This document shows, in pieces, positions 1 through 64,000 of a DNA stretch of 64,000 bases. Every line of letters starts with the position of its first letter. Within the stretch, counting starts at the first letter, position 1. The translations under genes were made by a program, and so were the position numbers. This DNA comes from Phaeosaccion multiseriatum (taxonomy: Eukaryota; Protista; Ochrophyta, other classes). Below the pieces are notes generated by a model. The model saw only the letters and a list, made by a program, of their open reading frames with translations. It had not been told where the DNA came from and ran no database searches. The stretch lies in contig OZ218950.1 in the NCBI GenBank assembly GCA_965112735.1, positions 2,418,001-2,482,000 on the forward strand, given 5' to 3'.

Positions 1-3000
1 CTTCCCTCCAGCAGCATGGACCAGAAAGCGTCGGGACTGTCTGCGCCTCCAGGGAAGCGGCACGCCATGCTCACTATTGCAAGCGGGGCAGAAGCGTCGC
101 CCCCCCCTTGAGGCGATGGCATCATCCTGGGCAGGCGCAGGCTGCTCGCACATCCCTCCATAAGCGCCGAGCCCAACCACTCCGCCAAGGCCGCCACGGT
201 GGGGTGGGCGAAGAGGGCGGCACTGCTAACGGGAATGTCCGTGAGCAGGTGCAGACGCTGCCTCAGCTCCATGAGCGCCAACGAATCCATGCCAGCCTCC
301 ATGAGAGGCTTGTCCATGTCGATGCCGACAGAGCCTGCCGTGCTAGAGAGGGCGATGTCGGAGATGACGGATCGAAGCCTCTCTTGGCGTTCAGCTGGAC
401 TGACACCGCGGAGCTCTGCTGCCAAGGAGTTTCCGGCCGCCGATGTCGGTGGGGCGGGCAGCAGCTTGAAGGCCTTTCTGCTCGTGAACGGGGAGGCTCT
501 GACGTTGGTCTTCTCCGCTTGTGATATAGCCGTCCCCTCCAGGATGACGTGGGCGTTGACACCACCAAACCCAAAGGAGTTTACAGCTGCAAAAGAAGCA
601 GAAGTAGCCACAGCGAGCAGAAGGGTATGGTGAGAACGGGTTCAGCAATTTACCATCATACTATAGCTCATACTCTCTAAAGTCCTCTTTGACTTGTCCC
701 GAGAAGAAGCGAGTGAGTGAGTAAGAGTGGGTGAGTGAGTTATTGGGTGGGTGAGTGAGTGAGTGAGTGAGTGAGTGAGGGAGTGAGTAAGTGAGTGAGT
801 GATTGAGGGAGTGAGGGAGAGAAGGAGGGAGGGAGTGCGTGAGTGCGGGAGTGAGTAAGTGATTGAGTGAGTGAGTGCGTGAGTGAGCGAGTGGGTGAGT
901 GAGTGGGTGAGTGAGTGAGTGAGTGATCACAGGAAACGTTTTTGAGTAAGGGCCCCAACGCACCTCCGATTCGGGTGGAGATGGGGGTCATGCGTCCGGG
1001 GATGGGCAGCAGAGCGCTGTTGCCCTCCGTTTTCAGTGCAGGGTTCAGCGTGGACAAGTTGAGGTTGGGAGGCGCTTGGACATGCCTGAGCACCAGCACC
1101 GTCTTGATGAGCCCCGCAATGCCTGCCGCAGCCTCCGCGTGACCAAGGTTGGTCTTGATCGCTCCAACGACGAGACGGCGGGCTGTCGCCAGGTCGTGGT
1201 CTCCGTAGGTGCCGGCGATGGAAGCCCACTCCGTGCGGTCCCCGAGCGGCGTGCCCGTGCCGTGCGCCTCGATGAAGCTCACGTCGGACAGAGCGATGCC
1301 CGCCTCTGCTACGGAGTCCAAGACCGCGGCCTTCTGTGCCGCTTCGTTGGGGGCGGTGAGGGTCGTGCCGAGGCCCGTGTGATTGATGCAGGAGCCTCGA
1401 ATCACCGCCAATATGTTGTCTTGGGCCTCTATGGCGTCTTCGAGGCGCTTTAGCACGACGGCGCCACAGCCCTCTGCTCGCAGCCGCAGGGCACACGCAG
1501 CAAATGGAGGTGACTGGAGGGTGAGCTAGGGGGTGGTCGAGCCGTGCTCATCAGGCTCATAAAAAAAGGACAATCTCAGACCCAAAGAAACACTCCCTGC
1601 TCATCCTGCACTTATCTCCTCCCTTATTTCCCCCCCTTCCTCTCCCTTTCCCTTTCTCCCTGTCTGTGCCCCTGCTCCTCTCCATCTCTCCCTGTCTCGC
1701 CCTCTCCCTCTCTCTCTCCCGCTACTACCTCTCTCGCTCTCCCGATCTTTCTCTCCATCTCCCCTTCTCTCCCTCCCTCTCTCATTCCCTCTCCCTCTCC
1801 CTCTCCCGCTCCTGCTCCCTCTCCCCCTGGCGCCTCTCTCCTTCTCCCCGCCTCCGCCTTTCCGTCTCCCTCTCCCTCTCCCTCTCACCGCCCTCCTTGC
1901 GGAGCTGGAAAGGGCCGTGAATCAGAGCGCTGCGGCAAGCAAGCTCTACCACATGCCAATCTCATTCTCGTCCTTCTAGTCTTCTATACAGTCTCGCAGG
2001 CGCCGCTCGTGCTCACCTGCCCGCACGTAGCCGTTGGCAGCGGCATCAAAGACCATGCACTTGTCTGACAGCAAGTGCAGCGATGACATGGCGGAGAAGG
2101 GCTCGGGATTGGTCATGATGGATACTCCTCCGGCCAGGGCCATGTCGCAGTCGCGGCTTTGGAGGCCTCGGCAGGCCTGGTGCACGGCCACGAGAGAGGA
2201 GGAAGAGGCCGTGTTGATGGTCTGCGAAGGTCCAGTCAGACCGAGGGCGTAGGAGACCCGATTGGCCACGAGAGCCTCTGAAGCGCCCGTAGCAACGTAC
2301 GGTCCAGGAGCGTGGGACTGCATTTTGGACATCCAGTCTCCGTTGCCGCACCCGATGAACACTCCTGGACGTTCGAGAAGAGGACTTTGTGGTGAGGTAT
2401 GTGGTGAGGTCAGTGACCATCAGAGCATCAGAGCATTTCTCTCCCGCTCCCTCTTCGTCTGATTCTGCTTGCTATTTGCTTCAGTCATCACAACTGAAAG
2501 GGGTACATCGACCCACCTGTTTTGCTCTCAAGAAGAGCTTCCTTGTCAAGCCCTGCGTCGCGAAAGGTCTCGTAGGCCACCTCCAACATGACTGCGGGTG
2601 TTAAGGAGAACAGCAAAGCAGGTGAGACCTTGTTGGTTTTACTGAAGACGAAACAACTCCGAGTCACACAAGGAGAGGATTGTGATGCTTGCTTTGCTTA
2701 CCTCGCTGCTGAGGGTCCATTGCGGATGCCTCCGGGTCAGAGATGTTGAAGAAGACGTTATCGAACAGCTCTACGTCGGGGAGGAAGCCTCCCCGCGTGG
2801 GGTAACCGCTTTCTCCACGCTTGAGCTTGCCCAAGGCCGCAGGCTCCCATCTGTGAGAGAGACGTGCGCGAACGCGCGAGGAGTGTTTTGGGAGGCGCCA
2901 GCCAGAAGGAGACAAAGATAAGTGTTAGAGCCATGAGCTCTTGACCGTGTGTACAGTGATTCTTCAGCCCTCATACCGTCCGTCCACTACCATCCCAACT

Positions 3001-3471
3001 CCCTCCCACCCAACCACTCCAGCAAGATGTGCTGCGGTGGCAGGAGGGGGCGGGGGCAAAATGCTAAGCGCCGTGATGCACGCTGCCCATCATCTCCAAG
3101 GTTTCGTCGCCCAGACCCAACCACCGCCCACTCACGCACCTATCTGTGGGCATGTCTGTGATGCCGCTGCCCTCCCTGCAGAGCAGGTCCCACAGCTCAG
3201 GAACAGAGTTGGCACCTCCAGGGAAGCGGCAGGCCATTCCAACAATGGCGATGTCGCCACAACGATGGCCGCCTTTCTGGCTTCTCATTGGTCCGCTGCC
3301 CATGTTTGGGTGCGTGGGGGAGAGAGGCGCCCTTCGAACCTCGTCCTCTTTGCCTGCTGGCACTGGTGCTGCTGGTGCTGCGGGTGTCTCCGCCGCCGGT
3401 CCCTCCTCCCCCACACCTGTTGCTGCACCCTCAGGCTGATCCTGCACCGGCTCCTTGCCGGGCCCGGGCAT
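1..3471 (-). CDS. Giant modular PKS, copy B, 5' part (KS1[Cys->Ser]-ACP1-start of KS2); continues beyond left edge
   Basis: Hand-spliced exons 3471-3140, 2850-2702, 2591-2517, 2364-2017, 1473-964, 586-<1, all GT-AG and phase-consistent. Motifs IAIVGMACRFPG, MDPQQR, NTASSSS, EAHGTGT, KTNLGH, NSFGFGG, ACP GMDSL. Near-identical to 38266-41881. Confidence 0.93.
707..927. repeat. (GAGT)n microsatellite in intron 5 of PKS copy B
   Basis: Imperfect GAGT/GGGT tandem array; the homologous array at 38975-39335 is longer. Confidence 0.9.
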
Positions 3472-5634
3472 TCTCTCTCCTCCTTGGCCAGATCCAACGC
3501 TGGAGGGGCAAGTGAGCAAGCATGGGAGTAACGATGGTGAGGCAGAGGGGAGGGTGAAGGTCTCCCTGTGGTCTGGCCCCTTGGAGGAAAGGGATCGAAA
3601 GGGAGTCATGAGGAGAGGCGGGGGGGGGGGGCAGAAACAGAGGTTTATGGGCCGGTCGTGCTTCGTTCCCTTCCTAGCTTGTGGTGAAGACACTCCTTGG
3701 GATGGCCTGAACATCATGGCTGTGTTGCATGTGCAATTTTTCCGGGTGCCAACCCAAATAAAATAAATAAAAGATGTCAGCTCTCATCCCCACCTTTTTT
3801 CTTCTCCTCTCCCCTGCTGTGCTGTTGTTGTTATCCTCCTGCCTTCCTCTCCTCTGCCGCAGCGAGTGTGGTGTTTATCTTCTTGAAAACTTATTAGCGG
3901 CAAGCCCAAGGAGGAGATCAAGTTTTATTTTATTTTTTAACGGAAAACGATTCGTATCCATGCAGGATCCAAGGGTTCTTCTTCCCTAACCACTTTAACC
4001 ACTTTAAACCCCCCCCGAGGATTTTACGGTTTTGGACGAGGGCCGAAATCGTCGATTTAAAACCCCCGTCAGAGGGTTTTAAGGCCGTCAAACGGGCCGT
4101 CGTCTGATCCCGTTCGCTACATCTGCGATACTACAGCGGGTCGCCGGCGAGCGGGTGCCTTCTGTTAAATTCTTCTCCCCGCTTCGGAACGCGGCAGCGT
4201 CCCCCCTGGGAGTGCCGCCAGCCCCGTCCGCCCCGTGGCTGCTGGGCTGCCCCATGCTGCCCTTGCCGTGCTGAGCACTTAAAAGACTTGTAACAACTCT
4301 TGCAACGCTGAACTTGCGGTGCCTCCTCTTCAGACCACAAAAACACGGCTGATCTGAAAAAAGATACGCCTCGTATAAAGTCCCGGATCCCGTTCTCGTA
4401 GAGCGGCGTCCCCCGGAAACTTTTGCTGTCGCTGCCAGCCCCTTCTACGCGGTGAACTGCTGGGTTGCCCCCTTCGCTGTCTTCCTCACCGCGCTGAGCT
4501 CTTCGGCACTTGCTACAACTCTTGCGACGCTGTACTCGCGTCGCCTCCTCTTTCCACAGTTGTGAATGCTAGATTCTTGCTATACCCCGGTGGGATGAGC
4601 GTCTTACGTGGCCGTGCGGGCCGTTGGGCCCTCGCGTCAGTCGGCGCGGCCTATCCTTGCCTCCATCCGATCTTTCTGAGTGCCTGTCCTCCCCTACCTG
4701 AAAATACGTTTTTCGCTCTATCGACTCGTAAACTCGTGCTGTTCGAAAAACTACTTTTTAAGGCCGTCAAACGGGCCGTCGTCTGTGGCCCTTTTCGTAC
4801 GGTGTAGGCATCGACAGTGGCAGAAATTGCGGGTATATAGTCTCTGGGTAGTCTTGGTATAATACTGTCCCATGCCAGTCTCCTGCTGTTTTTTTTTCGG
4901 GGGGGGGGGGGATAAAATTAATGACGGTTTCATCGTTGGCATATTTTACTCATGGGTTTGGCGGGGCGCGGGGTGATATCACAAGAGGAGACCGGCTCAT
5001 GTACCAGTACCAGTAGCGGCATGGCGACGATAAGACGTGTTAGCGTTGTGAAAGCGACCAGAATGCATTGTTTGGGTTGGCCCTGTAGCTGAGCTGCTAA
5101 GCCCCTCTTAATAAAGGTTCCCAAATTGAAATTCGAATTGAATACTCGTGAACCCTGTTTTCAGAGTCGGGGAGGTGTGCTTTCTTCTCTGCTCACACTG
5201 TACACGACCCAAGGCCCTCTCTCAGCCCACTCAGAGGCCTTTCTACGGTTTTTTCGCCTTCTACGGTTTATCGGCGGCCAAAAAATTTCCGCCGCGGGCG
5301 GCGACGCTTTCCAACTAATTTTATCGGTGTGGCCTAGCTACTGCAGCAGTGCGTAATTCGTATTCCCTCGGTCGCCGCAGAGGCTAAACTAGGCTTCGCA
5401 GTGGAGCCCGCCGGAATGGTGGGCGTCACCCACGTAATTGATGGTCAGTCTTTGTGTCAGGGATTAGTGGCCGCCGACTGAGGTCCAGAGGTGGTGCGGA
5501 GGTGGAGGGGGGGTCCAGTGGGATGGCGTGAGGGAGTGTGAGAAGCAGAGGGAGGGAAGTCTCTCGCTGAGGCGCGAGAAGCCTTTGGCTCCGTAACGGC
5601 TTCGGAAGGTGGTAGCAGGCGTTAGGCTAGGCTA

Positions 5635-8600
5635 TTGGCCGGCCAAGCCGGCCCAAGCGCCTGCTGGGCCGATGCTGTTGGGGGGGGGGCTGTGGCGTCT
5701 GGGGGTGGTGCTGGGGCTGCTTGTCCCGTCCGTGAGTTTATGGTCAAGCACACTTGCTGTGGGTCGAAGCAGAAAAGGCATAAGAACTTACGTCTGCCGC
5801 AGCTGTTGTGGAAAGAGCCGCCGCGGCCGCACGGCGCGCAGACGAGGGCGACGGCATCGAGCGAGGAGCAAGTGCTGGATGGTGGCTCTGGTGCGGGACG
5901 ACAGCCTCCTACTGCGGCTGAACGAAAAAGGGAGGCCGCCAGGGAGGAGTGGGAAGTGCAAGAGCTTGGCAAGGTGGAGGTGGTAATGGAACGAGACTTC
6001 ATGGGTACGACGCTGGACGAGGCTGCTCGAAGGTCCGCCGCGCACATGGCCCGGGGGATGGAGAAGCTGCTTTGGGATGAGGGACGCGACCTGACGGAGG
6101 GGGATTGTCTGCGGGTCCTCCTCAAGGACCTGGCGGTGGAGCTCGTCGGGTGGGCGAACGATGGGATTAGGAACGGGGCAGACCGGATTGACATAGAGGA
6201 GATGTGGGACTTCATCGGTGTGTTCTTCTACTTGAGCACGGTGAAGGTGTCGCTGGCCCGGGCCTTTGAGGACTGCCGCCGCGCGTGTCCGCACGCACGC
6301 CTCCTGAGCGTGGAACGATTTAGATTCGTCTTCGCACACCTCTCCCCTTTTCCGGCTTCCAATACTCAGGTGAGGGTGGCACAGGCGTGCGCATGTGGGA
6401 GGTGGGGGGCTCGGGAGAGTGTGGTGAGCGATGGACTTTACGCTCCTCTGGTCGCCCCCGCTTCGATGCTTATATGGGTGTGCGTAGGTGGACGCGACTT
6501 CCACTCCCATGCCTTCCTAAGCCAAGGTTCCTTTGTCTCCTGTCTGCTCTGATACTGCTCACTCCTGATGGTATCCGAGTGGTGACGCCGGCACAGTCCA
6601 GTGGGTCCGATGACGTACTGTGACGACTTTGAGAGGAAGGTGCTAAGCAAGACCCTCCGGTACCTGTTCAACCCTTCCAAATCAAACGGAGTGATTGACG
6701 ACGAGCTCGTGAAAACCAGATCCAAGGGTGTTCCACATCTAAAGCGGAACCCGCGGAAGGCGGGCAAGGAAGGCTGTGGATGGACATCGCCGCTGAGGCA
6801 GCTTAGCTCGTGTACTTCGCCGTTAGGTGCGTTCACTGGGGTGACGATGGATCTGAGGGGGGGATGGCAATGCTCTGCTGTCTCTGTGCGTCTGAACAAC
6901 ACTCTTCGGGTCCTGTCACTCCTCCGAACATCCCCTTCGCGTCGAATCAGGCTGGACCGGCAAGGCGAGGATACGAAGACGCGTGTGCGTCCTCCAACAC
7001 AGCACCCTGGAGAAGGCAGTGGAGACCATGTCCTGACTGTCGGTCGGGGCTTCGCTAGCGAGGAGCTCATAAGCTTCGTTGCAAAGTCCCTGGGCATCAG
7101 TATCTGCACCATTGCCAAGTCCAACGTCGCCTTCCACCCGTTTGTCTCGGAGTTGTCACTATGCACCCCAAACGCCCGAGGGTGAGTAAAGCGCATCCGA
7201 TTGCTGTTGGACGTAGCCCACGATACGCGCTGTATTTACAGATGATGTCTTCTCCAATGGTACTGGCCCTCCCTTCCCTCCTCCCTCCCTCCCTCCCTCC
7301 CTCCCTCCCTCCCTCCCTCCCTCCCTCCCTCCCTCCCTCCCTCCCTCCCTCCCTCCCTCCCTCCCTCCCTCCCTCCCTCCCTCCCTCCCTCCCTCCCTCC
7401 CTCCCTCCCTCCCTCCCTCCCTCCCTCCCTCCCTCCCTCCCTCCCTCCCTCCCTCCCTCCCTCCCTCCCTCCCTCCCTCCCTCCCTCCCTCCCTCCCTCC
7501 CTCCCTCCCTCCCTCCCTCCCTCCCTCCCTCCCTCCCTCCCTCCCTCCCTCCCTCCCTCCCTCCCTCCCTCCCTCCCTCCTTCCTTCCTTCCTTCCTTCC
7601 TTCCTTCCTTCCTTCCTTCCTTCCTTCCTTCCTTCCTTCCTTCCTTCCTTCCTTCCTTCCTTCCTTCCTTCCTTCCTTCCTTCCTTCCTTCCTTCCTTCC
7701 TTCCTTCCTTCCTTCCTTCCTTCCTTCCTTCCTTCCTTCCTTCCTTCCTTCCTTCCTTCCTTCCTTCCTTCCTTCCTTCCTTCCTTCCTTCCTTCCTTCC
7801 TTCCTTCCTTCCTTCCTTCCTTCCTTCCTTCCTTCCTTCCTTCCTTCCTTCCTTCCTTCCTTCCTTCCTTCCTTCCTTCCTTCCTTCCTTCCTTCCTTCC
7901 TTCCTTCCTTCCTTCCTTCCTTCCTTCCTTCCTTCCTTCCTTCCTTCCTTCCTTCCTTCCTTCCTTCCTTCCTTCCTTCCTTCCTTCCTTCCTTCCTTCC
8001 TTCCTTCCTTCCTTCCTTCCTTCCCTCCCTCCCTCCCTCCCTCCCTCCCTCCCTCCCTCCCTCCCTCCCTCCCTCCCTCCCTCCCTCCCTCCCTCCCTCC
8101 CTCCCTCCCTCCCTCCCTCCCTCCCTCCCTCCCTCCCTCCCTCCCTCCCTCCCTCCCTCCCTCCCTCCCTCCCTCCCTCCCTCCCTCCCTCCCTCCCTCC
8201 CTCCCTCCCTCCCTCCCTCCCTCCCTCCCTCCCTCCCTCCCTCCCTCCCTCCCTCCCTCCCTCCCTCCCTCCCTCCCTCCCTCCCTCCCTCCCTCCCTCC
8301 CTCCCTCCCTCCCTCCCTCCCTCCCTCCCTCCCTCCCTCCCTCCCTCCCTCCCTCCCTCCTTCCTTCCTTCCTTCCTTCCTTCCTTCCTTCCTTCCTTCC
8401 TTCCTTCCTTCCTTCCTTCCTTCCTTCCTTCCTTCCTTCCTTCCTTCCTTCCTTCCTTCCTTCCTTCCTTCCTTCCTTCCTTCCTTCCTTCCTTCCTTCC
8501 TTCCTTCCCTCCTTCCTTCCTTCCTTCCTTCCTTCCTTCCTTCCTTCCTTCCTTCCTTCCTTCCTTCCTTCCTTCCTTCCTTCCTTCCTTCCTTCCTTCC

Positions 8601-10495
8601 TTCCCTCCCTCCCTCCCTCCCTCCCTCCCTCCTTCCTTCCTTCCGTCCCTCCTTCCTTCCTTCCCTCCCTCCCTCCCTCCCTCCCTCCCTCCCTCCTTCC
8701 CTCCCTCCGTCCTTCCCTCCCTCCCTCCCTCCCTCCCTCCCTCCTTCCTTCCTTCCTTCCCTCCCTCCCTCCCTCCCTCCCTCCCTCCCTCCCTCCCTCC
8801 CTCCCTCCCTCCCTCCCTCCCTCCCTCCCTCCCTCCCTCCCTCCCTCCCTCCCTCCCTCCCTCCCTCCCTCCCTCCCTCCCTCCCTCCCTCCCTCCCTCC
8901 CTCCCTCCCTCCCTCCCTCCCTCCCTCCCTCCCTCCCTCCCTCCCTCCCTCCCTCCCTCCTTCCCTCCCTCCCTCCCTCCTTCCTTCCCTCCCTCCCTCC
9001 CTCCCTCCCTCCCTCCCTCCCTCCCTCCCTCCCTCCCTCCCTCCCTCCCTCCCTCCCTCCCTCCCTCCCTCCCTCCCTCCCTCCCTCCCTCCCTCCCTCC
9101 CTCCCTCCCTCCCTCCCTCCCTCCCTCCCTCCCTCCCTCCCTCCCTCCCTCCCTCCCTCCCTCCCTCCCTCCCTCCCTCCCTCCCTCCCTCCCTCCCTCC
9201 CTCCCTCCCTCCCTCCCTCCCTCCCTCCCTCCCTCCCTCCCTCCCTCCCTCCCTCCCTCCCTCCCTCCCTCCCTCCCTCCCTCCCTCCCTCCCTTCCTTC
9301 CTTCATTCCTTTCTTTCCTCCGTCCTTCCTTTCCTCCTTCCCTCTCTCCTTCTCTCCTTTCCTCTCCCTCTCTCTTCCTCTCCTTCCCCGTCCCCACCTC
9401 TCTCCTTCCGTCCCTGCCCCTCGCTGTGTCTCTGCCCACATGTGCCCCTTTCTCTCTCCCCTCTATCCCCCCCCCCCCCGCCCCGCCCGCTCCCCCTCCC
9501 TCTCCCTCGCCAGCCGTCCCTTCACTACCATACCATGATGTCCTGTCTCCCCACCACGAACACAACGGGCAGGCTCGCCCCCCGAGTAGGCTCGAAGAAA
9601 CACGTCATGCGCGATGCACGCGGGAAGCACTCCGTCCTCTGCTGGCTCTGCAGGCAGGGTGTCGAAGTCGAGCGTGCAGTGTGACACGTGTGGCGCCTTT
9701 CTGTGCCACCAGCCCCCGAAAGACAACCGGACATATGCGTGCAGCTTTCTTTGGCACAACACGAAGAGGCTAACGATACCGCGACAGCCAGTCAAGAAGG
9801 GGGGAAAGGGCGGCGGAGGAGCAGAGGGGCGCCGCGGCGACTCAGCGCCCGCAGCTATGGAGAGAGGGGGGGGGGGGGTGCACAGGTCAGACTCGGCGAC
9901 TGCACTCCTCACCCCGGTGAAGCGACGGTCAGCGCCCCACGCAGTGCAGGACCCACTCTCCGCCGACGACAGCGACAGCAGTAGCTTGACCTCCGCCGTC
10001 ACTGGCCCCAGCAGGGTCGAGTCGAAATCAACTGGAGCAGCGAAGCGACGTCGCACGGAGCCGCCAACCGAGGCCGTAGGCAAGGGAGGGCCGAATACGC
10101 AGAGGCGGGACGGAGGCATCGGAGATGTCGGAGGGAGCACAGAGGCAGGGGTGGGCGCGGAGGAGGGGAAGCTCGCAAAGGGGGGGGGGCGTACGAGGCA
10201 CAGAAGGGAGCGCAGCAGGCAGGGATGGCGCGGAGGGATGGCGCGGAGCGCGAAGGGAGGCATGGCAGGGGGGCAGGGGGGGAAGCGAGTCGTGGCGGAG
10301 GAGGGAGCACACCATCCAAGGGGGGCAGCAAAGGGAGGCGTGGTGGAAGAGGGAGCACAAGCACGTCAGGGGGGGAAGGAGGGAGGCGGGGTGGGGGGGG
10401 GGGGGCAAGTGGAGGAGATAGTGGTGCCGCTAGCAGAGGGAAGACCCCTTCCGGAGGCGGAGGAGGGAGTGGAAGTGGAGGTGGGGGCACAGTAG
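5635..10495 (+). mobile_element. Decayed piggyBac-like (DDE_Tnp_1_7-type) transposase pseudogene
   Basis: EEMWDFIGVFFY...LSVERFRFVFAHL (N-terminal block). VIDDELVKTRSK...NPRKAGKEG (first catalytic Asp and KPxKxG-like block). HVLTVGRGFASEELI...GISICT (second Asp block, Asp->Gly). C-terminal Cys-rich domain CWLC / CDTCGAFLC...CSFLWH at ~9630-9775. Frameshifts and stops present; element termini not identified. Confidence 0.7.
7268..9300. repeat. ~2 kb pure polypyrimidine microsatellite of alternating (CCCT)n and (CCTT)n blocks
   Basis: CCCT ~7270-7580, CCTT ~7581-8022, CCCT ~8023-8360, CCTT ~8361-8604, then mixed and CCCT to ~9290. Confidence 0.97.
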
Positions 10496-10744
10496 GGGGT
10501 GATTCGAGGACGGCGCCGGCTCACGGCACTGGGAGAAGCAGAAACCCCCCCCCCCGCCTTCTCGCAGGGGTGCTCCTACGGTGACGCCTGCAAAGCCGTC
10601 GGACCCACTGCCCTCGACGCCTGCTAAAATGACAAAGACCAATGCGTTAGAACTTCACACCACGTGTGCACGGTCGAGTACGCGGCTGCAAAGGGGTGAC
10701 GAAGACGCGTGCGACCGCCGCTGCAGGCCCGGTGTCGACGCCAC

Positions 10745-10913
10745 AGGATGTGGCCTGCTCCTTGCTTGCCCTTCCATTTTTTTTTGGCTGCTGCACTGTG
10801 CTCAGAGCCGCTCCAAACGAATCCTCAGAGCTCTTCCCGCGCGTGGCTGAGGGAAGGGATCCACGCCAGCCCCTCGCGACGCTCGCACTTGGCTCCCATG
10901 CTGCTCAGCACAG
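10745..10913 (-). pseudogene. Orphan fragment of the PKS acyltransferase C-terminus
   Basis: ...CCAGCCCCTCGCGACGCTCGCACTTGGCTCCCATGCTGCTCAGCACAG and its flank match ~29525-29674 (AT3) and ~19885-19986 (AT5), with indels. Confidence 0.85.
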
Positions 10914-11324
10914 CACCCCAGGGAGAGAGAGACGAAGGGCTTGTGTACTCACACAGATGAGGGCGTTTACTGACGGTCGAGGCGAGCAGATAGAGTAACG
11001 TAATCTCAAGAGCCTGTGGGTATTAATTTGTCTGTCTCTTGTTAGGGGGAGATACCTGGCGACTTTTGCGTCTTGATGACTGATATGTTGCCTGCAGAGA
11101 CACTCGACGCTCCTCTATGGACTAGTAAAAACACATTACACTGCTTTGCTTCCCTCCCTCTTTTGCTCCGATCGAGTCTCCTTGACTATTTCCATGATAA
11201 GCAAGTCAAGGGCCCTTCCCTGCAAACCTTTTAGAGCTGTACTACAGCTGTATATACAACAGAGCGGCTTGCACTCTGAGCGATACAATAGACTGAAACC
11301 CGTCGGGGCCTCGCTCCAGCAGTC

Positions 11325-13935
11325 TCACGACAGCTTGCTCTTGAGCAATCCTGGCACTCCGCGGCCACCGTACTTGCCTCCATCGCGCAGCCTCTGCCCC
11401 ATGAGCGGCGGGCTGTAGGCGAAGAGCTCGGCCCGACTGCCGACCGTGCCGTGGGTGACAAAGGCGTAGGGGTGAAGGACTGCCCCTGCCTCCACTCTGC
11501 AGGGGGACATGACCAGCAGCCCGGTAGTACTGTCAGCACCAGCAGCTCCTGGGCGAAGCACGTGACCCCAGACTTCACTACCCATGTCAAGTATGGCACC
11601 CGCCTCCAGGGTGAGGAAGTCAAAGTCATGCACATCGGCGGCCAAAATCAATGCCTCGAGCGAGATATCCTTCGGCCGCGAGCACGACATTCGAACGTAC
11701 AGATTGTATAGCCATGTACCGCGAAATAAAGGCGACACAACGTAAAGCAGGAAGAAGTGGCGCAGCCTGGTCAGAAGGCGGAAGTACTGCGTCCGCGTGC
11801 TTCGAGAAATATTCTGTGAGGATATGCACGCTCCCGTGATTGGGTCTGCGCCACGGCTGAAGTCACCGACGAGCAGCCACTTGGAAGCCACCAAGAGAAG
11901 AGTGAGGGCAAGGGCTCCTGCACACCCGCACACGGCCCCGTACAGGGGCAGCATGGCCTCGAAGCTCATGCCCCGCTTCTTCCCCAAGCTTTGGTTTAGG
12001 TGCCTCCCCACCTCCACCACCACCACCAGAGTCCCAATATGGGTCGCCAGCATCAGCAGCGTGGCTCATGTCTCTCTGGCGACAAAGGCGGCCCAACGCT
12101 GGACGTCTCCGTTTGTGAGTGCGCCGGGTCCCGAGAGCGCAGCAGATGGGGCCGCATTCTCCCTCCCTCCACCCTCTACTGCGCCCTGCCCCCACGATGT
12201 CGACACGACTGTGTCCCCAGCTGCTACAGCGGTGAACATTTCAACGCCTTGCTGTGCCGGAATGGCAGCACCAGGCTCCATGACGCACATGTACCCGAGT
12301 AGCGCTTCGTCCCCAACGGTGCAGGTCCCTCGCACACGTGTTGGCCCCACGGCGCTGCCTGCAGTGGCACTACCAACGCTGGTACTGGCTCTTCTCAGCG
12401 GCTCATCGGTAGCGAATGCGGCATACGACGCGAAAGAATCATTTCCTGTGGAAGTATTTGGGGTAGATGGAAAAGGAAAAAAGGAGAGAGAAGGGATGAG
12501 AGACAAGTTACATCTTCGCATCATTACACGGGTCTTCGCTCCAAGCAACGCAGAGCATGGCGGAGAGCCGTGGTGGCAAAGCGCGGTACCAAGCACCCCC
12601 CCCTCCTCCCACATACACTCCGCTAGACCTGTCCTCCCTTCTTACCAAACGTAATGAGGTGGGCCGTCTCAGGATTGTACGCGCCATCACCAGAGTTGAT
12701 AGCCCCCCTTCCCATGCGCACACCCAGGGCCTTGCCCCACCAGTCGAAGAGGCGCCAGCGGGCGAACACGAGCACGTACCCCGACACTTGGCTGTGAAGC
12801 TTGCCAAGGTACCATCGACGAAGCGCCCTTCCAAAGTTGTCGGTGTACACGCCGGGTCGAAGCAGGTAGCTCGGCGCAATGACCCACTTGAGCAGGACCA
12901 GGTACAGGGCAAGCGTCAGGAGGGCCCCATACACTCTAAACACCGTGCTCATGACTCCTGCGTATCGAAAGTCTCTTGACACACCAAGGAAGGTGTACGC
13001 AACGGCGGGCATCCAGCTAAAGAGGGCCGCGAGCATGACAGAAGCCGTAATTAGCACCATACGCACCACGCCTTGCAGGAGTTGGAGGGCTTCCTCCGCC
13101 CATCCGTCACTGCCCTTTGCCAAGTGTCTCTCTCTGTCGGTCATCACAGCTCGTCCACCCCCCTCCTCCTCGGCGCTGGGGCGGCTCTGCTTCCTCTGCG
13201 CCGGGTTGCCCTCCCACACACCATCACCAGCAGGAATGCGCGTCAGGGGGTATACAACGGACAGGCGAGCGACCCGTGTGCCCTCGCCCACCTTCACCCC
13301 ACCGTACACCACAGCCCCCGCCTCCACCTCTGCGCCTGCACCCACAACAATGCTGCGAAAGACCATGCTTGACGGCGTGAAGGAGCGAGGACACAGCGAG
13401 CCATCCACCGAAGCGCCGGCCCCAATCGTGATGAGGTCAAACTCTCGGAGAAAGGTGGAGATGGAGCAGCGCCAGGAGACGTCGGCACCCAGCAGCTTGT
13501 AGAACAAAGTGATGCCCGGTGTTCCGAGGGTAAGAAAGCCACCAACCACTTCCCACACATTGATGCACGCATTCACGTACCACCAGCGGTGATAGTACGA
13601 TGCGTGAAGTGCGACGGTGCCCTCAAAATACGTCCCCACGACAAGCCACTTGACGCACAGGATGGAAGCGGAGTACGTCAGGAACCACAGGACGATGCTG
13701 AAGGAGACCAGAGGGCCCCAACCCACAACTCCACCTGGAGAGGCGTAAGATGACTCCGGATTGGCGAGATGACTCAAGTCCTTCCCTACCCACACCGAAG
13801 TCTCGATGTCAGAGTCCGTCTGGAGCCAGCGGAGGTAGCGGTAAGCTGGAATCATGCAAGCGAAGACCTGCGCCAAGAGTACCGCAATGAGTACCACTTG
13901 CGTCACCTTGAAGCCCACAGAGGACATCATCTTTG
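11325..13935 (-). other. Pls/PosA-like terminal domain: three repeats of TM helices + KWxxxG + left-handed beta-helix (hexapeptide) region
   Basis: Repeat 1 KWLVVG...RWW...GTPGITLFYKLLGADV...DLITIGAG...VGAGAEVEAGAVV. Repeat 2 KWVIAP...RRW...LGVRMGRG...LITFGND...VGDEALLG. Repeat 3 KWLLVG...RGTWLYNLY...DFLTLEAG...VEAGAVLHP. Confidence 0.8.
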
Positions 13936-16900
13936 CGCACAGCAACGGCTCCTGCTCCTCTATCACCCCCTCGTGAGCAGCTGCCCCTTCGCCGTGGCTC
14001 TGCCTTCCCTTTCCCCCACCGGTAACGAGGTCGCAATGCCGCTGCTCCACCACCAGTGTGGCGAGGCCCTCTGCGGTGGGGTTCTCAAGCACCTCCGCCA
14101 GCGGCAGCTCCTCCTGCAGCTCAAACTGGTCCTGGAGCGTGTTGACCAGCTGCACCACGGCCAGAGAGTCCATACCCAACTCCAGGAAGGAGACAGTACT
14201 GCTGATACTCGTATCCGTACCAACAGCTTGGAGCTGGGCCTCGAGGTCCGCCTCCTCCAGAGGAGAGACAGCCCGCCCTTCTCTCATCTGCTGCTGCTGC
14301 TGCCTCTCCATCTGGAAAATACGTGCAATCTCCAGGCAGGCATCCACCGCCTTCTCATGCACGTCTTCTTCGCTCTCGATCACCACTCGACCCCTGTGCG
14401 GAGAGTCCTTCGGCTGATAGCGACCAGAGTACATGAAAACCAACGGCGGCCTTGCAGTTGTCTTCTTCCCTTCAGTTCTGCCTTCACCCGCACTTCCCCC
14501 CGGTATCGCCGCTGCCAATGCTCCCCAATTACTCAAGATAACGTGAGCATTCGTTCCGCCCACGCCATACGAGTGCACCGCGGCGATGAGCGTGCCTGCC
14601 CGAGCTCGCGCTCCACCTCCATCCTCGCTGCTGCTGCTGCCCTTCCAGTCCACAGGAGTCTTGAAAGTAGTGAGCTGCGAGCAGAGGGCTATGCGCGACT
14701 GCTCAATGTAGCCGAGCTCTGGGGACAAGTGCTCTCCATGCAGATTGGGAGGTGTCTGCTGGTGCTGAAGGACCAAAATGGCCTTAATGAGCTGCCCCAG
14801 TCCCGACGCACCCTCCATATGCCCCACACTGGTCTTCACCGCACCCACGCAGAGTGGATATATCCGCTCCCCGGTATCGCGTTGCTCCTCCTCAGCGTAG
14901 ACCCCGTGCAGAGCGCCCATCTCAATGCTGTCGCCCAGCACCGTGCCCGTCCCGTGTGCCTCCACGTATCCCACCTCACACGCTCGACGACTTGCGTCTC
15001 TCAATGCCATACTCATCACCTCTCGCTGTGCCACGCCATTGGGGGCCGTCATCTGAGCGCTTTGCCCGTTGTGGTTGACTGCGCATCCTTCAATGACTGC
15101 CAGGATGTTGTCATGGTCCGCTTCCGCGTCCGAGAGACGCTTCAAAACGAGAGCTCCGCAGCCTTCCGCTCGGACATAACCATCAGCTCCGGCAGCAAAG
15201 GACGCCGTGCGACTGAGATGGATAGGAATCGATGGGGGGAAGACAAAAGGAAGCAATGAGAGAGAGAGTCGTCAAAAGCGGTGCCGCAACCAAGAAATCA
15301 ATCATATGCGCCACAAAGCTTCCGCTTACCCTTTCTTAGAGAGCAGACCAGCCTTCCGGAGGGTAACAAAGCCTTGGGGGTGAAGAAGTAAGTTCACCCC
15401 CCCCACCACGGCTGTCTTGCACTTGCCCAGTCTGAGCTTGTCGCACGCGGCCTCCAGCGCAACAAGCGAGCTCGAGCACGCAGTGTCCAGCGTTAAGCTT
15501 GGCCCCACGAGTCCAAGCCGATTGCTGATGCGTCCGGCCACCAGAGAGGTACTCGTTCCCCCGAGGGTGTACGCATCAGGCTTCTGTGTTCTGTCCGTCT
15601 GTACGGTCGCCCAGTCACTGCCGGATAGACCGATGAAGACGCCCGTGTCTGAACCCTTCATGGCATACTTGTCCTGTCTTTTGCCGTCATACTCCTCCCT
15701 CCCGGCGTCCCCTCGCGAAAAGCCTGCAAAGCCCGCCTCTGCAAGTGCTTCGTACGCTACTTGGAGCATCAACCGCTGATTCGGGTCCATGGTGCTGGCC
15801 TCGCGGGACGAAATGCCAAAGAGTTCATTATCGAAGCTCTCCAATTCATCATCCAAAAAGCCCCCGTGCAGCCCTAAAGTCTCCTCGCCCCACCCCTCGA
15901 AGGGGAGCCGAGTGGCACAGTCCACTCCATCGACAAGATTCCCCCAGAAAGCGGCAGGGTTGTCTGCGCCGCCCGGGAAGCGACAAGCCATGCCCACCAC
16001 CGCCAGCCCACGACGGCGGCGCTGACTCTCTGCCGTGAGCTCTCCTCGCGCTTGGTGGAGAGACTGCTCCTCTTCGAGCTCCGCATAGACTCGCTGCTGC
16101 GGTGCCCCTTCTTTGCTGCCATCATGCCCAGCAACTCCGTGAGACAGTACTTCATCTTCGACCCATTCCGCCAATGCTGCCACCGTTGGATACGAGAAGA
16201 GTACGTCGCTGGTCACATTCACTCCAAAGCGAGACTGCAGCCGGCCGCGCAGCTCCGCCGTTGCCAAAGAGTCAAGGCCTGCCTCCATCAGCGGGGTGGT
16301 GTCGGTCAGCTCTTCGGCACCCTCCCCAATCAGCTCCTTGGCTATATCCATCACCGCAAGGCTCACCATACGTTTCCGGTCTTCGGCGGACAGCTCCAAC
16401 AGCTCCTCGCGCACTTCATTGTTGAGTGCGGTGTTGCTGGACGCGCCTGCTGCTGTTGAGACAAGCCCTGACAGAAGGAACGAGCCGCGGGACGCACCCA
16501 AGCTGTCTGCAAACTTGCTCCAGTCCATGCCAGGCAGAACGGCATAATCGCCCAAATGCGCTGACGACATCGCAGCGGCATCTAAAGCAGCCATGCCCAG
16601 CTCAGCTGACACCGTGCCCACACCAGCCAGCTCCAACTGTTTTTGAACGATATCGAGCTGGGCGGCCATACCAACGTCAGCCCACGGCCCCCACTGCAAT
16701 GACGTCCCTGCGAGCCCGAGGTGTCGCCTGTGCCGCATCAGCCCGTCCACAGCCGCATTCCCTGCAGCGTAGTTGGCCTGTCCAGCGTTACCCAGTACTC
16801 CGGCCATGGATGTGAAGCAAAAGAAGAAGTCAAGGCCAGGAGCGCGCCCATCCTCCTTCGCCCAAGCCAACGAAAGCTCGTGCAAGTTTATCGCCCCCTG

Positions 16901-19900
16901 CACCTTCGGTCGGAAGACGTTCGTCACGCTCTCCACCGTTTGCTCTCCCAGCAGCTTATCATCCAGCACCCCGGCAGCATGCACCACACCGCGAACAGGG
17001 GGTAGCAGAGGCAGCACGCCCCCCAGGCATGTCCGAAGTGCCTCAGCATCAGCAACATCACAAGCAGGAGTATGGGTGGTCAGCTCCACCTTATTCTGAA
17101 GCTGCTGCCACTGTTCTGTCATGCTTTCGGCGACCTTCCCACTCCTCGACAGCAGCACAAGGTGACGAGCGCCCCTCGACGCGAGATGCTGGGCCGTCAC
17201 GAGGCCGAGAGCCCCCAGACCGCCGCTGATGACGTACGTGCCATCCGACACGACTGGCACACCGTACGAGGGGTTGGTCAGCACCACCTTGCCGATGTGC
17301 TTCGCTTGGCTCATGTATAGCATGGCCTTCTGAGTATCCTCCCTCATGTCAAAGGTTATGGTCGGTAACGGCTTCACATTGCCAGACATGCACTCTTTAG
17401 CCAGATGCTGCAGCTCGTCGCTTATCCAGCCCGGCTCACCCGCCGAAAAGTCGAAGTCGATAATGGCGTCCACGGCGACGAGGTTGTACCTCACATCGGA
17501 CCGGGCGGTGTGCATCTGCTCGTGACTCCATACACCTCTCTTCCCAATCTCCACGAATGTACCACCCTCTGTCAGCATGGCAAGCGAGAAGGGAATGTAG
17601 TCTTCACTCAGTGAGTTGAGCACCACGTCCACCTTCATCTCACTCATGGACTGCTTGAACGCCTCCGCGTCTCTCGATGACGCAATGTGCTGCACTCCCA
17701 AGCTCCGGAGGAAATCATGCTTCACAGCAGCACCGGCAGTAGCGTACACGTCTGCGCCCACCCGCTGAGCATACTGCACGGCGGCAAGGCCCACACCACC
17801 CGACGCGGCGTGAATCAACACCTTCTCTCCAGCCCTAAGGTCGTGGAAGGCCTTCGCTACCGTCAAGCACACGGTGGGAAGTGCAGCGGCCTGCTCGAAG
17901 CTCAGCACCGCCGGCATCACGGCCAGACACACATCACTCGTCGTCACATGACTGCGCAAACATCCCGCATCGCCAAAGCCAAACACTGCATCGCCGACAC
18001 GGAAGCGCGAGCTTCCTCCCACACTGATCACCTGCCCGGCGAACTCGGAGCAGGGATCTCCAGGATCGCCAGGGTACATGTCCAGCACATTCAGCACGTC
18101 CCGGAAGTTAAGGCCAACAGCCCTTACTGCCACCTTTACGGAGCTGCCAGCTGGGTCACGGGGTTGATGTTTGCCATGGTCCACATCATCACGAAGGGCG
18201 AAAGCACCGGCAATGCTGCCTCTTGCCTTCAAATCTAGTGAGAAGGGAAGCTGCAGGGGCTGACGTACAAGCTGAGGAGCCCAGCACTGTCCGTCGCGTA
18301 CCCACACATCTTCTGTGGCAGTAGGGAAGGCCAAGCCTAAGGCAAGCTCGCTGTCTTGGGCCTTCTTGCCGCTGAGGTCCACCACGCCGATCTGCAGGGA
18401 GGGGTGCTCCACTCTCGCAGTCCGCACCAGCCCGGTCACCCAGCTGTCACGCCAGTCCTCGCCGCTTTGGACGCCTCTAGTCAAAACCGTCAGCGGCACC
18501 CTTGATGCAGTGGACAGGCTCCTGAGTAGAGCCATCAGGGCGTAGGCCGCTCGTGCTTGCGTGCTTCCTTCTGCGTCTTCTTCGCCAGCTCCGGGTACCA
18601 GCACGTACAATACGCGAGCCCACTCGTCCTGTCCAAGAAAAAGAGTACCATCATCCCAGGAGGCGTCCTTCCGCCCATATCGAGTGTGTACGTAAACGTT
18701 CTCCGGAACACAGCGCAGCACTGCAGCAATGATTGAAATCTCTTCCTCCCTTTCGTCCTGTGGAATAACCACGAGCCACTGACGCGCCGCCGCCTCAGCA
18801 GGGTCAGTATCACTACCAGGGGCCTCCTCTTGTGTAGACGACTCAGCGGTCTGCCATTCAAGCGTGTACATCGCCCGATGAAGAGGATTGGGGCGCGCAA
18901 AGCCTCTCGCCCGCTGCACGCGGAAGCCCCGCATCTCCACGAGCACCTCTTTGCTGTCGAAGTCTGCAATGCGGATGTCAAACTTGACGCTGTCCACCAC
19001 TGACTGGCCCTCACTCAGCTTCGTGTGCACCCACACGTTCTTTCCCGCCATGGAGGCGGAAACAACCACTTCGTCAAAGCCTGCAGGTAGGAATGGAGAT
19101 TCCCCCCCCTCCTTGAGCAGCTTCCTTGGCAGCGCTTGCATGATGGTATGAGTAGCATTGTCCAGCACCGCGGGGTGCAGAGCAAAGCCCTTCATCTCCC
19201 ACGGCTCGCACAGCTCCTCATCCAGGGCACACACGATCGACAGAACCTCTCCGTCCCCTCCGTACATGTGGCGGGTCCGCTGAAAGCGGGGGCCGTACTG
19301 GAAGCCGGCGTCTGCGAAAGACTTGTAGAGCTCACTCGATACGTCCTGCTCGCCAACTCTAGCTCGAATGGATTCCACGTGCAAATAAGCTCGCGCCGTG
19401 CTACGCTCCATGACAGACACGTACTTCATTCTTGCCGTGGTGCCCTTGTCGCCCGTGGCACCTCCGAAGAACTGCATGCTTCCATCTGCCGCGTGAAGGG
19501 CACTCATCCCGGCACAGACCATTGTATGGCGGCTTTGAGCTTGGTCCATGCCCGCCTGTTGGAAACCCTCAATCTCCAGTGGGACCACAAGGCTGGCTCC
19601 GTGCAGGACTACCTGCTGCTCCACTCCGAGCTGTCTTCCTCCTAGAGCAGCCACGACGCCCACTTCAATGTACGTCACCCCCGGAATGATCACCATATTG
19701 TTGACGGCATGGTCCTTGAGAAGGTCCTTGAGATGAGGGGAGAAGGGGCTGGGGAGGCGCATTCCGTCTCTCTCCTGGACCATCTCACCACTGGGCATAA
19801 AAGCAAGCGGAGGCTTGTACCAAGGAAATGATCGGCGAGTCGGATAAAGCTCAAGATGCTCCGGCCCCGCTACTCTGCCCAGGGCTGCTCCAAACGAATC

Positions 19901-22900
19901 CTCGGAGTTCTGCCCTCGCGAGAGGGAGGAGATCCACGCCAGCCCCTCGCGACGCTCGCACTTGGCTCCCATGCTGCTCAGCACAGGGTTGGGGCCCACC
20001 TCAACGATGCTCAGGTCAGCCCCCCTCCCGTCTCCCATCCAGTGCTCCACCAGCGTGTGGATGCCTTCTGCGAACAGCACTGGCGACAGCATGTGCTGCA
20101 CCCAATACGTCACCTGCGTCACCTCCTCCCCTCTCACCACCTCACCTGTCACGTTGGACACCAGGGGAATGCGTGGGGCGCTGAACGACACCTGCCTCAG
20201 AACCTCCTCCAGCGCACGTACAGCGGGCTGCATCAGAGGAGAGTGGAAGGCGTGCGACACCTCCAGGGCCTTGCAGCCCACCCCATCTGCCGTGAGCCTC
20301 TCCACCACCTTGTCCATAGCACTGCGCGCTCCAGAGATCACGCTCGCGCTCGGTCCATTCGACGACGCCAGCACCACCTCGCTTGCCAGCCCCGCAGCTT
20401 CGATGCTTGCCAAAGTCGCCCCCTTGCCTGCCCTCACTGCGAACATCACTCCATCGCCCTCGGGGCAGGCCTGCATGGCGGCTCCTCTCTTGGCGGACAG
20501 CATCAGCCCGTCCTCCAGCGACATGACGCCGGCTACGCACGCCGCCACTACCTCGCCCAGGCTGTGGCCCATCACCATGAAGGGCTCCACGCCCTCCGAC
20601 TTCCACCGCTCACACAGGGCGTACTCCAGCACAAACAGGCACGGCTGGCAGTAGCGTGTCTCCTTCAGCAGCGCTTGTGCAGTCTCCTCTCCCTCAGCTG
20701 TAGGGTACATGAGCTCCACCGCAGACTTGTCCAGCCAGGCCCGCTCCATGAGCAGCCTACTGCACCGCTGCACGCACTCGCGGAACACGCCCTCCTTCTC
20801 GTACAGCTCTCTGCCCATGCCCACGTACTGCGAACCCTGTCCGGTGAACAAAAACGTCACCGGTGAACTCTTCTTGCCTTGCTGTCCATCCAGCTGCAGC
20901 AAGGCTTCGCTCTCGCTCTCCTCTACCATCGTCTGTCTGAAACTGCTGAGCACCGCATGGACGTTGGCTCCTCCCGCGCCGAAGGAGCTGACAGCAGCAG
21001 TGCGCCTCTCTCCGTCCCTGGCACTCAGTGGCACCATCGTAGACGGCAAATTCACCGGAAAGCCATCCAAACGAAGCTCCGGATTGAGCTTCCTCATGTG
21101 GAGATTGGGGGGAGCAGATCCGTGCTGAAGGACCAGCAGAGCTTTGATGAGGCCAGCGATTCCGGACGCACCCTCTAGATGCCCGATGTTGGTCTTCACC
21201 GCCCCAACCACCAGGGGCCGAGCTTCCTCGCGGCCATGGCCATACACGGCCCTCAAAGCACTCATCTCGATGGGGTCGCCGAGAGAAGTACCGGTGCCGT
21301 GCGCCTCCACGTAATCAACCTCATGACCGTTCAAGCCGGCCTCCACCAGTGCCTGCTCCATCAGACGCTGCTGAGCAGATGGGCTCGGGGCAGTGTAGCG
21401 CAAACTTCTCCCGTTGTGGTTCGCAGCGCAGCCATTGACGACAGCGAGGATGTGGTCGCCATCGGCCTGTGCATCGTCCAGTCGCTTCAGCACCACGGCG
21501 CCGCAACCCTCACCTCGAACATAACCGTTGGCCGCAGCGTCGAACGTCTTGCAGCGCCTGACCATGAGGATTTGAGGGTTTGCAAAAGTGAAGAACAGAG
21601 AAGAGGAAACCCATCAGCAACAGGGGCCTTTCAGACAGCTTGCGCCTTTTGATCTTGCTCTCATACCGGCCCCAAGAACAAGCTCCCACCCACACAAAAG
21701 AGACACGCACTTACCAGTCAAGACTCAGGAAACCTCCTTCGGCGAGGGTCTCGAACGTCTGTGTACCCAGCAGCAAGTTGACGCCTCCCACCAAGGCGAT
21801 GTCACACTTGCCCAGTCGCAAGCTGCTGCAGGCCCCCTCCAGTGCCACCAAAGACGACGAGCACGCCGTGTCGACACTCATGCTCGGCCCTCCGAGGCCC
21901 AGCACGTAAGACATCCGATTTGCCGGACTCGCATTGGACATGCCCATGACGGAGTACGCACCCTTGTTCGCATCGTCAACCACTGAGCCCCACTCGCTGC
22001 CGGACATACCCACGAACACACCGGTGTTGCTGCCATGTAGTGTATCCTTGCGGTATCCCGCCCTGTGCAGCGCCTCGTACCCCACCTCCAGCATGACGCG
22101 CTGATGAGGGTCCATGGCACCCGCTTCGGCCGCAGAGATGCCGAAGAAGGTGTTGTCAAAAGCCTCCACTCCATCAATAAAGCCCCCTTGCCACTGCTTC
22201 TGACCCTCATCGGCCCAGCGACCAACAGGGCTGGCTCCAATACAGTCTGTCCCTGCACAGAGCATAGCCCAGAAGTCCTCGGGGTTCTTAACCCCTCCAG
22301 GGAAGCGACAGGCGATCCCCACGACGGCCAACGGCGCCCTTGAGTCAGTGCGGTGCGCTTCAGCCTCGATCGCCGCAGAGCGACTGCTAGAGGGTTCCTC
22401 TACCTCGCCAAGCACCTCCGCTTCGATCCACACTGCCAGCGCCGCTACCGTGGGATAAGCGAAGAGCACGTCAGTGGTCACAACAGCCCCGAAGCGAGCC
22501 TGTAGCCGGCCGCGCAGCTCCACTGTTGACAAAGAGTCAAGACCTGCTTCCATCAAAGGCGTGTTCGCGTCCAGCTCTTCGGCACCCTCTCCAAGTAGAT
22601 CCTTGGCGATATCAAGCACCGCCAATCGCACTGATTGCTGTCGCTCGCCAGGGGGCAGTCTCAAGAGCACCTCGCGCACTTCATTGTTTAGTGCGGTGTT
22701 GCTGGACGCGCCTGCTGCTGTTGAGACAAGCCCTGACAGCAGGAACGAGCCGCGGGACGCACCCAAGCTGTCTGCAAACTTGCTCCAGTCCATGCCAGGC
22801 AGAACGGCATAATCGCCCAAATGCGCTGACGACATCGCAGTGGCATCTAAGGCAGCCATGCCCAGCTCAGCTGACACCGTGCCCACACCAGCCAGCTCCA

Positions 22901-25900
22901 ACTGTTTTTGAACGATATCGAGCTGGGCGGCCATACCCACGTCAGCCCACGGCCCCCACTGCAATGACGTCCCTGCGAGCCCGAGGTGTCGCCTGTGCCG
23001 CATCAGCCCGTCCACAGCCGCATTCGCTGCAGCGTAGTTGGCCTGTCCAGCGTTGCCCAGTACTCCGGCCATGGATGTGAAGCAAAAGAAGAAGTCAAGG
23101 CCAGGAGCGCGCCCATCCTCCTTCGCCCAAGCCAACGAAAGCTCGTGCAAGTTTATCGCCCCCTGCACCTTCGGTCGGAAGACGTTCGTCACGCTCTCCA
23201 CCGTTTGCTCTCCCAGCAGCTTATCATCCAGCACCCCGGCAGCATGCACCACACCGCGCACAGGGGGTAGCAGAGGCAGCACGCCCCCCAGGCATGTCCG
23301 AAGTGCCTCAGCATCAGCAACATCACAAGTAGAAGTATGGGTGGTCAGCTCCACCTTATTCTGAAGCTGCTGCCACTGTTCTGTCATGCTTTCGGCGACC
23401 TTCCCACTCCTCGACAGCAGCACAAGGTGACGAGCGCCCCTCGACGCGAGGTGCTGGGCCGTCACGAGGCCGAGAGCCCCCAGACCGCCGCTGATGACGT
23501 ACGTGCCATCGGACACCACTTGCACACCGTACGAGGGGTTGGTCAGCACCACCTTGCCGATGTGCTTCGCTTGGCTCATGTATAGCATGGCCTTCTGAGT
23601 ATCCTCCCTCATGTCAAAGGGTATGGTCGGTAACGGCTTCACATTGCCAGACATGCACTCTTTAGCCAGATGCTGCAGCTCGTCGCTTATCCAGCCCGGC
23701 TCACCCGCCGAAAAGTCGAAGTCGATAATGGCGTCCACGGCGACGAGGTTGTACCTCACATCGGACCGGGCGGTGTGCATCTGCTCGTGACTCCATACAC
23801 CTCTCTTCCCAATCTCCACGAATCTGCCTCCCTCTGTCAGCATGTCCAATGAGAAGGGAATGTAATCCTCGCTCAGTGAGTTGAGCACCACATCCACCTT
23901 CATCTCACCCATGGACTGCTTGAATGCCTCTGCGTCTCTTGAAGACGCAATGTGCTGCACTCCCAAGCTCCGGAGGAAGTCATGCTTCACAGCAGCACCG
24001 GCAGTAGCGTACACCTCCGCGCCCACCCGCTGAGCATACTGCACGGCGGCAAGGCCCACACCGCCCGATGCGGCATGAATCAACACCTTCTCTCCAGCCT
24101 TGAGGTCGTGGAAGGCCTTCGCTACCGTCAAGCACACGGTGGGAAGTGCAGCGGCCTGCTCGAAGCTCAGCACGGCCGGCATCACGGCCAGACACACATC
24201 ACTCGTCGTCACATGACTGCGCAAACATCCCGCATCGCCAAAGCCAAACACTGCATCGCCGACACGGAAGCGCGAACTTCCTCCCACACTGATCACCTGC
24301 CCGGCGAACTCGGAGCAGGGATCTCCAGGATCGCCAGGGTACATGTCCAGCACATTCAGCACGTCCCGGAAGTTAAGGCCAACAGCCCTTACTGCCACCT
24401 TTACGGAGCTGCCAGCTGGGTCACGGGGTTGATGTTTGCCATGGTCCACATCATCACGAAGGGCGAAAGCACCGGCAATGCTGCCTCTTGCCTTCAAATC
24501 TAGTGAGAAGGGAAGCTGCAGGGGCTGACGTACAAGCTGAGGAGCCCAGCACTGTCCGTCGCGTACCCACACATCTTCTGTGGCAGTAGGGAAGGCCAAG
24601 CCTAAGGCAAGCTCGCTGTCTTGGGCCTTCTTGCCGCTGAGGTCCACCACGCCGATCTGCAGGGAGGGGTGCTCCACTCTCGCAGTCCGCACCAGCCCGG
24701 TCACCCAGCTGTCACGCCAGTCCTCGCCGCTTTGGACGCCTCTAGTCAAAACCGTCAGCGGCACCCTTGATGCAGTACACAGGCTCCTGAGTAGAGCCAT
24801 CAGGGCGTAGGCCGCTCGTGCTTGCGTGCTTCCTTCTGCGTCTTCTTCGCCAGCTCCGGGTATCAGCACGTACAAGACGCGAGCCCACTCGTCCTCTCCA
24901 AAAAGAAGAGTACCATCATCCCAGGAGGCGTCCATCCTCCCAAATCGAGTGTGTACGTAAACGTTCTCCGGAACACAGCGCCGCACTGCAGCAATGATTG
25001 CACTCTCTCCCTGCCTCTCGTCCTGTGGAATGACCACGAGCCACTTCTGACGCGTCGCCTCAGTATCATGATGAGGTCGCTGTGCAGGCACGGCTGCCTC
25101 AGTGGGCTGCCATTCCAGCGTGTACACCACGCGACGAAGCGGATTGGAGTGCGCAAATCCTCTCGCCCTCTGCACACGGAAGCCTTGCATGTCGACAAGA
25201 ACCTGCCTGCTCTCAAAGTCGGCGACCTTGATTTGAAACTTGATGCAGTTGCCCCCTGTCTCCACTTCAGCGAGCGTCGTGTGCACCCATACCTTTGCTC
25301 CTGTTATGCCACCAAAGACGTCCACCTCGTCGAAGCCTACAGGCAGGAATGGAGCACCGCCCCTCGTTCCCAACAACTGGCGTGGTATTGCTTGCAGAAC
25401 CGAGTGAGTCGCATTGTCGAGCACCGCAGGGTGCAGAGCAAAGCCCGTCGCCTCCCAAGGCTCACACAGTTCCGAGTCGAGAGCGCGCACGACCGATAGC
25501 ACCTCTCCGTCATTGGCGAACATCTGTACATTCCGCTCAAAGCGAGGGCCATAGTTGAAGTTGGCATCCGCCATTGCCTCGTACAGGCCATGGGCCAAGT
25601 CCACAGTCCCTACCCGCCCCTTGATTCCCTCTATATCGAGCATGTCACGCGGCTCGGTTCGCTCCATGACAGACACGTGCTCCATCCTCGCGGTCGTTCC
25701 CTTGTCACCCATAGCACCTCCGAAAAACTGCATACTTCCATCTCTCGCGTGCAGAGCACTCAAGCCGTAACATACAATGGTATTGCGGCTTTGAGCCTGG
25801 TCCGTGCCGGCCTGTTGGAAACCCTCAATCTCCAGTGGAACAACAAAGCTGGCTCCGCGCAGGACTATCTGCTGCTCCACCCCGAGCTGTCTTCCTCCTA

Positions 25901-28900
25901 GAGCAGCCACGACGCCCACTTCAATGTACGTTACCCCCGGAATGATCACCACATTGTTGACGGCATGGTCCTTGAGAAGGTCCTTGAGGTGAGGGGAGAA
26001 GGGGCAACAGAGCCGCATTCCGTCTCCCTCTTGGACCACCTCGCCACTGGGCATGAACGCCAGTGGAGGCCTGAACCAACGAAATGCTTGGCGTGTGGGG
26101 TACAATGCGCCACGCTCTGACCCGCCGTCCTTCTGAAGAGCATCATTGAAGCCGACGCCCTCTCCGTCGGTGTGCGCGGCCGTACTCCCAGCTCTGGGAC
26201 CGGATAGCACGGCGTGAGCATTGGTTCCGCCGGCACCGAAAGAGCTCACGGCAGCAACGAGCACTCCTGTCCGCCCGCCTTGACCCACGGGCTCCATGGT
26301 CACAGGCAGCGTCACAGGGACGCCGGCGAGCTCCAGCTCGGGGTTGATGTCCTTCAAATGCAGGTTCGGCGGGGCGACGCGGTGCTGCAGCACCAATACG
26401 GTCTTGATGAGGCCTGCAATACCTGCGGCACCCTCCAGATGGCCGATGTTGGCCTTCAGCGCACCTACCACCAAGGCATTTACCTCGCTGCGGTCCGGTC
26501 GGCAGTACACGGCCTTGAGGGCGCTCATCTCGATGGGGTCTCCCAGCGCCGTTCCCGTGCCGTGCGCCTCCACGAAGCTCACATCTGCGGGGTCGCTTCC
26601 CGCCTCTGCCAGAGCGGCAGACAGAAGCTGCTGCTGAGCAAGAGGACTGGGTGCCGTCAGACGAGCGCTGGCCCCATTGTGGTTGACCGCACAGCCCTCG
26701 ATTACCGCTAGCACAGCGTCCCCGCTGGCCATAGCATCATCAAAGCGCTTCAGCACAATGGCACCACATCCTTCGCCTCTGACATAACCATTTGCAGATG
26801 CGTCAAACGTCTTGCAGCGCCTGTCGCAAGGTAGAGAAATATAGGTGGGGTGTGAGTGGGGTGCAACGGAAGGTCTTGTTTGACTGTAGAGAAGACGCCT
26901 AAGAATGAGCTGCAAGAGCAGCAATAGGATAAATGAATCAGACTTCACAGACCAGAGTGTCCAGAGCAACTTACCAGTCGGGGGAGAGGAAGGTCCCCGC
27001 AATCAAGGACTGAAAGGTGCTCTTCCCGAGCAGCAGGTTCACGCCACCGACCACCGCCGAGTCGCACTTGCCCAGGCGGAGGTTGCTGCAGGCAGCGTCC
27101 AGAGCCACCAGGGACGACGAGCATGCTGTCTGCAGCAACGCGCTGGGGCCGCAGAGACCCAGAGTGTAGGATACGCGATTGGCAATGTTCGAAGCCGTCA
27201 GGCCCATTCCGCCATAGGCACTCTGAGCAGCGGTATCTCCTGCCACGAAGCCCCAGTCCGTGTCCGACAAGCCCACGAACACGCCGGTGTTGCTGCCCCG
27301 CAGGCTGCTCTTGCTGTGGCCCGCGAGATGGAGGGCCTCGAAGGCCACCTCCAGCATGAGGCGCTGATTGGGGTCCATTGCCTCTGCCTCGGCAGCACTG
27401 ATGCCAAAGAAGGCATTGTCGAACATCTCCACGCCCTCGATGAACCCTCCCTGTAGCTGCAGCTCGCCCGTCTTACTCTCCCACCTGTCGTGTGGCGCTG
27501 CCGTAATGCAGTCTCTGCCCTCGCACATCATCGACCAGAACTGCTCCGGGCTATTGGCTCCACCGGGGAGGCGACACGCCATACTCACTACAGCGATGGG
27601 GGCTCGAGAGTCCGAGGACAAGTGCTGTCCTGTCAGCACCTTTTTAGCCCCCTCTACATCATCCAGTACCTCGAGAATCTGGGCCTCGAGCCACGCGCCC
27701 ATTGCAGACACCGATGGATGCGAGAAGAAGGCGCCATTCGACACGGGGACACCACACCAGGCCTCGATTCGCTTGCGAAACTCCACGGAAGCCATCGAAT
27801 CGAGTCCGGCCTCCATCAAGGGCATCGTTGCTGCCAAGGTGAAGTCCTCGCCAACGCACTCGACCACCATTTCCGTCAGGACTTGCTCGATCCTCTCCCG
27901 CCGTGCTGACTCCGGCAAGAGCAGGAGCTCCTCCCGCACCTCGGCATTGACGCTGTAGCCCTTCGCCGCCTCACCACTGTCTTCGCGGTCCGTCAAGTGC
28001 CCGAGGAAATCGCTGTGCACAGGGGCCAAGCTCGCTCGAAATCTGCCCCACCTCATGGCCGGCATGACGGCCACCTCCTGCACGTTGGCTTGCGCTTGAC
28101 ATGCAAGGACGGCATCCAGTGCCTTCATACCCAGCGCCAGTGAGATCAGGCCCACTCCAGCCATCTCGAAAAGTCTCTGTAGCGTCGTAGACCTCGCTGC
28201 CATGCCCGCCTCACCAAAGGGCCCCCACTGAATGCTGGTGCCCGCCAGCTTGAGCTGCTGGCGGCGATAACGCATCAGACCATCGAGCGCGGAGTTGGCT
28301 GCGGCATAATTCGTCTGCCCGATGTTGCCAAGTGTCCCAGCCGTAGAGGAATACGATATGAAGAAATCCAAGTTCTCTCCCCTCTCGGCCCACTCAAGCG
28401 ACAGCTCATGTAGATTCCAAGCCCCCTGAATCTTTGGTGCGAACACTTTCCGCACGCTCTGATCGGTCTGCCCAGCCAACTGGCCGTCATTTAGAACCCC
28501 CGCTGCGTGAATCACACCCCGAACGTGAGGCAGACCCACCAAGGCCGTTGCTACAGCATCTCGAAGCTGGCCCATGTTGGACACATCGCAGGCCACAGCC
28601 ACAGCGGTGACATTTTCTATGCTCTGCAGGGCCTGCCACAGCTCTGAAGCTTCCTCTGCCGCCCGGCCGCTTCGAGAAAGGAGGAGCAGGTGTCGAGCGC
28701 CCTGGGAGACCAAGTGATTCGCCGTCGCCAGACCCAGCCCCCCCAGACCACCGCTGATCAGGTACGTCCCATCCTCCCTGTACGCGAAGCGACCGACTCC
28801 TGCCGATGTCAGATGGAGTGTGCTGGGCACCAGCCTCGGAGCGAGGATCTCACACCCTCGAACCAGCAGGTCCACGCCTCGCGCTCCGTCGTGAGCTTCT

Positions 28901-31900
28901 GCAGCCAGCGTCACAGCCTGGGAGACAGTCTGGGCTTCCATCTCCTCTGCTCTAGTTCGAGCATCCTCAGACTGTGGAGACATGGCACACTCAAGGTCCA
29001 CGTGGTTCACGGAGAGGTCGCCCGGCTCCAGGCGTATGCTTCTCACCAGCCCCACCACCCAGCTGTCCTGCCAACCAGCACCGCTGTACACTCCCGTTGT
29101 GACCACAGTGACGGGCATCATTGCCTCGTCCCCGCCTAAGCTCTGTACAGTTTGTACAAAGTGGATTGCCCCATCGGTAGGAGAGCCCGTTGCTGACGTC
29201 AAGTAGAAGAGATGGGCCCCACGGGGCTGCGCGTCTGAACCGACCGCCTCCACCACGTGCACATCCACACCATTTGCTGTCGCCGCGCTTTGGACAGCTT
29301 CCAAGGCTCTGTGGCTGCTCGATGCGTGCTGCCCTTCGGCTGCCTCGGGAATCACGACGAACCACGGAAGGCTGCCGGTCAGCAAAGCCTGCTGCGAAGC
29401 CGTGGGCACCTCCACCGCCTCCCACTCAACAACATAAAGCGGGCCCTGCTCCGCTTCACTCCACGTCTGAGGTGGTGCTGTGACTCGCGCTGTGTACCAA
29501 GGAAAGGCCTTGCGCGTTGGGAAGAGGATGCTCTCCTTGCCCTTCCTCTCTTGCCGGTGCACTGTGCTCACAGCCGCTCCAAACGACTCTTCAGAGCTCT
29601 TCCCGCGCATTAGAGAGGGTATCCACACCAGCCCCTCGCGACGCTCGCACTTGGCTCCCATGCTGCTCAGCACAGGGTTGGGGCCCACCTCAACGATGCT
29701 CAGGTCAGCCCCCCTCCCGTCTCCCATCCAGTGCTTCACCAGCGTGTGGATGCCTTCTGCGAACAGCACTGGAGACAGCATGTGTTGCACCCAATACGCT
29801 ACCTGCGTCACTTCCTCAGCCTTCACCACCTCGCCTGTCACGTTGGACACCAGAGGGATGCGTGGGGCGCTGAGTGAAACCTGCTTCAGAACCTCCTCCA
29901 GCGCACGTACAGCGGGCTCCATCAGAGGAGAGTGGAAGGCGTGCGACACCTCCAGGGCCTTGCAGCCCACCCCATCTGCCGTGAGCCTCTCCACCACCTT
30001 GTCCACAGCACTGCGCGCTCCAGAGATCACGCTCGCGCTAGGTCCATTCGACGACGCCAGAACCACTCCGCCTGCCACCCCCGCAGCGTCAATGCTTGCC
30101 AAGGTCACAGCCTTGCCTGCCCTCACTGCGAACATCACTCCATCCCCCTTGGGGCAGGCCTGCATGGCGGCTCCTCTCTTGGCGGATAGCATCAGCCCGT
30201 CCTCCAGCGACATGACGCCGGCCACGCACGCCGCGACCACCTGGCCCAGACTGTGCCCCATCACCATCACCGGCTCCACGCCCTCCGACTTCCACAGCTC
30301 ACACAGGGCGTACTCCAGCACAAACAGGCATGGCTGGCAGTAGCGTGTCTCCTTCAGCAGCGCTTGTGCAGTCTCCTCCTCCTCCTGCTCCTCCCCGTCC
30401 TCAGCGACCGCTGGGTACAAGAGCTCCACCACAGACTTGTCCAGCCAGTCCCGCTCCATGAGCAGCCTGCTGCACCGCTGCACGCACTCGCGGAACACGC
30501 CCTCCTTCTTGTAGAGCTCCCTGCCCATGCCCACGTACTGCGAACCCTGCCCGGTGAACAAGAACGCCACTGGCGTTTGTGCTTGATGAACATGAACAGA
30601 TGGTGCCAAACCGCCTTTCCGTTTCTTCCCGCAGCTCCTCAGCAGCACGTGTGCGTTCGCTCCTCCCGCCCCGAACGAGCTCACCCCCACCATCACGTCT
30701 CCCTCGTCCTCCAGCTGCACCATTGCCGACGGGAGCTGCACGTGGAAGCCGTCCATGTCCAGCTCCGGGTTGATGCTCTCGAGGTGGAGGTTGGCGGGCA
30801 CAGCGCGGTGCTGCAGCATCAAGACGCCCTTGATGATCCCGGCAATGCCCGCCGCACCCTCCAGATGGCCAATATTGGTCTTGACCGCACCCACTACCAG
30901 CGGGAAAGAGTCGTCACGGTTCTTCCCGTACGTGGCCCTGAGAGCGCTCATCTCGATGGGGTCGCCGAGCGAGGTGCCCGTGCCGTGTGCCTCCACGATG
31001 CGTACCTCGGAGCCCTCTCGACCGGCCTCACGCAGCGTCGCCTCGATGAGTCTCTGCTGGGCGGCGGGGCTGGGGGCAGTGAGGCGGGCACTGGTTCCGT
31101 TGTGGTTCACGGCACAGCCCTCAATCACAGCGAGGACGGTGTCTCCGGCAGCGAGGGCGTCGTCCAAAAGTTTCAGCACAACGGCACCGCATCCTTCGCC
31201 ACGCACATATCCGTTTGCCGACGCGTCGAACGTCTTGCAGCGTCTGAGAAGGGCATGCGAAGTGTGGGGTGGGGTAAGGTAAGCTGACTTGGTAGGGCAC
31301 TCAAGTCGTTCTCAATGTGCGACTTTCCAGAGAGCCGATGGCCAAAGGGAGAAGAGAGGTCAACACAACAGGAATGGACGCACTGCACACTCACGCGCAC
31401 GTACCCGTCGGGCGATAAGAAACCACTTCCCTTCAGCCTTTCGAAGCTCTGCGTGCCCAGCAACAGATTCACTCCGCCCACCACTGCTGCGTCGCACTTG
31501 CCCATGCGTAAGCTGCTGCAAGCGCTGTCCAGGGCCACCAGAGAGGACGAGCACGCCGTGTCAGTGGTCATGGACGGGCCCTGCAGTCCGAGCGTGTACG
31601 ACAGACGATTGGACACGCTTGCCCCTGCTGCGCCCATGGTGCTATACACGCCTGTCGAGGATGAGCCTTCCCCGAGTGCTCCCCAGTCACTGCCGCTCAT
31701 GCCCACGAACACTCCGGTCTGACTGCCACCCAGGCTTTGCTTGGTATAGCCCGCAGTCACAAGCGCCTCCAGTCCTACCTCCAGCATCACCCGCTGGTGT
31801 GGGTCCATGGCAGAAGCCTCAGGACTGGATATGCCGAACACAGATGAATCGAACATTTCCACGCCGTCGATGAAGCTTCCTTGCCACTGCTGCTCATCCT

Positions 31901-34900
31901 CCTCCTTGCTCGCCCAGCGGTCGAGCGGAGCAGGCTGGACACAGTCCTTGCCATTGCTAAGCATGGCCCAAAACTCCTCTGGGCTGTTCGAACCACCTGG
32001 CAAGCGGCACGCCATGCCCACAATAGCCAGGGGGGCAGTCATGCTACCTCCAGCCGGTTCAGCATTCCTCTCCTCATATTCACCCTCCTCAGCCCCCAAG
32101 ACCAAGCCCTCGAGCCACACAGTCAGCGCTGCCACTGAGGGGTGACTGAAGAGCACATCGTTGGGGACCGGCACGCCGAAGCGAGCTTGGAGTCGACTCC
32201 GAAGCTCCACCGTAGACATGGAGTCCAGCCCAGCCTCCATCAAAGGTCTCAAAGCGTCGAGCTCGATGCCTGCTTCACCAATGCATGCTTTTACCATCTC
32301 CATGATTAAAGCCTGCAGCATGGGCTTTCGCTCTCCCTCCGACAGCTTCAGTAGGTCCCGCTTAACCTCGGTCGTCACACTGTTGCTAGCCTTGTTCTGC
32401 GGTCCCACCATCGAAGCCTCTCTAACGAGAGCATCGAGCATCCCGGGGTTGCCAGCAGCCTCAGAGAAGGCGGGCCAGTCCATGCCAGGCAGAACCAAGA
32501 GCTCGCGCGATGCCGCAGATGGAGCTGACACGCCGGCATCAAGCGCCGCCATACCCAATGCCTTACTGATGAGCCCAACGCCGGCCATCTCCAGACTGGC
32601 CATGGCAACTTCGGACCGAGCGGCCATGCCAGCTTCGCCCCACGGCCCCCATTGGAGGGCCACAGAGCTGGAGTGACCGAGGCGCCGACGATGCTGCATC
32701 AGCCCGTCCACAGCAGCGTTGGCTGCAGCATAGTTGGCCTGGCCTGCATTGCCTAACACACCTGCCATGGATGTGTAGGACACAAAGAAGTCCAAGGGCC
32801 AGGCCATCTGCAGCGACAGCTCGTGCAGATTCCAAGCGCCCTCCACCTTCGGCTTGAAGACCTCTTCGATACTCTCGGGCGTCTGGTCCACCAGCAAGCG
32901 ATCGTCGAGCACGCCAGCAGCGTGGATGACACCTCGTACGGGCGGCATGCTACTGAGCGCCGTGCCTAGAGCCTTCTCAAGCGACTGCGCGCTAGACACG
33001 TCGCACGATACAGCCTTGGTGCTCACCCCGCCGGCCACGGTGAGAAGCTCCTCCCACAGCGCCTGGGAGTCCGCCTTGACTTTTCCCCCTCGCGAGAGCA
33101 GTACAAGATGGCGAGCTCCTTTATCAGCCAAATGCTTCGCAGTCGCCAGCCCCAGCGCCCCCAGCCCACCGCTGATAACGTAAGTCCCGTCTCGCACGAC
33201 GGGAATGCCACACTCAGGGCTACTGAGCACAACCTTCCCAATGTGCTTCGCAGTTCTGAGGAAGTTCATTGCCTCCGCAAGCTCATCCCTCAAGTCGAAT
33301 GTCTTCACTGGTAGCGCCTCGGCCCTGCCCGCCTCGCTGTCCGCTGTCAGCTGCTCCAGCCCAGCGAACGCCCAGCCCTGCTTCTCGGCCTTGAAGTCGT
33401 CTGCTATCATGGAGTCCAGTGCAATCAGCTCGTACAGCACGTCGGGCCTGGCAGCCTTCATCGCCTCCCTGGTCCACACGCCTCGCTTGCCGATCTCCAT
33501 GAAGCGCCCGTTCTTCGTCAGCAGCTCCAGAGAGTAAGGGATGAAGTTGTCCGACAGGCAATTGAGCACCACATCCACCTTCGCAGCTCCCATGGAAGCA
33601 TTGAAGGCCTCCGGATCTCGCGACGACGCAATGTGCTTCACGCCCATGCCTCGCAAGTAGGCGTGCTTCTCCTCGGATCCAGCAGTGGCGTAGATCTCCG
33701 CTCCGATGCGCTGAGCAATCTGCACGGCCACCAGACCCACTCCACCTGACGCGGCATGGATGAGCACCTTCTCACCACGCTTCAAGCCAGCGAGTTGCTC
33801 AAAGGCGTGCACCACTGTGAGCCACGCGATAGGCAGCGCTGCCATGTCCTCGAAGGTCCTGTTGGAAGGCATGTGGGCCAGACACACGTCACTTGTCGTT
33901 ACGTGGGAGCAGAAGCAGCCCTTGTCCGGAAACCCGTAGACCTTGTCTCCCACTTGAAAGCGCGAGTTTCGCGATGCTCGAGTGACCACCCCCGATAGCT
34001 CGATGCCAGGCTGTCCAGGGTCGCCAGGGTACAGGTCGAGCACATTCAGCACGTCTCTGAAGTTGAGCCCCACCGCCTTGACACAAATTTCAATCTCCCC
34101 GTCCTGCAAGGCAGCGTCTCTCTCGGAAGGGAGTACGTCCCTGCGCTTCAAGCCGCCTTCGATGCTTCCCCTCACCATGAGATCGAAGGAGAATGGGAGG
34201 TGCGTGTCTGTTGAGGGCGTCAGGTGAGGCGTGAGATATCGTCCGTCTCGCACCCACACGTCCTGCCCCAGTGACGCGATGGCCCAGCACTTGGGAAGGT
34301 CCACGCTGCCCACGTCCACCACCGTGATGGCCAGTGAAGGGTGCTCAGCACGAGCGGTTCGAACCATGCCGTACACCCAGTGATGCCTCCACCCCTCGCC
34401 GCCGCTCAGCATGTCCTGCACCAGCACCATCAAAGGAGCTGGCCTTCGTAAAAGCTGCTGTAGCAACAAGAGGAGTGTGTGTGCCTCTTGGCTGGGGCTC
34501 TGCTGCTTGCCGCCGAACAAGGTGCACACCACACAGCCCCATCCTGCTGGCGCTTCTGAAGCGAGGGTGGAGTCGTCGATGCTCTTGACCTCCCTCTCCG
34601 TCAGTGTCACAGAGATGGGCAAGCTCTCTTTCGCTGCCTTGTCCAAGCTGCCACGAGCGCCGCTGGTGAGGAGCAGCCAAGCTTCCTCTCGCTCTTCCAC
34701 GTCACCTCTGCTGCGGGAGATGGAATCGTTGGGCAGCCACTCTAGAGAATACAGCGCTCGGCTGACGGGGTTGGTGCGGGAGAAGCCTCGGGCCAGCTGC
34801 ATCCGGAAGCGGTTAAGCCGCACGAGCACTTGCTTCGTTTCGAAGTGTGCTATCACGATGTCGTACTCGATCGCAAGAGCTTGAGAGTCCACCTCCTTCA

Positions 34901-37900
34901 CCACCGCATGAACCCACACCTTCTCGCTCGTGATGGCCCCTCGCACAAGCACCTCTTCGCAGCCGGTGGGTAAGAAGACGGCGGCAAAGGCCTTGCTCGT
35001 CAGCTCCTCAGGCAAGAGCGCCAACATCGTGTGCGCGGCATTATCCAACACGGCAGGGTGGAGGTAGAAGCCGTTGATCTCCCACTCCGCCGATAGGCTG
35101 CCATCCATTGCCGCCGCAACCGACAAGGCCTGTCCACTGGCTGCGAAAAGGTGCTGCGTTCGGACAAAGCTGGCACCGTAGTCATAACCAGCACTGGCAA
35201 GCTTGAGGTAGAGCCCCTCGGCGATGTCCTCGTCCCCCACCGCGGCTCTCACCCGCGCCACGTCCAATGTCTCTGCCTCCGTCCTTGTGCACAATTGAAG
35301 GGAAGTCGCCTTCGCCACCGTCTCTCCAGCCTTGCCGTGGGGACCTCCGATAAACTGCACGCTGCCGCGGGCAGTGACGAGGGCACTGACTTCAGAAGCG
35401 ACCACAGTGGTGGAGCCCTCCACCGCACGGTCCACATCGGGGGCACGAGCGCCTGCAATTTCCAGTGGAGACATGAAGACCAGGCCCTTCAGGACCACTT
35501 GCCTCTCGCCAGGGAAAGGCTTGCCCTTCAGCAAGGCGGCAAGGCCAATCTCGATGTACCCCATGCCCGGCATGAGCACCACTCCTCCCACCGCGTGATC
35601 TTGCAGCAAGCCCTTGAGCTGAGGGGTGAAGCAGCATGAGAGGAGTGTTCCTCCCTTCTTCTCGACGACGCCGCCGCTTGGTACCATCGCATGCGCCTGC
35701 TGCTCGAACCAAGGGAGGGCACGACGGGTGGGGAACAAAGGAGTGGGCTTCCCCAGCACTGCCGCCACTGCTCTGCCGAACGAGGCAGTGTCGCTCCCCT
35801 CCCGCCGCATGGAGGGCTGCCACATCACGTCCGATCTCTCTCCCTCGCATTGCTGCGCCATGTTGATCAGCACAGAGCTGGGCCCAATCTCTACCACTCG
35901 TACACCTTCAGGCCTCTCCCGGAGTAGCGTGGTGATACTCTCCGCGAACAGCACCGGCGATAGCATGTGTTGCACCCAGTACGCTACCTGCGTCACCTCC
36001 TCCGCCTTGACCACCTCACCCGTCACGTTGGACACCAGGGGAATGCGTGGGGCGCTGAGTGACACCTCACTTAGAGCCTCCTCCAGAGAACGCACAGCGG
36101 GCTGCATTAGAGGAGAGTGGAAGGCGTGCGACACCTCCAGGGCCTTGCAGCCCACCCCATCTGCCGTGAGCTTCTCCACCACCTTGTCCACAGCGCTGCT
36201 CGCTCCAGAGATCACGCTCGCGCTCGGTCCATTCGACGACGCCAGCACCACCTCCCCTGCCCCCCCCGCAGCGTCGATGCTTGCCAAAGTCGCCTCCTTG
36301 CCTGCCCTCACTGCGAACATCACTCCCTCGCCCTCGGGGCAGGCCTGCATGGCGGCTCCTCTCGTGGCGGACAGCATCAGTCCGTCCTCCAGCGACATGA
36401 CGCCGGCCACGCACGCCGCCACTACCTCGCCCAGGCTGTGGCCCATCACCATGGACGGCTCCACGCCCTCCGACTTCCACAGCTCACAGAGGGCGTACTC
36501 CAGCACAAACAGGCATGGCTGGCAGTAGCGTGTCTCCTTCAGCAGCGCTTGTACACTTTCCCTTTCCTCGGCAGCAGGATATATGAGCTCCACCACAGAC
36601 TTGTCTAGCCAGGCCTGGTCCTGCAGGAGGCCATCGCACCGACGAACAGCTTCACGAAAGACCTCACGCTGTTGAGGCAGCGAACGAGAGACACGCAAAG
36701 CAGAGACAAGAGAGAAAAGCATATGAGAGTAGGTGGCCGAGGTGATGCGAAGCGACGGAGAAGACAAGAGGAGCACTGACAGATACAGAGGTTCAAATGA
36801 GCAAGCGAACTCACCTTATCGTAGAGCTCCTTGCCCATGCCGGGGTACTGGGAGCCTTGCCCCGTGAAGAGAAAGGCGACGGGAGATGCGGCCACCTCCG
36901 TCTTCCTCCTCGTCGGTGTCTTCGAACCCTCCCCCTCCACACTCGGCGCAGGGTTGCTCAGCACCACATGGGCGTTGGTGCCTCCTGCTCCGAACGAGCT
37001 TACTCCTGCGTACAAGGGCTCGCTGCTGCCATTGGGGTGTCCCTCGCCACTCAAGGGGGTTAGTCTGGACGACGGGAAGGCCACCGCAAATCCATCAATG
37101 CCCAGCTGAGGATTGAGCGTGCCGAGGTGCAGATTGGCCGGAACAGCTCTGTGCTGAAGAGCGATGACGGTCTTGATGACTCCCGCGATGCCTGCGGCGC
37201 CCTCCAAGTGACCAATGTTAGTCTTGACCGCTCCCACCAGGAGTGGGAAAGAGCTCTCCCGCCCTTCTCCGTAGGCGGCTTTGAGAGCGCTCATCTCGAT
37301 GGGGTCGCCAAGAGCCGTGCCGGTGCCGTGCGCCTCCACGAAGTGAACTTCCCTGCCCGCTACACCCGCCTCCTCCAAGGCTGCCTGCATCAGCGTCTGC
37401 TGCGCGTCTGGACTGGGTGCTGTGAGCCGCATAGAGCGCCCATTGTGGTTCACGGAGCTTCCCTGCACGACGGCGAGGATGTTGTCTCCGCTGCGCTCCG
37501 CGTCGTCAAGCCGCTTCAGCACAACGGCGCCGCAACCCTCTCCTCGGACGTAGCCGTTGGCCGATGCGTCGAACGTCTTGCAACGCCTGAGAAAGGCATG
37601 GGAATGGCGGGGTTGGAAGCGGGGGAGAGGGATTGAGCTTCATGGTCTGCCCATCAACACACTACAACTCTACTACTTCTGCACGAACTCGATGCTCTCC
37701 AAGGCAAGCTCCCCCATTCGGCCGTACGTACCAGTCCTTGGACAAAAAACCTCCCTTGTCGAGCTGTTCGAAGGAACGGGAGCCGAGCAGCAGGTTCACT
37801 CCTCCCACAACCGCAGCATCGCACGTGCCGAAGCGAAGATAGCGACAAGCCGTGTCCAAGGCAACGAGGGAGGAAGAGCAAAGCGTATCAACCGATATGC

Positions 37901-40900
37901 TTGGGCCTCGCAGGCCCAGTGCGTAGGACAGGCGATTTGCAGGGCAGCCCGCTGACTCGCCCATCATGGAGTAAGCCTTAACGGCCACGTCTTTGTTCAG
38001 CGCGGCCCAGTCGCCGTGCTGCATGGAGCCCACGAACACTCCAGTGTTGCTGTTGCGCAGCGTGTCCATGGAGAAGCCTGCCTCGTGCAGCGCCTCGTAG
38101 CCGACCTCGAGCATGATGCGCTGAGTGGGGTCCATGACCTCGGCCTCGACCACGGAGATGCCAAACGTGGCGTTGTCAAACATCTCCACGCCGTCGATGA
38201 AGCCTCCGTGCCACTCCTTCGCCGCACCAGGGAGTCTTCCCGGGGGCATGGCGGTGATACATTCCCTTCCCTCCAGCAGCATGGACCAGAAAGCGTCGGG
38301 ACTGTCTGCGCCTCCAGGGAAGCGGCACGCCATGCTCACTATTGCAAGCGGGGCAGAAGCGTCGCCCCCCCCTTGAGGCGATGGCATCATCCTGGGCAGG
38401 CGCAGGCTGCTCGCACTTCCCTCCATGAGCGCTGAGCCCAACCACCCCGCCAAGGCCGCCACGGTGGGGTGGGCGAAGAGGGCGGCACTGCTAACGGGAA
38501 TGTCCGTGAGCAGGTGCAGACGCTGCCTCAGCTCCATGAGCGCCAACGAATCCATGCCAGCCTCCATGAGAGGCTTGTCCATGTCGATGCCGACAGAGCC
38601 TGCCGTGCTAGAGAGGGCGATGTCGGAGATGACGGATCGAAGCCTCTCTTGGCGTTCAGCTGGACTGACACCGCGGAGCTCTGCTGCCAAGGAGTTTCCG
38701 GCCGCCGATGTCGGTGGGGCGGGCAGCAGCTTGAAGGCCTTTCTGCTCGTGAAAGGGGAGGCTCTGACGTTGGTCTTCTCCGCTTGTGATATAGCCGTCC
38801 CCTCCAGGATGACGTGGGCGTTGACACCGCCAAACCCAAAGGAGTTTACAGCTGCAAAAGAAGCAGAAGTAGCCACAGCGAGCAGAAGGGCATGGTGAGA
38901 ACGGGTTCAACAATTTACCATCATACGATAGCTCATACTCTCTAAAGTCCTCTTTGACTTGTCTCGAGAAGAAGCGAGTGAGTGAGTAAGAGTGGGTGAG
39001 TGAGTTATTGGGTGGGTGAGTGAGTGAGTGAGTGAGTGAGTAAGTAAGTGAGTGAGTGAGTGAGTGAGTGAGTGGGTGAGTGAGTGATTGGGTGGGTGAG
39101 TGAGTGAGTGAGTGAGTGAGTGAGTGAGTGAGTGAGTGAATGAGTAAGTGAGGGAGGGAAGGAGGGAGGGAGTGCGGGAGTGAGTGAGTGAGTGAGTGAG
39201 TGAGTGAGTGAGTGAGTGAGTGAGTGAGTGAGTGAGTGAGTGAGTGAGTGAGTGAGTGAGTGAGTGAGTGAGTGGGTGAGTGAGTGATTGAGTGAGTGCG
39301 CGAGTGAGTGAGTTGCCGAGTGAGTGAGTGAGTGATCACAGGAAACGATTTTGAGTAAGGGCCCTCAACGCACCTCCGATTCGGGTGGAGATGGGGGTCA
39401 TGCGTCCGGGGATGGGCAGCAGAGCGCTGTTGCCCTCCGTTTTCAGTGCAGGGTTCAGCGTGGACAAGTTGAGGTTGGGAGGCGCTTGGACATGCCTGAG
39501 CACCAGCACCGTCTTGATGAGCCCCGCAATGCCTGCCGCAGCCTCCGCGTGACCAAGGTTGGTCTTGATCGCTCCAACGACGAGACGGCGGGCTGTCGCC
39601 AGGTCGTGGTCTCCGTAGGTGCCAGCGATGGAAGCCCACTCCGTGCGGTCCCCGAGGGGCGTGCCCGTGCCGTGCGCCTCGATGAAGCTCACGTCCGACA
39701 GAGCGATGCCCGCCTCTGCTACGGAGTCCAAGACCGCGGCCTTCTGTGCCGCTTCGTTGGGGGCAGTGAGGGTCGTGCCGAGGCCCGTGTGATTGATGCA
39801 GGAGCCTCGAATCACCGCCAATATGTTGTCTTGGGCCTCTATGGCGTCTTCGAGGCGCTTTAGCACGACGGCGCCACAGCCCTCTGCTCGCAGCCACAGG
39901 GCACACGCAGCAAATGGAGGTGACTGGAGGGTGAGCTAGGGGATGGTCGAGCCGCGCTCATCAGGCTCATAAAAAAAGGACAATCTCAGACCCAAAGAAA
40001 CACTCCCTGCTCATCCTGCACTTATCTCCCGTATTTCCCCCCCTTCCTCTCCCTTTCCCTTTCTCCCTGTCTCTGCCCCTGCTCCTCTCCATCTCTCCCT
40101 GTCTCGCCTTCTCCCTCTCTCTCTCCCGCTACTACCTCTCTCGCTCTCCCGATCTTTCTCTCCATCTCCCCTTCTCTCCCTCCCTCTCTCATTCCCTCTC
40201 CCTCTCCCTCTCCCGCTCCTGCTCCCTCTTCCCCTGGCGCCTCTCTCCCTCTCCCTGCCTCCGCCTTTCCGTCTCCCTCTCCCTCTCCCTCTCACCGCCC
40301 TCCTTGCGGAGCTGGAAAGGGCCGTGAATCAGAGCGCTGCGGCAAGCAAGCTCTACCACATGTCAATCTCATTCTCGTCCTTCTAGTCTTCTATACAGTC
40401 TCGCAGGCGCCGCTCGTGCTCACCTGCCCGCACGTAGCCGTTGGCAGCGGCATCAAAGACCATGCACTTGTCTGACAGCAAGTGCAGCGATGACATGGCG
40501 GAGAAGGGCTCGGGATTGGTCATGATGGACACTCCTCCGGCCAGGGCCATGTCGCAGTCGCGGCTTTGGAGGCCTCGGCAGGCCTGGTGCACGGCCACGA
40601 GAGAGGAGGAAGAGGCCGTGTTGATGGTCTGCGAAGGTCCAGTCAGACCGAGGGCGTAGGAGACCCGATTGGCCACGAGAGCCTCTGAAGCGCCCGTAGC
40701 AACGTACGGTCCAGGAGCGTGGGACTGCATTTTGGACATCCAGTCTCCGTTGCCGCACCCGATGAACACTCCTGGACGTTCGAGAAGAGGACTTTGTGGT
40801 GAGGTATGTGGTGAGGTCAGTGACCATCAGAGCGAGCATCAGAGCATTTCTCTCCCGCTCCCTCTTCGTCTGATTCTGCATGCTATTTGCTTCAGGCATC

Positions 40901-41881
40901 ACAACTGAAAGGGGTACATCGACCCACCTGTTTTGCTCTCAAGAAGAGCTTCCTTGTCAAGCCCTGCGTCGCGAAAGGTCTCGTAGGCCACCTCCAACAT
41001 GACTGCGGGTGTTCAGGAAACAGCAAAGCAGGTGAGACCTTGTTGGTTTTACTGAAGGCGAAACAACTCCGAGTCACACAGGGAGAGGATTGTGATGCTT
41101 GCTTTGCTTACCTCGCTGCTGAGGGTCCATTGCGGATGCCTCCGGGTCAGAGATGTTGAAGAAGACGTTATCGAACAGCTCTACGTCGGGGAGGAAGCCT
41201 CCCCGCGTGGGGTAACCGCTTTCTCCACGCTTGAGCTTGTCCAAGGCCGCAGGCTCCCATCTGTGAGAGAGACGCGCGCGAACGCGCGAGGAGTGTTTTG
41301 GGAGGCGCCAGCCAGAAGGAGACAAAGATAAGGGTTAGAGCCATGAGCTCTTGACCGTGTGTACAGTGATTCTTCGCCCTCATACCGTCCGTCCACTACC
41401 ATCCCAACTCCCTCCCACCCAACCACTCCAGCAAGATGTGCTGCGGTGGCAGGAGGGGGCGGGGGCAAAATGCTAAGCGCCGTGATGCACGCTGCCCATC
41501 ATCTCCAAGGTTCCGTCGCCCAGACCCAGCCAACCACCGCCCACTCACGCACCTATCTGTGGGCATGTCTGTGATGCCGCTGCCCTCCCTGCAGAGCAGG
41601 TCCCACAGCTCAGGAACAGAGTTGGCACCTCCAGGGAAGCGGCAGGCCATTCCAACAATGGCAATGTCGCCACGACGATGGCCGCCTTTCTCGCTTCTCG
41701 TTGGTCCGCTGCCCATGTTTGGGTGCGTGGGGGAGGGAGGCGCCCTTCGAACCTCGTCCTCTTTGCCTGCTGGCACTGGTGCTGCTGGTGCTGCGGGTGT
41801 CTCCGCCGCCGGTGCCTCCCCCGCACCTGTTGCTGCACCCTGAGGCTGATCCTGCACCGGCTCCTTGCCGGGCCCGGGCAT
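11325..41881 (-). CDS. Giant six-module type I PKS with a Pls/PosA-like transmembrane terminal domain (copy A); ~9,285 aa if read through, 9,038 aa to the internal TGA at 12068-12066
   Basis: Exons 41881-41553, 41260-41112, 41002-40928, 40771-40424, 39883-39374, 38851-37732, 37586-36815, 36668-31405, 31243-26975, 26820-21715, 21557-15330, 15212-12646, 12445-11325; all GT-AG, phases sum to 27,858 nt. Contains 6 KS, 3 AT (GHSLG/HAFH), 3 DH, 3 ER, 4 KR, 6 ACP (GxDS). Start codon is inferred: the upstream acceptor region differs by 7 nt between copies, so it is probably UTR. Confidence 0.93.
14045..16010 (-). other. PKS module 6: KS-(AT remnant)-ACP
   Basis: DTACSSS, HGTGT, KTSVGH; PLVFMYSG resembles the AT-start motif FLFTGQG; ACP FLELGMDSLAVVQL. 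Confidence 0.85.
16150..22340 (-). other. PKS module 5: KS-AT-DH-ER-KR-ACP
   Basis: DTACSSS; GHSLG, HAFH; HAVNNMVIIP; HAASGGVG; LDD, YAAGN; GLDSL. Confidence 0.9.
22410..27605 (-). other. PKS module 4: KS-DH-ER-KR-ACP (AT-less)
   Basis: QTACSSS; the KS end (NAHAVLS) is joined by ~30 aa to the linker LYPTRQAFRW, then DH HAVNNVVIIP / HPAVLDNATH; ER; KR with LDD; GLDSL. Confidence 0.9.
27670..32040 (-). other. PKS module 3: KS-AT-KR-ACP (no DH or ER)
   Basis: DTACSSS; GHSLGQ, HAFH; the post-AT linker LFPTRKAFPWY runs straight into the pseudo-KR LYVVEW; KR GGLGGLG, LND, YAAAN; GLDSM. Confidence 0.9.
32100..38355 (-). other. PKS module 2: KS-AT-DH-ER-KR-ACP
   Basis: DTLCSSS; GQGSQ, GHSLG, HAFH; HAVGGVVLMP, HPAVLDNAAH; HAASGGVG; GGLGALG, LDD, YAAAN; GLDSM. 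Confidence 0.9.
38430..41670 (-). other. PKS module 1 (loading): KS(Cys->Ser)-ACP, no AT
   Basis: GPSQTINTASSSSLVAV; HGTGT and KTNLGH retained; ACP MEAGMDSLALMELRQRL. Coordinates approximate. Confidence 0.85.
38975..39335. repeat. (GAGT)n microsatellite in intron 5 of PKS copy A
   Basis: Tandem GAGT array; the intron is 522 nt here versus 377 nt in copy B. Confidence 0.9.
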
Positions 41882-42558
41882 TCTCTCTCCTCCTTGTTGG
41901 CCAGCCAGATCCAACGCTGGAGAGAGAGTGAGCAAGTATGGGAGTAAAACGATGGTGAGAGAGAGACCGCGGACAACTATGATGCTGTGCGTGGTCTCCC
42001 TCCTGTGGTCTCCCCCCTTGCTTGGAGGAAAGGGATCGAAAGGGAGTCATGAGGAGGCGAGGGGCGGGGGCGGGGGGGGAGCAGAAACATAGGGTTATGG
42101 GCCGGCCGCCGCCCCGTGCTTCCCTTCCTAACTAGCTTGGTGAAGACACTCCTTGGGATGGCCTGAGTGAACATCACGTGTTGCATGTGCAATTTTTCCG
42201 GGTGCCAGCACAAGGAACAAAAAGGGGAAAAGGGGTCAGCTCGTACCCACCTTTCTTCTTCTCCTCCTCTCCCTGCTGTTCTGCTGTTATCCTCCTGCCT
42301 TCCTCTCCTCTGCCGCAGCCTCTCCTCTGCCGCAGCTGTGCCACATTCCGCGGCAATGTTGTCTTCTTAAAAACTTATTTTCTTTCACTTTATGTCTCTA
42401 TTTCTTAAACCCCCCCCCCCCCCCCCCCGAGGAGATCAAGGTCAGAAGTAACGGAAGGATCGCCCGGATCCAGATCGGATCCGAGCTCCGAATCTGGGCC
42501 ATCGAACTTTCCACCAAATTTTCTGAGCGCTCCAAGCCCCCCCCTCGACCCCCCCCCA

Positions 42559-42783
42559 TCGGCCCCCCGTGGGGCTTCTCGGGCTCCGGGCTTCTAGGCA
42601 ATAGCCCCCTCCAGGCTTCGGGCTTCTGGCCGCAGGCCTGAGGTCTGGGCTTCGGGCTTCTCAGGCTGGGGGAAAAAATGGGAGACTTGGGCTTCTCTGG
42701 GAGCTATGGGCTTCTTGCTTTCGGCCGCAGGCCGCCTCAGGCTTCTGCTTATCGGGGGCCCGAGAAGCCCCGCGGGGGGCCGA
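42559..42783. mobile_element. MITE-like element with 26-bp terminal inverted repeats
   Basis: TCGGCCCCCCGTGGGGCTTCTCGGGC (42559-42584) matches the reverse complement of 42758-42783 at 25/26 positions. CCCCCA flanks both sides (possible TSD). Internal repeats of GGGCTTC. Confidence 0.6.
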
Positions 42784-42915
42784 CCCCCAGCGCTCACTCA
42801 CACTCTTCTACTCTAGGGCAGCAAGCTCTCTTTTCTCCTCTACTCTTAGGACACGAAGCTCTCTCGCATCACGTCCCTCAAGCAGCTCACTCATACTCCT
42901 CTATACTCTACACCT

Positions 42916-51449
<8,534 letters not shown>

Positions 51450-51681
51450 TTTCCTTGGCCTGCCGGTCCCTGCAGCTGAAACAGCAGCACCACACCACTT
51501 GCGGGAAGGCAAGCGTCTCGTTTGGCACTGACTCGAAGGAGGGGAGGCTGACATACGAGGCGCAATATTGGAAACATTTCACAGGTGCACGCGTTAGTTC
51601 TTCGATGCAACTGTACATTGTAGATCGATTAGATACTTTGTTGCTTCCCTTCTACAACAGACAAAAGCAAACCATTTCATC
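51450..51681. promoter_or_regulatory. Probable compact bidirectional promoter between IleRS and MGST3
   Basis: Only 232 bp separate the divergent start codons; no specific motifs identified. Confidence 0.5.
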
Positions 51682-53127
51682 ATGGGTTTCCTCGACACGT
51701 TGACCCTCCAACCAGCGCATGGATATACGGTCGGCGTGGCGCTGTTCAGGTGGGCGCATTATTTTTCTTCCCTACGTCCCGCTTTCTTTCTCACGGATCG
51801 TTCCTCCCCCCCCTGTTATCCTCTTCCTGCCCTACACACGTACAGCGCGGTCGTGAACGTCTACGGCATTGTTGGTAAGGAATGAGGAGACCGGAAGGAA
51901 TGCCCCCTTCGAAACGGGGAGACAAATCAACTCCACCAAACCGAAAACGTCTGTTCCCATCCCACCCTCACCACCACTTCGTCTGCTGCTCTGCTCTACT
52001 CTGTGCGTCTTCCCCCCTCATTAGTCGTCGTCAAGGCCCGCAAGAAGTACAAATGCGCATATCCGACGGTGAGCACAGATTCGCATAAGCACGTTGGTCT
52101 CTTTCTCTCCTCTGGTCGCTCCCTCCCAAAGACATTCATTTTCTCGCTGTCCCACTCCCTCCCCGCTGCTCTCTCTACTTTCTCACATTCGCTCCTTCTC
52201 TCTCAACCTGTGCCCCCACAACTCCCCCTCCAATTCTATTCACTCCTCTCTGTTGCCACCCTGGTTCTCTCTCTCAGCTGTACATGAACAAGGATGAGAA
52301 GAACGCCAAAGAGTTCAACTGCTGCCAGCGGGCTCACCAGGTCAGTGTCAGTATGCTTGAATCAGTCTCGATGAATCGCTTCATCTCGAGTCCGAGGAAT
52401 GGAGGGCCCGTCGGGGGCTATGCCTCCAACGAGGGTATCTCGCCACTTTGCCATACGCACACGCTCACTCACCGCCGCCTCTCTCCCCTCCCCTCGCTGC
52501 CCCTCTTCCCCTCTCTCTCTCTCTATCTCCCCCTCCCTCCCTCCCTCCCTCCCTCCTCTCCCCCTCAGAACTACTTGGAGAACTGGTTTCCTACCATCAT
52601 GTTTATGGGTCTCGCCAGCATCCACAGACCGGTCGCGGCAGCCGCGTGCGGTGCGTTAAGAGTGGTTTCCTCCTCCTCCTCCTCCTCCTCCTCCTCCTCC
52701 TCCTCCTCCGTGTTGTGGTGTGGTGTGGTGTGATGTGATGGTGTACGCCTTCTTTTCTGTGGTGTGGTGTGGGGTGGTGTGATGTGATGGTGTATGACTG
52801 TCCCCTATTCCCTTTCTCGTGCCTCTGCCTCTCCAACTTGCTGCCTCCCATCGCCATCCGCGCCCTCCCCTTGCCCCGACGACCTTCCCCCGGGGTCCAG
52901 CCCTGGCCCTCACCCTCACCCTCACCTGACTACCCGTTGTTTGGTTGTTGCGGTCCGTCAATGCCCTTCTCTCAGGCTTTGTTCGCTTCGCACTCTATCT
53001 CGCGTACATTCGGGGCTACAGCACTGGAAACCCCGAGAAGCGCATGTTCGGAAACTTCGGCTACATTGGCTACTTTGGGGTTATTGGGATGAGCGCCGAG
53101 CTCGCCTACAAGCTTATCACGGCCTAA
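51682..53127 (+). CDS. MGST3: MAPEG-family microsomal glutathione S-transferase 3-like, 145 aa, 6 exons
   Basis: Exons 51682-51749, 51846-51874, 52025-52068, 52278-52340, 52569-52650, 52976-53127. ARKKYKCAYPTLY...FNCCQRAHQNYLEN...YIRGYSTGNPEKR. Confidence 0.92.
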
Positions 53128-53154
53128 TCGGCTGACAATGGAACGACTGACAAC

Positions 53155-53225
53155 CGGCACTGTAACGTCAGTGTAACGGCACTGTAACGGCACTGTAGAA
53201 CGTCAGTGTAGCGGTAGTGTAACGA
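53155..53225. repeat. Short ~11-bp imperfect tandem repeat (GGCACTGTAAC/GTCAGTGTAAC) 3' of MGST3
   Basis: About six imperfect units read directly. Confidence 0.65.
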
Positions 53226-53344
53226 GAGTACAAGAGGATGCTCTGACTGACTCGCTGACGTGCTCTGACTGACTGGGCTGGTTGGCTCTGGTCGTGTTAG
53301 TTGTGAGCGTGTGGGTCCTCCAGCGAGACACATATGCACGCACG

Positions 53345-53401
<57 letters not shown>

Positions 53402-54676
53402 CAAGCGCCCATGCTCCCTCAGAGTGAGGGATGGCAGCCATTGGATGGACGTCAGTGGATGGCACCAGAGCTGTTTCGTATTTACTGCAGAGGATTGCAC
53501 CCATGCCATGTCTCACTCACTGAGTGAAGAGTGCATGCCACAGTTCCCTGGTAAACATAGATTTCCACGCATTATATTATTTTACTACAATGTACGATTC
53601 TTTTTTAAAAAAATATCTGCCCTAAATAAAACGAAGAGTATTCCGACATACAGTAGATACAGCACAACAACTCAAAGACTACGTACGCACGGACACTGTA
53701 CCAAAACGCCACCCGTTCTGACCCGATCCGGAAGGGACAGGGCAAGACAGGGACAGGAACACACACTCACAGGGAGAGAGAGAGGGAAAGAGATTGGGCG
53801 AGAAAGGAAGAGAGGGAAAGGGGGAAAGGCGCGTCCTCATGGCCCCGGCCTTTCCTTGCCGCCTCCGTGTCTCCCCATCTGCCCCACTGCCTGCCTGTTT
53901 TTGTCTATCTGGTCTGCGTGCGCCCGAGTGTACTGTGCTGTGCTGTGGTGTTGTGGTGTTGTGGGTGGGTGCTGGGTGGGTGCCTCCTCGGGTGAAGGTG
54001 CTTCACTTCACTCAAGCCCTCCCTCCTTTGCCCCTTGTCCTCCCTCTTGTCTTCGCGTCCTCTCGGGCGCTCGCTGCCCCGCCCCCCCCCACACACAGAG
54101 AGAGAGACAGACAGCCCTGCCATCTGCAGCTGAGTAGGTAGGTAGATAGGTACTTAGGTAGATAGGTTGGTAGACAGGTAGGTGCGTGCGTGTTGTGCCG
54201 CTGCAGCGGGCAGAAGGCCACCCAGCCATAGTCTTCTCTTTCCTCTCCGTCTGTACCGTCCGTGTCCTTCATTAACATGGCGCGATGTACTGTGATGCGA
54301 TGTTTGGTCCAAAGCATCCAAGCAGAGCCTCCCCCCCATTTGCCCCTGCCCCTTCCTGTCCTTGTACGAGTTTGCATGGCCATGTGCGCATGCCTCATGC
54401 CCCATACCCCAAGGCCTTTATTGAGTGTTGCCCCCCTCACTACTCTTTACCCTTTACCCTCTACCCATTCCCAACCAACCAACCAACCAACCAACCAACC
54501 AACCAAACAACCAACCAAGCAGGAAGAGGAGGACCCCCCCCCCGCCTCCCACCACCCCCAATTCCGCCCTGCTGCTCCAATCAACCAAGGGGGAGATAGA
54601 GGACATCCCTCTCCTCCTCACCCCTCCCCTGCTCTCCAAGTCAACCAACCAACCAACCAACCAATCAACCAACCAC

Positions 54677-57356
54677 TCAGGAGAGCCCCCCACCGGACCC
54701 CGCTGGCTTCTTATCTCCTGGAGCATACCAGAAGCAAAGCCCGATGAGAAAGTAGGTGGTGATGAGCAGGCTGCCCTCGAGCCAGTTGCTAGAGCCGGCA
54801 GCGCAGCAGGTGGAGACGATGATGATGGAGAGGATGTAAAGTGTAACTTCGATCGTGGGGAAGGCCAGGTCCATCGGTTTGTCCATCGCCCACCCTGTGT
54901 ATGGTGTGGTGGTGGTACACAGATGGCAACACACGGATGAGGAGAAGAATGAGGGGGGGGGAGGGGGGAAGGGAAGGTGAACGTGAGTGTCAGCAGTCGG
55001 TGGAGGCAGTACATCCTGATCAAGTGCAGCACAAAGTCGCCACAGAGAGGGGGGGAGAGAGAGAGAGAAAGAGCGAAAGAGAGAGAGAGAGAGGGAGAGA
55101 GAGAGAAAGAGAGGGATAGATAGAGAGAGGGACTGCCATCCCACCTACCTACGAGGGGGCAGAAGGGCACCACAAACATAGACACTTGCACCGGACTACC
55201 CATCTACTACCATCCCCTCCCACCCCATCCCCACTCCATCCACTGCCATCCACTTCCACCCCACCCCCACCCCCATCCACTGCCATCCATCCCACCTACC
55301 TGCGAGGACGCAGAAGGGCACCACAAACATGGACACTTGCACCGCACTGCCCACCGCCACTCCAATAGCGAGTTCCATCTTTCCCTTCATGGCCACCGCC
55401 ACCGCGGTTATGTGCTCCACAGCGTTACCGACGATGGGGAGCAGGATTATGCCAACAAAGGTCTTGGATAGGTTAGCCTGAGAGAGTAGGGAGGAGGTGA
55501 GCGTGTGAGGGGGTTTGGGGGTGAAGGGATGGAGGAGGGGGAGGGGTGAGGGGGTGACGTGAGGGCGTGAAGTGGAGCAGGACGTTTGGGGGCGTTTCTT
55601 GATGTCTGTTGCGGTTGTTCCTCTCATCGATTGGCTGCCTGAATGCATGCCACACACACACACACACACACCTCCTCCGTGAACCCGTCGATGGAGCCCA
55701 CAAGGAAGTCCGAAAGGTAGGCCACAAAGAGCGTCAGGCCGGCCAAACCGCCCATGGCGAAGGGGAAAGACATGGTCGTCTCGTCCTCTTCCTCCTGAAG
55801 GGATATAGACATCGACATGTAAGTGAGTTAGTAAGTCAGTCGGTCCTCGTCAGGATGGCAAGGCAGCAGCCCATGGCGAAGGTCCTCCCTCCTCTTGTGC
55901 CGTGAAATCGACACGCAGTATCGATGTACGATACAGAATATCGAGACATGCCAATACACTGACCTCGCCCTCCTCATCGTCGTAGAGGTGTGTGTGTGTT
56001 CTGAGTTGGAAGACAAGCAGCTGCAGAGCAAAGGGGGAGAGGGAGGGAGGGAGGGAGGAGGAGGATCAGCACACACACATCACATACGGCAGGCAAGCAG
56101 GTAGGTAGGCAGGTAGGCAGGCAGGCAGGTAGTCAGGCAGGCAGGCCGCCACGGGTGAGGGTAAGAGAGACAAGAGACTGAACGACAGACAGACACACAG
56201 AGACGCATGTCCACCTCCACCTCCACCTCCTGACACCGCGTACTGCCCCCTTCCTGTAAGTAAGCGCACGAGGGGGCTCCAGCCAGCCCCCTCCCTCTCC
56301 CTACCCTTCGTCTCCATGAGACTGACACCAGGCACTGGTACTAAACAAGCCGAAACTTAAACCCCTATCCTCACCTGTATGTACATGGCGAGAAGGCCCA
56401 GTCCTGCGAATCTCGAGATCATGAGCACATTCTCCTCATCCTTGGACTGCGCCATTGGGGCCGGCAGCACCAGAGCCAGAGAGGACAGTAGCAGCAGAGC
56501 CATGTTGGCCACAGCGCTGGTAGAGGGGGGGGGTGTGGACGGACGCCAGTTCAGTTCCGTTTGGTAGTCTTTCTCTCCAACCCTCTCTCCCTCCCTCCCT
56601 CCCTTTACCTGGTAGAGTTGAACCTCTGCTCTCTGTGTATGAGGCCTCCGAAGAAGAAGCAGCAGCCCAAGACGAGGAGCATGTTGCTGAACACAGAGCC
56701 GAGCAGAGACGCCTGCACCACTCTAATCTGATCCGCACGGAGAGCCTGAGGGAGGGAGTGAGTGGGTGGGTGAGTCAGTGGGTGGGTGAGTGAGTGGGTG
56801 AGTGAGTGGGTGAGTGAGTGAGTAAGTGAGTGAGTGAGTGGGTGGGTGAGGGTAGAGAGAGAGAAAGGGATACACGATGGCGCGTGTTTGGTTCGGGAAG
56901 AGCCTCCTGTAAGGGAGGAAGAGGTCAGACCTTCATTCCTTCGCCCCTTCCTTCCTTCCTTCCTTCCTCCCTCCCTTGCTGCCGATCTGACTGACCTGCA
57001 GCGCCACCACCACCTCCACGGCGTTACCGAAAGTGGCGTTGATGAGGCCTCCGATGGTTTGGTTCGTGTGATTCGCCAGCTCCTGCACACGCACACACGC
57101 ACGCACGCACGCACGCACGCACACACACGCACACACACGCACACACGAGCAACAAAGATGAATTCCGAGAATTGAATCTCACACATCCTCTCCCTCCCCC
57201 TCTCACACTCCCTCTCTCTCTCTCTACAGACCTCCGTAAAGTCTCCGAGCATTGATGCGAGAGGCACCATTGCGATGAAGTTCAGTGTGAAGGTCAGCGT
57301 GTCTCCCCAGCCTGTTGGTGGTACAGAGCAAGAGGACGGGGGGATTACAGATGGAG

Positions 57357-57402
<46 letters not shown>

Positions 57403-58975
57403 AGAGACGAGGGGAGGAGAGTAACAGTCCGTGCAGCAACGGGCATAGGGGTCGGGAGGGGGCGGGGGGGGCGGGAGATGGTGGTGCGAGACTTTTGGTG
57501 AGAGAGCTTCGACGGAGGGAAGGAGGCTCCACAAAGCGGAAATTGATTGGGGTGCGGTGAGCTTCAGCATCAGACACCGAAACACCATCATATACATCCA
57601 CTCCACCCCTTACCCCCTCCTTCTACCCCATCGCCTATCTCCCTCCTACAGCTGAAAGGCTAAGATACATGACTGCTGCTAAGCTGTTGCTAAGCTGCTG
57701 TCAAGCTGTTTGTCAAGCAAGCCCCCACCTACCCACCTAGTTTCGCAGAGGCGATGGCGAAAGGTATCACGAGAAGTGCGATGTTCAGCTTGTTACCGCT
57801 GAGACGGGGATGGGAGAGGACACGACAGTTACGGCAATTAGGGCAGTTACGATGGGAGGGAGGGAGGGAGGGCAGGGCAAGAGGGAGAGCGGGTGGTGGG
57901 GGGGAGCTCCATCAGGGTCGGGGGGCAGGGGAAAGAGCACAAGAGAGAGACTGCCAACGGAGCGAGTGCAAAGTCCGGTGAGACGGGCAGCAGGGGGAGG
58001 AGGAGGAAGAAGAAGAAGAGGATGTGGAGGAGGCGGAGGGGGGGGGAGGAGAGGAAGAAGGAGGAGGAAGAGGGGGCGGAGGAGGAGGAGGAGGAGAAGA
58101 GGAGAAGTAGGAGAAGCCAAATTCGAGTGAAGCCACCGAAAGGACCGAGGATACCGACCCCGTAGGTGGTCTTGGGTACGGTCTAAAAAACTGAAACTCA
58201 CTCTCCAGTACCCACTCACGTGACCAACGCGCGGAGAGCTGCCAAATTTCCCTTCTTTTCGTGTCCGCTTGTGGATAAATGATCCGAGGTGCCGTCGAAC
58301 TCTCCCCCATCCTCAGGAATAGCACCATAGCTGTGGGTCACAGTGGGGGGGAGGAGGGAGGAGGAGGAGGAGGAGGAGGAGGAGGAAGGAGGGAGGAGGG
58401 CGGAGGGCCGGGGGGGAGGGGGAGGGGGAGGGGGAGGGGGAGGAGGAGCGGGGAGGAAGAGGAGGAGGAGGTTGAGGAGGAGGAGGAGGAGGAGGAGGGG
58501 GGGGGGGGGGTCGTCAGTCCCGAAGGCGCATGTGTGTAGTGCTTACAGAGAAGTAAAGCATGGACCAAATGGACAGACAGGTAGGCAGACAGAGACAGTC
58601 AGTGCAGCTGCTGCTTAGAATTCATTCATTCTCTTGCACGTTCGCGAGACCACAACCACCACCACCAATGGGTGATAACACGCTTTTGGTGATCTCTTCC
58701 CTCATCCTCTCATCATGGAAAGGCCCTCTTTCATTTCTGTGCGGCGGCATCATATCACATCCATCAGCACCCACCCACCCACCCACCCGACGCCCTGCCT
58801 GCCCTCCTGCCGTTCTGGAGAGGAGAGAGAGAGATAGAGGGACATGTGCACAGTGTACAACGTACAGTTGGCACTTTGAGCCTTCCTCAAACGACTCAGT
58901 GACTCACGCTTGCTTCCGCTTGACCTTGTTGGCCCACTTGTTTGCTGCGTAGAGTGTCATAAAGGTTCCACCCAT
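54677..58975 (-). CDS. CAX: Ca2+(cation)/H+ exchanger, CAX/VCX1 family; 5' end uncertain
   Basis: Exons include 58330-58220, 57798-57737, 57311-57232, 57082-56996, 56745-56609, 56516-56375, 56020-55964, 55794-55672, 55477-55300, 54894-54677, plus a probable upstream exon ending 58908. Alpha repeats [13 protein letters not shown] and [10 protein letters not shown]; FQLRTH; SNWLEG. Confidence 0.92.
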
Positions 58976-59054
58976 GGAGGACGAGGGGGAGCCCCGCAGA
59001 GGGTCGTAGTCCAGGTCTGTTGACTGGGCCTTTGGTGGTTTGGGTTGACACAGG

Positions 59055-59095
<41 letters not shown>

Positions 59096-59826
59096 TTAGG
59101 TCTCATCGAGACTTGTGCCCCCGCCGCGAAGGGGTGTCAGGTGCCTCCCTTCCCCCTCAAGCAGTGTTGCTGCCCCAATCCTTTTCCTAGTCATCTTTAC
59201 CGAGGCGTGCAGGCAGACAAGCGTAGAGCTACCCATACCGTCACTGAACACCTTTACACACAAAATGCACACACACACTCACGGAACGAAGTGAGGGCTT
59301 GCGATAGTTCTCACTCGGCCGCGGCTCAGGCATGCTGAACATCCTCGACGGAGGAGGTCGAGCCATGTTGCTCAGGCTACCCGTTGAGCCGTGGTGTTCC
59401 GGCCCTCGTTCCCCTGCTGCCTGCTCGTGCCCTGGAAGCAGGATTCAAGCGCCCGTTGGGTACGCATTAGATTCAATCGTGAGATATTCAAGTATCCGCG
59501 CCCTCGTTGTGGGTGATTTTCTTCCTGGGAGAGAGAGATTACTTGTAAAGCGACCTCCAGAACCGCGGTGGGAGGAAGAGGAAGAAATGCCGTTGATACA
59601 AGACCAAAGAACAAGGGGAGAGGAGAAAAGGAGAAAGAAAAACAGAAATACAACCATATGAAATACAGAGAGAAGACAAACGCGAGACTTTTTTTCCCAC
59701 CTGCTGCTTGGCTTCTCCTATCTCCTCTCTGATGATCTTGATGTTCGGTCCTGCTGCTGATCAAGTGCTGTTAGGTATTTAATTCGCTCGCTCACACTTC
59801 TCGCACGCTGGACATGAAAGTCACAG

Positions 59827-62800
59827 ATGGCGATGCCACCCGAGTATATCCCGACACCAGGTACATTACACCAAGCAGAAAAGCAACGAGACTTCGAGAG
59901 AAAAAAGACTTTATAAATTCGCTCTATCCTCGCAATACACGAGGAGGCTTTTACAGCGATGGTCCAAACAGACCAGCGTGCTGTAAACCATGAGCTTCCC
60001 CATAACTACCATGGAAAGCTGGCGACGGAGGCACAACGCTTGCTGGCCGATGTTCTGCAGAGTCTCCAGGCGACGGAGAAGGCCTTCTCCACGCATTACC
60101 GGGGCCTGGGCGACGGAGAGACCGCCACAAGCACAGCATCGTTCTCAAGCTCTCACTCTCCCACCGACTGTTGGGACGGGGACGGCCGGGTGGACGAGGA
60201 TGCCGGCGTCAGCAGCAGCAACGCGATAAGCAAGGTCGAGAGGGACGTGATGCGAGTGTGCAAGCAAATCACTTCCTACCACAAGCTCCAGTACACCATG
60301 ACCGCGGAAGACGCCACCACAATTATCACCACGCTCTACGGCCTCGTCTTCCCGCCAGGAGGCAGCAGAGGCGGCAGGAAGCTACTCCTTCCGGAGCACG
60401 TGCAAGTTAAGGTCATGGGTTGTTTGAGCAACGAGCTGTCCCAGCGGTGGAGGCGTCCTTGCCTGAAGGAGCAGGGCCTGGTGCTTGACTGGAGGCCCCT
60501 ATGGACCCGCCTCATGACTAAGTGCGTCCTGGACTCCCTTCCGAGCGCAGGGGGGCAGCAGCACGGCCAGCCCGACGACGAGGAGCAGGAGGGGGAGGAA
60601 GAGGAGGAGGAGGAGGAGGGGGAGGGGGATGGGGAGGGCAGGGGTGGAGACTCGCTGGGGAGGGCCATGGTGTGGCTTGCTCGGCACGCCAGGCACCACT
60701 GGGAGGAGGGGGCGGAGGAGGACATTTGGGCACTCCTCGAGGAGGATGTGCAGAATGTGTCAAGCAACGTATGCCTGCGAGCTGTGGGCCTTCTCGAGGT
60801 GTTCACCCCCTCCCAGGTGACCCCCGCCTTTTACACTCGCCTGGCCCCTGTGTGGGTGTCGCTCTGGGGCAGATTGGACCATTGCACCGCGTGGGACGCG
60901 GTGTGGGCCTCCATGCTAAGAAGGGCCTGCAAATACGGAAGGTAAGGGGGTTACAAAAAGTGGGCTACGTAACCATTGGACTAAGCTTGAACCCAAGACT
61001 ACGCGCAAGTATCATGTAACCGACCTTCGACCTCGCTCTTAGAGAGAAACCGCTTGAGACTCACTCCCTCTCCCTCCCTCTCCCTCCCCTTCCCCCCCCA
61101 ACCCTCTTCCTCGCAGCCCCACAATGAACTGGAGCGCCCTTCTGTCGGGTGTGCACCCCCTTACCCGCGCCTGCATGCAGTTGCCCCTCCAGCAGGCCGG
61201 CAAGAACAACGGGGTTGCCCCGGAGATGCGCCATATTCCCAACACTTACAGGTGAAGCATAGCAGTTGGTGATACAGAGTAGAGCAGAGCAGAGCCATCT
61301 CGCCTCTCCCTCTCCCTCACGGCCCCCTCTGCATCCCTCCTCACCCCACACACACCTACAGCTTCCTCTTTGCACCCGGGCAGCAAGTGACCCGCCTGTC
61401 CCTCAAGCTGTCCAAGATTATGATGTTTCTCGTGGGTCGCACCGACAACGCAGTCGCAGAGAGGAGCAGCAAAGTCACAGATGGCATGGTAAATGGTATC
61501 GCAACAAATGGCGGCAGTGTGCTCCTGGCGGATATCGTGGACGTGAAGGACCACTACGGGGAGGCCCTCCACACCGAGCGCTTGAGAGGAGGAGGAGGAG
61601 GAGGAGGGGGCATCGACGAGGCAACTGTCGAGGCGGCCCTTGCACACGGGAGGGAGCGACGCGTGTCTGTGGGGGCGGCGAGATTGCTGACCTTGCTGCG
61701 CTGTATGCAGAGCTACTTCCACCCCAGCAACTACGGTCCATGGAGCGCCAAGCTGGCCGGACTGGTCGATCATCTGGTGGCCAGTTTGGCACAGAGAGTG
61801 GGTAGACAGGGCGTGCGAGAACAGCAACAGTCCCAGTCCCAGTCACAGGTTGACGGTAACAACGTGGAGAACCACTTGCCCCCCAGCGACGCTAGCGCCC
61901 TCGTGGATGCTCTGCTGCCTCTCTGCTTGCTTCTTCTCTACTCAAAGCACCCCAGTGTCTCGGCAAAGGCCGCAGGCAGCATCAAGGTGAGATGTGTGTG
62001 GAGGTTCTGAGCTTCTATTTTCGTGCCCCAAGATTGGTCCGAAGGCACCTCTCCTCCCCCCCCCCTCCACTTCCTTCCCTTTACCATCCGCTTACCCTGC
62101 CCGGCCCTCTCCCTCCCTCCCACCCACCCTCAGACGCTGGCCTCTCTCTCTCCCCTCTCCGTGGGGCCTGCGGTGCTGGAGGTGGTGATACTCGCGCTGG
62201 ACCCAGTGGCATCTGTGAATCACGCCCACCAAGCCCCCGCCGCCATGCGCCTTCTCTCTCAAGCCCTTCAACCTCTGCTGTACCCGAGGCCGGTCGTAGC
62301 TCCCCACCTGCCCCTGCTGCTGCGGAGCATGGTGAGTGTGGTGGGGTGAGGCATTAGGCTGCGGGTAAAAATGGGTATATGGATATATGGGGTATATGGG
62401 GTATAGGGGGTATAAGGGGGTACTCGACATTCACTCCGTCTGTTGTAGTTCATTCCGCTTCATCCCTACTGCTGTACGACCACGACTCAGTGCTTCAACT
62501 TTCTTCTGGCATCATTGTACCTATATATCACCAACTGCTGCAGTTGCCCGGCATCGACCCCAACGACTTCAGCAAGACTCTGGTGACCATCTCCCTCGCC
62601 TCCTCCGTGCTCAGCTGGATGCCCGTCCTAGGAGGAGGAGGAGGAGGAGGAGGAGGAAGAGGAGGTGGTGGTGGTGGTAGTAATGGTGAAACGACTACAC
62701 CCCCAGCGGCAGCCTTACCGTGGGTAGATGCCTCACGGCCTGGAGCAAAGGCATACGACGAATCCACAAGGGAGGAGCTCGTCCGCTCGATGAACGACGT

Positions 62801-64000
62801 GCTCAGCAGCGAGCGGGGCTTCATGCAGGAGTGGGCTTTGGCTCTGTTGGAGAGACTTACCCTGGTCATCGCCAGCCGCGGCAAGTCCGCAAAGCTCGGC
62901 TCTATGGCTTCGGAGTACGATCCCATGGGTACGGTTGCCGCCATGGGGGGCCTTCACTCCGACGGCGGAGGGGGGGGTGGTATGCACGGGATGCTGCGTG
63001 CTCAGCAGGTGTGTGTATGGTATGCGTGCGTGTGCGTGCGTGTGTGTGTGTGTGTGCCTCTGTCTCTCTCACGTTAAGGTGTTTGCTCCTTATCGTCTAT
63101 GCTTTACAACAGAAGTTATGTCTCTTGTGATGTGTGGAGATGTTCACACTCACACACAGCCACCGCATTTGCCCCTCCCCCTCTCCCCCCCCGCCCCCTC
63201 AGGACGGGATGATGAGCCTTTCCATTGACCTAATGTGCAGGAAGCTCTTTCAACAGATGGACCCCTCTGCTCTAAGCAGCGCCGCCAAGCTGCTGCACAA
63301 GTAAGTATATGTAACGTTGTGTAACATTACGTCACATTTCAGCACTGCGTACGAGTCACGTTATGTTATGCTACGCTTCTCCCTCCCTCCCTCCCTCCCT
63401 CCTCCTCCTCGTCATCGTCATCGTCATACCCCCCCTCCCCTTCCCCAACGCCCCCTCCCCTCCCCTCCCCCCCCCCCCACCTTTCTTCTCCTTCCCTCCC
63501 CATCTAAGGTGGTGCTCGTCCCCTATCAACGATGGACAATCCAAAGACCCCGCCTTGATCCTGGGAGCGCTTGCCCAGGCCGACCCGGAAACCATTCTGC
63601 CTCTCTTCCTCCCCTCCCTCCTCGAGGACATTGGTGGCAGTGCAAGTAGTGACAATAGAGACAACAGAGACAATAGAAGCAGTGCCATGAGAGAGAGAGA
63701 CCTGCCGTCCGAACGAGTGATGCAGTGGCGTCTTCGCCTCGCTTCTGGCCTAGTCAGGCGGGCAGGAGCGACTCCCTCAATGTCGAGCACATCGACTTCG
63801 AGAATATCGATGTCGACTTTGGTGCAGCACGGGCCTCTGCTGACTCGGGCTATGGAAGTGGGATTGCGCCACTCGAGCAAGAAGGTCCGCAAGGCAGCAG
63901 GAAAGCTACTCAGGCACAGGTGAGGGAGGGAGGGAGGGAGGCATTTCGCACCGCACTTCGAGTGCTGCAGGCACACTGCCACACTGAAACTCGCACTGTC
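59827..64000 (+). CDS. PSME4: Proteasome activator PA200/Blm10, 5' part; continues beyond right edge
   Basis: Exons approx. 59827-59860, 59957-60941, 61117-61251, 61362-61986, 62134-62331, 62544-63008, 63203-63301, 63510-63919. Motifs LVLDWRPLW, SYFHPSNYGPW, LPGIDPNDFSKT. Confidence 0.85.

Follow-up and report, generated by a model that had tools for sequence, protein, structure and literature searches.

Modular polyketide synthases (PKSs) are known to release their chains by means of thioesterases, reductases, condensation-like domains or discrete transferases. Acyl chains are also taken from ACP by LpxA and LpxD, which use a histidine base at the subunit interface. In the epsilon-poly-L-lysine synthetase Pls and the delta-poly-L-ornithine synthetase PosA, which have no thioesterase (TE), the carrier domain is followed by six transmembrane (TM) helices, arranged in three pairs that alternate with three beta-helix repeats of approximately 180 residues. 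The Pls tail is the bond-forming domain and is required for bond formation (PMC10522769), and pseudo-trimer packing has been reported for a PosA model (PMC10522769). A 2026 preprint still names the Pls-type tail a terminal domain of unknown function. We found in the literature no description of a characterised PKS with such a tail, nor of any PKS or FAAL joined to one, in agreement with the original prediction for this locus, which knew of no biochemically characterised example.

The modular PKS gene of Phaeosaccion multiseriatum

The PKS gene lies on the minus strand of the window (the whole stretch of 64,000 nucleotides that was analysed, to which all coordinates refer) and extends from the ATG at 41881 to a stop codon at 11325-11327. 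It is giant and intron-split, with 13 exons (41881-41553, 41260-41112, 41002-40928, 40771-40424, 39883-39374, 38851-37732, 37586-36815, 36668-31405, 31243-26975, 26820-21715, 21557-15330, 15212-12646 and 12445-12069) and 12 introns of 109-540 nt. Each splice join is a GT-AG pair that keeps the frame, the joins restore the sequences of KS and AT domains, and all 12 introns have a strong donor and a CAG acceptor. The spliced coding sequence is free of stops for 27,114 nt (9,038 codons), up to an in-frame TGA at 12066-12068, behind which the frame is open again from 12065 to 11328. The neighbouring genes encode IleRS, a Na/Ca exchanger-like protein and a PSME4-like protein; no PPTase, trans-AT or hydrolase was found among them. 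A Pfam search of the downstream 9.4-11.3 kb revealed nothing recognisable and no additional C-terminal domain past 11325.

The gene is a real modular type I PKS of a stramenopile alga, with six KS, three malonyl-type AT (all HAFH), three DH, three ER, four KR and six ACP domains, the latter carrying the DSL serine. Module 0 (38439-41881) comprises an N-terminal low-complexity stretch, KS0, in which the active-site Cys is replaced by Ser while both His are present, and ACP0; the other KS domains have the Cys/His/His set. As judged by Pfam matches and motifs, modules 1 (32121-38351) and 4 (16160-22334) share the order KS-AT-DH-ER-KR-ACP. Module 2 (27688-32033) is KS-AT-KR-ACP, with the KR tyrosine and Rossmann motifs, and would leave a beta-hydroxyl. 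Module 3 (22434-27600) is KS-DH-ER-KR-ACP, with a gap of only ~110 residues between KS and DH. Module 5 (14036-16006), which precedes the tail, consists of KS5 and ACP5 and has no reducing domains. Modules 0, 3 and 5 have no AT; with half of the modules affected, neither collinearity nor the product prediction is certain.

The single open exon 15212-12646 holds the C-terminal half of KS5, ACP5, TM1-4, repeat 1 and the start of repeat 2, so that the fusion of PKS and tail needs no splice. The predicted joining of six PKS modules, through the final ACP, to a TM tail is thus borne out, as is the proposal that a PKS line takes the place of the Pls A domain. The same prediction had listed TE, reductase, C and A domains as absent. 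Pfam searches of the large exons found no TE, thioester reductase, condensation, adenylation or methyltransferase domain, i.e. none of the canonical release domains of a modular type I PKS, and no AMP-binding domain in any exon. A tblastn search for a FAAL or A domain elsewhere in the 64-kb window gave no match.

Homology, fold and phylogeny of the tail

Sequence comparison indicates genuine homology between the tail and the terminal domain of Pls and PosA, which upholds the original assignment. Profile TIGR02353 matched the last big exon with 57.2 bits (E 9.8e-16, profile positions 58-370) and the repeat-3 piece with 16 bits; the curated NCBIfam cut-off of 423.1 bits was not reached by the tail, and the closest eukaryotic relatives also score just 105-165 bits. 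A library search with the tail gave 948 matches (best 8e-61). The tail aligns end to end with the Ectocarpus FAAL-ACP-tail protein P0152 (E 1.7e-85), at 29-33% identity over all three repeats; compared singly, repeats 1, 2 and 3 are 36%, 39% and 33% identical, respectively.

Hydropathy analysis shows six hydrophobic segments downstream of ACP5, in three pairs alternating with three soluble beta-helix repeats, and this Pls/PosA-type layout directly behind the carrier domain is supported by collinear alignment and by structural models. Repeat 1 (13181-13930) consists of TM1 (13930-13832), TM2 (13714-13634) and the beta-helix C1 (13633-13181), with TIGR02353 and Hexapep matches. Repeat 2 (12141-13090) contains TM3 (13090-12995), TM4 (12955-12857) and C2 (12856-12141), the last being split by the intron 12645-12446. 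Repeat 3 (11361-12065), located behind the TGA, is formed by TM5 (to 12003), TM6 (11957-11856) and C3 (11855-11361); it aligns with the family profile in hhalign with 99.1% probability (E 4.8e-19). The three predicted TM and beta-helix repeats are therefore all present in the DNA; what the prediction missed is that the third is cut off by the in-frame TGA.

The part of the window tail between TM1 and the beginning of repeat 2 was modelled from its own residues with AlphaFold (pLDDT 87.8). In VIA-align, modelled repeat 1 resembles hexapeptide acyltransferases, including maltose O-acetyltransferase (Z 12.5 to 3srt_A and 3ect_A, 145 residues, rmsd 3.2), and an LpxD-ACP complex (Z 8.7). The Ectocarpus tail model (pLDDT 84, pTM 0.88) has six long helices and three strand-rich repeats. 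The top Foldseek rows are all LbH transferases, and Pfam Hexapep likewise points to the left-handed beta-helix fold of this enzyme group. No solved structure of a Pls-type tail was found by sequence or fold search. The three TM pairs, as hairpins, would place all three beta-helix repeats on the same (cytosolic) face as ACP5. The topology and structure prediction that had been called for thus gave six segments in three pairs and a hexapeptide fold.

In the tail tree, a quick search with SH-aLRT supports and no bootstrap, the window tail and the Ectocarpus protein are sisters (SH-aLRT 99) and are placed within a clade of 20 rows (SH-aLRT 96). Of these rows, 11 are FAAL-type, 2 are PKS and none is an amino-acid type; the amino-acid types, on the Pls/PosA side, are found on the other side of the tree in 33 of 33 cases. 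The FAAL identity of the clade partners was confirmed by NCBIfam. The named members of this FAAL/PKS-linked clade are all eukaryotes, and the clade extends over brown algae, chlorarachniophytes, choanoflagellates, ichthyosporeans, chromerids and Picozoa; a more distant relative occurs in a liverwort. On this tree, the three sampled PKS-tail fusions require three separate origins.

The motifs follow the same division. The QTHLFEDR motif is confined to the amino-acid clade and is absent from the FAAL/PKS clade members, which retain the repeat-3 histidine; the window tail has WGHVLRPG at this place. This near-invariant histidine (11564-11562) is kept in 68 of 71 relatives as well as in the window tail. 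Together with the glycine columns and the motifs KW, RWW, LGA and FDL, it is conserved over ~70 divergent relatives.

The in-frame TGA and the state of this copy

The TGA falls at the start of TM5, at a place across which the homologues align without a gap. The third repeat, although present in the DNA, is on this account outside the uninterrupted reading frame of the assembly, although one frame through all three repeats would be expected of a Pls/PosA family member. We sought ways in which the codon might be bypassed. A hidden intron was rejected, since no in-frame GT-AG pair of 45-600 nt over the TGA has both a strong donor and a CAG acceptor, all such pairs would remove the conserved TM5-6, and the homologues align ungapped. 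Selenocysteine incorporation was rejected as well, there being no SECIS element or other Rfam match in 9400-12300. A word-indexed search found no same-species copy or near-orthologue of repeat 3, and the best library match to the tail is just 33% identical, so that no close orthologue is at hand against which the TGA could be tested.

Because the TGA precedes repeat 3 in the assembly, this copy was inactivated recently, contains a single miscalled base or is broken specifically in this strain, and the mechanism proposed below describes the intact form of the enzyme. One may suppose that the TGA is real and that the protein ends after repeat 2, the function being carried out by intact paralogues elsewhere in the genome. 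Such a protein could not release its chain by transfer, as TM5-6 and the histidine-bearing repeat 3 would be missing. The absence of a rescuing intron or SECIS agrees with this, as does the 27 kb ahead of the stop, which shows no other defect and argues that the assembly is not generally error-prone here. Moreover, repeat 3 carries a Cys (11684-11682) where 71 of 71 relatives have Gly, as well as a 3-residue insert, which could mean that the copy is decaying. On the other hand, the 246 codons behind the TGA, which encode TM5, TM6 and repeat 3 in the same frame, are open and end where the homologues end; they have coding-type GC by codon position and resemble the Ectocarpus protein about as closely as do repeats 1 and 2. 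Since these codons are open and coding-like, any inactivation must be very recent, or else the base call is wrong. We regard a dead or dying paralogue as an unlikely, yet serious, explanation.

Proposed function and comparison with known systems

We suggest that the release domain of this PKS is a membrane-embedded acyltransferase with a three-fold left-handed beta-helix, which passes the chain to a separate, putative acceptor at the membrane; we lean towards this as its most likely role, while recognising a sizeable chance that it is wrong. ACP5 would carry a mostly saturated acyl thioester bearing a single hydroxyl in mid-chain and an oxo group at position 3, and an acetate-primed and collinear line would yield a C12 chain, 3-oxo-9-hydroxy. 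By analogy with LpxA and LpxD, the repeat-3 histidine would act as a general base, the chain would go to an amine or hydroxyl of the membrane acceptor, and the product would leave as an acyl conjugate that is located in the membrane or wall or is secreted. The acceptor is inferred, and so is catalysis by the histidine. A separate acceptor is preferred to self-polymerisation via the chain's own hydroxyl because the relatives load plain fatty acids. Several observations count against our explanation, namely the removal of repeat 3 from the frame by the TGA, the Cys for Gly and the insert in repeat 3, priming by a Ser-type KS0 without AT, and the three AT-less modules out of six.

The original prediction had the tail either esterify or polymerise the product or transfer it to a wall or membrane acceptor; the last is the better reading, and polymerisation, though possible, is not favoured. 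As a polyester or oligo-ester polymerase, the tail would work iteratively, as in Pls, with the mid-chain hydroxyl of a free monomer or oligomer, which stems from the KR-only module, attacking the next ACP-bound chain. The result would be a polyester at the membrane that resembles estolides or algaenan. The homology to a proven iterative polymerase domain (PMC10522769) speaks for it, exactly one module lacks DH and ER, so that one hydroxyl should survive, and no TE competes for the chain. However, the tail lies outside the polymerase clade and has no QTHLFEDR, the closest related tails receive their substrate from fatty-acyl-AMP ligases, whose monomer need not carry a nucleophile, and the first free hydroxy-acid acceptor would require a hydrolase, none of which is seen here. 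We consider such a polymerase improbable. Slightly more doubtful is the full version for the intact enzyme, a single-polypeptide membrane polyester synthase in which the tail links hydroxy-oxo fatty acyl monomers made by the PKS, head to hydroxyl, and extrudes the polymer. The tail could also be merely a membrane anchor or export conduit with structural beta-helix repeats, the chain leaving ACP5 by water or an unlinked enzyme. Catalysis in the FAAL/PKS tail clade is indeed a prediction, and the six TM helices could serve as a passage of the kind that has been suggested for polylysine secretion. Nevertheless, the conservation of the histidine, motifs and glycine columns described above, the hexapeptide acyltransferase fold, which points to an active site, and the requirement of the Pls tail for bond formation (PMC10522769) make this the least probable explanation of all.

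If transfer to a separate acceptor is correct, a Pls-type membrane acyltransferase as a built-in release domain would constitute a further mechanism of PKS chain release, tying product formation to the membrane. A single characterised member of the clade would name a widespread family of eukaryotic lipid-conjugating enzymes, and the contrast between GH and QTHLFEDR provides a concrete handle on acceptor choice. Were the polyester reading true instead, polylysine synthesis would have its lipid equivalent in this system, and algae a new way of making wall polyesters.

The window gene shares with Pls and PosA the order of carrier domain and tail, the absence of a TE, the near-invariant repeat-3 histidine and the KW, RWW, LGA and FDL motifs. 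It differs from them in having a six-KS PKS upstream of the tail instead of a diamino-acid A domain, in the reduction of QTHLFEDR to GH and its place on the other side of the family tree, in the expected product (a lipid-type acyl conjugate versus a cationic polyamide) and in the frame broken before repeat 3. The uncharacterised eukaryotic FAAL-ACP-tail proteins, e.g. Ectocarpus CBJ30872 (annotated as 'long-chain acyl-CoA synthetase') and those of Amorphochlora, Bigelowiella, Picozoa, Salpingoeca, Creolimax and Chromera, belong to the same tail clade and have in common with it a lipid-type acyl-ACP donor and the GH motif without FEDR. They load a ready-made fatty acid via FAAL, whereas the window gene builds its chain with a multimodular PKS.

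A survey of this architecture had been proposed. A search with the Stygiella tail for giant PKS-tail proteins returned only itself and one Marchantia protein, the index being too insensitive for the tail family. The arrangement is nonetheless not unique, as KS-containing lines ending in ACP-tail were found in a Stygiella incarcerata transcript (P0125, 4,380 aa) and in a eukaryotic metagenome contig (P0008, FAAL-ACP-KS-ACP-tail); both begin with FAAL, which the window gene lacks. Lastly, the soluble repeats of the tail have the same fold as the hexapeptide acyltransferases (maltose and galactoside O-acetyltransferases, sugar N-acetyltransferases, LpxA and LpxD). These are soluble homotrimers with three active sites, whereas the window tail has three unequal, membrane-tied repeats in one chain, with apparently a single conserved histidine.

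Architecture and surroundings of the polyketide synthase gene

On the minus strand, 41881-11325 holds a series of very long open frames, the longest of 2,095 codons, with short gaps between them, and each frame contains Pfam matches to type I polyketide synthase (PKS) domains. Splice joins were taken as frame-preserving GT-AG pairs, which yielded 13 exons. The 12 introns between them measure 109-540 nt, and all have GT(A/G) at the donor site and a pyrimidine-rich acceptor ending in CAG. The joins restore KS and AT sequence, and the joined coding sequence comprises 27,114 nt, i.e. 9,038 stop-free codons. The domain order, numbered as modules 0 to 5, is as follows: KS0-ACP / KS-AT-DH-ER-KR-ACP / KS-AT-KR-ACP / KS-DH-ER-KR-ACP / KS-AT-DH-ER-KR-ACP / KS-ACP / membrane tail.

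The Cys/His/His triad is present in KS1 to KS5. KS0 (40771-40424) has Ser for the active-site Cys (TASSSS), keeps both histidines and is followed by an AT-less ACP; this unusual loading module occurs in both tandem PKS genes of the window (KS0 of the paralogue at 2380-1982). All three ATs are of the malonyl type (GHSxG and HAFH), the tyrosine and Rossmann motifs are retained in all four KRs, GGVG is intact in the ERs, as are the His and Pro of HxxxGxxxxP in the DHs, and the DSL serine is found in each of the six ACPs. Modules 0, 3 and 5 lack an AT. Pfam detected no TE, reductase, condensation, adenylation or methyltransferase domain in the gene, so the original prediction was correct in both its domain count and its list of absent domains. 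No domain was found downstream of the stop, and no FAAL (fatty-acid-AMP ligase) across the 64-kb window.

Each of KS1 to KS5 is split by one intron (37731-37587, 31404-31244, 26974-26821, 21714-21558 and 15329-15213, respectively, minus strand) at an identical position, directly ahead of the RCKTFDA motif (in KS5, RTASFAA); the codon that straddles the join encodes Trp in three of these modules and Gly in the other two. Such a common position is consistent with a gene that grew by duplicating its modules. Between KS5 and ACP5, at ~14400-14500, lies a short sequence that looks like the beginning of an AT domain (PPLVFMYSG), which suggests that the AT of module 5 was deleted, rather than never there.

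Immediately upstream is an isoleucyl-tRNA synthetase gene (42919-46795, minus strand; zf-FPG_IleRS and tRNA-synt_1 matches). No PPTase, trans-AT or hydrolase was found within the 64-kb window, and the PKS pair is set among housekeeping genes, not within a biosynthetic cluster. Downstream, between the two PKS genes, a (CCCT)n microsatellite (7267-9374; 2.1 kb, ~526 copies, 97% matches) accounts for the extreme GC and AT skew of this interval and for its long artefactual ORFs in both orientations. Beyond it, the second PKS gene starts at 3471 on the minus strand and runs off the window start. Its first ~665 residues, covering the Ser-type KS0, the ACP and the start of the next KS, are 80-100% identical to the main gene by exon (most pieces 90-99%). 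The duplicated stretch is 4 kb or longer (1-3863 versus 38266-42319, minus strand), at 94-95% DNA identity with introns and 5' flank included, and reflects a recent event in the loading region, either tandem duplication or gene conversion.

The membrane tail and its in-frame TGA

ACP5, together with the C-terminal half of KS5 before it and two hydrophobic pairs, beta-helix repeat 1 and the start of repeat 2 after it, is encoded by a single open exon (15212-12646). The joining of the PKS to a membrane tail can therefore be read from the DNA itself and does not hang on a predicted splice. Hydropathy analysis revealed six hydrophobic segments in three pairs. TIGR02353, the Pls-type profile, matched this exon significantly (E 9.8e-16), although with 57 bits it falls short of the curated cut-off of 423 bits. 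Searched exhaustively with phmmer, 1.84 billion representatives gave 948 matches to the tail at E <= 0.001, the best at 8e-61 with 33% identity. Read with X at the TGA position, the tail aligns end-to-end over all three repeats with residues 1164-2049 of the Ectocarpus protein CBJ30872 (E 1.7e-85). Taken by itself, the repeat-3 piece matches repeat 3 of the 71-sequence family profile with 99.1% probability (E 4.8e-19).

No solved structure of a Pls-type tail was found in the PDB. An AlphaFold model built on the window's own sequence from TM1 to the start of repeat 2 reached pLDDT 87.8 and pTM 0.87, and its repeat 1 superposed on maltose O-acetyltransferase (Z 12.5, 145 residues, rmsd 3.2) and the LpxD-ACP complex (Z 8.7); as modelled, repeat 1 thus resembles hexapeptide acyltransferases. 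The full Ectocarpus tail model (pLDDT 84, pTM 0.88) shows six long helices and three strand-rich repeats. We classify the tail as a putative carrier-dependent membrane acyltransferase of the Pls/PosA type that would serve a modular PKS as its release domain, in a copy interrupted in this assembly.

The three TM plus beta-helix repeats predicted after the ACP are all present in the DNA, but repeat 3 is cut off by an in-frame TGA at 12066-12068, after codon 9,038 and exactly at the start of TM5. Beyond it, the same reading frame continues uninterrupted for 246 codons, covering TM5, TM6 and repeat 3, and ends within a few residues of the homologue ends. An intron hiding the TGA was rejected, as no spanning GT-AG pair matches the quality of the 12 real introns and homologues align across the site without gaps; selenocysteine was rejected as no SECIS is present. 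GC by codon position after the TGA (0.62/0.48/0.72) is close to that of the preceding exon (0.64/0.47/0.70), the 3' flank being ~0.5 throughout, and identity to the Ectocarpus protein is 36% in repeat 1, 39% in repeat 2 and 33% in repeat 3. Because the segment is coding-like in both respects, repeat 3 is still under constraint or was so until very recently. Either a very recent nonsense mutation or an error in a single base accounts for the TGA. The stop matters because repeat 3 holds the near-invariant histidine of the family (68 of 71 relatives), kept here at 11564-11562. In addition, repeat 3 has a Cys in place of the Gly common to 71/71 relatives, and three residues are inserted at its LGA motif.

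Family placement, proposed mechanism and related systems

Among the 150 top-ranking representatives, the partner domains were FAAL-type adenylation in 55 and amino-acid type in 40, with fragments or neither in 55; two contain KS domains. The partners of the five closest relatives are FAALs of the FadD32 or FadD21 type (NCBIfam), scoring ~300 bits, far above their amino-acid adenylation scores. In a maximum-likelihood tree of 72 full-length tails (quick search, SH-aLRT support only, several long branches), the Ectocarpus protein is sister to the window tail (SH-aLRT 99), and both fall in a 20-row clade (SH-aLRT 96) with 11 FAAL, 2 PKS and no amino-acid types. All 33 amino-acid types, including proteins named Pls/PosA family, lie on the opposite side. 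The named members of the FAAL clade are all eukaryotes: Ectocarpus, Amorphochlora, Bigelowiella, Picozoa, Salpingoeca, Creolimax and Chromera. The contig of P0008, a metagenome protein, carries TPX2 and RGS genes.

Around the repeat-3 histidine, the amino-acid clade reads QTHLFEDR(V/I)M almost invariantly, whereas only GH of this remains in the FAAL/PKS clade (WGHVLRPG in the window). The acidic pair of the motif may help bind cationic diamino acids, and the observed split is a possible sequence marker of acceptor class for the whole tail family.

In LpxA and LpxD-like hexapeptide transferases, an interface histidine activates a hydroxyl or amine, which attacks the acyl thioester. In Pls and PosA, the tail is required for the amide bond between a carrier-bound amino acid and the amine of a free acceptor (PMC10522769). 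Here, the hairpin TM pairs would anchor the three repeats on the membrane face where the ACP lies, a tail-held nucleophile would attack the ACP5 thioester, and the product would be released at or into the membrane. Since FAALs feed the nearest relatives plain fatty acids, a separate acceptor is the more likely nucleophile, and polymerisation through the chain's own hydroxyl, one of the options originally envisaged, is not favoured. With acetate priming and a collinear line, ACP5 would carry a 3-oxo-9-hydroxy-C12 chain, a prediction made uncertain by the Ser-type KS0 and by the lack of an AT in three modules.

No paper on a PKS or FAAL joined to a Pls-type tail was found in the literature, and in a 2026 preprint the domain is still annotated as of unknown function. 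The PKS-tail architecture is not unique to this gene. A Stygiella transcript of 4,380 aa (KS-AT...KS-DH-ER-KR-ACP-tail) is likewise a KS-containing line ending in the tail, and the eukaryotic metagenome protein P0008 (FAAL-ACP-KS-ACP-tail) shares the KS-ACP-tail ending. As placed on the tree, these two fusions and that of the present gene need three origins.

Follow-up and report, generated by a model that had tools for sequence, protein, structure and literature searches.

One intron per KS in a giant modular PKS gene of Phaeosaccion multiseriatum: a probable fossil of module duplication

Gene organization

The stretch of DNA analyzed here (the window) is 64,000 nt of Phaeosaccion multiseriatum contig OZ218950.1, positions 2,418,001 to 2,482,000 (GenBank assembly GCA_965112735.1). 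It contains a type I modular PKS gene, running on the minus strand from ~41880 to 12623 or further in the window; all features below are on this strand. A tblastn map places six KS in series along the gene, and Pfam domain calls, made on each exon separately with the split codons formed only by script, give blocks that read KS_C-(AT)-(DH-ER)-KR-ACP-KS_N. By both methods several KS-(AT)-(DH-ER)-KR-ACP sets lie in series in one reading frame, the arrangement of a modular (assembly-line) type I PKS. KS2-KS6 have Cys-His-His active sites, in the motifs (D/Q)T(A/L)CSSS, HGTGT, and GH(L/M)EG.

The 5′ end (39375-41880) is intron-dense and includes KS1, in which Ser replaces the active-site Cys; it looks like a loading-type KS. 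Next comes an exon with an ACP and the N-half of KS2, Cys included (37732-38876). Four cassettes follow: cassette 1 (31405-37586, two exons) with the KS2 C-half, AT, DH, ER, KR, ACP, and KS3 N-half; cassette 2 (26975-31243), the hydroxyl-leaving module, with the KS3 C-half, AT, KR, ACP, and KS4 N-half; cassette 3 (21715-26820) with the KS4 C-half, DH, ER, KR, ACP, and KS5 N-half; and cassette 4 (15330-21557) with the KS5 C-half, AT, DH, ER, KR, ACP, and KS6 N-half. The exon at 12623-15212 holds the KS6 C-half, an ACP, and the first half of a Pls/PosA-type membrane end domain. An initial annotation, which had each block running from one KS C-half through processing domains and ACP to the next KS N-half, agrees with the Pfam results. 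Cassette 3, missing ~900 nt of AT sequence relative to cassette 4, has no AT, nor does the KS6 module, so the gene is filed as a mixed modular PKS rather than a strictly cis-AT one.

Five introns at one codon

Each of KS2-KS6 is interrupted by a short phase-2 GT-AG intron: in KS2, 145 nt splitting TG|G (Trp) before RCKTFD (37587-37731); in KS3, 161 nt splitting GG|A (Gly; 31244-31404); in KS4, 154 nt splitting TG|G (Trp; 26821-26974); in KS5, 157 nt splitting TG|G (Trp; 21558-21714); and in the divergent KS6, 117 nt splitting GG|T (Gly; 15213-15329). The initial annotation had these five correct to the base, including the shared codon and phase. The site lies after the second base of the codon following D/K in LS(K/P/L)D|W/G or LSKK|G, and the split Gly or Trp codon directly precedes RCKTFD (RTASF in KS6). 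The spacing of the intron relative to a VGGVNLLL anchor before it and to GYVR after it does not vary among the five KS, so that the codon is one and the same throughout. It corresponds to position 222 of the 252-position PF00109 model, ~49 residues past the catalytic Cys and ~85 before the first His; exon borders here differ from the borders of folding units. Five of the six introns in this ~25-kb stretch share one codon and phase, which cannot be chance. The sixth, a phase-0 GT-AG intron at the AT start of the first extending module (36669-36814), is found in that module only, and KS1, without the shared intron, has a phase-1 intron of its own (40421-39883) that lies 13 codons downstream from that position.

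All five begin with GTA(A/C)G and end with CAG, with 5′ splice sites of GTAAGT or GTACGT and a pyrimidine tract before the 3′ CAG. Their removal is needed to keep the frame. Excision leaves the bacterial-type motif SPD(G/W)RCKTFD intact, with residues neither added nor missing; retention brings stops or frameshifts (three in-frame stops for the KS6 intron, 15329-15213). They therefore have the ends, the pyrimidine-rich 3′ region, and the effect on frame and protein motif of spliceosomal GT-AG introns, and the strength of the signals suggests that they are spliced constitutively. The coding blocks between them (772+5264, 4269, 5106, and 6228 nt) contain no stops in the expected frame. That their lengths are divisible by three, as had been pointed out, is true, but equal phase together with an open frame makes it inevitable, so it is no independent observation.

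Could modules be skipped by splicing?

With every junction in phase 2, the cassettes are symmetric (2-2), as alternatively spliced cassette exons would be, and it had been proposed that splicing could skip modules in frame. Formally this holds for most skips: nine of the ten possible joins keep an open frame, the split codon then encoding Gly, Trp, or Cys. The join from 31405 to 26820, for example, gives GGG (Gly), and joins to 15212 put Cys in place of the usual Gly or Trp. The tenth, 37732 to 31243, had been among the junctions proposed, but its split codon is a TGA stop. In a splicing-programmed assembly line, skipping would fuse an N-half with the C-half of a KS further along and so yield shorter or differently reduced products; besides the symmetry, the 61-72% identity among KS2-KS5 halves makes such hybrids conceivable. 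Each hybrid would, however, have to combine a Cys and two His from different KS, diverged by 30-40%; one join is closed by a stop; the splice sites look strong and constitutive; and intron retention breaks the frame. Where introns are short and exons long, splice sites pair across the intron, and in unicellular eukaryotes intron retention predominates over exon skipping. Introns of 117-161 nt between exons of 4.3-6.2 kb are an architecture favoring pairing across the intron. We consider module skipping by splicing unlikely in this gene, and give almost no credence to its use as a program for chain length or oxidation state. Literature searches turned up no relevant report of a periodic KS intron or of modules being skipped through splicing.

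Recombination traces

If the introns served instead as neutral crossover sites for duplicating, deleting, or swapping modules, the unit by which PKS in this lineage really evolve would be the exon cassette. Such a cassette does resemble the AT-X-ACP-KS unit put forward as the “updated” module in bacterial PKS evolution (PMC6718629), and the 5′ end of a second gene copy (B), at 1-3863, is 94-95% identical to 42319-38266 of the first. Copy B exits the window within the KS2 N-half, about 530 nt ahead of its KS2 intron site. Within the first copy, a gene-conversion tract at 22421-26102 matches 19846-16156 at 89.7% overall and 97-100% over 25027-22777, and both of its ends are within exons. An AT tract at 29650-30546, 86-99% identical to the cassette 4 AT and about 92% identical to the cassette 1 AT, also ends within exons; its depth is 5-10 times higher in sequencing runs. 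The recombination traces (AT tracts, the 3.7-kb DH-ER-KR tract, and the AT deletion) all stop inside exons, at domain borders, and lend no support to the earlier suggestion of intronic recombination. The KS halves beside the introns are the least homogenized regions, with 57-79% nucleotide identity; clear discordance between N-half and C-half affinities was looked for and not found; and module-length duplication alone yields the periodicity, whatever its breakpoints. An evolutionary role for the introns as seams is accordingly doubtful. For the broader proposal, that exon skipping or intronic crossover would use these introns as junctions to form hybrid KS and so remove or swap modules, we see very little chance. 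Were it true, a single gene family could sample products that vary in chain length and in reduction pattern, with DG|RCK as a site inside KS where fusion occurs naturally and is tolerated.

Intron sequences and other copies

Among the five introns, alignable similarity is limited to the splice signals, and no further copies of any of them are found elsewhere in the window. Introns of the transposon-born (“introner”) type were considered and rejected on these grounds, the copies being dissimilar and the window holding no others. At four-fold degenerate sites, pairs from KS2-KS5 are 33-51% identical, vs. 28-30% expected from composition. Between KS copies, silent substitutions have almost reached saturation, the duplications being old, so neutral intron sequence is expected to be unalignable, as seen.

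A search of sequencing runs for this stretch turned up four, none of them RNA. Their contigs are fragmented and short, and include intron sequence; the KS3 intron is in a contig of run X3. Some contigs keep the exon flank at 26975 but differ in sequence after GTA or GTAAGT, which points to additional alleles or copies that also carry an intron there. A contig joint from 26823 to 26969 was considered as a splice junction and rejected, since GTAAGT and CAG are both still present; it probably stems from an allele or paralogue whose intron differs.

KS phylogeny

The C-half and N-half trees both unite KS2-KS6, at 89/87 for the C-half and 81/64 for the N-half (95/83 for KS2-KS5 alone), and in both the intron-free KS1 and the KS of Chrysoparadoxa australica, the nearest relative retrieved and the one non-bacterial relative with genomic DNA in the comparison, fall outside. 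We regard support for the KS2-KS6 grouping as moderate. Neither tree gives a firm branching order within KS2-KS5, and an apparent affinity of the KS5 and KS6 C-halves disappeared in a global alignment. KS1-KS6 and the Chrysoparadoxa KS make up one algal clade, apart from 16 metagenome KS presumed from their intron-free layout to be bacterial.

These 16 are from a metagenome scan that yielded 80 loci at 50-59% identity; in the 16 whose flanks were read, every KS is uninterrupted, with no intron at the site. A fragment-sized search gave one algal match, Chrysoparadoxa, with an uninterrupted KS, and no exon-boundary signature among its best 120 matches. Exon-sized protein searches gave matches at 29-55% identity, those named being bacterial. 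An all-library search was dominated by giant multi-KS proteins, of which the two inspected are bacterial; Chromera and Salpingoeca were also among the matches. The Chrysoparadoxa KS and KS1 have the same sequence motif at the site, without an intron.

Origin of the periodic intron

The grouping of the intron-bearing KS, with the intron-free ones outside, argues for one gain followed by module duplication, and bears out the initial annotation in that the introns are homologous in position and that modules multiplied after the intron was gained. We propose that the periodic introns are ordinary, constitutively spliced copies of a single ancestral intron, carried along by module duplication, and that they are a fossil rather than a device; we put the probability of this reading at about 0.8. 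In a first step, an intron would have been gained, once, in the KS of an ancestral and otherwise intron-poor PKS module, between its Cys-bearing and His-His-bearing halves. It would then have been copied with every tandem duplication of a module-length segment. Copies at one codon and phase automatically make each interval 2-2 symmetric and a multiple of three in length, and any module-length duplication copies one intron per module, so that the periodicity is silent on where the breakpoints were. An intron gained after the duplications and spread among the KS copies by gene conversion would look the same today.

A parallel origin, by independent insertion into each KS at a preferred target or through a mobile intron-generating element, could draw on the highly conserved exon context GAC(T/G)G|(G/A)CG(C/T)TGCAAGACGTT, which might act as the target. 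This context is, however, unlike the usual AG|G proto-splice site, and KS1 and the Chrysoparadoxa KS carry the motif with no intron in it; no sequence is common to the introns, nor does the window contain additional copies of them; and the trees are compatible with one gain. Independent insertion is hardly to be expected from these observations.

Implications

On the fossil reading, this is an ordinary intron in a new setting. In the annotation of giant algal PKS genes, the periodic KS intron can be relied on as a landmark: to ORF-based callers, a KS N-half ends one ORF and a C-half begins the next, and the result may be a divided gene or a KS reported as truncated. It also dates the multiplication of modules relative to the gain of the intron, and indicates that they multiplied within a eukaryote and were not imported ready-made. 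If a hybrid KS joined at this site proved functional, the fusion point would be of interest to PKS engineers.

Comparison with known systems

Under the classical rules of exon shuffling, tandem domain duplication passes on intron positions, and the exons are symmetric. As in tandem-duplicated domains, each repeat here has an intron at the homologous codon and in the same phase, and gain or loss of units could, in principle, leave the frame intact. Unlike in those, the exon borders do not follow domain borders: they separate the Cys half of the KS fold from its His-His half, and up to seven domains share one exon of 4-6 kb.

For microalgae, Shelest et al. (2015; PMC4661987) describe multimodular type I PKS as giant spliced genes with modules arising by duplication and some AT lost, all of which apply to this gene. 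A term search of its text turns up introns solely as elements of gene models or to prove eukaryotic origin, and no periodic KS intron. The PKZILLA genes of Prymnesium parvum are likewise giant microalgal modular PKS genes with canonical GT-AG introns, and RNA-seq and proteomics indicate one major transcript per gene (bioRxiv 10.1101/2024.01.29.577497). For dozens of modules, PKZILLA-1 has 17 exons and PKZILLA-2 has 12 (bioRxiv 10.1101/2024.01.29.577497), so the rhythm of one intron per KS is absent there; their host is a haptophyte rather than a stramenopile.

In bacterial modular PKS, the recombination hot spots are the KS-AT and post-AT linkers (PMC6718629). The boundary in the present gene is ~200 residues earlier, within KS, and there is no sign that recombination has used it. 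Module excision or insertion in bacterial systems succeeds with a junction near KS (PMC6718629), and the bacterial updated module, like the exon cassette described here, spans one KS to the next, starting just after KS in the one case and inside it in the other.

An intron at a homologous position in five ketosynthase domains

The minus-strand modular type I PKS gene of this window (copy A) appears in the ORF list as a series of very long ORFs from ~38876 down to 12623, preceded by an intron-dense 5' end (~41880–38880). Of its six ketosynthase domains, numbered KS1–KS6 from the 5' end, the last five are interrupted by an intron with the pattern exon / GTA(A/C)G...CAG / exon, at 37731–37587, 31404–31244, 26974–26821, 21714–21558 and 15329–15213 (145, 161, 154, 157, and 117 nt). 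All are in phase 2, each placed after the second codon base. Their removal restores LS(K/P/L)D(W/G)-RCKTFDA(S/A)ANGYVRGEG, or LSKKG-RTASFAAGADGYVRAEG in KS6. Distances to the VGGVNLLL and GYVR anchors are identical in all five domains, so one identical codon is split throughout KS2–KS6: the initial annotation, which had placed the five introns in the same codon, is exact in coordinates, phase, and anchor spacing. This shared site is position 222 of the 252-position PF00109 model (Pfam), ~49 residues past the catalytic Cys and ~85 residues ahead of the first His, and the intron thus separates the active-site halves of the KS. In three of the five domains the split codon is Trp (TG|G; 37732, 26975, 21715), where the bacterial KS examined and the KS of the alga Chrysoparadoxa mostly have Gly (DGRCK); the change falls exactly on the split codon.

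The coding blocks between consecutive shared introns (cassettes 1–4) measure 772+5264, 4269, 5106, and 6228 nt. By script, each is stop-free in the frame starting one base in; that they are multiples of three, as the initial annotation noted, follows automatically from homologous introns sharing a phase, and so is no extra evidence. The first block is divided by an additional GT-AG intron in phase 0 (36814–36669). If retained, this intron and four of the five KS introns would shift the frame, and the 117-nt KS intron would introduce three in-frame stops.

Domain content of the blocks

Pfam searches were run on single exons, the only joining being that of the three letters of each split codon, by script. 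On the minus strand, the exon ending at 37732 carries an ACP and the N-half of KS2. Cassette 1 (37586–31405) continues with the KS2 C-half, AT, DH, ER, KR, ACP, and KS3 N-half; cassette 2 (31243–26975), the hydroxyl-leaving module, with the KS3 C-half, AT, KR, ACP, and KS4 N-half; cassette 3 (26820–21715) with the KS4 C-half, DH, ER, KR, ACP, and KS5 N-half; and cassette 4 (21557–15330) with the KS5 C-half, AT, DH, ER, KR, ACP, and KS6 N-half. The last exon seen (15212–12623) holds the KS6 C-half, an ACP, and part of a Pls/PosA-type membrane end domain (TIGR02353). The catalytic Cys and the HGTGT and GH motifs are present in KS2–KS6. The proposed unit of KS C-half, processing domains, ACP, and next KS N-half is borne out by this layout, except that cassette 3 has no AT: it is ~900 nt shorter there than cassette 4 (26065–26157 vs. 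19959–20859), a clean deletion. Its neighbors keep near-identical ATs, making a mixed cis-AT/AT-less line. As far as seen, the gene ends (12623–13700, minus strand) in the membrane-embedded Pls/PosA-type domain (positions 58–370 of the 695 in the profile), not a thioesterase; the remainder is expected in additional exons below 12623.

KS1 differs. In both copy A and a second gene copy running off the window start (copy B), Ser replaces the active-site Cys (INTASSSSL; TASSSS; 40473–40772 and 2066–2365, minus strand), while HGTGT and GH are retained. No AT was found between KS1 and the first ACP. Judged from its sequence, KS1, which opens the protein, resembles a loading-type KS that performs no condensation. 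It is uninterrupted at the shared site (LLSDKCMVFDAAANGYVRA), so the shared intron is a property of KS2–KS6 and not of every KS; KS1 is cut 13 codons farther on by a 539-nt phase-1 intron rich in GGGAGA-type repeats.

The first 3.9 kb of copy B (3863–1) are 94–95% identical to 42319–38266. The PKS 5' end is tandemly duplicated with a period of ~38.3–38.5 kb (1–3863 vs. 38266–42319); copy B extends past the window start, leaving it ~530 nt ahead of its KS2 intron site. Between the last recognized copy A exon and the start of copy B lies a seemingly perfect microsatellite of 2.1 kb (7267–9374), which on the plus strand reads (CCCT) x 526 with 97% matches; the GGGAGA-type repeat that occupies 40330–40030 in the KS1 intron is related to it.

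Probable common descent of the shared introns

The five introns cannot be aligned with each other beyond their splice signals, and no other copies of them were found within the window; together these rule out a mobile intron-generating element. KS2–KS5 are 61–72% identical as proteins, and their four-fold degenerate sites are 33–51% identical, against 28–30% expected from base composition. Neutral sequence of such age would be unrecognizable, so the unalignable introns are no argument against common descent.

Separate trees were made for the KS C-halves and N-halves, with the six window KS, one algal relative, and 16 metagenome KS as outside group. The relative, a Chrysoparadoxa australica PKS contig (L082; 58–64% identical to KS5, the tblastn probe), encodes KS-DH-KR-ACP in a single frame and is intron-free at the shared site (SPDGRCATFD). 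The algal KS form one clade in both trees (C-halves 100/99; N-halves 95/88 without KS1, 87/87 with it). Within it KS2–KS6 cluster together (C-halves 89/87, N-halves 81/64; KS2–KS5 95/83), and the intron-free KS1 and Chrysoparadoxa KS fall outside this group in both. Rooted on the outside group, the trees favor a single intron gain on the KS2–KS6 stem followed by module duplication, with a probability of roughly 0.8 given moderate tree support and few algae sampled. The earlier proposal that modules multiplied after the intron was gained is therefore well supported by the grouping of KS2–KS6 apart from intron-free KS in both half-trees.

Some public-run contigs have an identical exon flank at 26975 and different sequence after GTA or GTAAGT, a hint that other copies or alleles exist in which this site also carries an intron. 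At 26821–26974, contigs from runs X1, X2, and X4 share exon flanks and diverge in the intron, where they show one joint (26823 to 26969) and two loose ends (26972, 26914). Possible causes are variation of the intron between alleles and a near-identical paralogue whose intron at that site differs.

Recombination and module skipping

Intronic recombination had been suggested as a means of deleting or exchanging whole modules. The AT domains of cassettes 1, 2, and 4 are 86–99% identical over ~0.7–0.9 kb, and sequencing depth over this stretch is 5–10 times higher, marking it as a genomic repeat. Cassettes 3 and 4 have a 3.7-kb common tract (26102–22421 = 19846–16156), 97–100% identical over DH end-ER-KR, and the AT deletion of cassette 3 lies within its exon. 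All recombination traces in the gene end inside exons; the KS halves adjoining the introns are the least homogenized (57–79% nucleotide identity). The breakpoints correspond to the linker hot spots of bacterial PKS recombination (PMC6718629), rather than to the introns. Since just ~3% of the region is intronic, the result is a lack of support for the intron as a recombination seam, not a disproof.

Module skipping by splicing had also been suggested. Formally, any run of cassettes can indeed be removed in frame, all junctions being phase 2. By script, joining 31405 to 26820, the example given, yields the split codon GGG (Gly), in frame, and 26975 to 21557 yields TGG (Trp); the proposed junction 37732 to 31243 yields TGA, a stop, and is ruled out. 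Every join to the last exon puts Cys in place of the KS Gly or Trp. A search of sequencing runs found the stretch in four, none of them RNA, as short contigs from one sample with intron sequence included; their only joint, 26823 to 26969, was considered as a splice junction and rejected, as GTAAGT and CAG are retained.

The shared introns have near-consensus splice sites and are 117–161 nt long, vs. exons of 4.3–6.2 kb. Where introns are short and exons long, pairing of splice sites takes place across the intron, and alternative splicing in unicellular eukaryotes is usually intron retention, not exon skipping. In a skipped product, moreover, the Cys half and the His half would stem from KS that differ by 30–40%. 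On these general grounds (predicted splice sites, intron and exon sizes, hybrid KS) module skipping seems unlikely, and the splicing and recombination mechanism of the initial annotation is a hypothetical one, with one of its junctions excluded by a stop codon and the gene architecture against it.

Comparison with known systems

The literature searched describes neither a periodic KS intron nor module skipping by splicing, and searches of protein databases yielded no relative closer than Chrysoparadoxa and, among the top 120 hits, no fragment starting or ending at a shared exon border. In the chromerid Chromera velia, the giant PKS Cvel_6161 (P0209, P0392) is listed with two transcript models, 6550 and 6584 residues long; they differ by 34 residues, not by a whole module. 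Module duplication is established for algal PKS (PMC4661987), and giant spliced PKS genes with dozens of modules are known from microalgae: PKZILLA-1 has 17 exons and PKZILLA-2 has 12 (10.1101/2024.01.29.577497). Unlike KS2–KS6 of copy A, these two lack an intron-per-KS rhythm (10.1101/2024.01.29.577497). The shared intron is ordinary and inherited, its setting new and tidy, and it can help to annotate such genes and to date the duplication of their modules.
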